Source of the DNA: an uncultured bacterium
Lineage (GTDB): Bacteria > Bacillota_I > Bacilli_A > RFN20 > CAG-826
DNA: 64,000 nt
Assembly: GCA_949297445.1 (NCBI GenBank)
Contig: CASFSS010000014.1
Span: forward strand, 6,819 to 70,818
Direction: 5' to 3'
Shown here: positions 1 to 64,000 of the stretch, piece after piece
Numbering within the stretch: position 1 is the stretch's first letter
Layout of the letters: each line of letters begins with the position of its first letter
Made by a program: the position numbers and the translations under genes
The notes under the pieces: generated by a model
Seen by the model: only the letters and a program-made list of their open reading frames with translations
Database searches by the model: none
Told to the model about the DNA's origin: nothing

Positions 1-101
1 TAGTTCAATTATTGGAGGATCCTTAGTTCCGTATTCGATATATTCGTACCAATTATTGTCAAGAAGACTATCGGAATCTGTTCTTTGGTCTTTTACGTGA
101 A

Positions 102-575
102 CTCCCTGTTAATACATTAGAATGGAAAACTTATAAATTCTCTGATTTGTTCGAAATTGAAAGAGGCAAAATTACTCAACTCAACGAATTAGAAAATGGC
201 AAATGTCCAATAGTTAGCGCTTATGGAGAAAAACAAGGAATTCAGTTTTTTGGTAATATTGAACCTAAATATGAAAATTGTATTACTGCATCAATGAATG
301 GAAGTGGAACTGGATATTTTTCATATCATGAAGATAAATTTGAGGCTAATTCTGACTGTGGCGTTTTGCTTCCAAAATTTAAACTTAACAAATACATTGG
401 ACTCTTTTTAGTAACAATTGCAAATATGTCTGCATATCGTTATACATATGGAAGAAAATTAACTATTAATAGACTTGAAAATGTAACTAATAAGTTACCT
501 AGTAATGAAAAATTTCCGGACTGGGATTATATGGAAAATTTTATAAAAAATCTCCAATATTCGGACTTGATATAA
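102..575 (+). pseudogene. Restriction-modification specificity (S) subunit, single C-terminal TRD fragment (type I / BcgI-like IIB)
   Basis: Frame reads LPVNTLEWKTYKFSDLFEIERGK...YRYTYGRK...LPSNEKFPDWDYMENFIK, matching TRD start and end motifs. No ATG/RBS upstream, in-frame TAG at 24-26, only one TRD where S subunits usually have two. Confidence 0.7.
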
Positions 576-638
576 AGGAAAGTCGTGTACGGCTTAAAAG
601 AGGTTAGATTTTCACAAGCTACTTATTTAAAAAAATAT

Positions 639-683
639 AAGATTGTTTCTTGGAATTGTAATGGCAAGTTTAGAAAGAAGTTC
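639..683 (+). pseudogene. N-terminal stub of an endonuclease/exonuclease/phosphatase (EEP) family gene
   Basis: Translates KIVSWNCNGKFRKKF, typical first strand of EEP nucleases (xWNxNG); no start codon and similarity stops after about 15 codons. Confidence 0.5.
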
Positions 684-784
684 ACATTTGCCTTCTATTG
701 CATCAAGTATCTTAAGTTGAATTTATACTCAAACGACAAAAACTTCTAACGTAAGCGAAAGCGTGGTATTAAGCATTTATTAAG

Positions 785-1094
785 GGGTTTCGTTTATCTA
801 GTAAGGGTTTCATTTTGCTAGTAGGGTGTCGGCTTGTATCAATTCGATAGCACAAAGACATCTTATAACTAACATTTTGATACAAAGTAAGGGTCTCAAA
901 ATGAACGATATTTGCTCGAGAAATCGGGCTTTTTTTCATTTTTGGCGTTTTGCTAGTAGAGAAAAATTGGTTCGAACAAACGGATTTTAGAATTTATATT
1001 CTACTAGAAAAATGAAAGCCTACTAGATAAACGATACCCCTACTAAAGAAACGTTAGGTTACTAGAAAAACGAAACCCTACTAGAGAAATCGCG
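785..1094. repeat. Array of 19-20 bp imperfect repeats (consensus about CTACTAGAWAAACGAAACC) in both orientations
   Basis: Five tandem copies on + starting at 1001, 1020, 1040, 1059, 1078; inverted copies at 785-804, 805-824 and 942-959. Confidence 0.85.
914..936 (+). terminator. Intrinsic terminator-like hairpin
   Basis: GCTCGA-GAAA-TCGGGC followed by T7. Confidence 0.5.
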
Positions 1095-1173
1095 ATTTCA
1101 ATTTGATCCATTTTAAAACTATTTAATAGACTTTTTAATATATTTAAAGTTAGAAAAGTGATAAGATAATGAT

Positions 1174-1362
1174 ATGTCTGACCAAAACTGGGGAAACAAA
1201 ATATATTCTTATCGACAAAGAAATTTGATCACGCAAAAAGAATTAGCTAAAATTTTGGGCGTTAGTACAGTTTGTGTTTCTAGATGGGAACAATCTCATT
1301 TTGAACCAACTATGAAAGTAAAAAGAAGACTTCAACGCCTCTTTGATAATGAGAAAAAATAG
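1174..1362 (+). CDS. XRE-family helix-turn-helix regulator
   Basis: ITQKELAKILGVSTVCVSRWEQSHFEP Cro/C1-type HTH motif, 62 aa. Confidence 0.85.
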   Translation: MSDQNWGNKIYSYRQRNLITQKELAKILGVSTVCVSRWEQSHFEPTMKVKRRLQRLFDNEKK

Positions 1363-1798
1363 TATGAGTGACACAATATTGCGAAAGAACATCCAACTCT
1401 TAAACATGGTGGATAAAAAAATCCCTTACCATGATGTTTTGGCACTTATCCATAAATATAGCAACAGAGAAATTGGCGTTATTGAAATTGAATCATTTTT
1501 TAGAGATAACTTGAGAATTTGCCATAAGATTTTAGATGCTTTTGATGAATTAGATCGTTCTTATTTTTCTTTAAACTGTCTTCTCTATTTTGGTCTAAAT
1601 TTCATCACCATAGAAAATCTAAAAAATCATTTTCTAACACTAGATCATATTGGGAAAAACATATCATTGCTGGATAGCTTGAACCTGAGAGCGACTATTT
1701 ATAATTCAATTTACGCTTCTTTAAAAGCATTAGATTTATTGCCTAATGCAGAATTTAATTTTGCTCAAATCAAAGTCACACATCATTCTCAATATTAA
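1343..1798 (+). CDS. Hypothetical protein, probably truncated
   Basis: 151 aa ORF coupled to the XRE gene; coding-like sequence with stops and shifts continues to about 1990. Confidence 0.45.
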   Translation: MIMRKNSMSDTILRKNIQLLNMVDKKIPYHDVLALIHKYSNREIGVIEIESFFRDNLRICHKILDAFDELDRSYFSLNCLLYFGLNFITIENLKNHFLTLDHIGKNISLLDSLNLRATIYNSIYASLKALDLLPNAEFNFAQIKVTHHSQY

Positions 1799-2851
1799 GT
1801 GATAATCATCATTCTATACTGTACTTGTGCGCTAATGCAGAAGGCGAAGAATAAAGAATTGTATTGCTTAGACATAAATTCCGTTGAAAAGATAATCATT
1901 AATTATTTAGATTAACTCTTTGTACAAGCCGAAGAATACATTCTCATTTAGATTATAGAAGAATCTCAGGATAAGTTTAATTTGTAACATCAAAAGCGGT
2001 TTTTATAGTTGAAGTTGAAAAATTAAATCTTTTCGTTACACATTCTTAAAATCGAAAGCATATAAAGGCATAAAACCGCTTGATGAAAACGAACAAGATG
2101 CAGGAACGATTAAAAACCGTTAATTAGTAAATTTTGATACAACAAAACTTACGTTGATGAGATACAAAATTCACGTTTGCATCATTTATGATACTATCTC
2201 CAGTTTAAAATTGGACCTATTAAAGAACGCCGCAACCTCCTACATAAAAATATGTAAGGTCAAAATTTTGGAAAATAAGATTTTAAAATCCATTAAAAAA
2301 ATCCTAATTTATGGCATAGATTTCAAAAGAAACAAAACAACAAATGCATAAATTTATCATAAAGACAGTAAGCTAAATAAGGAAACAGCAAAACTAACTG
2401 AAGAAAAAAAGCTAATCTTGTAGTGGCTCATAATATGTTTTTAATTTTAGCCGAAGATTAAGCCTATTTCTCTAGATAAATATAAAAACCACTACGATAA
2501 GCAGATAGCGGTGGTTAATGAGAAGATTCAAGAAAAGACTTTTGATAAATTTAACAAAGAATCTAAATGCAAAAATATCAAATTTTTTATTTATTTATAA
2601 GTAAGATGAATGAATTACTAAAGAATACGATAAATGCAAATTCTGTTTCTTAGTTGAACCCGTCCAGAAGAGGACTTGAGATAAAAATTTAGTTTAAATT
2701 CTTCGATGAATTAAGAGAAATGTACTTTTGTGAAAAAACATAGACATGCTAAGAAGAAACAAATATCATAATTTTTTAAAAAAACAACCAAAAATGGTCT
2801 AAAAACAAAAAAACTATTGAAACTTAAAAATATGCACTTATAATAGTAATT

Positions 2852-4246
2852 ATGAATAAACCAATAATTGATGTGAGATTAGTCGGCGTCTCATTTAAAA
2901 ACATTAAAAATATTGCTGATGCTAGAATAGTTTTTCCTATTGAAACTGATGCTGATAAAAATGGTAGAAATAACATTTTTGGCATCTATGGCCCAAACGG
3001 AACCGGAAAAACATCTTTAATTAACTCTCTTTCCATTTTGAAATCTGTTCTTTGTGAAATTCCATTGGACGTTAGTGTTTTTAATGTAATGAACGTAGCA
3101 AATAAATCATCTAGTTTCGTTTTTGAATTTAACATTAAAAACAATGAAGAACAATACTTTGTTGAGTATTCCTTTTCGATTGAAAAACAAACTAATGATT
3201 TTGTAAATTCTTTACCTGGTGTAAGTGTTTCAAACGAATGTGTGAAGTATAAAAAAACAAGTAGTGATGAAAATTTAAAAAAACTGATATCTGTTGATTT
3301 AAATGGTTCAATCAATGTTGACTTCATTAAACCTGAAAAACTATTTTTAAATTTAATGAAAAACCCTAAATTTTATTCCGACGTTATCAAACTTGCTATA
3401 AGCGCAAAAGCAACGCATAAGTCATTTGTTTTTTCTCAACAATTTCTTAAAATACTGAATAATTCTGAAATTTTTGATAAATCACTATTTGGAATACTGA
3501 ATCAAATTAAATTATTTGGCATTATGAGTCTTTTTGTTATTGATCAAATAAACAACAATAATATTTCGTTGAATCTTGGTTTTAGGCATATAGATGAAAA
3601 TGGAGTAGGCACTTCTTTAGGAGTAATTGGCCTTGGTATAAATTGTATGCGTGCCACTGATTACAAGTACTATAAAAAATCTATTCAAGAGGCAAATTTG
3701 GTGCTGGAGAAAATAATTCCTGGATTGTCTATAGAAACTTCTTTTGAAAGGTCAGTTGCTTTGCAAAACGGTGAAGCAGGAATTTCATTTCAACTTATTT
3801 CAAAAAGAGATGGTAAACTGATTCCTTTTTCTTGTGAGTCAAACGGTATTCGTTCGATTTTTTCAGCGCTTTCTTTGTTAATTGCCGCATACAATGATCC
3901 TTCTGTTTGTTTAGCAATTGATGAATTTGATGCAGGGGTTTTTGAACATTTGTTAGGATCCATTGTTAAGATTTATGCTGAATCAGGGAAGGGACTTTTC
4001 ATTTTTACTTCCCACAATTTGAGGCCTTTAGAAATATTGCCTAGGTCAAATGTATACTTCACAACTAATGAAGAAAAACTTTTTGACACTGCACGATATA
4101 CGAAAAAAGAATTAAATAGAAGAAATTTATACTTGCGTTCCTTAGCGCTTGAAGATGACACTAATTTAATTTTGGACAATGCAAAAGAGTATGAAATTAA
4201 AAACATTTTGAGGAGAATTGCTAATGGAGACGACTCAAAAAAATGA
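2852..4246 (+). CDS. ABC/AAA ATPase (AAA_21 / AriA / RloA-like)
   Basis: N-terminal SFKNI, Walker A GPNGTGKT, signature ESNGIRS, Walker B LAIDEFDAG, H-loop FTSHN. Confidence 0.9.
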   Translation: MNKPIIDVRLVGVSFKNIKNIADARIVFPIETDADKNGRNNIFGIYGPNGTGKTSLINSLSILKSVLCEIPLDVSVFNVMNVANKSSSFVFEFNIKNNEEQYFVEYSFSIEKQTNDFVNSLPGVSVSNECVKYKKTSSDENLKKLISVDLNGSINVDFIKPEKLFLNLMKNPKFYSDVIKLAISAKATHKSFVFSQQFLKILNNSEIFDKSLFGILNQIKLFGIMSLFVIDQINNNNISLNLGFRHIDENGVGTSLGVIGLGINCMRATDYKYYKKSIQEANLVLEKIIPGLSIETSFERSVALQNGEAGISFQLISKRDGKLIPFSCESNGIRSIFSALSLLIAAYNDPSVCLAIDEFDAGVFEHLLGSIVKIYAESGKGLFIFTSHNLRPLEILPRSNVYFTTNEEKLFDTARYTKKELNRRNLYLRSLALEDDTNLILDNAKEYEIKNILRRIANGDDSKK

Positions 4247-4964
4247 AAAAACAAAAAAAGTTGTTGTTGTAATTGTCGAAGGCACAACAGATAAAGACAC
4301 GTTTCAAGGTTACCTAAATAGACTAGGTAATAATAAAAAAGTTTTTTTCAGCGTATGCCGTGGAGATATAAATAGTTCATATGACTATGATGAAAAATCA
4401 TCAAATGATATTATTAAAGATATTGTTAAAGAAAATGCTGCTGAGGAACATTATTGCATAGATGACATTGCTCTTATTGTTCAATTAACAGATACGGATG
4501 GCGTGTTTTGTGATGATAATGTTGTTGAATTTGACTCATCTCTTAAAAGAAACGACAAACCTATTTATTCAAACGAAAAAATCAAAGTTAACGATGTTGA
4601 AAAATTTTTAAAAACCAAATTATACAAAAAACAACGATTGAACGATTGTATTAATCTAAAAGAAATTGAATTTAAATTGACGCAAAAAATTAAATATGAA
4701 ATTTATTATATGTCATGTAACTTAGAAAGTGCTCTATACAACATATATACAAACGATTTTGAATATAAGGAAAATTTGGCTCAAAAATTCGCACTTCAAT
4801 ACGCCGAAGGGGAAGAACATAAATTTATTAAGTTTATGGAAAGCATAAACGCTTCGAAAACATTGGACCTTAACGAAAGTTGGAAATACATAAAAACAGG
4901 CAACAATTCTTTGAAATCGTGTTCTAATTTCGTTATTTTCTTATATAAATTAACGGAGAAGTGA
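4224..4964 (+). CDS. TOPRIM-fold putative nuclease (OLD/RloB/AriB-like partner of the ATPase)
   Basis: VVIVEGTTDKDTF (EGxxD), QLTDTDG (DxD), SCNLE motif; RBS AGGAG at 4211; overlaps ATPase 3' end. Confidence 0.75.
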   Translation: METTQKNEKTKKVVVVIVEGTTDKDTFQGYLNRLGNNKKVFFSVCRGDINSSYDYDEKSSNDIIKDIVKENAAEEHYCIDDIALIVQLTDTDGVFCDDNVVEFDSSLKRNDKPIYSNEKIKVNDVEKFLKTKLYKKQRLNDCINLKEIEFKLTQKIKYEIYYMSCNLESALYNIYTNDFEYKENLAQKFALQYAEGEEHKFIKFMESINASKTLDLNESWKYIKTGNNSLKSCSNFVIFLYKLTEK

Positions 4965-4997
4965 TAACAAAAGATTTAAAAATAAAGGAGAAATAAA

Positions 4998-5399
4998 ATG
5001 GAAAGAGTTAAAAATGTCATTTGGATTTGTGCAAGAAAAAAAGATTTTGCCGATTTGCCAGAAGAAAGCGGCATATATGTCATTGTTGCTGCCATGACAA
5101 ATGGTAAAAATTATGTTTTTTATTCTGGTCAAACGAATAATATCAAAAAAAGAGCACTTGAACATTGGTCAGATGCTGAACCGAATGAAAAAATAATGAA
5201 TATTATTAGCAAACATGGAAACAGTATTTTTATGTACTATGCTCTTGTTCATGGAAATTCATTGGATGGGCATGAAAGGTTTTTATATGAAACTTTTGAG
5301 CCACAAGCCCAAAGTAGGGTCCCTAATGTTGAATCTAAACCAGTTAGCTTAGATTCACATTTTGCAAAAGGAAAAATTAATGAGAAATACTTTGAATAA
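4998..5399 (+). CDS. GIY-YIG nuclease family protein
   Basis: LPEESGIYVI...FYSGQTNNIKKRALEHW and downstream Glu (HERFL); RBS AAGGAG. Confidence 0.85.
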   Translation: MERVKNVIWICARKKDFADLPEESGIYVIVAAMTNGKNYVFYSGQTNNIKKRALEHWSDAEPNEKIMNIISKHGNSIFMYYALVHGNSLDGHERFLYETFEPQAQSRVPNVESKPVSLDSHFAKGKINEKYFE

Positions 5400-5783
5400 T
5401 TTATTTAAGAATTTTACTTAATCTTGCTTGGCAGATCACTACTATTTAATGTCATACAACATATAATTATTTTGCATATTAGACAATAGTTTCACACGTT
5501 ATATAACTAAAATTTTGACATAAATAATGAACTAAGGTGATTGATATATGCTCGAAAAAGCGTTTTTTAATTTTTATCTTTTTACTATGAGATAAAACCG
5601 GTTCTATTAGGAAAGCGACGGCTATACTAACAAAGCAATACTTATAGTCATGTTTTTTATATTTTTCAGTATTCGAAGGGCAATTTTGGTGAATTTATGA
5701 TAAATTTATAATAAAATAATTAAATATACAATCAAGGCAATGTCTAAACTGTTTAAAGTTTCAAATTGGAGTGTGATGCAATA

Positions 5784-7033
5784 ATGGCTGATAGATTTTT
5801 CTCAAATTCGGTTCAATATCAAGCCGTTTTAAAAAATTTAAAACAAAATAATGGACAATTGAAATGTGCGCATTGTGGCAAGGTATTGGTATCGAAGTCA
5901 GAGTGTCATTTTGATCATATTTTGGCTTATGCGAAAGGTGGTAAATCTACTTTAGATAATTGCCAAATTTTGTGTAACAATTGTAATCTTGCCAAGACTA
6001 ATAAAGACCTCCGTGAGTTTGTTTTAGAAGAAAAAGCCAAAAAATTTATAGCCGGTGAATCAATCTCTGACGAGTTAAAAGAACAAACGATTTTAGAAAC
6101 TTCTTCTTCAAAGCTTATGACAAGAGAGATTTTTGATAATTTAGTATCTAATTTTATTAATGAAAAAGGCGATATTAAGAAGATAGATTTTATTAGGGAA
6201 AGAAACGGGCTCCCATCCATTACTTATGTAAATAAATTTTATGGTTCAATAACAAATCTTAAATTGCATTTTGGTTTAAAAATTGATAGAAGCTGGAATA
6301 GAGAATCAATATGGAAAAGACTAATAGAATACGGGAGTGTAAATCCTGATTTTAAGCAAAGAGATTTAATTAAAACAAATGATTTGCCATCACTTCATTG
6401 TATTCTTGCGTACTTTCCAGAATACAAAAAATTTAATGATATAAAAAAGCTTTAGGTTTTAATATCAATTATGAGTTATGGACCAAAGAGAATGTCGTAA
6501 AAGTTTCTAAAGAATTTTTAGCTTCTCACGATAAAATAACTTTAAAGGATTTAAAAAGTAAAAATGGTTTACCAGCTGCTAGTGTTATTTATAAATTTTA
6601 TGGAACAATGGAAAATTATCAAAAGCAAATTGGCTCTATTGTCTCCAAACCACATACGTTTATTTCCAAAGAACAGATAATTAAAATAACAAATAATATA
6701 AAAAGTAAATATGGTTCAGTATTTGAGACAAGAAAGGATTTTTTAAAAGTTTATCCATATGGTGAATCTTCTATTTATGAGCGTTTTGGAACTTTCGATA
6801 ATTTTTTAAAAGAAACTGACATCAAAATTATTAATACTAAAAAAGCTAAATATACCAAACAAGAAATTGATGATTTGATTTTAAACTACTTAAAAGACGG
6901 AAATAAAATTCCTAGAACATGTAAAGAACTGACTGAATTAAATCTTCCATCAATGTATACAATAATGAGATTTTACGAATCATGGAGAGAACCTTTTATA
7001 GTATTTTCAAAAATATTGGATATTGGCAAATAA
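5784..7033 (+). pseudogene. HNH endonuclease with C-terminal helical repeats, split by a 1-nt frameshift
   Basis: CAHCG...HFDHILAYAKGGKSTLDNCQILCNNCNLAK HNH motif; one extra A in the A6 run at 6443-6448 joins ORF 5766-6455 to the frame of ORF 6608-7033 (about 416 aa). Confidence 0.85.
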
Positions 7034-7088
7034 TTAAAGCAATTCTAAAGAAAAATTTTTGATATATTTTGAGGAAAAAATATAAATT

Positions 7089-7730
7089 ATGATTTCAAAT
7101 AACAATTTGCTATGGCGATATTATGTAAGAACGGGAAAACAAATTTTTATTTTACTGCCATTATTTTGTTTGTGTTTTTCTTCTTGCTCAAATTGACTTA
7201 AATATTCAAAAGGATACGACCATGAAATTGAGCTATCGCCTATTGAAACGGCTTATTATTTAGAAAAAGATCAATTTGGGTACAATGAAGATGTAAATGT
7301 TTGTATTAGTTACGGACATAATGGAGTAACTAATAATATTCCTGATGAAAATAAAAATTTACCTTTTTGCTTATTTTTGAATTATGGCAAAGAAGATTCA
7401 GAAAGCGAAAATGATTATAGACAATATAACGGATTCGAACTTATTGAAGAGGTCGAGCCAAAAAAATATAAAAATGATTATTTGTATTCTCATGATGGAT
7501 ACAGTTCAAAAAGATTTAATCATACGGTTGATTTTACATTTCTTATGATTATTTTGAATCTCTTTTGTCTATAATAAAACCCCATATAGCACATCATTCA
7601 AGTTTGTCGCTGCTCAGTTTTATAAAGACAAAAAAACTAATCCATATATATATGACGCAAGATGTGCTGAAATAGAGTTTAATTTTTCGATTAATGCAGA
7701 CAGCCAGAATATAAAATTAAATTTTAAATA
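7089..7730 (+). pseudogene. Degraded lipoprotein gene
   Basis: ATG 7089, signal KQIFILLPLFCLCFSSC, in-frame TGA at 7194-7196, same frame continues through ORF 7377-7574, further frameshifts near 7540-7580. Confidence 0.55.
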
Positions 7731-9025
7731 ATTGACATCATATTGCCCAATGCTGTGCTTTCAATAGGTCCTTTTATTACTTTTATTCCGGTTATTTCTT
7801 CGATTAAATTATTTAAAAGTTCATTTTTAACGCCGCCGCCAAAAACGGTGATAGTTTGATATTTTTTCTTTGTTATTTTTTCTAAATCTAAGATAGTTTT
7901 ATTGTATAAAAGGGCTAGCGAATGGAAAACACTGAAGTATAGTTCGCCATCATTGTCTGGTTCTTGATATCCACTAGCTAATAATAATTTAATTATTTTT
8001 TGTTTTAAATTTTTTGGCGAATGAAGTGTTTGATCATTAACATTAAATGTTCCGTCATAATGTCTATTCGCTTCGGCTAATAAAACAGCTTCCTTAATAT
8101 CAATATGTTTTGTGTTTTCTTTGATTAATTCATTTATTAGCCACATTCCGGTAATATTTTTTAAGAAACGTATTGTATTCTTTATGCCTAATTCATTTGA
8201 TAATCCATCTTTGTATGCGTTTTCGTTTATAATTGGATGTATTAAATTCACACCGATTAAACTCCAAGTGCCGGAAGACAAAAGTATCGAATCATCTTTA
8301 GCGTTAGAGCCAAAAAACGACGAAGCAGTATCGTGCTGAAGCGAAGCATAAACTTGTGCTTGATATCCAACTGTCTTTGCGATTGCATCCTTAAATTTAC
8401 CAATCAAGGTGCCGCTTGCTATAGGCTTAACTAAAAAGTCTCTTTTAACATTGAGCATATTCATTATTTTATCAACTGGTCTTTTTGTTCTTGTGTCAAT
8501 AATGCCAGTGGTGGACAGACTAGAATACTCGTTATTCAAAACACCGGTTAATAAATATGTTAAATATGATGATAACATTAGAAAATGTTTCGCGTTTTTT
8601 AATCTACCAGTTCTTTTATCATCTAGTAGTTGATAAATGGTGTTATATCCTAATGGTTGTACACCTGTTAGGAAAAACATCTCCTCATTCCTATTTAATG
8701 ATTGCATGACTCGATATCCGCGATCATCGCGATATGAATAAACAGGATAAATAGCTTTTAAATCAGCATCTAGCAAAACATAGTCTACACCAAAAGTATC
8801 AATGCCAATGCGCGAAGGAATTTTCTTTAGCTCTTTGGCTACTTGAAGGCCTTTTAAAACGTTTTCAAATAAATCATCGATATCCCAATAAAAATGGTCG
8901 TTTTCTTTGATGATTTTTGTTTGAAATCGATATATTTCTTCGATAATTAATTCGTTGTTTAAATAATAACCGATTATGTGTCTTCCCGAGGTAGCGCCTA
9001 TATCAATCGCCAAATAATATGTCAT
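7724..9025 (-). CDS. rhaB: Rhamnulokinase
   Basis: LAIDIGATSGR, IGIDTFGVDY, YRDDR, HDTASS, SSGTWSL, RFLKNITGMW, GGG..N, ESTALGN; adjacent to rhaD and rhaA. Confidence 0.95.
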   Translation of the reverse strand: MTYYLAIDIGATSGRHIIGYYLNNELIIEEIYRFQTKIIKENDHFYWDIDDLFENVLKGLQVAKELKKIPSRIGIDTFGVDYVLLDADLKAIYPVYSYRDDRGYRVMQSLNRNEEMFFLTGVQPLGYNTIYQLLDDKRTGRLKNAKHFLMLSSYLTYLLTGVLNNEYSSLSTTGIIDTRTKRPVDKIMNMLNVKRDFLVKPIASGTLIGKFKDAIAKTVGYQAQVYASLQHDTASSFFGSNAKDDSILLSSGTWSLIGVNLIHPIINENAYKDGLSNELGIKNTIRFLKNITGMWLINELIKENTKHIDIKEAVLLAEANRHYDGTFNVNDQTLHSPKNLKQKIIKLLLASGYQEPDNDGELYFSVFHSLALLYNKTILDLEKITKKKYQTITVFGGGVKNELLNNLIEEITGIKVIKGPIESTALGNMMSII

Positions 9026-9846
9026 TTCAAATATCCTTTAACAGGAGTAACATTAAATCTTTTTGCGACATCTTTGATGCCTTGATCAGTTATATCGTTA
9101 ATAATTTCTAGATGATTATGTGTTAGTAAAAATATCTGCGCTGATTTTTCAATGGTTTCAATTAGTCCAAAGGCATCATCAAGATTATTTTCGCAACCAT
9201 AAATGCCGTGTAGTGGCCATATTACGCATCTTGTTTTTTTCATTTTTTCTGCTGTTTCTTCGCCGATTTTTTGCGTTCCACATACTTGCCAAGGAATTAA
9301 TCCGACGCCATCAGGATAAACAATTACACTTTCGGTCATTGTTCGCCACAAATCGACCGTCAAAGATTTTTCATCCAATTTGTGCACGTGCGTTAGCGCT
9401 AAAATGTAAAGAGGATGCGTATGCATGACAACGTGGTGGTTAGGATCGATTTTTAATCTCGTTGAATGACATAATAAATGTGCGTAAATTTCACTCGTAA
9501 ATGTTCCATTATTTTCAAAGCCCCATATTACTTCTGCTTTCGTACCATCTTGAGATATTCGCATTACTCCGATGTTTGTCTTTGGATCATTTTTAACATT
9601 TCGAAAATATTTTGTTGTGCCGGTAATAACGAAAACCAAGCCTCTAATATTTTCGTTTGCAATTAAGGGAAGGGGAATGGTTCTTTTCGTTTTGGCTTTG
9701 CCAAACACTCGTTTAACTTCTTCCTCATCCATTAAAACAGAAATATTTCCGCCATTTTTTTCATCCCAGCCTAGACGATACATGTTATCGATGATTTCGA
9801 TAAACTTTTTTATTGTTTCGCTTTTATTGATAATGTTGGCTTTCAT
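9022..9846 (-). CDS. rhaD: Rhamnulose-1-phosphate aldolase
   Basis: GWDEKNGGNIS, KYFRNV, TSE..AHL, VMHTHP, HGIYG, FGLIETIEKSAQI. Confidence 0.95.
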   Translation of the reverse strand: MKANIINKSETIKKFIEIIDNMYRLGWDEKNGGNISVLMDEEEVKRVFGKAKTKRTIPLPLIANENIRGLVFVITGTTKYFRNVKNDPKTNIGVMRISQDGTKAEVIWGFENNGTFTSEIYAHLLCHSTRLKIDPNHHVVMHTHPLYILALTHVHKLDEKSLTVDLWRTMTESVIVYPDGVGLIPWQVCGTQKIGEETAEKMKKTRCVIWPLHGIYGCENNLDDAFGLIETIEKSAQIFLLTHNHLEIINDITDQGIKDVAKRFNVTPVKGYLK

Positions 9847-9848
9847 TT

Positions 9849-11108
9849 TTATTTCCTCAGCGATTGAACATCTTTTTCGTACTTTTTAAGGGCAGCTAAT
9901 GCCTCTTTGCCACCGGGAATGTTATGACTTTCTAAAAGATAATTCCAAACATCGTTATATGGTAAGTTATTGCTTTCTTCAATGTAGAATAATCTAGAAG
10001 AATAGTCGCGTTCTAATTCCATTTTTTGCATTAATTCGGTCGGTTCTAACAAGGCGTATAAAAGAGCTTTTGCCGTTGCTCGTAAACCGATTGCCCACTC
10101 GAAAACACGGTTTATTGAAGCGTCGAAGAAATCTAGGCCGATTGCCACTTTATCGAGCAAATCCGCTCGTTTTAGTTCTAACATTAAATTATTTAAACTA
10201 TCGTTTTCAATAACAGTATGATCTGAATCCCAGTGCAAACTTCTAGAAACATGGAGCATAACGTTTTTTACAAACGGCTCGATTGCTGTAATTTTATCGG
10301 ATACATCTTCGCCTTCTCGAAAATGACCCGCATCAATTGTTACACCTAAATTATGACTAGCAGCATATCCAATATAAAATTCATGACTACCACAAACGAA
10401 ATATTCTGAACCAATTCCAAAATACTTGCCTTCTAATACATCAACTGCATATTTTTCTTCTTCTTTTGTATATGGAACGCCGTAAATTTCGTCTAGACCG
10501 TCGATTAATCGCTTTCGAAATTCTTTGCGATTGACCGTAATGTCTTTTAAGCCATCAGGAATCCAAAAGTTGTTATAGCAAGGCTGGCCTAATGCCTTAC
10601 CGATTTCTACCGCGCATCTTCGGGTTGATTTTCCAACTTCAATCCAATATTCTCGCACCTTTTTATTTGGAGAGCATATTGAAAGACCATCATCCATCAT
10701 TTTCGAGGAAAAGAAAGTGCCATTTAAATCTAAGCCAATGCCTATTTTTTTCGCCCAAGTAATCCATTTTGAAAAATCTTGACCAGTGAGCTTACTCCTT
10801 TCGGTTTGGAATTCGGCATAGATTGAATGGAGTTGAACTTTATGTTTAAGCGGTGATAAGGAAAAAGCCATCTCAATATCTTTTCTAAGCTCATCGCCGT
10901 TTCTAGCCGCATAAGGATAATTGCCAACAACGGTATTTTCGTTTTTGACTCCTTCGACATTTTCAAAGCCTTTAATGTCGTCACCTGCCCAACATTGTAA
11001 AGAAATGGGAATATTCTTAAATTTAGCGATTGCCAAATCGACATCGACGCCGTAAGATGCATAAATTTTTTTTGCTTCGTTAAAACGATTAATTGTCTCT
11101 TGCTTCAT
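9849..11108 (-). CDS. rhaA: L-rhamnose isomerase
   Basis: SLQCWAGDDIKGFE, GNYPYAARN, LHSIYA, WIPDG, KYFGIGSE, GSHEFY, DAGHF, LHVSR..WDSDH, GLDFFDASINR. Confidence 0.95.
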   Translation of the reverse strand: MKQETINRFNEAKKIYASYGVDVDLAIAKFKNIPISLQCWAGDDIKGFENVEGVKNENTVVGNYPYAARNGDELRKDIEMAFSLSPLKHKVQLHSIYAEFQTERSKLTGQDFSKWITWAKKIGIGLDLNGTFFSSKMMDDGLSICSPNKKVREYWIEVGKSTRRCAVEIGKALGQPCYNNFWIPDGLKDITVNRKEFRKRLIDGLDEIYGVPYTKEEEKYAVDVLEGKYFGIGSEYFVCGSHEFYIGYAASHNLGVTIDAGHFREGEDVSDKITAIEPFVKNVMLHVSRSLHWDSDHTVIENDSLNNLMLELKRADLLDKVAIGLDFFDASINRVFEWAIGLRATAKALLYALLEPTELMQKMELERDYSSRLFYIEESNNLPYNDVWNYLLESHNIPGGKEALAALKKYEKDVQSLRK

Positions 11109-11239
11109 AAGAGCCTCCTATGATTTATACCTTTATATTATTTAATAAATTAATAATACGCAAATCATATTTTTCGCATTATTATTTATTGCAAATTAAT
11201 CAAAATCAATCAATAATTAAAGCAGGTGGAATAAAAAAT

Positions 11240-11998
11240 ATGTTTATCAATGAAAGACAACAAGAAATATTAAATTTAATCAAAACATATAATACGATTA
11301 GCGTTGAAGAAATATGCAAAAAAATATATGCTTCGCCGGCGACAGTAAGACGCGATTTAACAGACTTAGAATTACATGGTTTAATTCGCCGAGTTTGGGG
11401 TGGCGCTTCTATCATGGACGCCTCTTCTGGCGAAATATCATCGTTCATTCGCCAACAAACAAATGTGCAAGAAAAAAAACGAATGGCTCACGCTTGCATC
11501 GAATTTTTAAAAAACGATAGTTCATATTTTTTTGATTCTTCTTCTACCGTTAGCCATATCATCCCACTCTTAAAGAAAATTAGTGGTGGAATCGCCATTA
11601 CTAATGGGTTGTGTTCGGCTAATGCCCTCTCGAATATATCGACAATTAAGTCATTTATGATTGGTGGCGAAATCCAGACTCAAACAGGCGCATCAATCGG
11701 TGGTAATGCCGTCGAACAATTGGCCAATTTTTATTGTGACGTCTGTTTCTTTTCTTGCCACGGCTTTTCCCTTACTGGACCTAATGAAGGCACCATTGAC
11801 CAACAAAAAGCCAAGGCGATGATGATAAGAAACTCTAAGTTAAAGATATGTCTAGTCGATCATACGAAATTTAATAAGCAGTTTTTTATACAAACTTGTA
11901 GCATTTCTGATATCGATGTTTTAATAACTGATAAAATGCCCGAAGATGAATATCTTGATGTTATTAACAAAAACAATGTTCGCTTAATTGTTGTTTAA
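11240..11998 (+). CDS. DeoR/GlpR family transcriptional regulator (probable rhamnose regulator)
   Basis: ERQQEIL, SPATVRRDL..LE, DSSST, ITNGL, LVDHTKF; divergent from rhaA; ATG 11240 preferred over 11120. Confidence 0.9.
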   Translation: MFINERQQEILNLIKTYNTISVEEICKKIYASPATVRRDLTDLELHGLIRRVWGGASIMDASSGEISSFIRQQTNVQEKKRMAHACIEFLKNDSSYFFDSSSTVSHIIPLLKKISGGIAITNGLCSANALSNISTIKSFMIGGEIQTQTGASIGGNAVEQLANFYCDVCFFSCHGFSLTGPNEGTIDQQKAKAMMIRNSKLKICLVDHTKFNKQFFIQTCSISDIDVLITDKMPEDEYLDVINKNNVRLIVV

Positions 11999-12129
11999 GT
12001 ATAAATTGATAAATAAGCAAAAATAATCAATATTAGTCAAACTCGATAATTTAGTTGAGATGAAACTTTTGTTTATTTTATAATGGCATTGAAAGAAACA
12101 ATATGTGAGTTAATTTATAAGGATTTGTT

Positions 12130-13998
12130 ATGGCGAATTTATCTTTAAAACATGTTTATAAGGTCTATCTAGATGGAACCATGGCTGTCAGCAATTTTGA
12201 CCTAGAAATCGAAGAAGGCGAATTTGTGATATTAGTTGGCCCATCAGGTTGTGGAAAATCGACGACTTTAAGAATGATTGCCGGCTTAGAAGATATTACT
12301 GCCGGCGATTTATATGTTGCTGGTAAATACGCGAACTTAATGGAGCCAAAAGATAGAAACATGGCGATGGTTTTTCAAAACTACGCTTTATATCCTCATA
12401 TGAATGTTTATGAGAATATGGCTTTTGGCCTACGTATCAAGCATCTTGATAAGACCAGCATCGACAACCGCGTTAAAAACGCTGCCGAAATACTTGGATT
12501 AACTTCGCAATTAGAGAAAAAACCGAAAGATATGTCCGGCGGGCAACGACAAAGAGTCGCTTTAGGAAGAGCCATTGTGCGTAATCCGTCCGTTTTCTTG
12601 CTCGATGAGCCGCTTTCAAATTTAGATGCGAAGTTGCGTGCATCGATGCGTACCGAAATAAAAAGATTGCATAACACGTTAAAAACAACCTTCATCTACG
12701 TGACTCATGACCAAATTGAAGCGATGACAATGGGTACAAAAATTGTGGTCATGAATAAAGGTGTGATTCAACAGGTCGATTCTCCAATGAATCTATATGA
12801 TTATCCGTGCAACATGTTCGTAGCAGGTTTTATTGGCACGCCACAAATGAACTTTTTCGATGCAACAATTTTTGTTGATGAGACAACTTTGAAATTGCGT
12901 TTAGGCGACAATTTGTTATCATGTCCGCTTGCTTTATTTAGAAAATTAGACTTGCTAGAGGTTTTCCAAAATCCAAATGTTAAATTAGGAATTCGCCCCG
13001 AGCACATGAGGTTGGCTGATGAAAGCGTTCCTAATGATCAATGTTTGCTCGTCAATGTTAATTTGGTGGAGGCTTTAGGAAACGAAACGGTGGTTGAAGG
13101 AACCATCAAAGGTAGCGAGCATCAAATTTCGATTAAAATAAATCGCAATGATTTGATTAAAGAAGGCAGCGAAATAAAAATATCGATTGATTTTTCAAAG
13201 ATTCATATCTTTTCAAAAGAAACGACGAACTCTATTTGTCCGCGCATTCCAACGCATAATTATTTGAAATTTAGTAATAATTTATTTGGCAAGAAATTTA
13301 TTTTTCCAAAGAAATTATTCGATGCGCTTTCCGAATATAAAGATTTATATATTGAATTTCCTATTGACGCCGTGATAAAGGGTGACGATTATTGCGCTAG
13401 TGTTTTATCGTGCGAATTAACCAACCAAGGTTTTTATTTACTAGAATTGCAATTAAAAGGTGGCCAAATTTTATTTGCCGTTAGTGAAGAAAACATAAGT
13501 GCTGGCGATTATCATTTTTCAATCAAACAAGAGAATATATCATTTTATAATCATGTAGATAAAGTTCTATCATCAATACCTCGATTTAACCATGTAAGAG
13601 GAAAATTGGTTCCTAACAAGCGACCGGTATTAACTGGCAAAAAAATGAAAAAAAGAAAAGTCTTTGACTATTCAATTTTAGGCGTTTGCATTCGGCCAAA
13701 TGATGAAAGTGTGAATAAAATTTATGCTTTGCTAGGCAAAAAATTTCATTTGCACGATATTGATTTTTCCTTTTCGCCAGACGACGTATCTATAGCTGAA
13801 GAAGGAATAAAGGCAACCTTGCAAAATATTATCAAGTATAGTGACAATTCTATTTTTGGAGTGTTCAAACATGATGATGTAGACATTGTTGTTAAATTAG
13901 AATCTGATTCTTTAAATATAGGCCAAGAAACACATTTGGCTATCAACGCTGAGAAGATTAAAGTAAGAGATGTAAATTTTGATGTAATCATCATTTAA
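12130..13998 (+). CDS. Sugar ABC transporter ATP-binding protein (MalK/MsmX-like) with long C-terminal extension
   Basis: GPSGCGKSTTLRMIAGLE, MVFQNYALYPH, MSGGQRQRVALGRA, LLDEPLSNLDAKLR; 622 aa. Confidence 0.95.
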   Translation: MANLSLKHVYKVYLDGTMAVSNFDLEIEEGEFVILVGPSGCGKSTTLRMIAGLEDITAGDLYVAGKYANLMEPKDRNMAMVFQNYALYPHMNVYENMAFGLRIKHLDKTSIDNRVKNAAEILGLTSQLEKKPKDMSGGQRQRVALGRAIVRNPSVFLLDEPLSNLDAKLRASMRTEIKRLHNTLKTTFIYVTHDQIEAMTMGTKIVVMNKGVIQQVDSPMNLYDYPCNMFVAGFIGTPQMNFFDATIFVDETTLKLRLGDNLLSCPLALFRKLDLLEVFQNPNVKLGIRPEHMRLADESVPNDQCLLVNVNLVEALGNETVVEGTIKGSEHQISIKINRNDLIKEGSEIKISIDFSKIHIFSKETTNSICPRIPTHNYLKFSNNLFGKKFIFPKKLFDALSEYKDLYIEFPIDAVIKGDDYCASVLSCELTNQGFYLLELQLKGGQILFAVSEENISAGDYHFSIKQENISFYNHVDKVLSSIPRFNHVRGKLVPNKRPVLTGKKMKKRKVFDYSILGVCIRPNDESVNKIYALLGKKFHLHDIDFSFSPDDVSIAEEGIKATLQNIIKYSDNSIFGVFKHDDVDIVVKLESDSLNIGQETHLAINAEKIKVRDVNFDVIII

Positions 13999-14007
13999 AA
14001 TTGCGCT

Positions 14008-14985
14008 ATGTTGAAACTAAAATACGACAAATTAATTGACACCGATATTGGAACAAGGGTAGGTGGAACCAAAAAGAAGATTTGGAATAAGACCGCCGTC
14101 CAACTTCTTTTAATGGTTATTCCTGGCTTAATTTTTGTGGCAATATTTTGCTATTTGCCGATGTTTGGTATCATTTTGGCTTTTAAAGATGGTGACGGTC
14201 AATTAAACGTTTTAGAAGCCATGATGAATACAGAATGGGTTGGTTTTGATAATTTTATTGCTTTTTTTAATGATCCGGATTTCGGTAATGTCATGATTAA
14301 CACATTAGGGTTAAATTCCTTGATGTTATTAATTAATTTCCCGGCTCCAATCATTTTTGCTATTTTGTTGAGCGAATTGCCGTTTAAAAGAATTCGAAAA
14401 GCCATTCAAACCGTCACATATTTTCCTTATTTTTTATCGTGGATTACTTATGGTGGTATTGTCTTAGCTTTAATAAATTCTGACGGAATAATTAATTCTA
14501 TTTTAATGTCTTGCAATATTATACAAAGCCCATTAGATATTGCCGGTTCCCCGGAATGGTTTTGGCCATTAATTATAATTACTTCTTTATTAAAAGGCTT
14601 AGGCTGGGGATCGATTATTTATATTGCTGCAATCGCTGGTATCGATCCTCAATTATACGAAGCAGCGAGGATGGATGGCGCCAATCGATGGTATCGCATA
14701 ACAAAGATAACGATTCCGATGATTTCGCCGACGATTGTTTTGTTTTTGATTTTATCTATCTCGGGAATTTTAAATAACGGATTTGACCAAATTTGGGTTT
14801 TTAGAAATCTAACTAATTTAGCGCGCAGTGAAGTGCTAGATACATTCATTTATCAATATGGCGTTGTCTTACAAAATTATTCTTTTACAACGGCCGTTGG
14901 CTTATTTAAATCGGTCATTTCAATTACATTGCTTACTATTGGCAATTTAATTGCCAAACGAATAACTGGGAAGGGGATTATTTAA
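14008..14985 (+). CDS. Carbohydrate ABC transporter permease (LplB-like)
   Basis: YLPMFGIILAFK, WVGFDNF, PYFLSW, EAA motif LYEAARMDGANRW. Confidence 0.95.
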   Translation: MLKLKYDKLIDTDIGTRVGGTKKKIWNKTAVQLLLMVIPGLIFVAIFCYLPMFGIILAFKDGDGQLNVLEAMMNTEWVGFDNFIAFFNDPDFGNVMINTLGLNSLMLLINFPAPIIFAILLSELPFKRIRKAIQTVTYFPYFLSWITYGGIVLALINSDGIINSILMSCNIIQSPLDIAGSPEWFWPLIIITSLLKGLGWGSIIYIAAIAGIDPQLYEAARMDGANRWYRITKITIPMISPTIVLFLILSISGILNNGFDQIWVFRNLTNLARSEVLDTFIYQYGVVLQNYSFTTAVGLFKSVISITLLTIGNLIAKRITGKGII

Positions 14986-14986
14986 T

Positions 14987-15910
14987 ATGGTCTTAAAAAG
15001 AGCGTATAAGAAAAATCAACTTCTTGTCGGCACGACTGGAAAAAAACAAAAGAAGACCGTTTTTGACTGGATTAATGTTGTTGTGTTAGTGGCTTTTGCT
15101 ATTATTTGTGCCTACCCGCTTGTCTATGTTTTGGCCGGTTCATTTAATCAAGGTAAAGATTATATAAATGGTGGAATTTTCCTTTGGCCAAGAGTTTTTT
15201 CAACTGAAAATTATTGGGTTGTTATCAATGATGTACGGCTATGGAAAAGTTATGGTATCACTATTGCAAGAACCATTGTCGGCACTTTGACTGGCGTTTT
15301 ATTTACCGCGATGATTGCCTACGCTATGTCGCGTCCTAATTTAATTGGCAAGAAAATTTATTATTATGTCTTTATAATTACAATGTTTTTTTCAGGCGGT
15401 CTAATTCCCTTCTTTTGGGTCATTTTAGAAATTGGATTATTTGATACATTTTGGGTATATATAATTCCGGCGCTTTTTAGCGTCTATAACATGTTGGTTT
15501 TTGTTAATTTTTTCAAAACAATTCCCGAAGAAATTCACGAATCGGCAATCATGGATGGAGCGAGCGAATTTAAAATCTTTTTCCGAATTATTTTGCCATT
15601 ATCTACACCGGTTATCGCAACCATTGGCCTATGGATAGCCGTTGGCCATTGGAATTCATTTTTTGACACGATGATTTATACCTCCAATAACAATCTATGG
15701 ACGCTTCAATATTATTTGATGAAAGTAATCAAAGAATCATCGTTACCGCCAACAGGTTCATCGTTACCGGCAGATTTTTTAGAAAATATCGCTCCTGAAA
15801 CCGTCTCATTAGCGGCGATTATTGTTTCGGTCGTTCCTATTTTTGCTTTTTATCCATTGATATTTAAATCATTAACAAGCGGAGTAATTATTGGATCTTT
15901 GAAAGGTTAG
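14987..15910 (+). CDS. Carbohydrate ABC transporter permease (LplC-like)
   Basis: TMFFSGGLIP, IPEEIHESAIMDGASEF, AVGHWNSFFD, IGSLKG. Confidence 0.95.
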   Translation: MVLKRAYKKNQLLVGTTGKKQKKTVFDWINVVVLVAFAIICAYPLVYVLAGSFNQGKDYINGGIFLWPRVFSTENYWVVINDVRLWKSYGITIARTIVGTLTGVLFTAMIAYAMSRPNLIGKKIYYYVFIITMFFSGGLIPFFWVILEIGLFDTFWVYIIPALFSVYNMLVFVNFFKTIPEEIHESAIMDGASEFKIFFRIILPLSTPVIATIGLWIAVGHWNSFFDTMIYTSNNNLWTLQYYLMKVIKESSLPPTGSSLPADFLENIAPETVSLAAIIVSVVPIFAFYPLIFKSLTSGVIIGSLKG

Positions 15911-15919
15911 GAAAGGAAA

Positions 15920-17671
15920 ATGAATATGAAAAAAATTATCTTATCACTTCTTACTTGTAGTTTGCTTTTGACTCTCCCCAGTTGTGCGGATCAAAAGAAA
16001 GAAGTTATCTATCCGGATTTTGAATTGACACCTAGTGAAAAAAATTCTTGGGAGTATCTTTTAGATGAAAATGGTAAGCCAAAAGAAGAAATCACAATTG
16101 AATGGTATGTCAATGACTCGACTTTTTCTTGGCCCGGTTATGGTAATGATGTCGTGAGTAAAGTAATCAAAGAGAAAACTGGCATAACGATTAAATTTGT
16201 TACTCCGGTCACTGACGACGGGCAAAAACTTGCCACTTTAATTTCTGGAGATGCGCTTCCAGATGTCGTTTCGGTCCAATCGTGGTATCAACAATGCAGT
16301 CAATTAGCTATGCAAAATTATTTATTTGCAGTCGATGAATTGATGGACCGTTGGGCACCTAAAATGGAAGCCACTATGGAAGAAGATCTATGGAAATATT
16401 TTCAATTAGGAGATGGGCACAATTATGGTTTTCCCAATCTATGTTTTTCTAATAATTATTTGACCGGTGAGCAATTATATCCAAATGGCGGCATTTTGGT
16501 TAGAGAAGATTGGTATAATGAAGTACTTTCAGCAACAGGCAACGATATGACGACGCCGCAAGGCTTCATTGATGGATGCCTATATATTAAAAATAAATAT
16601 AGCGATTCAATCCCGTTTCAATTGGATGCCTTTACAAACGAAGGGAACAAATCAATTACTTGGCTTGCGCAATATTTTGCTACACCATTTGAAACCGAAG
16701 AAGGCGAATATCAAGATTTACGAACCGATGATCATTACATTCAAATGTTGCGCTTTTTAAACGAATGCAATAAGGCCGGCATTATTCGTAGCAGCAATTT
16801 TTCGGACACATATTCTCAGTTAAAAACAAATATTTCTCGCGGTAAAGTTTTTGTTAGCGCTGGTACCCCGCAAGATTATCAAGTCGCTTTTCAAAATTGT
16901 TATAATTCAGGCATTAATTATATTCCATTAGTTTTAAGAAATTACGACGGAGATGCGCCGGTTTTGCAAGATATTTCAGGACAAGGATATTTGTTCTCGA
17001 TGATTTCTACAAACTGCAAAAGACCAGATATCGTAATCAAATTGTTCGATTATTTGCATAGTGAAGAAGGACAACGGCTTGTTTCTTTCGGCATCGAAGG
17101 GGAAACGTGGGAATGGACGGATGAAACTAAGACTGAAATCAAGTGGACAGATAGATATATTTCCGGAGCGCTTAATTTAAACGAAGAAGATGCCGCTTGG
17201 CTACAAGAATATGGCTTAAACGCTATGACATTGATGATGAATATGTCTTATATCTTCAAATATCGTCCAAATGAAGGAAGAAAAGAGGAAGTTGTTTATA
17301 TTGATAATCAAAAAAGACCTCTTACTCCTTATTCATATGATTTTAGACCATCATTTTTGAAACACGACACGGCCGACGACAACTATTTTTCAATTTCTAC
17401 CAAAGCTAAAAAAATAGATATTAAATGGGCACAAGCCTTAATTAATATTATTCAAGCCGACAATTATTTAAGTGAGTATCAATCATCGATTGATTACGCG
17501 AATCGTCAAGGTCTTGATGAAGTTGTCGAATTTTATAAAAAGTCTTACAAAGATACTTTGGCTGTTCTAGGACTGGAACGTGGATATCCTACTCATCAAG
17601 AAGGATATGTTGAGCCAGTTACTGGCCCAAATGGTGATTTTTCTTATTGGATAGGAGCAACCCATGAATAA
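15920..17671 (+). CDS. ABC transporter extracellular solute-binding lipoprotein
   Basis: Signal MKKIILSLLTCSLLLTLPSC, IKEKTGITI, LISGDALPD, SEEGQRLVSFGIEG. Confidence 0.9.
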   Translation: MNMKKIILSLLTCSLLLTLPSCADQKKEVIYPDFELTPSEKNSWEYLLDENGKPKEEITIEWYVNDSTFSWPGYGNDVVSKVIKEKTGITIKFVTPVTDDGQKLATLISGDALPDVVSVQSWYQQCSQLAMQNYLFAVDELMDRWAPKMEATMEEDLWKYFQLGDGHNYGFPNLCFSNNYLTGEQLYPNGGILVREDWYNEVLSATGNDMTTPQGFIDGCLYIKNKYSDSIPFQLDAFTNEGNKSITWLAQYFATPFETEEGEYQDLRTDDHYIQMLRFLNECNKAGIIRSSNFSDTYSQLKTNISRGKVFVSAGTPQDYQVAFQNCYNSGINYIPLVLRNYDGDAPVLQDISGQGYLFSMISTNCKRPDIVIKLFDYLHSEEGQRLVSFGIEGETWEWTDETKTEIKWTDRYISGALNLNEEDAAWLQEYGLNAMTLMMNMSYIFKYRPNEGRKEEVVYIDNQKRPLTPYSYDFRPSFLKHDTADDNYFSISTKAKKIDIKWAQALINIIQADNYLSEYQSSIDYANRQGLDEVVEFYKKSYKDTLAVLGLERGYPTHQEGYVEPVTGPNGDFSYWIGATHE

Positions 17672-18581
17672 AATTAAGCCAAAAATTATTTTGGATACTG
17701 ATATTGGCGATGATATTGATGATGCTTTCGCTTTGCTATTTTTGGTTGAGAGCAAAGCGTTTGATGTCTTGGGCGTTACAACCGTTTTTCGTAATACTAG
17801 ACAAAGAGCGCACATGGCCAAATATTTGCTCGATGTATTAAATAGTGATATCAAAGTTTACGCTGGTTGTGATTATCCGTTAATTTCTAATCCTGATAAG
17901 TTGAACGTTGAAGCGATTCAAAAGAAAGAGAAAAAAGATCGCTATGGAATGTATCAACTTCCTCAATGGAGCGAAGAAATGGAAAGCGCTCAATATGAAA
18001 AACAACATGCGGTGGATTTTATTATCGAACAAATACACAAATACCCTCATGAAGTTATCTTGTGTGGCGTTGGCCCTTTAACTAATTTTGCAATGGCGTT
18101 AAGAAAAGATCCTACCATCGTTCCCTTAATCAAAGAATTTCGTTTGATGAGCGGTGGACAGAATTTAAATTTTGCTGAATGGAATGTGTTTTGCGATCCC
18201 GAAGCTAGCTATATCGTATATAACTCAAATGTTAAGACTGTCTGCATCGGCATTGACACTACATGCAAATTAGGTTTGTCAAAAGAAGACATCGATAAAC
18301 TAATTCATTCGCAATCAAAGGCCATCAAAATTACTTATGACATGATGATGAAGTGGTTCGCGCATTATGCGTTTGAAGCACCTGTTATGCATGATCCGCT
18401 CGCAGTCGTATCTATTATTAAACCAAACTTATGCCAGTATGAAGAAAAACCATTGACTGTTGACTTATCAAATAGGAGAGGCTTCATAGTCCAAGACGAT
18501 AAAAAAGCTCATAAACTAACTATATCAACCGATGTTAATGTGCGCGAATTCATAAATATATTTATGAGTGTTATTTTATAA
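17664..18581 (+). CDS. Nucleoside hydrolase (IU-NH family)
   Basis: DTDIGDDIDDAFAL, GPLTN, AEWNVFCDPEA, MHDPLA. Confidence 0.92.
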   Translation: MNKIKPKIILDTDIGDDIDDAFALLFLVESKAFDVLGVTTVFRNTRQRAHMAKYLLDVLNSDIKVYAGCDYPLISNPDKLNVEAIQKKEKKDRYGMYQLPQWSEEMESAQYEKQHAVDFIIEQIHKYPHEVILCGVGPLTNFAMALRKDPTIVPLIKEFRLMSGGQNLNFAEWNVFCDPEASYIVYNSNVKTVCIGIDTTCKLGLSKEDIDKLIHSQSKAIKITYDMMMKWFAHYAFEAPVMHDPLAVVSIIKPNLCQYEEKPLTVDLSNRRGFIVQDDKKAHKLTISTDVNVREFINIFMSVIL

Positions 18582-18673
18582 ATTATTTTTTGCATCTTAA
18601 GATGTTTATTAATTGCCTAAGAAAGGGGGAATTAGTCAGTCAAATTAAAGGCTTAGCTGATTAATAAGACATT

Positions 18674-20320
18674 ATGAAAATCAACAAAATTAGTGTTGCA
18701 CTTCTTATGAGCGCCCTTGCACTTGTGGCCGGTACAGCCGCATTGACGCCAAGTGGCCAAGTTGAAGTTATGGCCGATACGCAAGAAGTGCCTTATGACA
18801 TCCGTGGAGGTGGTAGAATTACCTACACAGCAAGCGACGCTGGCGATTCGCAATGGACTTATTTAAATGTTGTTTGCATGGAACAAACAACCCAAGGTAA
18901 CGGCATTTCTTTCCGTGCTCGTAATCATACAGGCATAACGACGCCATTATCGATTCAACTTGCCGATGGGAAAGGCGGAATGTATATGCCTAACGCCGAT
19001 GGCTTAAAGTATTACACATATGATATTTTCGGTAATAATGAAGTCGAAAAAACATATTTGTATTCGACAAATATTGAATTGGATCCATATTTCGATGGAA
19101 TTATTTATTTGCCATTTGCCAATTATACTAACGAAGTCACTACACCTTCTTTAACTGGAGCGCCCGATTTTACAAAATTGTGGAAAATTAGTTTTGGCTT
19201 GCAGCCATTATTTAATGGACTTGCTGATTATACCATCGGTGATGTTTTTAATGCCGGTGGAATGAATTTGGACACTTCCGTTTTAAACGATGAAATTTTC
19301 TCGACATTTTTTATCGGAGAAAATTATACAACAGGTGACATCCATATCAATCAAGGCATAATGAAAGATTTTGATCCGACGGGGAAGGATTATTTGGGTG
19401 GCATAAATATTAGAACTTATACATCTGACACTAATAAAGGTCCAGTCGCTGACATCGTTGCGTCGGAACAGGGAATTTTTGGTTCGGGCTTTTGGATGCG
19501 AGTAAAAAATTACGGCAATGAAGTGTCACCGATGTTACAAGTCATGGGGTGCGAAGGAGACAATATGCTTCCAAGCGATGGAAAACCATTTTTGTACTAC
19601 GATAAAGAGGGCAATTATACCGCAACAATTGCTGCCAATCCATACAATGGATTTGTCATACCGGCCAATTTTGATGGTTTTATTTATGTGCCACTTTCAT
19701 CTTTATATAATGGAAATCCTGGAACACCAGTTAGAATGGACTGGCTATATGGAATTTTTGTTAATGTTGACGCGTTGGCTTTTCCAAACGCTAATCTAAT
19801 TTTCGGCGATGTATTCAATCATAACAATATGCTGACGGATGGATCTACTACAACTCATGCTTCTTTTGCTGCGCAGCGTCATGTATCTAACGAGACGGGC
19901 AAAATATATCACTATCCTGGCTTTAGTGGCGAACTTGCGACGGCGTGGGCTGAAATGTTTTTAGAAGCCACTTACCCGTGCGATACGGCGGCAAGCCAAG
20001 TTTGGGAAGATATGAAAGCTGAATATGATGTTTTAAGTCAGGACGATAAAAATCTTCTTATCGAAGCTGTTTATTTAGGAAAGGCTGAAGAAGATAAAAA
20101 CCTTGTCGAACAAGCAATGGAACGTTTTGATTTAGCTGTTTTAAGACAAGGTCTTGAGAATTTTACTTCCCGAACGATTCAGTCTTCTAATTCGACAATT
20201 ATTGATAATCCAGTCAACGATGGCGTTGTCGTCATAGTTTGTTTAGTTATAACGCTATCTTTAGCAATCGCGGGGTTCGCGTTCTTTATTGGCAAAAAAA
20301 GAAAAAAATTAAACGATTAA
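18674..20320 (+). CDS. Secreted membrane-anchored protein: two CBM-like repeats + C-terminal anchor module
   Basis: Signal peptide, two ~190 aa repeats (FRxxN; YD..G; FDGxIYxP; GDVF), helical Cys-containing module, TM helix, KKRKK tail. Confidence 0.8.
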   Translation: MKINKISVALLMSALALVAGTAALTPSGQVEVMADTQEVPYDIRGGGRITYTASDAGDSQWTYLNVVCMEQTTQGNGISFRARNHTGITTPLSIQLADGKGGMYMPNADGLKYYTYDIFGNNEVEKTYLYSTNIELDPYFDGIIYLPFANYTNEVTTPSLTGAPDFTKLWKISFGLQPLFNGLADYTIGDVFNAGGMNLDTSVLNDEIFSTFFIGENYTTGDIHINQGIMKDFDPTGKDYLGGINIRTYTSDTNKGPVADIVASEQGIFGSGFWMRVKNYGNEVSPMLQVMGCEGDNMLPSDGKPFLYYDKEGNYTATIAANPYNGFVIPANFDGFIYVPLSSLYNGNPGTPVRMDWLYGIFVNVDALAFPNANLIFGDVFNHNNMLTDGSTTTHASFAAQRHVSNETGKIYHYPGFSGELATAWAEMFLEATYPCDTAASQVWEDMKAEYDVLSQDDKNLLIEAVYLGKAEEDKNLVEQAMERFDLAVLRQGLENFTSRTIQSSNSTIIDNPVNDGVVVIVCLVITLSLAIAGFAFFIGKKRKKLND

Positions 20321-20340
20321 AATAATCGTTGGAGGTAAAT

Positions 20341-22911
20341 ATGAAAACATTCTTCGCTCGTCTATCGTTAATTGCAACTGTTGGTTGTCTTGCTTTGGCA
20401 AGTGCTCCTATTTCAAAAAGTGTCGATTATGTTCAAGCCGCATTATCGTATGAGGGGGATTTTGTTTTGGGAGCAAAGGTTGATTTTTTGGCCAATTCCG
20501 ATGAACAATCAACCGATTATGTCAGTGTAAATTTGTCTGATACAACAAATAACGGAACAAATTTCTTTGTAAGATTAAAAAATTTAACGAGCGAAGATGT
20601 TGATTTGCATCTTGTCGTAGAGAGTGTTAATGGCCATGGTTCCACAATTAAAGCTAATGGCCGATACACTCTCTATGATGAAACCGGTGAGATTCCCCAA
20701 TCTTATACTTCAATCAGTGGAGAATTCTTTACGCTTCCAAAAAATTTCAATGGCTATTTTTCGATTACAAATTATAATTTAGCGAGTCAAGAAGGTTGGT
20801 CTGGCAACGAAGGAAGTGAAAAAGATATTAAAAACTTGCGTGCTCTCCATTTTGGCGTGTGTGGCGGTTTATATGCTGGGGTAAGCATAGGAATTGGTGA
20901 TATTTTTACGACCGACATTATGAATTTGGATGTTTCTAGTTTAGACGAAGAAGTTTTTCTAAGCACATTTGCGCCAATGAATGATTCGCCATATGTAGAA
21001 ATTACTCGTTTACCGGAAACGGATTTTGATGCGAATCATGATATGGATGGTGGTGTGTTAGCTACCGTTCAATATATGAGCGAAGACATTTCAAGCTATT
21101 GGCTAATCCATCCAAAAGATAATAATTTATCTTCGACAGGTATTTATTTTAGATTGCAAAATGGGTGGGCGTATGGTTACTGGATTCAATTTTATATATT
21201 GGATGGTAACGGCCATCGCATGATGTTAGGTTTAAAACAAAATATTTATCAATATGATAGCCAAGGAAAAAATAAAGAAATTAAAACCAGCAGGGAATTT
21301 GGCTCATATTTTTATATCGATGGATTATTTGACGGCTTTATTTTTATTCCTTATGCTTCTTTGGTTGACGATTCTACTTGGTCTGGCAATCAAAGCGCCC
21401 CGACCATGGATTATACAAATGTATATTCATTAATATTTGGACTATCAACAAAATATGATTATTCGGCGCAAACAATGTTTGGCGATATATTTACAGATAA
21501 CACAACTGTTTTTGATGGAAGTGAAGTCGGTCTAGACGAAATTGATACATATTTTGAAGCTGATGTTTATGGAAATGGCAATTACATAAATTTATCGCGT
21601 TTAAAAGGATATAAAGAAGAAACATTTTTGGATTATAGCAATGTCAAAAATTATCGTGAAACGACGATAACTGGCGGCGTAAAATTTAATGTAACGCAAG
21701 GGGAGGAAGATGTATTGCCCTCCTTTATCATTGATTACGATTTTGATTTTCAAAATCAAATTGCCATTGCCATAAGGCTTAAAAACTATTCTTATGACTA
21801 TCCATATAAAATTGTTGTTAAAGACGATAGTGGCAGACAATGTTCGCTAGAAGGTAAAATACTTGGCAACGTTTATTATTTGGATTTAAACGGTAAGTGC
21901 GTCGCCAACGATTGGGGAGGTAATCCAATTTTTGCCAAAATACCGATTGGCTTTGATGGTTTAATGATTATTCCATTTGCCTCGTTAGGCGGTGGGACAC
22001 ATTTAAACTTATCAAAACTGACCAGTTTAGAGTTTTTCGTCAGCTCAAAGTATGATTATGGCTTCGATGTGGCATTTGGGGAAATTGGCGGCATAGATAA
22101 AAATCTTACATTTAATTCTCTATTATCTCCTAATGATTTGACCGACGAAGAGTGGAAAAACATTTATAAATTAAACGAATACGCAGAACTTGGTCATATT
22201 ACAAGAGTAGAAGAAGAGGCGCTTTGTCCAATGATTGGTGACACCAAAATTTTAAATTCATTAATTTATGATAGCGACGAAGAGATGGCTAACGAGTTAT
22301 TGACCGATGACGCCGATAATCCGCTCACTTACGAGCGAAGTCCGGATGGTTTACTCATTACTCCCGGCGAGTATGAAGTAGGACATGCGAACGGGCCGTA
22401 CTCTTGTTTGGTTTTATTGAATAATTCTAAATATGCCGACAGGACTACAATGCAATTGAGCGATGGTACGCTCGCAAAAGGATTGACATTATATGTTAAA
22501 AATCTTTCCTCGAGAGAAATTGGTATCTCACTAGGTTTTGATCAAATTTTAGAAGACAATAAAATTCAGCGTTGGACTTTGATTGGATATCCATCAATGT
22601 ATTATGGTTACGATATAAATGTTGATGCAGAATACACTTTTTATTGCAAGCGTGACCAATTTCAAATTCCAGTCGGCTTTGAAGGATATATTCGGATTCC
22701 CTTTTCTTCTTATGGCGTGCCAGATTGGTCGAGTACCAATCAGCCTTTAGATATAACTTCTTTAAGTGGCAATTTATATTTGTCACAAGATAATCGTAGT
22801 TATGCTGGATTACAGTATTTAGTGAAAAATGTTGGTGTTTATTTTAAAACGACAGCGGCCGCTAGTTTGTTTAATGAGGAAAACACCATTAAATCAAACA
22901 TGGGTTTATAA
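20341..22911 (+). CDS. Secreted protein with four CBM-like repeats
   Basis: RBS GGAGGT, signal peptide, four copies of the same repeat (FNGYF, FDGFIFIPY, FDGLMIIPF, FEGYIRIPF); no C-terminal TM. Confidence 0.8.
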   Translation: MKTFFARLSLIATVGCLALASAPISKSVDYVQAALSYEGDFVLGAKVDFLANSDEQSTDYVSVNLSDTTNNGTNFFVRLKNLTSEDVDLHLVVESVNGHGSTIKANGRYTLYDETGEIPQSYTSISGEFFTLPKNFNGYFSITNYNLASQEGWSGNEGSEKDIKNLRALHFGVCGGLYAGVSIGIGDIFTTDIMNLDVSSLDEEVFLSTFAPMNDSPYVEITRLPETDFDANHDMDGGVLATVQYMSEDISSYWLIHPKDNNLSSTGIYFRLQNGWAYGYWIQFYILDGNGHRMMLGLKQNIYQYDSQGKNKEIKTSREFGSYFYIDGLFDGFIFIPYASLVDDSTWSGNQSAPTMDYTNVYSLIFGLSTKYDYSAQTMFGDIFTDNTTVFDGSEVGLDEIDTYFEADVYGNGNYINLSRLKGYKEETFLDYSNVKNYRETTITGGVKFNVTQGEEDVLPSFIIDYDFDFQNQIAIAIRLKNYSYDYPYKIVVKDDSGRQCSLEGKILGNVYYLDLNGKCVANDWGGNPIFAKIPIGFDGLMIIPFASLGGGTHLNLSKLTSLEFFVSSKYDYGFDVAFGEIGGIDKNLTFNSLLSPNDLTDEEWKNIYKLNEYAELGHITRVEEEALCPMIGDTKILNSLIYDSDEEMANELLTDDADNPLTYERSPDGLLITPGEYEVGHANGPYSCLVLLNNSKYADRTTMQLSDGTLAKGLTLYVKNLSSREIGISLGFDQILEDNKIQRWTLIGYPSMYYGYDINVDAEYTFYCKRDQFQIPVGFEGYIRIPFSSYGVPDWSSTNQPLDITSLSGNLYLSQDNRSYAGLQYLVKNVGVYFKTTAAASLFNEENTIKSNMGL

Positions 22912-22921
22912 GGAGGGCATT

Positions 22922-24022
22922 ATGAAAAAGCATCGAATCGTCTCACTTTATATTCTTGCTACTTTGATGGTTCTATCGACGAGTTGCCAAGGATCACAAT
23001 TAAAAACTCCTAGTGGTATCAATCCAATTTGGATTGATGAGGTCGGATATTTATCGAAAGCAGCGACAGTAATTCAAGAAGATAATGCCCGTTACGTTAT
23101 TTATGAGACAAATGAAAAAATCAACGATGAAACAATTTCCTTTGCACTTAAAATTGGTCATTACGAAAATGATGCCTGGGAATATTCGGATCGCCAAATT
23201 ATTTTAAAAGGTAGCGACTCTTCTTGGGATAAATATATTTTTTCACCTAGCGTCATTAAAGGCGAGTTTAAAAAAGGCGCCGAAACATATAATTATTTGT
23301 TGGCCTATGGTGGCAGAAAAACTTTAAATGACATAGCTAACCAAATCGGAATTGCCTATGCCAAAGAATTAACTGGGCCTTGGATTAAACATCCTGAACC
23401 ATTAATAAAATATGATGCCGGTATTTATGGGGATGAATATGGTGCTGGTGCGCCTAGCTTAGTTAGTTACGACAAAAAAGGAAAGGTAAGAATTTTTTAT
23501 AGTTATGCCGAAACCAATTTGGCCAACGAGCGAGTTCTTGACGCCGATTTATCTGACTTAAATAACATCATTTTGGATAAAGGTACAAGACAAATCTCGG
23601 TCGATGGGTTGAGGGATAATGCCGATATGACCATTTTAGCTAATGCGGATTTTGCTTTAGATGAAAACGATACTCTTTACGTTGTTCGAGATGTATATCC
23701 TTTATCTAGCAATATTCCAGGCAACGCGACAAGTTTACAAGTCGCTAAAGCAAACGTGAAGATTCTTAACGATTTTGTCAATTACTCTTGGGAAGTTATT
23801 GAGACATTTAATTCATCGAATACGATTGATTTTGATGATCCGGAATCTATGGGCTGGGATGAAATATATTCGGCGGCCTTTGTTCGAGATTCATATGGAT
23901 ACATCAGTTCAACTCAAGACAAATTAGAGTATATTTATTCAACGAGCGATGAACCAGAAGATATAAGCGATGAAACATATAAATTTTCACCTTTTTTAGC
24001 GATAAGGAGCACTAATTTTTGA
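22922..24022 (+). CDS. Lipoprotein, beta-propeller glycoside-hydrolase-like (degenerate motifs)
   Basis: RBS AGGAGG, lipobox LSTSC, SPSVIKGEF..YNYLLAYGG, NQIGIAYAKELTGPWIKH; paralog of 24019 and 26693. Confidence 0.75.
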   Translation: MKKHRIVSLYILATLMVLSTSCQGSQLKTPSGINPIWIDEVGYLSKAATVIQEDNARYVIYETNEKINDETISFALKIGHYENDAWEYSDRQIILKGSDSSWDKYIFSPSVIKGEFKKGAETYNYLLAYGGRKTLNDIANQIGIAYAKELTGPWIKHPEPLIKYDAGIYGDEYGAGAPSLVSYDKKGKVRIFYSYAETNLANERVLDADLSDLNNIILDKGTRQISVDGLRDNADMTILANADFALDENDTLYVVRDVYPLSSNIPGNATSLQVAKANVKILNDFVNYSWEVIETFNSSNTIDFDDPESMGWDEIYSAAFVRDSYGYISSTQDKLEYIYSTSDEPEDISDETYKFSPFLAIRSTNF

Positions 24023-26706
24023 TGACGTTTTTGCCTCTTTCGTTAATGATTTTAATGGGTATTAGTATGATGCCATCATCTTTCTTCAATTCTAATAATT
24101 TAGATAGGCTTGCGGAAACTTCTTCTATTAGCGAAGCGACGCTTTTGTTTGATTATGAAGTTGATGGCGATAAAAGATTTTATAATTATTGCCCAAGTAT
24201 TTTCGAAGAAAATGGTGTTCGCTATATTTATTATTGTACGAACAAAGAAGCCGGCAATGTTACCGATTATATAGGTTATCGCGAAGGCACATTTGACGGA
24301 AAGAAGTGGGTTTATTCCGACTTGCAAATTGTCCTATCTCCCGAAAGCGGCATGTGGGATCAAAGACACGTTTGTGATCCGAGCGTTATAAAAGGTCAAT
24401 TTACTTATAATGGACAAACATATAACTATTTGATGAACTATCTCGCTTCAAGCCAAGACGATTCTATGGGCAATGGAACCGGTTTTGCCGTAGCGACTTC
24501 TCCAAGTGGCCCGTGGATTAAATGCTACGATATCAATCCGTTTATTCCTTTTGATTCAGCGACAGATGTTTGGGGAAATGGCCAAACTTCTATGATAAAT
24601 TTAGATGGATTAGGGCACGTTTTGTATTTTTATTCGTATGGCGGCAAAGATGGGACGTATGAAATAGTTAGAGAATATGATTTGTCTAATTTAAATGATG
24701 CTAAATTGATTAGAAGCACCAAATTATCATTAAACGGATTAATTAGTGGTGACATAACGATTAATGATGCAGAATTTGTGCTAGATAAAGAAAATGAAAA
24801 ATTATTGATGGTGAAGGCGAAACATCCATATGTCGATGACGATTTAACACCAACATTTATTTCTTCTTCGCTGATTTTGTATATGCTAGATTTAAGCGGC
24901 GGTGAAAATTTAATTGATAAAATTTTTAGCGCCGATAGTTCTACTAAATGGGAATATATCGGAGAAATTGATAGTTCGATATCCGGTTTTCCTCGTAATC
25001 ATAATCCTGGATTAGTAACCGATGCATTTGGATTTATTTTAACGGATAAAAAACTCGATGTAATATTTTCTACAAGTATTACGAACGATGATTTTTGGAC
25101 TTATTTATCTACTTATCGTCTATATCAAACATCTATTCCGTTATCTTATGGTAAATTTTCAATGAACCGATTGAATAGCGGAGCAAAAATTGCTTTGAAG
25201 CAATCGACAAATGTCGATGATCTTTCAACTATTCGTGTGAATTTAAGCAGCAGCTCAATCACTAATGGAGAAGGACTATATTTTCGATTTCGAAATTACA
25301 CGACCGTCGATACTCCGATTGACATGCTATTTGAAAATAGTAGTGGCTATAAAGTTAAGCCAACTCCAAATGCAGAAATAGTTACCTATGATGTTAATGG
25401 CGATAATAAAAAGACCATTAGTTTTCGTGAATTTGGTAATTATTTAATGCTTCCGGCAATGTTTGATGGATATATTTATATTCCTTTTTCATCACTAACG
25501 AGTCAAGAAGAAGGCGAAAGAGATTTGTCTTCAATTAGATATATATATCTAACCATTTCTAATTATTACGATTCTTTTGCTAGTTTTTCCCTTGGAGATA
25601 TTTTTTCTAATCACCTCACCAATGTTGATGTTTCATCTTTATCAATGATGAATTTTAATTCAACATTTTTAGTTACTAGCAATTCAAAGTTAGTAGAAAT
25701 AAATCGTCTTCCGACTACTGATTTTGATCCAGCTGGACACGATTTATTAGGAGGAATTAGAATGACGATGAATCGGGACGAAAATGTTGATCGTCCTGCC
25801 CAATGGATTTTAAAAAGCAGCAACGCTGATTTAGCGGGTGAAGGCCTTTATTTTCGCCTAAAAAACAATCATTTTAATCCATATTATTTAATATTTTATC
25901 TTCTAGATCAAACCAATCATCGAATGGCATTAGCCCTCAATGCACCAATATTCTATTACGATTGTAATGCGACTTTATTATACGAAGGACAAGCGCGTGA
26001 ATTTGGTTCATATTTTTATGTTCCCGGAAGTTTTGATGGTTTTATCTATATTCCTTATTCATCATTAACAAATGACGCGACTTGGAGTACTAACACGTAT
26101 ATGCACTATGATAAAATAGCGCATATTTATTTAGGCGCCTCATCGATGTATGACTATTTGCTCGATATAACTTTTGGTGACGTTTTTACGACGAATTCGT
26201 TTTTATATGATGGAAGCGAGTCGCGTTATGACGATTTTGCGTTACATGCAGAAAAGGTTTGGGAAGCCGATTATGTTAATATTGAATACGCTGAAGGATA
26301 TAAAAGCGAAGCAACATGTTATGGCGAAGACTTTTTGAGTGATACATATCCTTGTTATGAAAAAGCATCAATCGTTTGGAATGATTATAAAGTGAAATTT
26401 AATAATTTAAGCGAAAGCGCTAGAAACGAGTTAATAAGTGCGAGTTATGCTGGGAAATCATACGATGAATGCACAATTATTGAACAATGTGTTTGGCGTT
26501 ACGATTTAGCGGTAAAAAATCAAGGTTTAGAAGATTTTATGAATAGAAACATTTCTTTGTTATCGACGAATAGTGTTGCCTTGAACGAGTTTAATAGTTA
26601 TCTTGGTTTTATCGTTTTTGGCGCGATATTGTTGATTTCATGTATACCTTGTTCGGTTTATTTATATAGTAGAGGAAAGGAAAAAGAAAAAAATGAAGAA
26701 AATTAA
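24019..26706 (+). CDS. Modular surface enzyme: beta-propeller glycosidase-like domain + two CBM-like repeats + C-terminal anchor module
   Basis: YNYCPS, HVCDPSVIKG, FAVATSPSGPWIK, RNHNPG; two repeats from about 25165; anchor module, TM helix and basic tail. Confidence 0.8.
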   Translation: MMTFLPLSLMILMGISMMPSSFFNSNNLDRLAETSSISEATLLFDYEVDGDKRFYNYCPSIFEENGVRYIYYCTNKEAGNVTDYIGYREGTFDGKKWVYSDLQIVLSPESGMWDQRHVCDPSVIKGQFTYNGQTYNYLMNYLASSQDDSMGNGTGFAVATSPSGPWIKCYDINPFIPFDSATDVWGNGQTSMINLDGLGHVLYFYSYGGKDGTYEIVREYDLSNLNDAKLIRSTKLSLNGLISGDITINDAEFVLDKENEKLLMVKAKHPYVDDDLTPTFISSSLILYMLDLSGGENLIDKIFSADSSTKWEYIGEIDSSISGFPRNHNPGLVTDAFGFILTDKKLDVIFSTSITNDDFWTYLSTYRLYQTSIPLSYGKFSMNRLNSGAKIALKQSTNVDDLSTIRVNLSSSSITNGEGLYFRFRNYTTVDTPIDMLFENSSGYKVKPTPNAEIVTYDVNGDNKKTISFREFGNYLMLPAMFDGYIYIPFSSLTSQEEGERDLSSIRYIYLTISNYYDSFASFSLGDIFSNHLTNVDVSSLSMMNFNSTFLVTSNSKLVEINRLPTTDFDPAGHDLLGGIRMTMNRDENVDRPAQWILKSSNADLAGEGLYFRLKNNHFNPYYLIFYLLDQTNHRMALALNAPIFYYDCNATLLYEGQAREFGSYFYVPGSFDGFIYIPYSSLTNDATWSTNTYMHYDKIAHIYLGASSMYDYLLDITFGDVFTTNSFLYDGSESRYDDFALHAEKVWEADYVNIEYAEGYKSEATCYGEDFLSDTYPCYEKASIVWNDYKVKFNNLSESARNELISASYAGKSYDECTIIEQCVWRYDLAVKNQGLEDFMNRNISLLSTNSVALNEFNSYLGFIVFGAILLISCIPCSVYLYSRGKEKEKNEEN

Positions 26707-27823
26707 TAGAGGGTTTTGTTTTGTAACGGTCATTTTGTGTCTAACTTCTTGTTCGCCCATGGAAGCAAAGCCGTATTATGCGCCAACTGATCAAGTGATG
26801 AAATGGTTTGATCACGGGACATTTGGCGAATCAAGATTTTATAATTACTGCCCTTCTACCTTTATTGAGGATGGCAAGCGCTATGTTTATTATTGCACCA
26901 ATCGCGATGAAGGAAATATTACAGATTATGTAGGGTTTAGAAGCGCTCAATATAGCGAAGATACTGGATGGGATTGGTCAGACATGGAAATAGTTTTAGG
27001 ACCAACCGAGGGAACATTTGACCAAAGGCATACATGCGATCCTAGTGTGACCAAAGGTAAATTTATTTATAATGATGAAACATATAATTATTTGATGGCA
27101 TATTTAGGCTCGATTCAAAGTGATAATAACGGAAATGAAATAGGTATAGCGGTTTCAAAAACTCCAGAAGGGCCGTGGATTAAATGCGATGAAATCAATC
27201 CGTTAATTCCTTATGACCGCGAAAACGCTATTTGGGGAACTGGTCAAGCATCGCTTGTTAATATCGATGGTGAAGGCGATATTTTAATGTTTTATTCAGT
27301 AGGCAATAAGGACGGAACTTATGAAGAAGTTCGAGAATATGATCTCTCTAATTTAAATGAACCTGTTTTGCTTCAGCACGCAAAGGTTCCTACCAATGGT
27401 TTGCAAAGCGGCGATACTTTAATCTGCGACGCCGATGTTTGTTATGATGTTGCCAACAAAAAGATGCTTTTGGTAAAGGGAAAAATACCATATTCACCAG
27501 ACGGTAATTCGCCGGCTTTTATTGCTGATAAACTTATAGTTTATTATATGGATTTAAGCAATTCTAGCAAACCGACAGATGAACTTTTTAAAGGCAATAA
27601 TGCTAGCAATTGGCGACTTCTTGGCGAAATAGGTTACGAACAAACAGGTTTTATGCGAAATCATAATGCCGGTTTATTGACAGATCCGTATGGTCATTTG
27701 CTTGAAAATACAGATTTTATTGAAGTTGCATTGACGCGTAGCGATATCGCTAATAGTGAATGGAACTGGCTTTCCACTTATCGAATATATAGTCTTTCGT
27801 TGCCATTAACATACATGGATTAA
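26693..27823 (+). CDS. Lipoprotein, five-bladed beta-propeller glycoside-hydrolase-like (GH43/GH32-like fold)
   Basis: Lipobox LTSC, YNYCPS, HTCDPSVTKG, NEIGIAVSKTPEGPWIK, RNHNAG. Confidence 0.78.
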   Translation: MKKINRGFCFVTVILCLTSCSPMEAKPYYAPTDQVMKWFDHGTFGESRFYNYCPSTFIEDGKRYVYYCTNRDEGNITDYVGFRSAQYSEDTGWDWSDMEIVLGPTEGTFDQRHTCDPSVTKGKFIYNDETYNYLMAYLGSIQSDNNGNEIGIAVSKTPEGPWIKCDEINPLIPYDRENAIWGTGQASLVNIDGEGDILMFYSVGNKDGTYEEVREYDLSNLNEPVLLQHAKVPTNGLQSGDTLICDADVCYDVANKKMLLVKGKIPYSPDGNSPAFIADKLIVYYMDLSNSSKPTDELFKGNNASNWRLLGEIGYEQTGFMRNHNAGLLTDPYGHLLENTDFIEVALTRSDIANSEWNWLSTYRIYSLSLPLTYMD

Positions 27824-27825
27824 TT

Positions 27826-28542
27826 ATGGGAAAGAGTTTTGAAAAAAGAACAAAATCAAAATGGTATTGGTCATTGAAAATAATGGCTGATTTAGTGATT
27901 GTTAATTTTATATTTACGATAATATCGATACTCTCACTATTTGTTTTATTTTTTCCCGGCATTATTTCTCTTACAACCACAGTTAATAAAATATTAAATG
28001 GCGAATATTATAATCCATTTACTACTTTTTTTGAACAAATTAAAGAACAATGGTCTTTTATGTGGCGACTTGAAGTTTTGGGCATGTCAATCATATTAAT
28101 TTTTGCCTTAGTTGCCTATGGATATTATGCTTACATCGTCAATTTTGGATACGATTGGATAATTTGGTTGGCCATTATTATTGTGGCTGTTACCGCACTA
28201 GTGTTCATTGTCTTATTCTTGCATTTAGTAATTTTCAATGAGTATTTTAAAAATGATACATTTTTTATGATGATTAGAAAGGCAGGAGTCATTGCTAGGA
28301 AAAAAGCGTGGCTTTCCTTTTTGATGATTTTATTTTTGCTAGCTTTTGCCGTCGTTTTCTTTCTTTTGCCCTTTTTAATTCCGTTTATTCCCTTTTCAAC
28401 ATTGGCCTTGATAAATTTATCTATTTCGAAAAAAACATACACTCAATTAGCGCTCGAAGAGCAAAAGCGGGAAATTTTAGAAGGCAACTTGTTTATGCCG
28501 GTTGTTTACGAAGATAAGTCCACTAAGCGAAAGGAGGACTAG
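27826..28542 (+). CDS. YesL/DUF624-like membrane protein
   Basis: Multi-TM, ADLVIVNFIF...FPGI..L pattern typical of carbohydrate ABC-associated DUF624. Confidence 0.7.
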   Translation: MGKSFEKRTKSKWYWSLKIMADLVIVNFIFTIISILSLFVLFFPGIISLTTTVNKILNGEYYNPFTTFFEQIKEQWSFMWRLEVLGMSIILIFALVAYGYYAYIVNFGYDWIIWLAIIIVAVTALVFIVLFLHLVIFNEYFKNDTFFMMIRKAGVIARKKAWLSFLMILFLLAFAVVFFLLPFLIPFIPFSTLALINLSISKKTYTQLALEEQKREILEGNLFMPVVYEDKSTKRKED

Positions 28543-28546
28543 CGTT

Positions 28547-29440
28547 ATGAAAAAAATTGCAGTTATCGGAAGCATAAATGTTGATACAACAATATATGTT
28601 AGTGCTTTTCCTAAGCCCGGTGAAACGACCACAAGCATTCGTAAAGAAACTGTTGTTGGAGGTAAAGGCTTTAATCAAGCTGTCGCCATCAAAAAAAGTG
28701 GCGTTGATGTCGATTTCTTTTGTACAATTGGCGATGATTATTTTGCTAATTTAGTTATTGATGCAATTGATGACAATAAAATTGCTTCGCATATTGATCA
28801 TAGCGACGTCAATACTGGTTCAGCTTTTATTACAATTGATAAAACCGGGCAAAATACGATTGTTTTAGATGGTGGTGCTAATAATAATTTTCAACCTTCC
28901 TATTTAAATGATGATTCTATTTTGGACAAATACGATATCATTTTATTAGAAAACGAAATCCCTCAAATAGTTAATGAAAGAATTATTAAAAAGTATGGTT
29001 CATCAAAGGTAATTATTTATAATCCGGCGCCAAGCAGGAAGGTTTCGAAAGAAATATTAAAAAAGGTCAATTATTTAATTACAAACGAAATTGAAATTCA
29101 GGATATTACGCACACCGATGATTTGACAACCGCTTTTAATGTCGTGAAAGATTTACATATTCCAAATGTGGTGGTTACCTTAGGCAATAAAGGAGCGATG
29201 TATCTTGGCGAGAATCTTTCTCTTTTTGTCCCGGCATATCGCGTTGAGGCAATCGATGCGGTGGCCGCCGGTGACACGTTTATTGGCTATTTCGTTTTTG
29301 GTTTAGTCAACGATTTAGAAATAAAAGAATGTTTAAAAATTGCCAATGCTGCCGGAGCAATATCTGTAACGAAGAAAGGTGCCAGTTCTTCAATTCCTAC
29401 ATTAAAAGAAGTAAAAAACTTTTTGAATAGTCTCCTTTAA
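28547..29440 (+). CDS. rbsK: Ribokinase
   Basis: GSINVD, PKPGET, GGKGFNQAVA, NPAP, NEIE, DAVAAGDTFIG, GASSSIP. Confidence 0.92.
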   Translation: MKKIAVIGSINVDTTIYVSAFPKPGETTTSIRKETVVGGKGFNQAVAIKKSGVDVDFFCTIGDDYFANLVIDAIDDNKIASHIDHSDVNTGSAFITIDKTGQNTIVLDGGANNNFQPSYLNDDSILDKYDIILLENEIPQIVNERIIKKYGSSKVIIYNPAPSRKVSKEILKKVNYLITNEIEIQDITHTDDLTTAFNVVKDLHIPNVVVTLGNKGAMYLGENLSLFVPAYRVEAIDAVAAGDTFIGYFVFGLVNDLEIKECLKIANAAGAISVTKKGASSSIPTLKEVKNFLNSLL

Positions 29441-29528
29441 TGGCACTTTTTAGAATTTCTTTGCTGATTTTCTATGTTTCTTTTAGTCGCTAGTTGCAAT
29501 TTGAAGATTTTAATTAGAAAATTTTATT

Positions 29529-30563
29529 ATGGAAAAGTTAAAAGTTAATATGTACGCAGGTGGCCTAAATATCGAAGGTCAAGGGGTAGGTGCCAATTTT
29601 TTTGAGCAAGTAGATTTGGTTAAAAAGATTGATAGTTTAGACATAACTATCAACGGAAAAAATCCTAAAAAATATGATATCAACCATTTTCATACTGTGA
29701 ATCCATCTTTTTATTTCAAATTTAGAAAACGAAAAATAAATGTTTGTTATGTTCATTTTATCCCTGATAAGGATGACGGAAGTTTAAAAATGCCAAAATG
29801 GATGTTCGGTCCCTACAAATGGTATGTTTTAAAATTCTATAAAAAGGCTGATGAGGTAATCGTTGTCAATCCTTATTATATAAAAGATTTAGAAAAGATT
29901 GGCATTCCTAAAGATAAGATTACTTATATTCCAAATTTTGTAAGTGCCGAGAAGTTTCATCCGCTTCCTAAAGAAGATATAGATAAAATTAAAGAAGAAT
30001 TTTTAATTCCCAAAGACAAATTTGTCGTCTTAGGCGTTGGCCAAACACAGACGAGAAAAGGCGTTATTGATTTCGCTAAAGTTGCCGAAGAAAATCCTGA
30101 TATTTATTTTGTTTGGGCAGGTGGTTTCTCGTTTGGAAAAATCACTTCTGGTTATGAAGAAATTAAAAAGATTATGGACAATCCGCCGGCAAATTTAAAA
30201 TTTCTAGGAATTGTTCCTCGCGCTCGCATGAATGAAATTTTTAATGTTGCCGATATGTTATTTTTGCCATCTTATCAAGAACTATTTCCGATGACATTGT
30301 TAGAATGTATTAATGTAGAAAAACCATTTTTGGTTCGTGATTTAGATTTATATAAAGATATTTTCCTATCGCCATATTTAGTTGGCCATAGTAATGAGGA
30401 ATTTTCTAAATTAATTAATAGAATTAAAGACGATAAGACATTTAATGAGACAGTGAAAAAATATTCGATTGATATAAGGGATTTTTATAGTGAAGGTCAC
30501 GTAAAACAGCTTTGGGAAGAATATTATTATCGTATTTATAATAAGTATTCTCATAAACATTAA
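29529..30563 (+). CDS. Glycosyltransferase family 4 (CpoA-like glycolipid glycosyltransferase)
   Basis: GQGVGA, YIPNFVS, GQTQTRKGV.DF, WAGGFSFGKITSGY, LPSYQELFPMTLLE. Confidence 0.88.
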   Translation: MEKLKVNMYAGGLNIEGQGVGANFFEQVDLVKKIDSLDITINGKNPKKYDINHFHTVNPSFYFKFRKRKINVCYVHFIPDKDDGSLKMPKWMFGPYKWYVLKFYKKADEVIVVNPYYIKDLEKIGIPKDKITYIPNFVSAEKFHPLPKEDIDKIKEEFLIPKDKFVVLGVGQTQTRKGVIDFAKVAEENPDIYFVWAGGFSFGKITSGYEEIKKIMDNPPANLKFLGIVPRARMNEIFNVADMLFLPSYQELFPMTLLECINVEKPFLVRDLDLYKDIFLSPYLVGHSNEEFSKLINRIKDDKTFNETVKKYSIDIRDFYSEGHVKQLWEEYYYRIYNKYSHKH

Positions 30564-30624
30564 AAATTACTTTTATTAATAAAATATATTAAAATGTATT
30601 TTACTTACTAACAGGGATTTATTT

Positions 30625-33579
30625 ATGAAAGTAACTAGAACAAAAACAATTATAAAAATTTTGCCTCTCTTATCTTTGCTTTTTGCTTGCGGAATAACAA
30701 TTAATCAAATTACAGCCACAGAAAGCGTCAACGCTTATTCAGTCTCGACGCCTTTACCCACGACGATTAATTTAAACGATTCAAGCGAAAATGAAATAAG
30801 AAACTATTACTCATCGCTAGAAAATTTGCCGCAAAGCGAACGACAAGGAGATAATTTATTAAAAAATCTCAAAACAATCTTAAAAAACGGGCAAAAATAT
30901 TATTCTTACGAAAGCGGAACAGCAATCTGGCAAATGTATGAAATTGTTGACCGCGATTGGAATAAGTCACCCGCTTCTGAAATTGATGGTTATAATTCAA
31001 CAACAAATGTAATTACCGGCTATTCCTATGGAACATCTGTTAGTAGCAATCAAGGAACGAATCCGTATGTGCACGCTTTATATGTCAATCGCGATGTTGA
31101 TAATCAGGTTAGGGCATGGGACAATCACAATAACGGACAATGGTCTATCAATAGAGAACATCTATGGCCAAAATCTCATGGTTTCGATGAAAAGGGATCC
31201 GGTGGCGCTAGAGGCGATATTATGCACCTATGGCCAGGGAATGGCGATATTAATCAGCAGCTTCATAGCAATTATAGTTATGGATTTGTCGATCAATCAT
31301 CTAATCCAAAAACGAGCAGTTATTCCACATTATCCGGCAATTATAGCGGTGTTTCTTTAACGCTTGGAGGCACAACTAATGTTTTCGAACCCCAAGATTG
31401 TGATAAAGGTGATATTGCAAGAGCTCTATTTTATATGGCGGCTAGATACAATTATCTTTCTGAAAGCGATAGTGATGGCATAGATCAAAATAATCCAAAT
31501 CTAAAGTTGGTTCAAAGTATCCAAGACGCTGGTGCTGGTTATACATCATCAACTACAACTATTGGCGAATTAGGAATTATTTCAGATTTGTTAGAATGGA
31601 ATCGACTTGATCCACCGGATGAATTTGAAATTCATCGCAATAATCTTTTATACACTAATTACACAAATAATCGCAATCCATTTATTGATTTCCCTGAATG
31701 GGCTGAGTATATTTGGGGCTCTGCCGATTATAATGATGACCACACTTTTGTTGCTTACGATGAGGCACCGACTGGCTATGCCGTTCCAAGCGATGACACA
31801 TTGAACGATTTTAGTGTCGATTCTTCAACAGGTGGTTCGCTAACAATAAGTGAACAAAATCTTAATTTATCAGCCGGAGAATCCGTTACAATTTCTGCTT
31901 CATCAAGCGATGGCAGTGCAATATCTTGGTCGACCACTAATTCTAATGTTATTTCTTTAAGCTCATTGACATCTTCATCAGGTGCTGCAATAACGATTAA
32001 CGCTCTCCAAATAGGAAACGCTACCATCGAAGCAAAAGCAACGATTGGAGGAACTATTTATACAGCAACTTGCGCTGTTTCTGTTACTGGTGATGGGCAA
32101 ACAACTTGTGAAGACGTGCTTACTTATGAGGTTAATTCTGGTTCTGGATCTTATTCTGCTTGGACATATGAATCAATCGAAACCGGCGCAACATATGCTG
32201 GTTTTTCCTATCCTAATAATAACTACATTCGACTAAGAATTAGCGATAATGCTTCTGGAATTGTTTCTACGAAATCGAGCAGAAACATTGATAGCATTAC
32301 AATAACATGGAATAGTAAAAGTGATGGTAAATCACTAGAAGTTTACGGAAGCAATTCGCCATATTCTAGTCCAAGCGACTTATATGATTCTTCCTTACGT
32401 GGAGAGTTAATTGGTACGCTTTCTTATAGTACGACGCCATCAGTACTTACTTTTGCTAATAATTATAAATATATCGGAATTAAATCTAGTTCGGGTACAA
32501 TTTATCTTGATGAAATAAGAATTGTTTATAAGTCATCATCAAGCAGTACAATAACATCCATTTCTGCTTCAACGAACAAACAATTTTATGTCGGCGAAGT
32601 GATTTCTAGTAGCGATATTGAAGTTGTTGACAATAATGGCAATTCAATTACGAATTTCGTGTTTGCTGATGATGGATATCAATTTGTTTATGATGATGCA
32701 CCTAGTGGTGGTGCATTCGCTAACAAAAGTTTTGATATTTCTTATCAAGACTTTACAACCACTTTAACCGTCGAAGTTGCTAGAAAGGCATATAGTACTC
32801 CTAGTCAAACAACAACTTTATCATCTAGTGAATTTGTGGCATCTAATGTTTCCAAAAATAGTAATACCGCTAGTCCATCAGAGGTGACAATTGGCGGAGT
32901 CGACTTCACTATATCTACCAACGCATATATCTATAATTCTAAGTTTATGTCTTTCGGGAAAGACGAAGGTTATATATATAATAGCAATCCTTTTGATACG
33001 AAGATTTTAGCAGTGAATTATGAAGTTAATACTTCAAACACGCGAACAGATGGCAATACTTATATTAGTAAAGATGGTTCTAGCTGGGTATCTTATTCGC
33101 CTGATTTATGTTTAATAGATAATTATTATTATTTCAAAATCGCATATGAAGGCGTCTCTTCTTATTATTCAAATATTTCTAATATTGAAATTACATTAAG
33201 CGGAAAAGAAACAGCCATTAATGTTGCTAATTACATCATGTACGAAGACTATACAAATCAGTGTCTAACTAAATTTGATATTGCAATTAATTATTTTAAC
33301 AATTTAAATATTGAAGAAAAAACAACCTTTATGACCTCGACTGATTATGCTATCAGCTATGCGAAAGAAAGATTAGAGGCTTGGGCGAAAAATCAAGGAA
33401 AAGAAATAGTCTATTCCGATGGCGATTATATTATTATTTCAAACGCTGCGCTTGAATTTATCGGCGAATCAAAATTAGTTATTCAAATTACTATCATTAT
33501 CGGCTCAATATTAGCATTGTCTGTCGTAATCGTCGGCATGGTTCATACCTATCAAAAACGAAAAAAATCGTCGCATTAA
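30625..33579 (+). CDS. Surface-anchored endonuclease I (Bsn/EndA-like) with Ig-like domains and C-terminal anchor module
   Basis: NREHLWPKSHG, DIMHLWP, FEPQDCDKGDIARALFYMAARY, LEWNRLDPPDEFEIHRNN, NRNPFIDFPEW; signal peptide, C-terminal TM and KRKK. Confidence 0.9.
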   Translation: MKVTRTKTIIKILPLLSLLFACGITINQITATESVNAYSVSTPLPTTINLNDSSENEIRNYYSSLENLPQSERQGDNLLKNLKTILKNGQKYYSYESGTAIWQMYEIVDRDWNKSPASEIDGYNSTTNVITGYSYGTSVSSNQGTNPYVHALYVNRDVDNQVRAWDNHNNGQWSINREHLWPKSHGFDEKGSGGARGDIMHLWPGNGDINQQLHSNYSYGFVDQSSNPKTSSYSTLSGNYSGVSLTLGGTTNVFEPQDCDKGDIARALFYMAARYNYLSESDSDGIDQNNPNLKLVQSIQDAGAGYTSSTTTIGELGIISDLLEWNRLDPPDEFEIHRNNLLYTNYTNNRNPFIDFPEWAEYIWGSADYNDDHTFVAYDEAPTGYAVPSDDTLNDFSVDSSTGGSLTISEQNLNLSAGESVTISASSSDGSAISWSTTNSNVISLSSLTSSSGAAITINALQIGNATIEAKATIGGTIYTATCAVSVTGDGQTTCEDVLTYEVNSGSGSYSAWTYESIETGATYAGFSYPNNNYIRLRISDNASGIVSTKSSRNIDSITITWNSKSDGKSLEVYGSNSPYSSPSDLYDSSLRGELIGTLSYSTTPSVLTFANNYKYIGIKSSSGTIYLDEIRIVYKSSSSSTITSISASTNKQFYVGEVISSSDIEVVDNNGNSITNFVFADDGYQFVYDDAPSGGAFANKSFDISYQDFTTTLTVEVARKAYSTPSQTTTLSSSEFVASNVSKNSNTASPSEVTIGGVDFTISTNAYIYNSKFMSFGKDEGYIYNSNPFDTKILAVNYEVNTSNTRTDGNTYISKDGSSWVSYSPDLCLIDNYYYFKIAYEGVSSYYSNISNIEITLSGKETAINVANYIMYEDYTNQCLTKFDIAINYFNNLNIEEKTTFMTSTDYAISYAKERLEAWAKNQGKEIVYSDGDYIIISNAALEFIGESKLVIQITIIIGSILALSVVIVGMVHTYQKRKKSSH

Positions 33580-33583
33580 AAAT

Positions 33584-33612
33584 TAATAAGCCACTATAAT
33601 AGTGGCTTATTA
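33584..33612. terminator. Bidirectional terminator hairpin between convergent genes
   Basis: Perfect 13 bp inverted repeat TAATAAGCCACTA-TAA-TAGTGGCTTATTA. Confidence 0.8.
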
Positions 33613-33691
33613 TTATAATATTTTTTAATAAAGTTTTTAACTATATAAATTTATTAATTATATTTTGAAAGATAAATTTATTATAACGGCT

Positions 33692-35283
33692 TTAATATAG
33701 TGCTTTTATTCCGATTGTTGTTTTGCCTATTATGAAATCATTCATTCCGCCCCAAATTGTTAACCCACTTGGCTTATAGAAAATGGTCAATTCATTTGTT
33801 TGAAACGAATTTATATTTACACTAGTGCGGAATTCATACGATGCCCAATTTGTGTTTCTTCCATTGCCACCGTGTTCATATGTTGTCTTTCCATATTCTA
33901 CTCCATCTACCAATATCGATATGTGCTGATATCCATCTTCTTCTTCTTTCATATTGAAATACATAACAATTTCATATTTTTGATATCCCTTATCTAGAAG
34001 ATCATTACTATTTAATGTGAATGAAATGGGTTCTTTTACTCCTGAATCAGAGACTCTAATTGTTTGCGAATTAGTTTCTCTAATTACTTTTTCAAAATAG
34101 ATATTATCAGAAATATATTCTTTAATGTAATATTGATTTACTGAACCGATTTTTGCCAACGTTCCATCTCCTAAATGAGACAAACGATACGAAATAGGCA
34201 ATCCAATCATGCTTTGAGAATTATAATCTGAGTTTAATATAGAAACAAATTCGCTTATATTATTTGGATTTAAAAGTGGCATTCCAATGTTTTCGCCGCC
34301 GTAGACAAAATAATTTAATTCCATTTCTGAAGTATCTGTTTTTATTGAAATGTTGTTATTTGTATCGACGAAACTACCAACATTAATTTCAAATTTTTCT
34401 TTAATTTCGCTCATTGTTAAATTTGTCTTTATTGTTATTGCCGCTACACGCCCATATGAAACAGAACTGACATAAGCTGGAACACTATCATTTGGTATGT
34501 TTTCTTGTATCTCGGTCAATGTTGTATCATCAGAAAAAAATCCAAAAGCGCCCTTTGAAAAGTCATAATCTACATCGATTGTATAATATATTTCTTTTAT
34601 CAATAAAATCGCATATGTTAATGATGTTTTGTTGGTAAAATCAAAATTCCCTGCAATTTTTGTTTGGGGTGATAACTTCATCGATGCTCCTAGCGCTACA
34701 CTCAATTCGTTTTGGGATTTAACCTCGCAAAATTCATATGATAAGCGTGCAGGCATGCTTAAATTTTGTTCTTGAAAGGATTTGTTTAATTTCGATATGG
34801 CGTTTCTCAAATTTGATAATGTAACATTTTCAACAACAGTTGATATATCTTCTGCTCCAGTTCCTTCTAAACCCATTGATATTGTAATTGGCGCCCTCTT
34901 TAATTGAATTATTGGTGATAGAATGTTTGTATCATAAGGATTAGATATAAATACAGTTGAACCTGGGAATGTTATGTCGTCATTTGCGCCCCAAGAAATT
35001 ATATCGTTCGTTGATGTCTTAGCGTTTGCCTCTTTATATATTGGGTGATACCCATCTAGTGAATAATTAGTTAATCCATTCGATGTTGCTTCTTCCTCGC
35101 TTATGTCTAAATATTCTATTCCAGATGACATATCTGTGGAAAAAGATTCAGCTAATGAATTATTTGCTTTTAATTGTCTTATATATTGATTAATACTGCT
35201 AGGATCTTTATTTTGCTGGCTACAACCAGTCGCTCCTAATATTAAAAAAGCATTAATGTTAATTTTGTAAGCATATGTCTCAT
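33692..35283 (-). CDS. Thiol-activated cytolysin family / CDC-like (CDCL) pore-forming lipoprotein, frameshifted in signal peptide
   Basis: ITFPGS, RAPITISMGLEG, EIYYTIDVD, PAYVSSVSYGR, FVYGG, GLPISYRL; RBS GGAAGGTG + ATG 35283; one extra T in the T6 run (35244-35249) gives MRHMLTKLTLMLFLILGATG-C. Confidence 0.85.
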
Positions 35284-35423
35284 TTTTTTGCACCTTCCCT
35301 ATTTTTAATATACAATATGCAAATCAAATTTCAATCATTTTATGTCAAAAATAACATTTATAAATATGCTTTTTACCGGGAAACACAAAAAACAATAAAC
35401 TATATGATTTCTTATTTTTAAAA

Positions 35424-37889
35424 TTAGTAGGCTTTATAACCAATCTCGGCAACTCTAGCGATTAATGCCTCTTTAGAAAGATTTTTCCCTTCAATTACAG
35501 CTTCTTTTCTTTCTAAAGAAACATCCACTTTTTCTACATTGCTTACATTTTCTAATGCGGTTTTGACGTGACTAACGCAATGCGGGCACATCATTCCTTC
35601 GATTTTTAGAGTAATTTTTTCCATTTTTATTTTTTTCCTTTCTTTTGTTTGCTTTAGTTTGAAGAAATTTAATGTTAGGGCATTTAAAACGACAAAGACA
35701 CTAGATAGCGACATAGCTAGAGCACTTATCATCGGACTTAATTTAATGCCGAATGAAGGATAGAAGATGCCACTAGCTAAAATGATGCCAATTGAATTAT
35801 AGAAAAATGCCCAAAATAAGTTTCCGATGATAGTATTTAAGGTTCTTTTGCTCAAATCAATGACATTAATAATATCTCTTAAATCATTCCTTCTTAAAAT
35901 AATATCACTTGTTTCTAAGGCAACATCGCTACCCGAGCCAACGGCAATAGCTAAATCAGCTTTTGATAAAGCCAGGGCATCGTTTACGCCATCGCCAACC
36001 ATGGCCACAAGATGCTTTTGATCTTTTTTATATGAGTTAATTATTTCGGCTTTTTCAATCGGCAAAACCTCGGCGTAGACTTCATCAATTCCGGCGTCTT
36101 TAGCAATAGCGGAGGCGACAACGTGATTATCGCCGGTTAACATGACTGTTTTAATGCCACGCTTATGAAGCATTTTAATTGCTTCGATGGACGAAGTTTT
36201 AACTTCGTCTTTGATTGCTAATAGGGCAATTACGGATGTTCCTTGGTTGACAAACAAAACCGTTTTTCCCTCGCTAGATAATTTTTCATATTCGCTTAAA
36301 ATTGATGGATTGATTTTTTTGTTTGTTTTGATGTTACCTATACTATACGTCAGCGCATTATAAGTGGCTTTGACACCAACCCCATCGATTGTTTCAAAAT
36401 TTTCAACATCAAAAAGTTTAGTGTTTTTCTCGCTAAAAAACTTGGTAATAGCCATCGCTAAAGGATGTTCAGATTTATTTTCGATGGCATAAATTATGCT
36501 ATCGATATTTGGATCGTTTTTAAAATTTATATAATCGGTAAGCGAAGGTACCCCGCTGGTAAGTGTTCCGGTTTTATCAAAAATAACCGTTTTGATGCAG
36601 TGGGCTTTTTCTAAAATTTCAGCATTTTTGATAAGTAGGCCATTCCTAGCACCTTTCCCGACGGCGACCATAATGGCGACTGGCGTCGCTAAACCTAGTG
36701 CGCACGGGCAAGCGATAACTAAAGTTGAAATGGCAAAGTTAAAGGCCAAATCAAATGGATATTGAGCAATCAAAAAACCGCAGAACGTTAAAATGGCTAT
36801 TAAAAAGATAGTAGGCACAAAAAATAACGATATTTTATCGGCTAGCTTTGAGATAGGAGCTTTTGAATTAGCTGCTTCTTCCACTAGTTTTATGATTAAA
36901 GCGATATCGGTATTATCGGCGACTTTGTTTGCTTTAACTTTCAAATAACCCGCTTGAACGATGGTGGAAGCGTACACTTTGTCGTTTTCTTTTTTATCGA
37001 GCGGCAAACTTTCGCCCGTAATGTTACTTTCGTTTATGGATGCTTGCCCACTAACAATAATTCCATCTACCGGAATAATCATTCCCTTTTTTACGATAAC
37101 TATATCGTTCACACATAAATCTTTGGTTAACACTTCTTTTTCAACACCGTCTATTTCTAAAATTGCGTTTTTTGGCGTGCTTTCGACAAGTTCTTCTAAT
37201 GCTTTAGTCGTTTTTCTTTTTGACAATTTTTCAAAATATTTTCCCAAACTTACTAAAGTAAGAATCATTGCGGCCGATTCAAAATATAAATTATGAAGAT
37301 AAGTATTAACGATATCGTAATTGGCGTTACCTAAGCCATAGCCGATTTGGTATATGGCATAGATTCCATAGATTATGGAAGCTGTTGCCCCTACCGCAAT
37401 TAAAGAATCCATATTTGGATGCAATTTAAATAGTTTTTGGAAGCCACTAATGAAATAGTGGTTATAAATAATTAAAATCGGGATTGTAAGTAAAAATTGT
37501 GTGAATGCGTATGCTAAAGCGTTGCTTTCGCCCGCCAAAAAAGATGGGAGTGGTAGACCAATCATATGGCCCATTGATACATACATCAATATTAAAAGAA
37601 TAACGAAGGAAACAATCAGCTTGATTAAATCCCAATCTAACTTTTTGTTTTTTGATGACGCAGTTGCTTTATCTTTAGATACATTTTCTAACCGATAGCC
37701 AGCTTTCGCAACAGATTCAGAAATTTTAGATATATTGCATTTGTTTTCATCGTATGTAATTTCCGCATTGTTCAACAAAAGATTAACATTGACATCAATG
37801 ACGCCATCAACTTTTCGTATAGCTTTATCAACATGCGCTTGGCAAGCGGCACATGTCATGCCGCTAATTGGATATTTTTCTTTCTTCAT
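35424..37889 (-). CDS. copA: Copper-translocating P1B-type ATPase
   Basis: GMTCAAC and GMMCPHC HMA domains, TGES, CPCALGLATP, DKTGT, SEHPL, GDGVND, WAFFYN, MSLSS. Confidence 0.95.
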   Translation of the reverse strand: MKKEKYPISGMTCAACQAHVDKAIRKVDGVIDVNVNLLLNNAEITYDENKCNISKISESVAKAGYRLENVSKDKATASSKNKKLDWDLIKLIVSFVILLILMYVSMGHMIGLPLPSFLAGESNALAYAFTQFLLTIPILIIYNHYFISGFQKLFKLHPNMDSLIAVGATASIIYGIYAIYQIGYGLGNANYDIVNTYLHNLYFESAAMILTLVSLGKYFEKLSKRKTTKALEELVESTPKNAILEIDGVEKEVLTKDLCVNDIVIVKKGMIIPVDGIIVSGQASINESNITGESLPLDKKENDKVYASTIVQAGYLKVKANKVADNTDIALIIKLVEEAANSKAPISKLADKISLFFVPTIFLIAILTFCGFLIAQYPFDLAFNFAISTLVIACPCALGLATPVAIMVAVGKGARNGLLIKNAEILEKAHCIKTVIFDKTGTLTSGVPSLTDYINFKNDPNIDSIIYAIENKSEHPLAMAITKFFSEKNTKLFDVENFETIDGVGVKATYNALTYSIGNIKTNKKINPSILSEYEKLSSEGKTVLFVNQGTSVIALLAIKDEVKTSSIEAIKMLHKRGIKTVMLTGDNHVVASAIAKDAGIDEVYAEVLPIEKAEIINSYKKDQKHLVAMVGDGVNDALALSKADLAIAVGSGSDVALETSDIILRRNDLRDIINVIDLSKRTLNTIIGNLFWAFFYNSIGIILASGIFYPSFGIKLSPMISALAMSLSSVFVVLNALTLNFFKLKQTKERKKIKMEKITLKIEGMMCPHCVSHVKTALENVSNVEKVDVSLERKEAVIEGKNLSKEALIARVAEIGYKAY

Positions 37890-38176
37890 TATTGAAACAT
37901 TTTAATTAGGTCAAATAGTTCATCGACCGTGTCTTCTTTGTCGAGTTTAATATCGCGTATAAGACAGGTATGAATATGTCGATTAATCATAACATTTGCT
38001 AGACTTTTAATCGCTTTGTCGACCGCTGATAATTGAATCAAGATATCGGTACAATAACGATCTTCCTCGACCATTTTTTTGATGCCGTTGATTTGACCGC
38101 CCAATTTCGCTAGTCGAATGGTAAGTTCTTTTTTCTCCGCTTCGCTGCGACAAGTCTTTTTATTCTCTAATTCCAT
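37889..38176 (-). CDS. csoR: Copper-sensing repressor
   Basis: GQINGIKKMVEEDRYCTDILIQLSAV...HIHTC (C-H-C), directly upstream of copA. Confidence 0.9.
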   Translation of the reverse strand: MELENKKTCRSEAEKKELTIRLAKLGGQINGIKKMVEEDRYCTDILIQLSAVDKAIKSLANVMINRHIHTCLIRDIKLDKEDTVDELFDLIKMFQ

Positions 38177-38193
38177 AAAAACACCTCGTCTAT

Positions 38194-38222
38194 ATAATAT
38201 GCCCCTATAGGGTATAAATCAA
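38194..38222 (-). promoter_or_regulatory. csoR-copA promoter with CsoR operator
   Basis: Minus strand TTGATT-17 bp-TATTAT with ATACCCTATAGGGGCAT (38199-38215) across the spacer, matching the C/G-tract pseudo-palindromic CsoR operator type. Confidence 0.8.
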
Positions 38223-38282
38223 GGATTGTGATTGGCAATTTATTTTTATTATAAAAAAGAGTATAGTATCTATAGTTTTAGT

Positions 38283-38359
38283 GCGCTTGTAGCTCAGCTG
38301 GAGAGAGCATCTCCCTCCTAAGGAGAGGGTCGGACGTTCGAATCGTCTCAAGCGCGCCA
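38283..38359 (+). tRNA. tRNA-Arg(CCT)
   Basis: Cloverleaf, acceptor GCGCTTG/CAAGCGC, anticodon arm TCTCC-CT-CCT-AA-GGAGA, A20, G73, encoded CCA. Confidence 0.95.
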
Positions 38360-38375
38360 AAGCTAGGGTAGATAT

Positions 38376-39272
38376 ATGTATAATCGTGGTTTATTAATTT
38401 TTAATGCTTTTACCGTCTATAAGTCGATGAGTGATATGATTGCGCGTTTCAAGGAAGAATTCGCTAAATTTAATATTGCGATTGATTGGTTAAAAAATGA
38501 TGAAGTAGTTGCCTATATCGATGAAAACGGGAACGCTAAAAATAATTTACGCGGCTACGATTTTTGCATTTATCTAGACAAAGATTATTTCATTGCCAAA
38601 TTGCTCGAAAAGAGTGGTATGCGCGTCTTTAATAAGAGCGATGCAATTAGGGTCTGCGACGATAAAATGCTTACCCATGTCGCTTTAGTAAATGAAGGTA
38701 TTAAGATGCCAATAACCATTAATTATCCACTACGTTATGGCGATGGCGATGATACGAATTTCCATCAGCGTGTTTTGTCCATATTACAATTTCCACTAAT
38801 AATCAAAGAGTGCTTCGGTTCGCTTGGTGAGCAGGTATATTTAATTAAAAACGAAGAGGAATACTGGCGAATTAGCGCGAAATTACGTCAAAAACCGCAT
38901 ATTTATCAAGAATTTATTGCTTCAAGTTATGGTCATGACTTGCGTCTAGCGTTAGTTAATAAAAAGGTTGTTGCCCATATGTATCGAGAGGCGACCAACG
39001 ATGATTTTCGCTCTAATATTGAAACGGGAGGAATCGGTAAACAAATCGTCGTTCCTGAAGCCTTTTCAAAAATGGCTGAGAAAATTGCTACTATTTTAGA
39101 TCTTGATTATTGTGGTATCGATTTATTGTATGGCTCCAACGATGAACCTATTTTTTGCGAGGTTAATTCAAATGCCTATTTAGGACCAATTGAACTATAC
39201 TCAAAGGTAAATGTTGGCTATGAATACGCGAAACATATTTATAATTTAGTTTATTTAGGGAAAAATGCTTAA
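38376..39272 (+). CDS. RimK/LysX-family ATP-grasp ligase
   Basis: CDDKMLTH, PLIIKECFGSLGEQVYL, YQEFI, DFRSNIETGG, GIDLL, CEVNSN. Confidence 0.9.
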   Translation: MYNRGLLIFNAFTVYKSMSDMIARFKEEFAKFNIAIDWLKNDEVVAYIDENGNAKNNLRGYDFCIYLDKDYFIAKLLEKSGMRVFNKSDAIRVCDDKMLTHVALVNEGIKMPITINYPLRYGDGDDTNFHQRVLSILQFPLIIKECFGSLGEQVYLIKNEEEYWRISAKLRQKPHIYQEFIASSYGHDLRLALVNKKVVAHMYREATNDDFRSNIETGGIGKQIVVPEAFSKMAEKIATILDLDYCGIDLLYGSNDEPIFCEVNSNAYLGPIELYSKVNVGYEYAKHIYNLVYLGKNA

Positions 39273-39364
39273 ATGCAACTGCTAGTTGCGTGAATGAAAA
39301 CTAAAATTGGTGGTGCAACCGCCCATCATTATTTAACAATATTGGTGGCAAGGAGGAAAAAACT

Positions 39365-40261
39365 ATGAATATTGAAATTGCCAATCGCTTAGTTAAGCTT
39401 CGCAAATTAAAAGGCTACTCACAAGAGGAACTCGCCAACAAATTAGGCATCTCTAGACAAGCCGTTTCAAAGTGGGAAAGGGCTGAGGCTTCTCCCGATA
39501 CCGATAATCTTATTTGTCTTGCTAAATTATATAATGTCTCGCTCGATGAATTGTTACAATCTGATCAATCAATCGAGGAAATAGTCGAATCACAAATAGA
39601 TAGTGAAAAAGATAACAGTAATTCTAGCGCAGCCAATAATAGCGATGATGCCGCTAATGAATATAAAGGCGGTGATCAAGTGCATATTGGTCCAACCGGT
39701 ATTCATGTTAAAGACGATGAAGATGAAGTGCACATCGGTTTAACTGGCATCAGCGTTCAATCAAAAGATGGTACCGATGTCCATATTGGCAATCCACCAA
39801 TTTTTGATTTCGATAATATTCGGTCTTCAAAAAGAAAAAAAGCCACGGTCGCAATGCTTTATAGTGTGCTTCCAACCATTGCTTTAATCGTTTATTTCTT
39901 GCTCTCGTTATTATTAGATAATCGTTGGTGGCAGGTCGGCTACACATTTATTATTTTTGCGGTGGCGATTCCTTCCGTATTATCCGCTATATTTGCCAGG
40001 CGTTTTAATCGTGTTAATATTACTCTTTTTGTCTTATCGATTTATTTATTTATCGGTCAATACATGATGGCCTTTTTTGCTAGCAACGATGGATGGATGT
40101 ATTATTGGCCGCTATTTTTGATTATTCCGATTTGGTACATTGTTTTTGGCTATATTGATCGGCATGTGATTACTAGACATGTCGGAAAGAATAAACATGA
40201 CAAAAATGTGGTGGACGCTACTGATATTAAAGAAAGTGAAAGTGGTGAAAAAGAGTCTTAA
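39365..40261 (+). CDS. XRE-family HTH regulator with C-terminal TM domain
   Basis: SQEELANKLGISRQAVSKWERAEASPDTDNL; VHIG repeats; about four TM helices. Confidence 0.88.
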   Translation: MNIEIANRLVKLRKLKGYSQEELANKLGISRQAVSKWERAEASPDTDNLICLAKLYNVSLDELLQSDQSIEEIVESQIDSEKDNSNSSAANNSDDAANEYKGGDQVHIGPTGIHVKDDEDEVHIGLTGISVQSKDGTDVHIGNPPIFDFDNIRSSKRKKATVAMLYSVLPTIALIVYFLLSLLLDNRWWQVGYTFIIFAVAIPSVLSAIFARRFNRVNITLFVLSIYLFIGQYMMAFFASNDGWMYYWPLFLIIPIWYIVFGYIDRHVITRHVGKNKHDKNVVDATDIKESESGEKES

Positions 40262-40836
40262 TTCATTAAATAGACCGCCCCGTACATCATAATTTGTTCG
40301 GCGCTTTCGCTGATTGATGAGATTGGTTCGCTCATCTCATTATTAAACCATTCTTCGATTAAACCGACACAGCCCATTGAAACAAAAGTATAGTATGCAT
40401 CCAGTTTTTTACGCGTCGCGTTAGGAAATTGTTTCGCGTACTTTTTTAAATATTTAATGCGTCCGATATCGACTAATTTTTTGGCAAAATTGCGATCTCC
40501 GCATCCGCCGAAGACCGTCGAACATAAATCGGCATTTTCTTTTACGACCTCAAACATTCGAAAACATATATCTTTGATTGAAACTGTTTCATTTTCTAAT
40601 AGAGTTTGAAGAGCTGTTTCAAAACTCGTAATCATTTCTTCTTCAATCTTATTTAATAAATCATAGACATCAGAATAATAAACATAAAATGTTCCACGAT
40701 TAATTTCGGCGTTTTCACATATTTCGCGAACACTGATTTTTCTAATCGGTTTTGTTTTTAGCAATTCTAAAAATGCTTGGCGAATGAGCATTTTGCTTAA
40801 TCTAGTTCGTTGATCAACTTTCTTTTCTTTAACCAT
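40258..40836 (-). CDS. TetR/AcrR family regulator
   Basis: DQRTRLSKMLIRQAFLELL..KPIRKISVREICENAEINRGTFYVYY. Confidence 0.9.
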   Translation of the reverse strand: MVKEKKVDQRTRLSKMLIRQAFLELLKTKPIRKISVREICENAEINRGTFYVYYSDVYDLLNKIEEEMITSFETALQTLLENETVSIKDICFRMFEVVKENADLCSTVFGGCGDRNFAKKLVDIGRIKYLKKYAKQFPNATRKKLDAYYTFVSMGCVGLIEEWFNNEMSEPISSISESAEQIMMYGAVYLMN

Positions 40837-40968
40837 ATGTTTAATCTCCAACTTCTTTTGATATCTTTATTATAAAAAACATTTTGAAAAATAAACAACA
40901 TGTTGTCCATTATCATACAATATTATTTTATTCTTTTTTAACGTTTGTCGAAGCGGTAGAATATAGAC

Positions 40969-41700
40969 ATGTTCAAAATTCAAAATGAATATTTAAAAAA
41001 GTATTTAGTGTTGCTTGTTTCTTCTTTGGCAGCAGGAATTTTTATTGGATTAGGTGGCTTATTATATGTTGTGGCGCGCACGTATGGGGCTGCTATTAAT
41101 GTTGATTTAAGTTATTTACTCGGTGCCGTTCTTTTTTCAATTGGTTTATTGCTCGTCTGCGTCTTAGGGGCAAAGTTATACACAGGTCAAATTGGCTTTG
41201 TTATTCCTAACGCCCATAAATTTTTAGCCTTAGATTTAATTATTATGTTATTAATGAATTTGTTAGGTGCTAGTTTGGTTGGTCTATTATCTTATCTAAT
41301 CTTTTATAATAATGACGCCTTTATGTCGATTGCTACTAGTGTAGCTTCTTCGCGTTATATTTTTTATTCTGACAATCAATCTTTGGGCGAGACATGGTAT
41401 AAAGCCTTTATCAGCGCTTTGTTCTGTGGCTTTTTTGTTTTCATGGCTGTTTATTTATATCGAAAATTTGATAAGTGGTTTCCAAAAATATTCTTTATTA
41501 TTTTTTGCGTAACCGCTTTTGTGTATTTAGGAATGGAACACTGCATTGCCAATGCTTTTTATTTTGCTTTGACTTTATTTGCTGGCGATGCTTTGGCCAT
41601 TACATGTAATCTACTTTTAGTTATTTTAGGCAATAGTATTGGATCAATTTTAACTTATTTACTCGTAAAACCACTTGAAATATGCCTCAAAGTTAAGTAA
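40969..41700 (+). CDS. Formate/nitrite transporter family protein
   Basis: AGIFIGLG, LFSIGL, LYTG, NLLGA, GMEHCIAN, GNSIGS. Confidence 0.88.
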   Translation: MFKIQNEYLKKYLVLLVSSLAAGIFIGLGGLLYVVARTYGAAINVDLSYLLGAVLFSIGLLLVCVLGAKLYTGQIGFVIPNAHKFLALDLIIMLLMNLLGASLVGLLSYLIFYNNDAFMSIATSVASSRYIFYSDNQSLGETWYKAFISALFCGFFVFMAVYLYRKFDKWFPKIFFIIFCVTAFVYLGMEHCIANAFYFALTLFAGDALAITCNLLLVILGNSIGSILTYLLVKPLEICLKVK

Positions 41701-41749
41701 TATAAGCGTTGCCTATTTTATAGGTAACAATATAAAAAATAGAAATCAC

Positions 41750-41825
41750 GGGCCTGTAGCTCACCTGGGAGAGCGCTTCCATGGCATGGAAGAGGTAGCG
41801 AGTTCGATCCTCGTCAGGTCCACCA
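41750..41825 (+). tRNA. tRNA-Ala(GGC)
   Basis: G3:U70 pair, anticodon arm CTTCC-AT-GGC-AT-GGAAG, A73, CCA. Confidence 0.95.
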
Positions 41826-41836
41826 GTTCGTATATT

Positions 41837-41861
41837 GAAGATACCATTGGTATCTTTTTTT
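41837..41861 (+). terminator. Intrinsic terminator after tRNA-Ala
   Basis: AAGATACC-ATT-GGTATCTT followed by a T run. Confidence 0.75.
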
Positions 41862-41971
41862 CTAAGAATTTTTTACATTTTGTCATTTTGTTTTTTTAGC
41901 AACGCTTAAGAATGGCTAAATTATTTGAAGCATATTATAATCATCGTTAGTCCTTTTAAAGGAGGTGCTTT

Positions 41972-42799
41972 ATGAAATATAAAATTGTTGTAGATTCGTC
42001 TAGTAATTTGACTTCTACTTATATAAATAGTCCAGAAATTGGTTTTGAGGTTGTTCCTTTGACAATTCGTGTTGATGAGAAAATTTATGTCGATGATGAT
42101 ACATTAGATGTTGATGCGATGCTTGATGCTGTCAATAGCTCCCAAAATAAAGCCACGTCTAGTTGCCCATCGCCTTATGATTTCGCCAAGACATTCGAAG
42201 GGGCAGAAAATGTTTTTGTGGTGACAATCTCTTCGAAACTTAGTGGTTGTTATAATTCAGCGAGATTAGCTGCCGAGCAAACTGAAGGAAAAAATATCTA
42301 TGTAATTGATTCAAAAGCGACAGCCGGATCAATGATTTTGATTGTTAATAAATTAAAAGAGTTAATAGACGCTAACCTTTCTTTTGAAGAAATCAAAACG
42401 CAAATTGACGAATACATTAATTCAATTAATTTATTATTTGTTTTATCTAAATTTGATAATTTAGTAAAAAATGGCCGCATGTCGCGTTTAACGGCAGTGA
42501 TTGCAACCGCCTTAGCTATTAAGCCTTTATGCATTGGTGTTGATGGCGAAATTAAAATTAAAGAAAAAATTCGCACTTTTAGTGGCGTCCTTAGACGTCT
42601 CGTTGTCAATATTGGATTATTATGCAAAGAAACACACAATCGTATTTGCTATATTTGTCAAACAAAAAATTTGGCAGACTCCTTGTTTTTACAAAAGTTA
42701 ATTTCCGAACGTTATGGCTTCAAAGAAGTTAAAATCGTCGAAAATCGCGGTCTATGTGCTTTTTATTCTTTGGAAAAAGGAATAATTGTTTCCTTTTAG
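41972..42799 (+). CDS. DegV/FakB fatty-acid-binding protein
   Basis: IVVDSS, VPLTI, SSCPSP, TISSKLSGCYNSA, VIDSK, LVKNGR. Confidence 0.9.
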   Translation: MKYKIVVDSSSNLTSTYINSPEIGFEVVPLTIRVDEKIYVDDDTLDVDAMLDAVNSSQNKATSSCPSPYDFAKTFEGAENVFVVTISSKLSGCYNSARLAAEQTEGKNIYVIDSKATAGSMILIVNKLKELIDANLSFEEIKTQIDEYINSINLLFVLSKFDNLVKNGRMSRLTAVIATALAIKPLCIGVDGEIKIKEKIRTFSGVLRRLVVNIGLLCKETHNRICYICQTKNLADSLFLQKLISERYGFKEVKIVENRGLCAFYSLEKGIIVSF

Positions 42800-42873
42800 T
42801 CATTTTGTAATTATTTTTCTTTAACTAGACAAAAATACGTTATTTTTGTTTATGTTAGTTTTATAATAAATAT

Positions 42874-43797
42874 ATGCAAAAAAAGCTCGGATATATTATT
42901 GGTGGTCTAAGCTTAATTTTCTCTATCATTTTAGTTTCTTTAACTTTTGTGCGTTTTTCTTCACCAAAAAATATTTATTGCGAATGGATGAATAATGTTG
43001 ATGACGAAAAATACATTAATGAAATATTGATTCCTGGCACACATGACTCAGGGGCGGCTCATTCCTTGTTTGATTTAGCTGGAAAGTGTCAAGACACCTC
43101 CATATTAGAACAGTTAAATCTCGGCGCTAGGTTTTTGGATGTGCGCTTAAAAAATATTGAAGATAGTTTTTATGTTTATCACGGTTACATCAATCAAGAA
43201 CTAATATTTCAAAGCGTTTTAGACGATGTCTATTCTTTTTTAGACACCTATCCTAGCGAAACGATTATTATGTCAATCAAAGAGGAACAGGATGCAAAAA
43301 ATAATACTTTATCGTTCGATGCATTGCTTCAAAAATATATAAACAATAATCCAACATATTGGTATTTAGAAAATAGCCTTCCTACTTTAAAAACCGTACG
43401 TGACAAGATTGTTCTTTTTTCTCGCTACATAGATGCTTCGATTGGCATCGATGCTTATGATGGTTGGTTGGATTCTACGACTTTTGATATGAATAACGGC
43501 GTCAGCCTCCATGTGCAAGACAATTATCGACTAGCTAATAACGATGTCAAGTATGCGGACATTGTCGCTTGCTTAGATTATGGTGTCCTCAATCAAACGG
43601 AATGGACAATTAATTTTTGTAGCGGCTATTTAGATACGAAAGTTTTAGGAATCTCTTTAGCAAACGCCATGACGACAGCTGGTTATATCAACGATAAAGT
43701 AACCGATTATATTTTAGATAATAATTCAAAGAATTATGTTGGAGTTCTTTTATTTGATTTTTATAATCAAGATATAGCGGAGGCAATTATAAAATGA
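42874..43797 (+). CDS. Phosphatidylinositol-specific phospholipase C (X-domain) protein
   Basis: IPGTHDSG, QLNLGARFLDVR, VYHG, PSETIIMSIKEE; N-terminal TM. Confidence 0.88.
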   Translation: MQKKLGYIIGGLSLIFSIILVSLTFVRFSSPKNIYCEWMNNVDDEKYINEILIPGTHDSGAAHSLFDLAGKCQDTSILEQLNLGARFLDVRLKNIEDSFYVYHGYINQELIFQSVLDDVYSFLDTYPSETIIMSIKEEQDAKNNTLSFDALLQKYINNNPTYWYLENSLPTLKTVRDKIVLFSRYIDASIGIDAYDGWLDSTTFDMNNGVSLHVQDNYRLANNDVKYADIVACLDYGVLNQTEWTINFCSGYLDTKVLGISLANAMTTAGYINDKVTDYILDNNSKNYVGVLLFDFYNQDIAEAIIK

Positions 43798-44222
43798 TTG
43801 GCAAAATCGGTCGCTATATTGTGCTAATATCTTCAATTTTAATTGGTATTTATGCAACTTTAATGAGCATAATAGAATGCTATAACTTGTTTAGTGGAGC
43901 GTTTTTATTTGGCGAATACCCAGTTCAAAACTTCTTTTACTATTTCATGAAGTTAATCATATATTTAATTGTCATTTTTTCTAGCGTTATTGGAATATTG
44001 TTTTTCTTTAAAAGAAATATCGTTATCATCGATACCTTGTTACCGATATTATCTTTGTCGACGCTCGTGGTGGGATTAATTGCTGCGATAGTCTCATTAT
44101 TCCTCGGACAACGAGAAATTTATTTGATTTTGCTCGATTTCCTAGTTCCTTTAATTAACGGAATTGGTGTTGTTTTAATTGTCTTTGATAAATATTTAGA
44201 TAAAGCAATGAAAAGCGAATAA
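43794..44222 (+). CDS. Hypothetical four-TM membrane protein
   Basis: RBS GGAGG, ATGA-coupled to the PI-PLC gene, hydrophobic segments. Confidence 0.7.
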   Translation: MIGKIGRYIVLISSILIGIYATLMSIIECYNLFSGAFLFGEYPVQNFFYYFMKLIIYLIVIFSSVIGILFFFKRNIVIIDTLLPILSLSTLVVGLIAAIVSLFLGQREIYLILLDFLVPLINGIGVVLIVFDKYLDKAMKSE

Positions 44223-44238
44223 AAGAGGAGAAATTATT

Positions 44239-45663
44239 ATGGAAGCAACTAAAAAAAGCTCTAAACTAGGCCTACGAGCATGGGCGGCAATTTGGATTGC
44301 GGGTTTGATTGGACAATTGACATGGGTAATTGAAAATTCGTTTTTTAATACCTATGTTTATGATCAAATAGCTCCGCGGAGCGATATTATCACTTGGATG
44401 GTTTCTCTATCCGCCATCGTTTCTACGGCGGCAACATTTTTAATGGGGACATTATCTGATCAAATTGGCAAACGGCGAATATTCGTTTTATTAGGTTATA
44501 TTTTTTGGGGTGTATCGACGATTGTTTTTGGCTTAACGCAATTTACGGTGGCAGCATTAGGAGTTACCGGTGCGGCAGTGCTGGTCGTTATTATGGATTG
44601 TGTTATGTCGTTTTTTGGCTCAATGGGAAATGATTGCGGTCTTAACTCTTGGACAACAGATATTTCTACACCAGAAAATAGAGGCACTTTAGGTACCTCT
44701 ATTTCTTTACAACCAATGCTAGCAACCATTTTAGGAACAGTCGTTTTTGGTCTCATTTTGAGTGCTTTTAGCGGATTAGTTACACCGGATGGCCAAAATC
44801 TACGATATTTTATGCTCTTTATTATCGTAGGAGTTGTCACCATTGTTGTGGGAGTTATTTCTTATTTTTTAATGAAAGAATCGCCCAACTTGATTCCTAG
44901 TCGAGAGAAAAATTTTCTTAAAAATTTAAAGAAGCCTTTCAATTTCAAGCTTTTAAAAGAAAATAAATTGTTACTTTACATTTTATTAATTTTCATGTTT
45001 TTCTTCATTTCGTTTAATGTCTATTTTCCCCACATTTTAAATTATTTTATTTATGGCGATATGTCCTCGACAGTCGAGTGGTTGTGTGGCTTGCTCGGCA
45101 TGGATTCTAATTCAAAAGAATTAGTGGCCGGCGCATTAGAAGCAGTTGCTTTGGTTTTAGCAATTCCATTATTAATCGTGGCGGGGCGTTTCCATAACAA
45201 AAATAAATTTATTTCCATTTTATATATTTCAATCGGCATGAACTTAGCCGGCTTGCTCATTTTGTTCTTTTCTGGCCTTGCTGGTTTAGAATATGGAGGC
45301 GCGTTAGCGACATTGCTTATTGGCATGTTCTTTGTCGGTGGTGGTTATATGGGTTTATACCAGGCAATTATGGTTTGGCTGAAAAACTTATTCCCCGAAG
45401 ATATGCGTTCTCAATTTGAAGGAATTAGAATGATTTTCTATGTCTGCATTCCTATGTTTTTAGGGACCTTAGTAGGCAATTTTGTCATTCAATATCTTGG
45501 CACTGAAATTACTTTAAGTTACCAAACTGGTGATTTGAGCGGTTACGCGCCTAATTTCTGGTTGTTTATTTTTGCTTTTGGCTTATGCCTATTAACCTTT
45601 ATTCCTTTAGGATTTGCTACTAGAGAAGTTAAAAAACACCCACCAGTGTATTCAGAAGAATAA
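44239..45663 (+). CDS. MFS transporter
   Basis: About 12 TM, motif A GTLSDQIGKRR, WTTDISTPENRG. Confidence 0.9.
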   Translation: MEATKKSSKLGLRAWAAIWIAGLIGQLTWVIENSFFNTYVYDQIAPRSDIITWMVSLSAIVSTAATFLMGTLSDQIGKRRIFVLLGYIFWGVSTIVFGLTQFTVAALGVTGAAVLVVIMDCVMSFFGSMGNDCGLNSWTTDISTPENRGTLGTSISLQPMLATILGTVVFGLILSAFSGLVTPDGQNLRYFMLFIIVGVVTIVVGVISYFLMKESPNLIPSREKNFLKNLKKPFNFKLLKENKLLLYILLIFMFFFISFNVYFPHILNYFIYGDMSSTVEWLCGLLGMDSNSKELVAGALEAVALVLAIPLLIVAGRFHNKNKFISILYISIGMNLAGLLILFFSGLAGLEYGGALATLLIGMFFVGGGYMGLYQAIMVWLKNLFPEDMRSQFEGIRMIFYVCIPMFLGTLVGNFVIQYLGTEITLSYQTGDLSGYAPNFWLFIFAFGLCLLTFIPLGFATREVKKHPPVYSEE

Positions 45664-45684
45664 GTATTGTTAGGAGTTACTAAT

Positions 45685-46080
45685 ATGAAACGACAAGTTT
45701 ATGTAGTTGCGGGCGCTATTATCAAAGATAAGAAAGTTTTTGCCGCGCAAAGAGGCGCGCATGGTTTAACTGCTTTTAAATGGGAGTTTCCTGGCGGCAA
45801 AATTGAGCCGCATGAAACGCCTCAAGAAGCTTTGCAAAGAGAGTTACGTGAAGAATTAAAAATCGATGTAAAAGTTGATGAATTATTGACCGAAATCGTT
45901 GATTCTTATGAGGAGGTTGATCTACACATTGCCACATATAGATGTGAACTACTTGGCGGTGTACCAACTAAGACCGAGCATTTAGCTTTAACGTGGGCTA
46001 ATAAAGACGAGCTGGATAAATTAGAATTTTCCAAGGCGGACGCGCCGACGCTAAAAATTATTAAAGAAAAATATTTATAA
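45685..46080 (+). CDS. NUDIX hydrolase, MutT/NudG-like
   Basis: WEFPGGKIEPHETPQEALQRELREEL Nudix box; RBS AGGAG. Confidence 0.9.
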   Translation: MKRQVYVVAGAIIKDKKVFAAQRGAHGLTAFKWEFPGGKIEPHETPQEALQRELREELKIDVKVDELLTEIVDSYEEVDLHIATYRCELLGGVPTKTEHLALTWANKDELDKLEFSKADAPTLKIIKEKYL

Positions 46081-46098
46081 TGTTTGTGAGGAAAAGAG

Positions 46099-48477
46099 AT
46101 GGACGAATTAGAAAAGAAAATCGCAACAATTGTTAGCGAATTGCCTTTAGAAAGAAAAATTGAATTGCTATATGGCGATGGCAATTGGCTCGTTCGCGGC
46201 ATCCCTGAATACGGCATTCGTCCAATTGTCCTTAGCGATGGCCCGCATGGATTACGAAAGCAATCTGATAATCTAGATGATAACTTAGCAAGAGAAAGTA
46301 TACCAGCGACATGTTTTCCGACGGCTTCTTTGACTGCTTGCTCCTTTGATCGAGATTTATTATTTGAGCTTGGTGAGGCAATTGGAAAAGAAGCGATTGA
46401 TCAAAAAGTTGATATTGTGCTTGGCCCGGGTGCGAACATTAAGCGCAATCCTCGCTGCGGTCGTAACTTTGAATATTTTAGCGAAGACCCAATTTTATCT
46501 GGCGAAATGGCAGCAGCTTTTATTAAAGGTGTGCAGTCGACGGGCGTTGGCACTTCGTTAAAACACTATGCATTAAATAACCAAGAAACAAATCGAATGC
46601 TCACGAATGCGGTTGTCGACTTAAAAGCAATGAATGACCTTTATCTTAAATCATTTGAAATTGCTGTCAAAAAAGGACAACCTAAAACAGTGATGTGTTC
46701 ATATAACAAGGTAAATGGTACTTACGCATCGGATAATAAATTTTTGCTTTTAGAGAAGCTTAAAAAAGAGTGGAATTTTTCAGGTTTTGTCATGAGCGAT
46801 TGGGGGGCTACTAATCAATTATGCTCATATAAATTTGGACTAGATTTAGACATGCCGCGCTTTGACGATAAGAAAAAATATCTTTTGCACGAAATAAAAA
46901 AAGGCCGTCTTTCGATTGCCGATATTGATAATTCCTTTAGACGAATATTAAAAGTCTCTTTAGAACTCCAATCGTCTGAAAAAAATATTGAAAATAGTTA
47001 TGATTCTCATTTTGAATTATCGGGAAAAATTGCTGAAAATTGCATAGTTTTAGCAAAAAATGATGGGATTTTACCTCTTGAAAAGAATCCATTGGATTTA
47101 TTGATTATAGGTAGCTTTGCCGGCGAAAATATGCGTTATGAAGGGGGCGGATCATCGCATGTTAATCCTTATAAGACGCATTCATTTATCGACGCTCTTA
47201 TCGATAATAATATTCAGCATATTTATTTTGATGGCTATGATGGAAACGCCACAATTGACTATGCTAAAATTAAAGAAGCAAAAGTGTTGGCTTCTCGTGC
47301 TAAGAAAATTATTTTATTTGTTGGCACAACTAAAGAGATGGAGTCAGAAGGTTATGATAGAGAAAATCTATTATTGCCAGACATGCATTATCGACTTTTT
47401 GACGCTATTTATGAAGCAAATCAAAATATTATTACCGTCGTTGCTTCTGGAGCGCCAGTCGAATTAAAAAATATCATTAATTCGCGCGCTATTCTTATTT
47501 CCTACTTAGGTGGGGAAAATTCCGGCAGTGCTCTTGAGCGAATTATTTTTGGTAAGACTAACCCTTCAGGTCATTTAGCAGAAACTTGGCCGATTGCTTA
47601 TAGCGATAATCCTTTGTATCGATATTTTCCTGGCGATCGTTCAAATGTATATTATAAAGAATCCATTTTTGTCGGATATCGCTACTTCGATAAAGCTAGA
47701 AAGCCACTTCTTTTTCCTTTTGGCCATGGATTATCGTATACAACTTTTAAACTTTATAACTTAAACGTTATTTCTAAGGCAGAAACAAATGAGCGTAAAA
47801 TTACATTTTCTGTGAAAAATGTTGGCAATCTTTCTGGCGCGGTTACGGTTCAACTATATATCGGAAAGAAAGATAGTGTATTGATACGTCCTATTAAGGA
47901 ATTAAAAGACTTTACCAAAATATATCTTTCTCCTAACGAAGAGAAAGAAGTTTCCTTTGTAATTGATGATGACAATCTCAAGGTCTATGACATTAAGACA
48001 CGCGATTTTATTGTTGAAAATGGCAACTATGAATTTTATATCGGGCAATCAAGTCGCGATATTGAACTAGAAGGAAGATTTGATGTTCATTCTAACGATG
48101 TAGCCATTGATTTATCAAAGATACTTCCATCATATTATGAACTTGCTAACGTTAGCGAAATTGGTGACTATGAGTTTGAATATTTGTATCAAAATAAATT
48201 ACCTCTATATAAAGATCCATTTAAAAAGCCCTATACCTTAGCAAATACGGCCTATGAGATAGGTCAAACATTCGCTGGAAAAATTATCTTAAAAATGTTT
48301 AAAAAATATGGCTACGATATGTATTTTGCAAAAAATACACCAATTCGTTCCTTGACAATGTCGCAATTCATTAATCAAAAAGGCGTTGAATCTATCGTTA
48401 AGATGGCTAATGGTAAATTAATTAGTGGTGGTCTTACGATGCTGACCAAAGGAATAGACCGGGATAAGAAAAAATGA
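46099..48477 (+). CDS. Glycoside hydrolase family 3 beta-glucosidase
   Basis: SDGPHGLRK, GRNFEYFSEDP, SLKHYALNNQE, VMSDWGA, GGGSS, ESEGYDR, FPFGHGLSYT. Confidence 0.95.
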   Translation: MDELEKKIATIVSELPLERKIELLYGDGNWLVRGIPEYGIRPIVLSDGPHGLRKQSDNLDDNLARESIPATCFPTASLTACSFDRDLLFELGEAIGKEAIDQKVDIVLGPGANIKRNPRCGRNFEYFSEDPILSGEMAAAFIKGVQSTGVGTSLKHYALNNQETNRMLTNAVVDLKAMNDLYLKSFEIAVKKGQPKTVMCSYNKVNGTYASDNKFLLLEKLKKEWNFSGFVMSDWGATNQLCSYKFGLDLDMPRFDDKKKYLLHEIKKGRLSIADIDNSFRRILKVSLELQSSEKNIENSYDSHFELSGKIAENCIVLAKNDGILPLEKNPLDLLIIGSFAGENMRYEGGGSSHVNPYKTHSFIDALIDNNIQHIYFDGYDGNATIDYAKIKEAKVLASRAKKIILFVGTTKEMESEGYDRENLLLPDMHYRLFDAIYEANQNIITVVASGAPVELKNIINSRAILISYLGGENSGSALERIIFGKTNPSGHLAETWPIAYSDNPLYRYFPGDRSNVYYKESIFVGYRYFDKARKPLLFPFGHGLSYTTFKLYNLNVISKAETNERKITFSVKNVGNLSGAVTVQLYIGKKDSVLIRPIKELKDFTKIYLSPNEEKEVSFVIDDDNLKVYDIKTRDFIVENGNYEFYIGQSSRDIELEGRFDVHSNDVAIDLSKILPSYYELANVSEIGDYEFEYLYQNKLPLYKDPFKKPYTLANTAYEIGQTFAGKIILKMFKKYGYDMYFAKNTPIRSLTMSQFINQKGVESIVKMANGKLISGGLTMLTKGIDRDKKK

Positions 48478-49427
48478 TTACTTTATACATTTTGTTTTCG
48501 ATAATTGTTTCAATTTATTATTACTTTTATATGCGACATCGTAGCGATGGCTCTATTAATATTCTTTACGAACATCCAAATGATTTAATAAAAGAAGGAA
48601 TAAAAGTCAAAAAAATACAATTTTATAGTGGTAAATATTTGCTAACCGGTTATACCTATTATCTTGATACTAACTTAAAACACGATGGATTGATTTTAAT
48701 ATATCATGGTCTTGGCTATGGACATGCATATCTACTAAATTTAATCCGTCGATTTGTTAAGGCAAATTATGTTGTTTTTGCCTATGATCAGCACGGCGCT
48801 GCATTGAGTGAAGGGCCAGTTGTTGGTGATATGACATCTTCTTTAAGGGATGCAAAAAGTGCTCTAAATTATATAAAAACAACGCCTTATTTAAACGAGT
48901 TACCTCTTTATGTTTTTGGTCATTCTTGGGGTGGCTATACAGCATTAAATTCATTAAATTTCAAGGAATCTAACATTAAAAAAGTCATAAGCGTTGCCGG
49001 CTTTGACAATGAATATTGGTTAGCGAGAGGATATAATCCCTTCTTTTCATTATTTTTGTGGCCGCGATTGATTTTTAAACATGGGAAATATGCTTTTTTC
49101 AGTGCTAAAAAAGCGTTTAAGAAAAGCGACGCCAAGATATTATACATTCAAGGTGAAGACGATAAGATTGTTCTACCTAAATACGCCGGTTATCGTTTTA
49201 AGAAAATATCAAATAAACGCTCTAATGTTGAAATTTTATTATTACCCGATAAAGGCCACACGCCATTTATCAGTAATGAAGCGCAAAGACGACAAAATGA
49301 ACTTTATGAAAAACTTGGAATTATATCATCTAGAAGCGGTGATTATAATTTGCTATATGATTACACATTATGTAGTGAGTGTGACGATATTGTCGTTGCT
49401 CAAATGATCGATTTTTTCAAAGACTAG
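48474..49427 (+). CDS. Alpha/beta hydrolase (lipase/esterase-like)
   Basis: HGLGYG, nucleophile elbow GHSWGG, QGEDDKIV, KGH. Confidence 0.88.
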   Translation: MITLYILFSIIVSIYYYFYMRHRSDGSINILYEHPNDLIKEGIKVKKIQFYSGKYLLTGYTYYLDTNLKHDGLILIYHGLGYGHAYLLNLIRRFVKANYVVFAYDQHGAALSEGPVVGDMTSSLRDAKSALNYIKTTPYLNELPLYVFGHSWGGYTALNSLNFKESNIKKVISVAGFDNEYWLARGYNPFFSLFLWPRLIFKHGKYAFFSAKKAFKKSDAKILYIQGEDDKIVLPKYAGYRFKKISNKRSNVEILLLPDKGHTPFISNEAQRRQNELYEKLGIISSRSGDYNLLYDYTLCSECDDIVVAQMIDFFKD

Positions 49428-49429
49428 CC

Positions 49430-51373
49430 TTACTTATGGCTTAATAAATAATAAGCAAATTCGTCGACAGTATTTAGTTTCGCTATCTCTTTATCATCTA
49501 AAACATCAGGATAGTCGGCTTGAATAATTGCAAATAAATTCATATAGGAAAAAGAATCTCCACCTAAATCAATGAAGAAATGCATCCCGCTACCAATTTT
49601 ATTTTTCTCAATATTTAACACATCGGCAAAGAGTGATGTCAGATAGTTTTTAATTTTTTCAACTTCGTTTGGATCAAACTCATTAAAAGTTATAGTTTCG
49701 TAAGAGGAAATTCGAACAAAATATTCTGGATTTGACGTTAGTAGTGCGCCAATCTCGTATTTTTTTATCTTTAATGAAGCATTTTTTGGTAGTGGTTGGT
49801 TTGTGAAATAAATATTTTTGACTTGCTTAAATGTTGGCAATTTTGTGTTCATTATCACAACTTCTTTTTCTATTCGTTTGACATTTCCGCTGTTTCTATT
49901 TGCTACTTTAAGGACCAATGAAAGCAAATCGTTGTGAATAAATGATGATAGTTCATCGACACCAGATATGTTTGCAAAGTGTGAGTCCAATTCCTCTAAG
50001 TATACATTTTCTCCATTAGATGAAATATAAACATTATCTTTTTTGCCAAGTAATGTTAATGCGCCATCATCTTTAATATAGGCCATATCTTCGGTGTGGA
50101 AATATCCTTCATCATCAACAAGAGGTGGTCTTTCTTCTCCACCCATAAGTGCATATGAATGCATTTGCATGCTCTTAACAAGAAGTTCGCCTTTATCCAT
50201 CTTATATTCCACATTATATAATGGTCGGCCAACATTCAAATCGATTAAATTATCGTAAGAAGAATTAAGCGCAACACTGGTAATACCAATCTCAGTCATT
50301 CCGTATCCATTATGAACAGGATAACCGATTGCCCAAAGGATCTCTTGGGTTTTTTTACTGAACTTGGAACCACCCGAAATTGTCAATTTAATGTTTGTCC
50401 CCAGCGTTTGTTTTTGAATAATTTTTTGAATGAATTTGCGTGAAGCAAAGCCTGCTTCCCAACGTGTTATTTGGCCATTATGGAAGGCAATTAATCGATT
50501 AAGAAGCTCACTTTTCTTTTTCTTTTCCATGCTTCGAACGATACTTTTGACTAAAGTGTCCCAAAATAAGGGGACGGCGTATAGATGAGTAATTTTTGTC
50601 TCCTGACATGTCGAAATTATATCGGCAGGTTTTAGCGATGGTAAAAAGACAATCGTAGAAGCGAAAAAAGTGTACCAAAGTAAGACAGCAACAAAACCAA
50701 AAATATGGGAAAAAGGTAACATTGCCAGGATATTAATTTGCCCTACTGTATTTGGATACATAAAATGTTCATTTTCAAACGGAATGGTGTATGCTGCGTA
50801 AATTTGCTCGCATAAATTGTTGCCGGTATAAACAAAAATTCTTGCTTCTTTTGTCGTTCCGCTTGTGGCAAAAGCTATTTTATTTTCCCACATTTGAGTT
50901 ACAGCAACATCCTTATTAGTAAAATAGTCATATTCATCGACAATAGATAAACAATTAGGTATTTGTTCGTTTGTTTCTAAAATTACCGCATTTGCACCCG
51001 CTTCACTAATGAGGTGCGTTGTGTTGTCAATATCTTCGTTGATATTAATTAATAGTGGCTTATAACCAATCATCAATAATGCGTATAGGTAAAATACCCA
51101 TTTAGGGGAATTTTTTAGTTTTAGACCTACATATGTGTTCTTTTCGACATTCTTTAGTTTGTCGTTTAAAACAGCGGCTAGCGTCAAAACATGGTCGTTT
51201 ATTTCGCTATAGTGAATTTTTTGCCATTTTTTGTTTTCTTTATATTTAAAAGCAATTTTTTTATTACCGTTAGTGAGCGTTAGCTTGTATATGTCCATTA
51301 TACGCCTTGGTCCTTGCATTAATTCGTTGGCCAAGTCATAGAATGGTTGAAATTCTTTTTTTATTTCTTTCAT
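49430..51373 (-). CDS. AMP-binding long-chain acyl-activating enzyme fused to a C-terminal acyl carrier domain
   Basis: TSGTTKEAR, LPFSHIFG, GYGMTE, YFHTED, SNGENVY; C-terminal FFIDLGGDSFS phosphopantetheine site. Confidence 0.85.
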   Translation of the reverse strand: MKEIKKEFQPFYDLANELMQGPRRIMDIYKLTLTNGNKKIAFKYKENKKWQKIHYSEINDHVLTLAAVLNDKLKNVEKNTYVGLKLKNSPKWVFYLYALLMIGYKPLLININEDIDNTTHLISEAGANAVILETNEQIPNCLSIVDEYDYFTNKDVAVTQMWENKIAFATSGTTKEARIFVYTGNNLCEQIYAAYTIPFENEHFMYPNTVGQINILAMLPFSHIFGFVAVLLWYTFFASTIVFLPSLKPADIISTCQETKITHLYAVPLFWDTLVKSIVRSMEKKKKSELLNRLIAFHNGQITRWEAGFASRKFIQKIIQKQTLGTNIKLTISGGSKFSKKTQEILWAIGYPVHNGYGMTEIGITSVALNSSYDNLIDLNVGRPLYNVEYKMDKGELLVKSMQMHSYALMGGEERPPLVDDEGYFHTEDMAYIKDDGALTLLGKKDNVYISSNGENVYLEELDSHFANISGVDELSSFIHNDLLSLVLKVANRNSGNVKRIEKEVVIMNTKLPTFKQVKNIYFTNQPLPKNASLKIKKYEIGALLTSNPEYFVRISSYETITFNEFDPNEVEKIKNYLTSLFADVLNIEKNKIGSGMHFFIDLGGDSFSYMNLFAIIQADYPDVLDDKEIAKLNTVDEFAYYLLSHK

Positions 51374-51436
51374 GTGAAAAATAATAACATTTTCTTAATA
51401 ATTTGTATCAATAAGTTATAAAATATTAAATTAGAT

Positions 51437-51522
51437 GCAGCGATGGCGGAATGGTAGACGCAGTAGACTCAGAATCTACTATGCGTAAGCATGTGCGAGT
51501 TCGACTCTCGCTCGCTGCACCA
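51437..51522 (+). tRNA. tRNA-Leu(CAG)
   Basis: GTAGA-CT-CAG-AA-TCTAC anticodon arm, long variable arm, A73, CCA. Confidence 0.95.
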
Positions 51523-51863
51523 TTAGAAAACAAAAAAGCGAATTTTATTCTTTTCTATATTTCATTTTTTAAAATGCAAATAATTTTTTCTAAAATTTTT
51601 CTAGTTTAAAAAATATTAAACGATATTTTTATTAAATTTGTTTAAATCAAGTATGTGAATCAAACGAATCGGTTATTACAAAAAAAGAAAAAATATAATC
51701 TTTTTGATTAATTTAGATGGCAATATTTTGGCACGATTACTGCGTATTTTATATAAATATACAACGCAAAAATTGCATATAAATTATATAAATAAACCCA
51801 ATTATTGCGTATCATTGTCGCGTTATTAAGAAAAAACAATAGAAATATATTGAGGACAACACG

Positions 51864-52292
51864 ATGACGTTAAAAGAATTAAGGAAAGTTCACAATATGA
51901 TGCAGATTGAATGCGCTAAATATTTAAGAGTTCCATTGCACACATACCAAAATTATGAAGGCGACGATGTAAAAACTGATACGATAAAATAAAAGTTTAT
52001 GATGACAAAGTTGGAGTAATGTGGTTTTACCGATGAGTCACACGGCATATTGACCATAGAAAGAATTAAGACGATTTGTAAGCCCATTTTAGATGAACAT
52101 GGAGTTTGTTATTGTTATTTGTTTGGTTCGTATGCTAAAGGTAAGGCAACGGAAACAAACGATGTTGGCTTGCTTGTTTATACCGAAGTTAGTGGGATAT
52201 AGTTTTATGAACTAATTGAGACACTTAGAGAAGGTCTAAAAAAGAAAGTAGATTTCCCTAAACTTGTTACTGTTTTAAAAAGCTTTATTTAG
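51864..52292 (+). pseudogene. Decayed HTH-minimal nucleotidyltransferase (MNT) antitoxin, ending in a possible HEPN/DUF86 tail
   Basis: MTLKELRK...YQNYE HTH, YLFGSYAKGKATETNDVGLLV MNT motif, three internal stops (TAA, TAA, TAG), ends DFPKLVTVLKSFI. Confidence 0.75.
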
Positions 52293-52538
52293 TCTATAAT
52301 GGCCTTTAATTAACTATGACGAGGTGATGATAAAAAAGAATGATGAATGAGTGATTCATTGTGTAATCAATTTTTAATTGATTTTATAGAAACCAATGTT
52401 ATAGGAGACTTAGATGGAGAAGAACAAGAACTATTTATAGATTAAGAACGACCGACAATAAAAAATGTTTGTAACATAGGATTGTAAACTTATTAATAAT
52501 TTATATGCTAAAATATTTTTGAATAGGAGGATTTAAAT

Positions 52539-53006
52539 ATGAAAAAAATTTTAAATTTTCAAATCTTTATCAATGTGATTTTAGCAATTATTGGAATAAC
52601 GTCTTTGGTTGGAGCAGTCAATTTATTCGCTTTGTTTATCTCAACGTCTGTTAGTCTTAGCGATATTCCCGCCGATCAAATACCAGGACAATTAATTTGG
52701 ACACTTATTGCTATTCTATTTGCTTCATTTTTATTGCTTGCAACAATTATTTTCTACGTTCTTCGCTATTTATTACACAATAAGAACGTTGAAATAGCCG
52801 GCATTATCATTACTCTTTCATCTACGCTTTTCTTTTTTGTTTTTGTTTGTTCTACCGGTAATTCTTATATAAATTTCTTGCAATATTTTATATATTATTT
52901 AATTCTATGCGCTCTTATTGATGTTCCTTCTTTAATTAATATAATTAAAGGTAAAAAGAAAAATAAAAACGATAGCAACGACGACACTACTATCTATGAA
53001 GATTAA
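52539..53006 (+). CDS. Hypothetical four-TM membrane protein
   Basis: RBS AGGAGG, hydrophobic segments, charged tail. Confidence 0.75.
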   Translation: MKKILNFQIFINVILAIIGITSLVGAVNLFALFISTSVSLSDIPADQIPGQLIWTLIAILFASFLLLATIIFYVLRYLLHNKNVEIAGIIITLSSTLFFFVFVCSTGNSYINFLQYFIYYLILCALIDVPSLINIIKGKKKNKNDSNDDTTIYED

Positions 53007-53047
53007 CTAATACATAGTAGTGCGTTACTTAGCGAAAGGAGATTTTG

Positions 53048-53650
53048 ATGTGCGGCGAAAAGCAAAAGATGTTGGCTGGCGAATTATATGATTGTTCTGA
53101 TTATGAACTGGCCAATAAGTCACTAAAAGCATATGAACTTTGTTTAAAATATAACGCTCTTCCTAAAGCTGACCCTACTAGAAAAAGTATTTTACGTGAG
53201 TTATTGCCTAATTTAGGAGAAAATTCTTTTCTTACTGGTCCAATATTTTTTGATTATGGCGAAAATTTTTATACGGGTAAAAATATGTACGCTAATTATA
53301 ATTTTGTAGTGATGGATTGCGCCAAAATTACGATAGGCAACAATGTTATGTTTGGACCTAATGTGACACTTGCTGCACCTAGACATCCTCTTGACGCTGA
53401 AGAAAGAAGAATTCGCATTAAACCAGATGGTTCTTTTTATGATTACGAATTTGCTAAAGAAATAAAAATTGGCTCTGATTGTTGAATTGCCTCTAACGTT
53501 ATTATTTGTGGTGGTGTTACCATTGGTGATCGGACAGTTATTGGGGCTGGTAGTGTTGTTACTCGCTCTTTGCCAAGCGATGTTTTAGCGGCCGGCAATC
53601 CGTGCAAGGTAATTCGAAAGATTACCGAAGAAGATTGCATGATGAAATAA
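53048..53650 (+). pseudogene. maa: Maltose/galactoside O-acetyltransferase interrupted by one in-frame TGA
   Basis: EKQKMLAGELY, FDYGEN, DCAKITIGNNVMFGPNV, then IGSDC-TGA(53483)[14 protein letters not shown]..[24 protein letters not shown]. Confidence 0.85.
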
Positions 53651-53712
53651 TAAATAAAAATATTTACTTTTATATTGTTTTGTTTTTATAATTTTCATTG
53701 CGTAATACGCAC

Positions 53713-53799
53713 GGCCTCGTGGCGAAATTGGTAGACGCAGTAGACTCAAAATCTACCGAATGCGAGTTCGTGTCGGTTCGAGTCCGACCGAGGCCACCA
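53713..53799 (+). tRNA. tRNA-Leu(CAA)
   Basis: Acceptor GGCCTCG/CGAGGCC, GTAGA-CT-CAA-AA-TCTAC, long variable arm, CCA. Confidence 0.95.
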
Positions 53800-54081
53800 A
53801 ATTGAAAGCATAGGTTTGATACAGTAAAAATTACTTGTCAAACATTTTTTTGCCATAATTTGTATAATATGGCCATATATGTCTATATGTTAAGAAAAAG
53901 AGAACTTTTAAGTGACGAAATTGATCATCATTTAAGGGTTTTTTTTATTTGTAAATTAACAATAAACCGAAAGACCTCTGCTAGAAGACGAAAGCATTGT
54001 ATGTACTTTTAAAAGTGTGACTTTTGTGGTAGTATAATAAAAAATATTAAATGACAAATATATGTTTGAGGTAGATGAAGT

Positions 54082-55806
54082 ATGAAAAAGATTGTTTTAA
54101 TTCAAACTTTGATGTTATCACTATTAATAACAAGTTGTGGTGGACCATCAAGTTCAAATAGTATCAGTGATAGTACCTATAATCCAAGTGATAACTCAAG
54201 TTCATTTACAACTGATGGAAATGAACAAATAGAAGATGCTAATATTGGAGATTATTTTGATGATGTTTTAATTTTATATCAACCAGATGCAAATACTCAA
54301 AACGATAGATTTATCGATGGAATTTCTAATACTGATGTAGAGTTCAATGAACTTCTTGATAGGCAAATATCAATGCTTGCTGATGACATACTAAATAGGT
54401 TAGTTGGTGTTTATGGAACAGGTTATAATACAATTGATGAAGTTATTGAGTTAAAAGATAAAGAAGGCATTTCTCCTGAGTATCAATCAATACCAGCAAG
54501 TTATGTTGCAAAAAATGCTTTTGCAACTTATGATGAATTAGCAGGTGGCTATTTATACTCCGATGGTTCAGTTGCAGATGGAACAAATGTTAATTTAACA
54601 GCATTAGCAAGTTGGGGTTATGCAACAGAAAAAAATAGTGGAACAATCTTGTTTAATAAAGACAATACAAATTTAGATGTAATAGTAAACAATTTTGCAT
54701 TTCAAAATACTATTTTAGGAAAGAATACTGTTGTAAATCCTCGTGGATTAGATAATGAATTTTTAGGTTTTTACACTGGAACAAATATTTTGTATTTAAA
54801 TCCTTGGAATTGGACACTTGGTAATGAATACCAACATTCGGATTTTGATGCGTTTATAGAACAATATAGTAATAATTATAAAGATAATTTAAGGATGGCT
54901 TTGTCATCACTACTTTTAACAGGTGAATATGATATTAACAATTCATATGATTTTAATCAAACAACTTACGACGATAATTTGTCAAATATTGGTCATATAG
55001 GGCTTTTAAGTTATGACAAACAAGTTATAAAAAATTTTATTAAAGATGTTATAATTGGCAAAGATTTAATTGATGCAGATAATGAAGCTTTAAGATTGCT
55101 TGAAGAAAATTTTGATTTAACAAATTTCACGGGTATTGAACCTGATTCTGAAAAATTGTTAAATATGACTGAAGAAGAATTTGCTACTCTTGATATAATG
55201 CACACATATAAAGCATACGATTTGATTATTGATGCTGTTGTTGAACAAACTGCAAGTAATACTTTTGATGGAAATGCACCAATTTATGCAACGATGCCCA
55301 GATTAAAATCTATGCGTATTTGTTGGGATGAAATCGAAGAACAATTGAATAATATTAGTCCATCTTTAAAAATATATAGTATTATTCTTTTACCAAAAGA
55401 TAATGTTAAATTAAATTTAGTTGTCATTTCTTTTGAAACTTCAACATACAATAAAGACTTCTACAGTAAAGTTAATGCAAATTTTGTAAGTGATGGAACT
55501 ATTTATACAACTAGTAAAAAAGTAAATAACAATTCATTTTCAATAAATAATGAAGACTTTGATGTATATGAGTTTCCAACATGGAATACACATAATTATG
55601 TTGAACCAGAAGGAATCACAACTTTTAACAATCCATATTCACTAGAACAGTCCGACAATATAACTACTTTAGTTAATTTTGATTGTGGAAATAATTATTT
55701 AGAAATTTCATTTGAATATTATCAAGATTATAAAAACACAATTCCATATATTGGAATACCAGAACTTACTTTGAAAATTGATGATCTAGAATTTAGTCAT
55801 GAATAA
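54082..55806 (+). CDS. Uncharacterised acidic lipoprotein
   Basis: RBS GAGGT, lipobox LITSC, Ser-rich linker, 574 aa; no recognised family. Confidence 0.8.
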   Translation: MKKIVLIQTLMLSLLITSCGGPSSSNSISDSTYNPSDNSSSFTTDGNEQIEDANIGDYFDDVLILYQPDANTQNDRFIDGISNTDVEFNELLDRQISMLADDILNRLVGVYGTGYNTIDEVIELKDKEGISPEYQSIPASYVAKNAFATYDELAGGYLYSDGSVADGTNVNLTALASWGYATEKNSGTILFNKDNTNLDVIVNNFAFQNTILGKNTVVNPRGLDNEFLGFYTGTNILYLNPWNWTLGNEYQHSDFDAFIEQYSNNYKDNLRMALSSLLLTGEYDINNSYDFNQTTYDDNLSNIGHIGLLSYDKQVIKNFIKDVIIGKDLIDADNEALRLLEENFDLTNFTGIEPDSEKLLNMTEEEFATLDIMHTYKAYDLIIDAVVEQTASNTFDGNAPIYATMPRLKSMRICWDEIEEQLNNISPSLKIYSIILLPKDNVKLNLVVISFETSTYNKDFYSKVNANFVSDGTIYTTSKKVNNNSFSINNEDFDVYEFPTWNTHNYVEPEGITTFNNPYSLEQSDNITTLVNFDCGNNYLEISFEYYQDYKNTIPYIGIPELTLKIDDLEFSHE

Positions 55807-56160
55807 TTGTTAAACATTCAAATTCTAATATGCATCTAAAATAAAATCCGATAAGTGATGAATTTGCAGGATATTAGTAACAGCAAATTAACAATCGATT
55901 TGAAAGTTATTTAGATTTTGAAACTATCACAATGAATATCGCTAAAATCGTATCTAAAAATATAATAAATTTTTATGTTTAGAATTAAATTTGATTACTT
56001 TTTAAATTAAATTATGACTTTCACACATAATAAAAGCAAGAAATGGATTGATGAGTATAAATAAGATTATAAAATACACAAATCTAATTGTTATTTATCA
56101 TAATGCTGATTTTGATATTGTATTTTAAAACAATGTCATGCCGTCAATAATCATAAAATG

Positions 56161-56405
56161 TTATTAAAATCTTAATACTATAAGATTTTGATACTTTTTT
56201 ATCCTGAAAATTAGTGGTTTCAAATCTGTAAATAGGGGTGCAAAATTACCTAAGGGGGTGCAACTGTATCAAAATAGGTTATTAAAGCCAATTAAGATGA
56301 ACAGGCATTAACACACAAAATCAGTGCCTTTTTTCGTGTTTTAGACCTTTTTGTTAATTTTTGCAATTTTTATTCGAAAAAGGATGAAAAATCTTTGTAT
56401 CAAAA
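56161..56405. repeat. Non-coding repeat/palindrome cluster resembling the 781-960 element
   Basis: AAAATCTTA-6bp-TAAGATTTT palindrome at 56166-56189, GGGGTGCAA at 56235 and 56255 (20 bp apart), TGTATCAA at 56265 and 56396. Confidence 0.55.
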
Positions 56406-56743
56406 GCGTTCTTCTTAATGAGGACACGTGAAAATAATTAGATTGTTGGCAGGATTTGAACTCAAAAAAGGGCCAAAAATGGTGCTTTTTAGCTAAAATT
56501 TTAGTCGCTTGGATTCTCGTCCAACTTCAAAATGCCTTAAAAATGGATATTTCAAGTCCTGTCATCCCAGTATTCACTTGGTTTTAGTATAGATGCATTC
56601 CAAAAAGTTGTTTTCCCTTAATGAAATAGTTTGATACGCTTTTAATAATATTAAGATAATTAATGGTGTGGTAAAATAATAAAAAAATGGACCTTATGAA
56701 GACGGAGTAGCTGAAACACATCCTAATAGTCCGCAAAACTAGT

Positions 56744-57097
56744 ATGAAATATAAATTTGGTGATTTAGTTTATCATAAACCTACTTCTACTCGTGATGAT
56801 CCTACTGCGTTAGAAATTCTTGGATACTGCAATAATAAAAATAAATATATCTGTATGTTTTTTACAATGAGTTTTCCTTATGAGATTCTAACAATTTGGC
56901 TTTGCAACGAAAATGATTTAGGATATTTAAATGAAGTAGATGATATCAAAAACTACATGATTAATGGTAAACCATTAATTCAATCTGAAAATATAGACTA
57001 CGATTATTATGAAATTTACGAACCAATTGGTAGTAAGCAGGTAAAAATTCGAGATGCTCTTAAAAAGAGAAAACCATTTTCGGTACCTTTTAAGTAA
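56744..57097 (+). CDS. Hypothetical protein
   Basis: 117 aa ORF starting MKYKFGDLVY. Confidence 0.55.
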   Translation: MKYKFGDLVYHKPTSTRDDPTALEILGYCNNKNKYICMFFTMSFPYEILTIWLCNENDLGYLNEVDDIKNYMINGKPLIQSENIDYDYYEIYEPIGSKQVKIRDALKKRKPFSVPFK

Positions 57098-57473
57098 AGA
57101 TTTTAGATTTCAATTAATCCTTGGTATCAAAATAAAGCAAGAAATTTGATTTTATATGCTGGTTCCGGTACAAATTTATGAAACGCTTTCATAACTGTGA
57201 AGTTGTTAATGATCAAATTGTAAGAATTAAAACACAGCCAATGCATTGAACTCATAGTTTTGTTGGACAATTATATTATCCAACTTGCTCGAATGATTCT
57301 GTGGTCTATCCCGATAGTTAAAATCCAAATCCTAATGTTTAATATGAATCATAAATTTAAAAAAGGCGATGTTGTCTACATAATTTGTTATCTAAAATTA
57401 TGAAACGTGATCCACAAATGGTATAAAAGTTGTATTCTAATAATGATGTAATATAATAAAAGGGGTGCTAGCC

Positions 57474-57896
57474 ATGAAAAGAAATTTATTGTTGCTAATG
57501 ATAATTCCAGCATTCGGTTTGATTTCATCATGCTCATTAGATGGTAATTATGATGAAAATCTTACTGATGGTAGTACTTTTTGTGTATCTTCTATACCGC
57601 AAGAATTTTATTTTAATGATAAATGTTATGTTTACCAACAAGGAATAGAAATAAACGAAAATAATATTGTTGGTTTATTTGGGTATTTTATTAATAAAGA
57701 AGACCTTGAAAAGTGGATGGAAATAGATCAAAAGAACGATATTATTTATGTTATTGATGAAAATAATTCAATCTACCATTATGACCTTAGTGGAACATTA
57801 ACAAATCGTTTTGAGTTATTTCTTACAACCAATACTGATGAAATAGCTTTAAAAGCTCATGGACATTATAGGTTGTATAAAATAATAGAAATCTAG
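57474..57896 (+). CDS. Hypothetical lipoprotein
   Basis: RBS AGGGGTG, signal MKRNLLLLMIIPAFGLISSC. Confidence 0.75.
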   Translation: MKRNLLLLMIIPAFGLISSCSLDGNYDENLTDGSTFCVSSIPQEFYFNDKCYVYQQGIEINENNIVGLFGYFINKEDLEKWMEIDQKNDIIYVIDENNSIYHYDLSGTLTNRFELFLTTNTDEIALKAHGHYRLYKIIEI

Positions 57897-57910
57897 GAGA
57901 ATTAATAACT

Positions 57911-58450
57911 TTGTTAAAAATGTTTTATTTGTTATTTTGCTCTGCGCTATTGACAAGCAACGGGCTTTCAACAAACTTTTTTAGTAACAAAACTCTTGAT
58001 TTCAGTTATTAAAACGTTAACCATGTTACTGAAAGTGTTATAGGTACTGAGCCAAACGATTCTCCTGTAAATGGTTTCAATCAAGATATTTCAAAATTTT
58101 CACAAAACATTTCGTGTTCGACAGCAAACGTAATTACTTACAATTTAAATTCTGGTATTATTAATTTTGAAAATTTTAATCCAGATTCATATCAAATCCG
58201 TACTTATGCTGACAGGTGTTCTAATTCTTTAAGTATTTCTTCTAAACCTATAGTTTCTTTTTCAAGTGAAAATGACTCTATAGAGATGAGCAATGGTTTT
58301 ATTCCTAGTGATGCTAACTATCCCATTAGCCCAGGTACAATATTAGATCCTGATGAAAGAATACAAGTAACTAACCTTAGTTTATGGTCTTATCGTGGAA
58401 TGTGCAAACTCTATATGGACTATGATAATTTATGGGAAATGAGTACCGAG
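57911..58450 (+). pseudogene. 5' part of a secreted trypsin-like (glutamyl endopeptidase/Mpr-like) protease gene
   Basis: RBS AGGAG, signal-like start, TAA at 58010, same frame reaches TILDPDERIQVTNLSLWSYRGMCKL, resembling the mature N-terminus of S1B proteases; catalytic residues absent. Confidence 0.5.
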
Positions 58451-58651
58451 CATGGTATTTATGGCGATGGTAAGACGCTCGATGAGACTTTCGGTCTTAT
58501 TGAAACGATTGAAAAAGCCGCTCAAATTTATATGTTAACCGCTAATTTGCCGCGTCTTAATACAATCAGCGATGCGCAAATGAAAGAACTAGCCAACCAT
58601 TTTGGAGTCACCATTAAAAAAGAATTATTGATTAATCTTTTATTGCATTAA
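58451..58651 (+). pseudogene. rhaD: 3' fragment of a second rhamnulose-1-phosphate aldolase gene
   Basis: HGIYGDGKTLDETFGLIETIEKAAQIYMLT...ISDAQMKELANHFGVT aligns with the C-terminus of RhaD at 9022-9846. Confidence 0.88.
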
Positions 58652-58779
58652 TTTTTAAATATATATTTTTTATGTTTATTTGATTCTATTTTTACTTGTC
58701 AAATCAGGTTTTATTTTGTCCTATTTAGCTATTATAGAAAAGAATTTATAATATAGTTGTCAAAAATAGCTTAAGTAAT

Positions 58780-59685
58780 ATGGTTAAATTAGAAGAACGT
58801 TCTCGCATCTGCCAAGGATTGATGCGCATAAACAATTTAAACGATCAAGAAGTCGAAGACTTGATTAAGTTTGATTTGGGAAACGGAATTAATTTTTTTG
58901 ATACGGCGGATATTTACGATAACGGTGGTTCGGAAAGCAAACTCGGTGCTTTTATTAAAAATAATCCTGAACTTAGAGAAAGAATGTTTATCCAAACTAA
59001 ATGTGGAATTTTTGAGACGCAGCAGTCAAAAAAATATGATTTATCGTATGAATATATTATTAAATGCTGCGAAGATTCTTTAAGACGTCTGCACGTTAGT
59101 TATATCGACTCCTTTTTATTACATAGATTGGATGTCTTAATGGATGCTGAAGAAATTTATAGGGCTTATCGATATCTAATCGATAATAAAATGATTCGAT
59201 ATTTTGGTGTTTCTAATTTTACAACGAACGCCATTAATTATTTGCTAAATAATAAAGTGGAAATTTTGACGAATCAAATTCAAGTCGGCCTTGGCCAAAC
59301 AAATATTCTCGATGAAATAATAGCGTTCAACAATTCAGACGATAAATTCTCTTGCACGACCGACATGCTGTTTTTCTTAAAGGATAAGGATATTGAGCTA
59401 CAGGCTTGGTCGCCATTTCAATATAAATTTTTTCAAGGTTCAATCTATAAAATCCCGACGATGGAACGCTGCAAAGAAAAGATTGAAGAATTGGCTAAAA
59501 AATATCAAACATCGCCCGGCAGTATTGTTACTAGTTTTTTGTTTACAATCTATAAAAAGATGTATGTCATTATTGGCGAAATCAAAAAAGAGCGCATATT
59601 AGAATGTAAACAGGGCGAGAATGTTCAGTTGATGCGCGAAGATTTCTACAGTTTATATATTTCAGCAAACAAAATTTTATATTAA
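58780..59685 (+). CDS. Aldo/keto reductase
   Basis: QGLMR, NFFDTADIY, IQTKCGI, SLRRL..YIDSFLLHR, FGVSNF, QAWSPFQ. Confidence 0.9.
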   Translation: MVKLEERSRICQGLMRINNLNDQEVEDLIKFDLGNGINFFDTADIYDNGGSESKLGAFIKNNPELRERMFIQTKCGIFETQQSKKYDLSYEYIIKCCEDSLRRLHVSYIDSFLLHRLDVLMDAEEIYRAYRYLIDNKMIRYFGVSNFTTNAINYLLNNKVEILTNQIQVGLGQTNILDEIIAFNNSDDKFSCTTDMLFFLKDKDIELQAWSPFQYKFFQGSIYKIPTMERCKEKIEELAKKYQTSPGSIVTSFLFTIYKKMYVIIGEIKKERILECKQGENVQLMREDFYSLYISANKILY

Positions 59686-59722
59686 AATTTTTTGTATTTA
59701 TGTGAAAGGATAACGACGTGTT

Positions 59723-61198
59723 ATGAATAGATGTTTAACTACAAGTTCAATTGTTTTATTAGCTAGTTGCCTGGTAGCTTGTAATGTGAATAGCGTTAGT
59801 AATTCAATAGATGATACAAAGCCATCAAGCGATGATAGTACTATCCCAAGCGGAGATGTTTTGCCTAGTGATGATGATGCTTTATACGAACTTATTTATG
59901 ATCCGACAGCGGATGTACAAATTGATTTATTTTTTACCAATGAGGCGATTTATAAGCTCGCTAAATATAGTGTTGATGAAGTAAAAAAGGAAATGTATCA
60001 TCCTTGTTCGATGAATATAACAATCAATGGCGAGCAATATTCTTTTTTAGAAGTTGGTGCACGCATGAAAGGTAATACTTCTAGAAATGAGAATTTTGTC
60101 AACGCTGACGGAACATTTAATGCCCTTATTCATTTTAAATTATCACTAAAAGAGACATTTGATGATGTAGAAGATAATGATTATTTTATTAGAACTTGGG
60201 ACGATGAAACTAGCCGCGATGCTAGAAAAGATTGCGAATTTGCTATGCAACAAAAGTTTGACTTAAAATGGAACAAATCTTTCGATGAAACTTACACAAA
60301 ACAAATATATGCTTACGATGCTTTTATCGAGGAAGGCTTAATGGCAAGTCATGTTAATTTGGTTCACTTGACTATTCATTCTGAAAGCGATTCAAAAAGT
60401 GCGATTTATCAATTACAAGAAACTATTGATAAGGATTTTTTGAAGCAACGTCTAACAAAAGATGAAACACAGGGCAATCTTTATAAGTCTACTTACACCG
60501 ATATGGGTCCGGCTTCTTTAGATATAAACACAATTAATTCGATTGGTGTTGAAGCGCCGAATTATCACCCTTCTTATGATTTAAAAACGAACGATAAAGA
60601 TGACGAAATAGACCATACCCTTTTAACCAATATTATTCGAATCTTAAACGAAAATACTTCAGACGCCACAACTTTTAAAGGCATAATTGACGAACTAATT
60701 GATGTCGATGCCATTTTAAAATACCAAGCCTTATGTTGGGTAATGGGTAATCCTGACGATTCGCGCAATAATTCGAATAACTATTATATTTATTTCAATT
60801 CGCAAACAAATAAAATGACTTTTATTCCATATGACTTTGATCGCTGCTTAGGAATTTTACAAGATTGGCCAATTCATATGGAAGACGTACCTTATTACAC
60901 CACAAAACAGAACTTAGGAGATAATCGTCCTTGGCAACCTAATCCTTTATTGTGGCGTTTAATCATCGAAGAAAGCGATAATAGTGTCAACTACTCAGAC
61001 CGATGGCCTGTAATCGCTGAATATCGGGACAAATATGTAGAATATTGTATTCAGTATGCAGAAAAATATTTAGATAATGACCGTTTTATTGAATTCAGCA
61101 ATCAATTTGTATACGCCAATAAAAATTACACTAGTGGCGGGGGCGCCAATATTACTTTTGAAGAATATGCGACCAAAAAACTTGCAACTTTAAATTAA
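59723..61198 (+). CDS. CotH kinase family lipoprotein
   Basis: Lipobox LVAC, VGARMKGNTSR, FKL, GNLYKS, NPDDSRNNSNNYYIYF, FIPYDFDRCLG. Confidence 0.85.
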   Translation: MNRCLTTSSIVLLASCLVACNVNSVSNSIDDTKPSSDDSTIPSGDVLPSDDDALYELIYDPTADVQIDLFFTNEAIYKLAKYSVDEVKKEMYHPCSMNITINGEQYSFLEVGARMKGNTSRNENFVNADGTFNALIHFKLSLKETFDDVEDNDYFIRTWDDETSRDARKDCEFAMQQKFDLKWNKSFDETYTKQIYAYDAFIEEGLMASHVNLVHLTIHSESDSKSAIYQLQETIDKDFLKQRLTKDETQGNLYKSTYTDMGPASLDINTINSIGVEAPNYHPSYDLKTNDKDDEIDHTLLTNIIRILNENTSDATTFKGIIDELIDVDAILKYQALCWVMGNPDDSRNNSNNYYIYFNSQTNKMTFIPYDFDRCLGILQDWPIHMEDVPYYTTKQNLGDNRPWQPNPLLWRLIIEESDNSVNYSDRWPVIAEYRDKYVEYCIQYAEKYLDNDRFIEFSNQFVYANKNYTSGGGANITFEEYATKKLATLN

Positions 61199-61199
61199 C

Positions 61200-61802
61200 T
61201 TATTTTTTAATAATTAATTTTCCTTTAATTGTTAAGCCTAAAACGAGGGCAATTTGTATAGGCACGCCTAAAATGAATAATAGCCAAGGGTTAAATTCGC
61301 GGAAAGCAACATAAAAGGCAGTTATGAGTGTCCACGCTAGAACGCTACTAGTAACAAAAGCATAAAGGCGAGATTTCCATACGCGACAAAACAGTAGACA
61401 AATCAAGGCCGAAGCGGGAATCGCCCAAACAAAAACTTCCCAATAATAAATATTTGAAAAGATTACTAAATATATATAAATGATAGTGGCTAATATCCAA
61501 ATAAAAGAAACAATCAATGTTTCGATTAGGGAATTATTAATAATTCTTTTACGATCCGATTTTGTCAGATATTCTAGCTTATCTTCAATGTTACCTTCAT
61601 GCGTTAAATAATCGATAGTAACACCATAAAATTCGCACAAAGCAAAGAGCGTTTCAATCTCCGGCAAGGCGTCGCCGTTTTCCCATTTACTAACTGCTTT
61701 ATCACTATATCCGAAGTGTTCAGCCAGCTCTATTTGTGTCATTTTTTTACTTTTTCTCAATTGGGCTAAATTTGTGCCAATAGTTTTTCTTAATTCTGCC
61801 AT
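61200..61802 (-). CDS. XRE-family HTH regulator with TM domain
   Basis: MTQIELAEHFGYSDKAVSKWENGDALP followed by about four TM helices; ATG 61802 preferred. Confidence 0.88.
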   Translation of the reverse strand: MAELRKTIGTNLAQLRKSKKMTQIELAEHFGYSDKAVSKWENGDALPEIETLFALCEFYGVTIDYLTHEGNIEDKLEYLTKSDRKRIINNSLIETLIVSFIWILATIIYIYLVIFSNIYYWEVFVWAIPASALICLLFCRVWKSRLYAFVTSSVLAWTLITAFYVAFREFNPWLLFILGVPIQIALVLGLTIKGKLIIKK

Positions 61803-61988
61803 ATTATTGAAGATAGATAATAAAACATCCGATGTCAAGCCATTTTTTAATATAAATTCTCGGAAAATGAGAATTGACAATTTATATATTCTACCAAGAG
61901 AATTAACTCTAATTTAGGGGTTTTTGATATTAGGGTGCTTTTAAAACGCGCGCTCTTTAATATTATGCGTGGTAAAGGCCACATCCAT

Positions 61989-62915
61989 ATGATAAAAAAC
62001 GACGGAACGAATAAAAGCGAAAAAACTAAACGAAATAAAACGATTGTCATAACATCGGTGGTTGGAGCACTCTTTTTGGCGGTTGGAACAACTTCCGGTA
62101 TTTTGTTAGGTAAGATGTTATCTCCCCACGGGATGTCTTATGACATGTATGACCCGGCTACTTATGAGGCTAATAGCGAGGCGATATATAAGCGTTATTT
62201 GAAGGCTAGTTCCGATAGTTATATAAACATTTTTACGCCTTCCGAATTAGTAAATATAGCCATTTATAAATATTCTTTAGAACAATACACATCGTCCATA
62301 ACCGAATCGTTTGCGAAATCTCTTGGTGTCACGCAAACGACCATGAGTTTAACGATTAAAAATGATGAATATTTTAATGAAGCAGTATCTTATAGTTCTT
62401 TTGTTAAATTAGCAAAACGTTTTTATGAAAGCGATGATAATGTTTCCATTTATAATGGTGAACTAGTTGATACTAGCAATTTATATGCCGTTTATGATGA
62501 AACGGTCGGCGAAACAAGTTCGCTTACCGATTTTGAAAGCCAATGGGGCAAAACAATTTCGCGTCCTGTTGCCTATATTATTTCTGATTTAACAACTATA
62601 GAAGGCAACGCGGAAGTTGATGAAGCAAGCAATAACATTATTGTTCACTTGCAACTTGATCCAATTACTTCCGTATTACGTTATGTTAAACAAATGCAGA
62701 TGATGTCTTCTTTGAGCGATGCGCCAGAATTCGTCGATATCAATGTTACTTTCACTTTAAGTGAAAATTTAGATTTAATGCGAATGGATGTATCCGAATC
62801 TTATTACATTTGGGCGATGGGAAAAAATCTTACCGAAGCATCATCGAGCGAAACTTTTTCAATTGACGCGATTGGTCGAGAAATACCCGCCATTGATGAA
62901 AAAACAGTTTATTAA
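61989..62915 (+). CDS. Hypothetical N-terminally membrane-anchored protein
   Basis: Basic N-terminus, single TM, long acidic ectodomain. Confidence 0.75.
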   Translation: MIKNDGTNKSEKTKRNKTIVITSVVGALFLAVGTTSGILLGKMLSPHGMSYDMYDPATYEANSEAIYKRYLKASSDSYINIFTPSELVNIAIYKYSLEQYTSSITESFAKSLGVTQTTMSLTIKNDEYFNEAVSYSSFVKLAKRFYESDDNVSIYNGELVDTSNLYAVYDETVGETSSLTDFESQWGKTISRPVAYIISDLTTIEGNAEVDEASNNIIVHLQLDPITSVLRYVKQMQMMSSLSDAPEFVDINVTFTLSENLDLMRMDVSESYYIWAMGKNLTEASSSETFSIDAIGREIPAIDEKTVY

Positions 62916-62929
62916 AGGAGTTATATAGA

Positions 62930-64000
62930 ATGAAAACAATTGGCAAACAATTAATTATTTGGTCGAGCGCTTTGGCTCTCTCTGCTGGTGTTGCGTTCGC
63001 GGCTACCTACGATTTTTCTAGTCTAAATAGTAGCGATGGCATTAACAATAATAAAAATCCAGTGCAGTCCGAATTGACGCCACAACAAGCATTATTGAAT
63101 AGCATTGTTACCATTGAGGCAGCTGAAATTGATGGCTCAATTGAAATTAATAGTAACAGCAATAATGTATTGATTGATGTCGATGGAAACCTTGCTATCG
63201 AAAATCAGGAAGATATTTCTTTTTCTGGCAATGTAAATGCTAGCGGCAATGCTTTTAACATCAATGCTGGTATCGGTTATTTCGATGACACAATATTTTT
63301 GGATTTTAACAACAATTACTTCTATTTAAAAACTGATTCTATCTTAGAATTTGTCGATATGTTGCCAACTTATGGTGTCAATATTACCTTACCGACCGAA
63401 TTGACATCTTTAAATGTTTCGGATTTGTTAACTAAAATTCAAAACATGGAACCGGTAGCGATAAGTGGTGGCTATCTTTTTACGCTTTCTTTAACCGACA
63501 CTATCGATTTATTCTTCAAAAGCGACAGTAACTACAATTTCACCGGGGCACGTACCAACAAATTCTTTTTTAATGATACATTCATGTATTTAGACTTCGA
63601 TGTCAATGAAGTTGATATCGCCTCGATTGATATTTCTTCCCCGGATTGTTCTTTGTATCAAAATTTTGCTCCTGCATTAAAGATGTTCAATGTTTTATAT
63701 TCAACATTTAATGTTAGAAAAAATGCTTTTAATATTACTGCTGACATAAATCATTTAGGCGATAATTATTTAGATTTAAATCTTGATTTAAATTATGATT
63801 TTGAAAATATGAAAGCGGCCGTTAAGGGCGATGTGATAGAAGAACTTAGAACGCATTCATTCCAACTAGGATATCAAAATGAAAAAATATTTGTTGATTA
63901 CAATAACTTGCATTTTGCCGTTTCGCAAATTGGCGTCGAAGGTATCTTAAACTTTTTAGTTAATAAAATATTCGATACTTACCTTAACGAGTCGTTAGAT
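62930..64000 (+). CDS. Hypothetical secreted beta-rich protein, runs off the window end
   Basis: RBS AAGGAG, ATG 62930, MKTIGKQLIIWSSALALSAGVAFA signal; frame appears open to 64000 (absent from the ORF track because it has no stop). Confidence 0.75.
   Translation, partial: MKTIGKQLIIWSSALALSAGVAFAATYDFSSLNSSDGINNNKNPVQSELTPQQALLNSIVTIEAAEIDGSIEINSNSNNVLIDVDGNLAIENQEDISFSGNVNASGNAFNINAGIGYFDDTIFLDFNNNYFYLKTDSILEFVDMLPTYGVNITLPTELTSLNVSDLLTKIQNMEPVAISGGYLFTLSLTDTIDLFFKSDSNYNFTGARTNKFFFNDTFMYLDFDVNEVDIASIDISSPDCSLYQNFAPALKMFNVLYSTFNVRKNAFNITADINHLGDNYLDLNLDLNYDFENMKAAVKGDVIEELRTHSFQLGYQNEKIFVDYNNLHFAVSQIGVEGILNFLVNKIFDTYLNESLD

Follow-up and report, generated by a model that had tools for sequence, protein, structure and literature searches.

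The closest described systems are the rus PUL of B. thetaiotaomicron (BT2802-09; Glowacki et al.) and the rus-like PULs of Bacteroidetes. The rus PUL encodes ribokinases, a surface glycoside hydrolase (GH) of unassigned family and a nucleoside hydrolase (NH), RusNH, that cleaves pNP-beta-D-ribofuranoside (bioRxiv 10.1101/574913). This activity is the only precedent found for an NH acting as an O-ribosidase. The rus and rus-like PULs share with the present locus one or more ribokinases, a hydrolase of the IU-NH family, an importer and a regulator. Both also have a cell-surface lipoprotein that is a known or putative glycosidase of no assigned GH family, although the likeness of RusGH (BT2807) to the propeller proteins discussed below is one of description. 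LacI, which is the usual regulator in relatives of the present locus, ranks second in frequency among the regulators of rus-like PULs. The systems differ in import (an ABC transporter with a lipoprotein solute-binding protein [SBP] here, SusC/D plus a permease in rus), in the ribokinase (optional here, core in rus) and in the multi-repeat CBM-like anchored proteins found here, unlike in rus. The NH here is cytoplasmic and near-obligately linked to propellers; in rus PULs the set of enzymes varies widely.

The locus was examined in a window of 64,000 nucleotides (the whole stretch of DNA that was analysed). The host is a small-genome gut bacterium, with a genome of 1.12 Mb that is 100% complete by marker genes. 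The operon at 12130-29440 on the + strand is co-directional and almost gap-free (-14 to +92 bp between genes) and encodes, in order, an ATPase, two permeases, an SBP, an NH, five surface proteins with signal or lipoprotein N-termini, a membrane protein and a ribokinase. The rhaB-rhaD-rhaA genes and a DeoR regulator adjoin it. Pfam and NCBIfam searches bear out the gene content and coordinates of a preliminary description of this DNA, and its proposal of a Gram-positive-type glycan utilisation locus is supported. We give about even chances to a more specific reading, a Gram-positive glycan operon centred on ribosyl release that is the functional counterpart of the Bacteroides rus PULs. The features are as follows.

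7724..9025, -, rhaB-like rhamnulokinase (FGGY; Pfam FGGY_N and FGGY_C; top match TIGR02627, 360 bits, below the equivalog cut-off of 528)
9022..9846, -, rhaD, rhamnulose-1-phosphate aldolase (NF002963, 313 bits; cut-off 170)
9849..11108, -, rhaA, L-rhamnose isomerase (Pfam RhaA, 477 bits; NF002203, 506 bits)
11197..11213, +, operator-like direct repeat TAATCAAAATCAATCAA in the rhaA/DeoR intergenic region
11240..11998, +, DeoR-family regulator (HTH_DeoR and DeoRC domains; 252 aa from the likely true start)
12024..12040, +, second operator-like repeat copy TAATCAATATTAGTCAA, upstream of the ABC operon
12055..12084, +, best sigma-70-like promoter match of the region (11/12; 46 bp before the ATPase start), a consensus match only, in a region where such sites are no more numerous than in shuffles
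12130..13998, +, MsmX/UgpC/MalK-type ABC ATPase (ABC_tran, OB_MalK and TOBE_2 in residues 1-361; NF008653 UgpC, 464 bits)
14008-14985 and 14987-15910, +, two ABC permeases (BPD_transp_1)
15920..17671, +, large solute-binding lipoprotein, 583 aa (signal and lipobox-like N-terminus; weak SBP_bac_1 match)
17664..18581, +, divergent IU-nucleoside-hydrolase-family enzyme, NH (Pfam IU_nuc_hydro, 207 bits; without signal peptide, cytoplasmic)
18674..20320, +, A548 (signal peptide, two CBM-like repeats, helical region, C-terminal TM anchor)
20329..22911, +, B860 (secreted, four repeats)
22829..24022, +, C397, lipoprotein-like "C-type" five-bladed propeller (likely start 22919)
24019..26706, +, D895 ("E-type" propeller fused to two CBM-like repeats, helical region, C-terminal TM anchor)
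26693..27823, +, E376, lipoprotein "E-type" five-bladed propeller (AF2 model, pLDDT 91.9)
27826..28542, +, polytopic membrane protein, 238 aa, weakly MusI/YesL-like
28502..29440, +, ribokinase-like PfkB kinase, RbsK (PfkB, 184 bits; likely start 28547)

The importer genes recur in related loci. The ATPase has a C-terminal extension of ~250 aa with no Pfam or family match, and full-length orthologues adjoin the locus in three other genomes (G046, G047 and G048). Permease orthologues (50-78% identical) occur in 39-40 of 67 related loci. The SBP has 5gx8 and 5gub as its nearest PDB entries (41 bits), and its orthologue L010 matches SBP_bac_8. The membrane protein, present in 13 of the 29 loci with at least 8 kb of flank on both sides, was previously labelled DUF624; this label is weakly supported, as there is no Pfam match even at E<=5 and the only NCBIfam match is to MusI_fam (32.5 bits; cut-off 160). 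The large SBP, two permeases, MsmX-like ATPase, YesL/MusI-type membrane protein and glycan locus setting are features that we take to be shared with the LplABC-/YesOPQ-type systems of Bacillus and Paenibacillus. Unlike in those systems, presumably, the ATPase is operon-encoded and extended by ~250 aa, and the enzymes are, we assume, unrelated to the pectin/galacturonide enzymes of those operons.

The NH is the sole cytoplasmic hydrolase of the operon. It scores only 93-142 bits against the Rih/UriH equivalogs, far below all four cut-offs, whereas the second NH of the genome scores 270-318 bits; the locus NH forms a clade separate from the housekeeping enzymes. Its motifs DTDIGDDIDD, TN, EWN and HD are invariant in 31 orthologues, and the Asp cluster, TN, E-W-N and H-D align to residues of solved IU-NHs that have calcium-, ribose- and acid-catalyst roles. 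The Asp cluster, TN, E-x-N and H-D are common to the Rih/IU-NH enzymes (RihA/B/C, UriH and Crithidia IU-NH), but in the locus NH the Asp motif has two extra residues (DTDIGDDIDD rather than DxDxG-xDD) and the Trp in E-W-N is invariant, unlike in those enzymes. The locus NH also sits in a glycan-uptake operon, while the Rih/IU-NH enzymes have a salvage context. RbsK scores 269.7 bits against the ribokinase model TIGR02152, just under the cut-off (299.65), and is the best ribokinase match of the genome (225.8 bits for the other PfkB).

Sixty-seven related loci were compared, of which 46 have at least 7 kb upstream of the matched propeller and 29 have at least 8 kb on both sides. The recurrent order from Bacilli to Clostridia MAGs is regulator, permease, permease, SBP, NH, B860-like protein, C-type propeller and E-type propeller(s), and the C-type precedes the E-type in 42/42 loci with both. 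NH and SBP are each found in 45/46 loci with the upstream flank and in 29/29 with both flanks, spanning Bacilli and Clostridia at only 31-50% identity. The NH-propeller link is thus nearly obligate, in keeping with the preliminary description, which had tied NH, rbsK and rha to the propellers. For RbsK a link is seen in the Bacilli forms only (12/29 loci). RbsK is absent from 17/29 loci and rha from 28/29; gene content by itself ties neither ribose nor rhamnose to the core.

Sequence comparison divides the surface proteins, previously taken to be five paralogs, into two families. One is a five-bladed propeller, found in C397, the N-terminus of D895 and E376; the other is a ~190-aa repeat (two copies in A548, four in B860 and two in D895), labelled CBM-like from Atlas feature neighbours only. 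These neighbours are CBM11, CBM_4_9 and CBM65 for A548 (0.81-0.83, a lead only) and SGBP_B_XBD, CBM30, CBM11 and Exop_C for B860 residues 625-860 (0.90-0.93). B860 has no sequence match in the PDB, and its C-terminal ~320 aa are the portion kept in distant loci. C397 is 30% identical to E376 and D895 and has no Pfam or NCBIfam match. D895 matches GH43 at 19 bits, under the cut-off, and E376 at 42 bits, over the cut-off but at profile positions 124-275 of 288 only. Structure searches with E376 (Foldseek, VIA) match GH117, GH43, GH32, GH62, GH159 and GH183, whose propellers have W-D..R-H-x-x-D-P-type blade motifs like those of the locus; identity is only 8-15%, however, and no family stands out. 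The propeller family does not merge with GH43, since a search of 1.84 billion representatives with its profile yields only 962 at E<=1e-3. The canonical GH43/GH117 catalytic triad could not be mapped on the propellers, as the HMM registers are ambiguous. E-type propellers have invariant Cys and His where GH43 blades carry acids, and the candidate funnel residues are C53, H113, C115, D116 and H324 in the E-type and D53, Y113, S116 and Y324 in the C-type. A different chemistry is conceivable for the propellers, as is a non-catalytic role for one of the two types. Of the earlier proposal of new-specificity glycosidases, what is supported is that the propellers are a distinct, uncharacterised member of a furanosidase-rich five-bladed clan. 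We know of no natural ribofuranosyl-glycan hydrolase of this fold, and a full-text literature search for "ribofuranosidase" found no paper.

The fold neighbours of E376 include arabinofuranosidases, fructosidases, a galactofuranosidase and a D-arabinanase, and relatives of the propellers are fused to SGNH esterases, dockerin, canonical GH43, CBM_4_9, ricin-B with a T9SS tail and Laminin_G_3. Such partners fit what is expected of a secreted carbohydrate-active module, and the dockerin, GH43 and SGNH fusions point to plant cell-wall glycans at least as much as to bacterial capsules. The substrate could accordingly be a plant or dietary glycan with a different furanose, trimmed by arabino-, galacto- or apio-furanosidase-like propellers, with the NH acting on a non-ribose 2,3-cis-diol furanoside (D-apiose) or having a side activity and the kinase not being a strict ribokinase. 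The sub-cut-off RbsK score would agree with this, as would the rha link of the clade, which suits rhamnose-bearing pectic glycans; rhamnogalacturonans are pectic glycans that contain rhamnose. We nevertheless consider it unlikely, as the ribose-binding residues of the NH are invariant, ribokinase is the best model for the PfkB by a wide margin, RpiB adjoins the regulator in G046, and apiose, arabinose and galactose catabolic genes are not recurrent in the 67 loci.

Nucleoside scavenging, in which imported nucleosides or their glycosylated/modified forms are hydrolysed by the NH as a true N-ribohydrolase and the surface proteins capture or trim such conjugates, is rather improbable. It is true that the N-ribohydrolase active site is intact in the NH, His-Asp pair included, and that secreted proteins with an Endonuclease I domain are numerous in the 1.12 Mb genome, one of them encoded immediately downstream at 30625-33579. 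Bifidobacterial clusters of RbsK and a Rih-type NH are read as nucleoside-utilisation clusters (PMC13011590). The endonuclease, however, is conserved with the locus in 0/67 loci, a canonical Rih-type NH and PfkB pair already exists elsewhere in the genome, and the distinct NH clade goes together with GH-like propellers and a large SBP of oligosaccharide type in 45/46 loci. The modules fused to members of the propeller family are of carbohydrate type rather than nucleases or phosphatases. This alternative pictures the host as an auxotroph with a reduced genome.

The preliminary description also linked the locus to rhamnose, with another bacterium's capsule or O-antigen containing rhamnose and ribofuranose as a possible substrate. 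As it had noted, GH78 (PF17389), GH106 (PF17132) and rhaM (PF05336) are absent, here with no match anywhere in the complete 1.12 Mb genome. As a general feature the link does not hold, as rhaABD lie within 10 kb in 1/29 loci with both flanks, and in 33 related loci the regulator is LacI. Within the window's own clade it does look real, judging from gene order and a shared repeat. In each of the three closest lineages, DeoR heads the locus and one or more rha genes lie close by. The DeoR reading frame as listed spans 11120-11998; a start at 11240 is likelier, with an RBS (AGGTGG) preceding this ATG and 252-aa orthologues. Orthologues heading the same locus are 252 aa in L070 and 194 aa in L069. 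One operator-like repeat lies ahead of the ABC operon, and likewise of the rha (or rpiB) genes, in all three lineages: the site orthologous to that between rhaA and DeoR is at 9533 in L070, L069 has a site at 5591 (rpiB/DeoR intergenic region), and those orthologous to the ABC-operon copy are at 10350 and 10360 in L070 and 4790 in L069. The pattern TAATCA-N7-TCAW is present in 6/6 intergenic regions flanking DeoR in the three genomes, with only 15 matches in the entire 1.12 Mb genome of the host; it was derived from five of the seven intergenic sites found, the independent ones being only L069 5591 and L070 10360. In G046, an RpiB-family isomerase gene is divergent from the DeoR gene. That rha, NH and RbsK are mere neighbours of an unrelated surface-protein operon is highly improbable: rha is not conserved beyond the close clade, and in G046 a toxin-antitoxin pair lies between the locus and the rhaDBA genes, which have no operator-pattern match, but the NH and SBP linkage to propellers holds across Bacilli and Clostridia, genes in the window overlap at their start and stop codons, and both transcription units share the repeat.

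Read as a glycan operon centred on ribosyl release, the locus would work as follows. The membrane-anchored CBM-like A548, B860 and C-terminal half of D895 would retain extracellular glycan at the surface, where the C-type (C397) and E-type (D895, E376) propellers would trim it to small oligosaccharides. These would be taken up by the lipoprotein SBP, two permeases and long MsmX-type ATPase. In the cytoplasm, the NH would split the beta-D-ribofuranosyl unit from its aglycone, and RbsK would phosphorylate the ribose. In the window's clade, DeoR would bind one operator before both the ABC operon and rhaBDA; this makes L-rhamnose the probable aglycone or co-product, to be broken down by RhaA, RhaB and RhaD. 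The operon type is conserved across many Firmicutes, and in these bacteria it may do the work that the rus PULs do in Bacteroides.

Twelve forward-strand ORFs, spaced by -14 to +92 bp, span positions 12130-29440 of the window beside a reverse-strand rhaADB cluster and a divergent gene for a DeoR-family regulator. The ORF listing and family scans bear out both the gene list of the preliminary description and its observation of one co-directional run next to rhaADB and the DeoR gene. The genes are as follows.

7724-9025 (-), rhaB, most similar to rhamnulokinase (360 bits, under the equivalog cut-off of 528)
9022-9846 (-), rhaD (NF002963; 313 bits, cut-off 170)
9849-11108 (-), rhaA (Pfam RhaA; 477 bits)
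11240 (listed ORF from 11120), DeoR-family regulator, divergent from the rha genes
12130 onwards (+), MsmX/UgpC/MalK-type ATPase, 622 aa, first of the run, its last ~250 residues without a family match
next (+), two permeases, then a 583-aa solute-binding lipoprotein (SBP)
17664-18581 (+), IU-nucleoside-hydrolase-family protein (NH), without a signal peptide
18674-20320 (+), A548; 20329-22911 (+), B860; 22829-24022 (+), C397; 24019-26706 (+), D895; 26693-27823 (+), E376: five proteins, each beginning with a signal or lipoprotein sequence
next (+), polytopic membrane protein
28502-29440 (+), ribokinase-like PfkB kinase (RbsK)

The likely true start of the DeoR gene is placed at 11240 because an AGGTGG ribosome-binding site precedes the ATG there and because there are orthologues of 252 aa. 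The top promoter-like site of the region (12055-12084, 11/12, a consensus match only) lies directly before the ATPase gene. The C-terminal extension of the ATPase (13237-13998, ~250 aa, no Pfam match) is kept in full-length orthologues beside the locus in three related genomes (G046, G047 and G048) and in the related locus L010 (669 aa). The polytopic membrane protein had been labeled DUF624, an assignment that family searches do not support: as a DUF624/YesL/MusI protein it has no Pfam match at E<=5, and it scores 32.5 bits for NCBIfam MusI_fam against a cut-off of 160. The reported lack of GH78 and GH106 rhamnosidases and of rhaM extends to the whole genome. The genome also has only one transporter of the locus ABC type. 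Rhamnose, if acquired through this system, would need to be freed by the propellers described below or by NH.

The five surface proteins had been considered paralogs, but BLASTP comparisons among them separate two families. The first, the propeller family, comprises C397 (C-type), E376 and the first 380 residues of D895 (the last two E-type). D895 and E376 are 51% identical, and C397 is ~30% identical to each. Neither Pfam nor NCBIfam has a dedicated model for this family. E376 has a partial match to GH43 (PF04616; 42.1 bits, cut-off 32.2; profile positions 124-275 of 288), D895 falls under the same cut-off (19.1 bits) and C397 has no PF04616 match in the Pfam scan. An AlphaFold2 model of E376 built on an alignment of 26 homologues is all-beta (pLDDT 91.9, pTM 0.89). 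In the Foldseek comparison, which the preliminary description had called for, GH117 ranks first (E-value: 9.5e-11, TM ~0.6), followed by GH43, GH62, GH130 and GH32. The modeled fold is therefore a five-bladed glycosidase propeller from a clan rich in furanosidases, with no single family prominent; model and structural search agree with the earlier reading of these proteins as propellers and putative glycosidases. Searched against 1.84 billion representative proteins, a propeller-family profile recovers only 962 at E<=1e-3 and 278 at 1e-30, and because it finds so few, the family does not merge with GH43. Long relatives carry an SGNH esterase, dockerin, canonical GH43, CBM_4_9, ricin-B with a T9SS tail, Laminin_G_3 or LRR_5, the usual company of secreted carbohydrate-active modules.

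In GH43 enzymes, an Asp base, an Asp pKa modulator and a Glu acid are located on blades I, III and IV, and in GH117 the acid pair is His-Glu (H302/E303 in BpGH117). The best PDB sequence matches of the propeller are also to GH117 (E-values: 5e-6 to 1e-5), over ~100 residues only. In that register E178 aligns with BpGH117 E303, but the register is ambiguous and E178 is outside the conserved columns of the 26-homologue alignment. Phmmer and hmmsearch place E376 on two different GH117 blade registers and on a shifted GH43 register. Because these alignments fall in different registers, no catalytic triad is assigned. The division into C-type and E-type is based on profile scores and column conservation. 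C53, C68, H113, C115, D116, H324 and N325, at candidate funnel positions, are invariant in the E-type; the C-type counterparts are D53 (61%), Y113, S116 and Y324, such that the first inner strand carries Cys in one type and Asp in the other. D110 is invariant in both types and D252 nearly so. Both types are present in 42 of the 48 loci with at least two propeller ORFs, and the C-type comes first in all 42.

The second family consists of a ~190-residue repeat with two copies in A548, four in B860 and two in D895. The C-termini of A548 and D895 each form a helical region followed by a transmembrane anchor, and the C-terminal ~320 residues of B860 are the portion retained in distant loci. By sequence the repeats match nothing in Pfam, NCBIfam or the PDB; the PDB searches, with B860 and with A3, yielded nothing meaningful. 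Language-model feature neighbours, which serve as leads only, are CBM11, CBM_4_9 and CBM65 for A548 (0.81-0.83) and SGBP_B_XBD, CBM30, CBM11 and Exop_C for B860 residues 625-860 (0.90-0.93); by these leads the repeats may resemble glycan-binding beta-sandwiches.

NH belongs to the IU-nucleoside hydrolase family (PF01156; 207 bits, cut-off 34.2). Among 31 orthologues, D11, D13, D16, D17, D19, D20, T140, N141, E172, N174, H243 and D244 are invariant, and an extended Asp cluster (DTDIGDDIDD), W173 and D178 are also kept. These residues align with the calcium, ribose and acid-catalyst positions of solved IU-NHs, the Asp motif exceeding the canonical one by two residues. NH scores far below the RihA, RihB, RihC and UriH equivalog cut-offs (142, 131, 112 and 93 bits against 450, 382, 459 and 433). 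A second NH in the genome, of canonical Rih type, is also under these cut-offs at 270-318 bits, about twice the scores of the locus NH, and adjoins a second PfkB kinase scoring 225.8 bits for ribokinase (contig C18, 249140-250929; positions 5141-6930 of L068). RbsK scores 269.7 bits for TIGR02152 ribokinase (cut-off 299.65), by far its best model and above the second PfkB. Low Rih/UriH scores, set beside those of the second pair, thus mark the locus NH as a specialised clade, and RbsK is the genome's best ribokinase candidate. The second pair, which resembles bifidobacterial nucleoside clusters (PMC13011590), probably serves ordinary nucleoside salvage.

A scan of one genome per species gave 67 related loci, to which the window proteins were compared by tblastn. 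By record title, these loci are from Bacilli MAGs, Erysipelotrichaceae, Mollicutes, Acholeplasmataceae, Izimaplasma, Paracholeplasma vituli and Clostridia such as Christensenellaceae and Gallimonas. NH and SBP are each present in 45 of the 46 loci with at least 7 kb upstream of the matched propeller, a set in which only these two genes were counted. Where at least 8 kb is available on both sides (29 loci), NH and SBP are found in all 29, the MusI-like protein in 13, RbsK in 12, rhaABD in one and DeoR in none. A LacI regulator is encoded in 33 loci, and six loci examined in detail share one gene order: regulator, two permeases, SBP, NH, B860-like protein, C-type propeller and then the E-type propeller(s). 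Clustering of all ORFs of the related loci gave no further recurrent enzyme; an 11-locus cluster of opposite-strand ORFs (e.g. L022, 8458-9597) has no Pfam match and was rejected as probably antisense. The expected linkage of NH and rbsK to the propellers is therefore borne out for NH and in part for RbsK, which joins in Bacilli. NH and the propellers make up a functional unit that is conserved.

The locus is accessory and patchy: a propeller is encoded in only four of 40 relatives of the window's genome and in neither of two from the same genus. Sequencing runs that contain locus DNA come from nine studies and are registered as metagenomes of animal gut, faeces and chicken gut. Four loci (L007, L029, L030 and L049) are from MAGs titled Bacteroidaceae, Alistipes onderdonkii, Acidiphilium and Parasutterella; they encode permeases with 49-74% identity to those of the window, as do loci in Bacilli- and Clostridia-titled MAGs, and mis-binning or mislabelling is likely. 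In the cultured Paracholeplasma vituli 92-19, NH reads as two ORFs of 158 and 122 aa (L045, 4090-4984), which suggests a frameshift or break, and the locus is closely followed by a Mutator-family transposase and a DarT/Macro pair.

The proposed link to rhamnose does not extend beyond the close clade, but within it the genes appear to be co-regulated. RhaA is encoded somewhere in three of five other carrier genomes, the remaining two having none. G047 (E376 79% identical) shows the arrangement of the window: a DeoR gene heads the ATPase-permease-SBP operon, with rhaA divergent from it. In G046 (E376 75% identical), an RpiB-family isomerase gene takes the divergent position and rhaD-rhaB-rhaA lies 3.3 kb past the locus, behind a toxin-antitoxin pair. 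Each of the six intergenic regions that flank DeoR in these three genomes holds the direct repeat TAATCA-N7-TCAW, at the following positions.

11197 and 12024, window
9533, 10350 and 10360, G047 locus (L070)
4790 and 5591, G046 locus (L069)

Chance expectations for the three sequences are 1.41, 0.30 and 0.14 matches per sequence, and the whole 1.12 Mb genome has 15 matches. As the pattern was derived from five of the listed sites, only two are independent; the positions are still striking. The G046 rhaDBA cluster has no match. From this arrangement, DeoR is a putative regulator of the operon and of the divergent rha (or rpiB) genes, and rhamnose is a clade-specific addition, apparently co-regulated. 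A further match lies at a roughly equivalent place within the ATPase coding sequence of each of the three genomes (window 12787-12803 (-), L069 4015-4031, L070 12018-12034), and could be an internal site or merely conserved coding sequence. The other genomic match near an intergenic region (contig C17, 8933) is beside uridine-kinase-family, isochorismatase and PFK genes and was set aside as having no clear link.

Both borders of the locus are variable, given a stretch of genes of defence or mobile type that precedes rhaB (147-7033; type I R-M specificity fragment, AAA_21 ATPase, HNH endonuclease and HNH-associated repeat) and the divergence of a same-species locus (L001) from the window downstream of RbsK. 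Other neighbouring genes are as follows.

30625-33579 (+), 984-aa Endonuclease I-domain protein directly downstream of the locus, with at least six further tblastn matches in the genome (contigs C4, C13 and C18) and not conserved with the locus in the 67 other loci
33692-35293 (-), 533-aa ORF of the thiol-activated (cholesterol-dependent) cytolysin family (120 bits)
42874-43797, PI-specific phospholipase C-like ORF, near the cytolysin-family ORF
46099-48477 (+), GH3 enzyme (792 aa, Fn3-like domain), the only clear classical GH seen within the window, adjoining a NUDIX protein, an MFS transporter and an alpha/beta hydrolase

Among described systems, the closest is the ribose utilisation PUL (rus) of Bacteroides thetaiotaomicron. 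According to a preprint (bioRxiv 10.1101/574913), rus encodes two ribokinases, an NH that cleaves pNP-ribofuranoside and acts only weakly on nucleosides, and a lipoprotein GH at the cell surface that has no assigned family and shows weak, cation-dependent activity on pNP-ribose; the same text reports that rus matters for gut colonisation and that neither its natural polymer nor what its NH and surface GH act on in nature is known. A SusC/D pair and a permease are also present, and enzyme content varies widely across Bacteroidetes, according to the preprint and a commentary (PMC7527073). The combination of ribokinase, NH and surface GH in one regulated uptake locus is found here as well (compared by description). 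Import in rus is by SusC/SusD, whereas here an ABC system is encoded, and the enzyme set of rus is widely variable whereas that of the locus is fixed. By analogy, the locus would work like a Gram-positive, ABC-based version of rus. Literature searches turned up no description of a ribofuranosidase or of this gene cluster.

The interpretation of the locus as a system for a glycan of rhamnose and ribofuranose is partly supported: the NH-propeller core is conserved, with RbsK joining in Bacilli and rhamnose as a clade-specific addition only. A ribofuranose-containing glycan is the favoured substrate, a reading that we consider about evenly balanced. The rivals are nucleoside conjugates and another furanosyl plant glycan. 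The full model built on the ribofuranose reading is more tentative, and as a whole rather doubtful. Two propeller subfamilies, constituting a new GH family, would depolymerise ribofuranose-containing polysaccharides that neighbouring microbes make as capsules, O-antigens or exopolysaccharides, and NH would act as a cytoplasmic O-glycosidase (a beta-D-ribofuranosidase) on imported ribofuranosyl-sugar units such as Ribf-Rha.

In Bacilli as well as Clostridia, a single NH clade is nearly always found with both propeller subfamilies, a binding protein and the one importer, so a handful of recombinant proteins could reveal the substrate. Such work would define a propeller family of ~280 clusters at 50% identity (E<=1e-30) and would test recruitment of the NH fold for O-glycoside cleavage. 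Ribose-containing nutrients in the gut are a recognised yet unresolved resource, and the locus represents a simpler, more rigid form of the rus idea. If the model is true, it names a natural polymer class of the kind that Bacteroides rus enzymes are suspected to target, and tiny-genome Firmicutes gain a dedicated route to feed on the surface glycans of other bacteria. The commitment of ~2% of the DNA of a 1.1 Mb genome to the locus argues that it is central to the niche of this organism.
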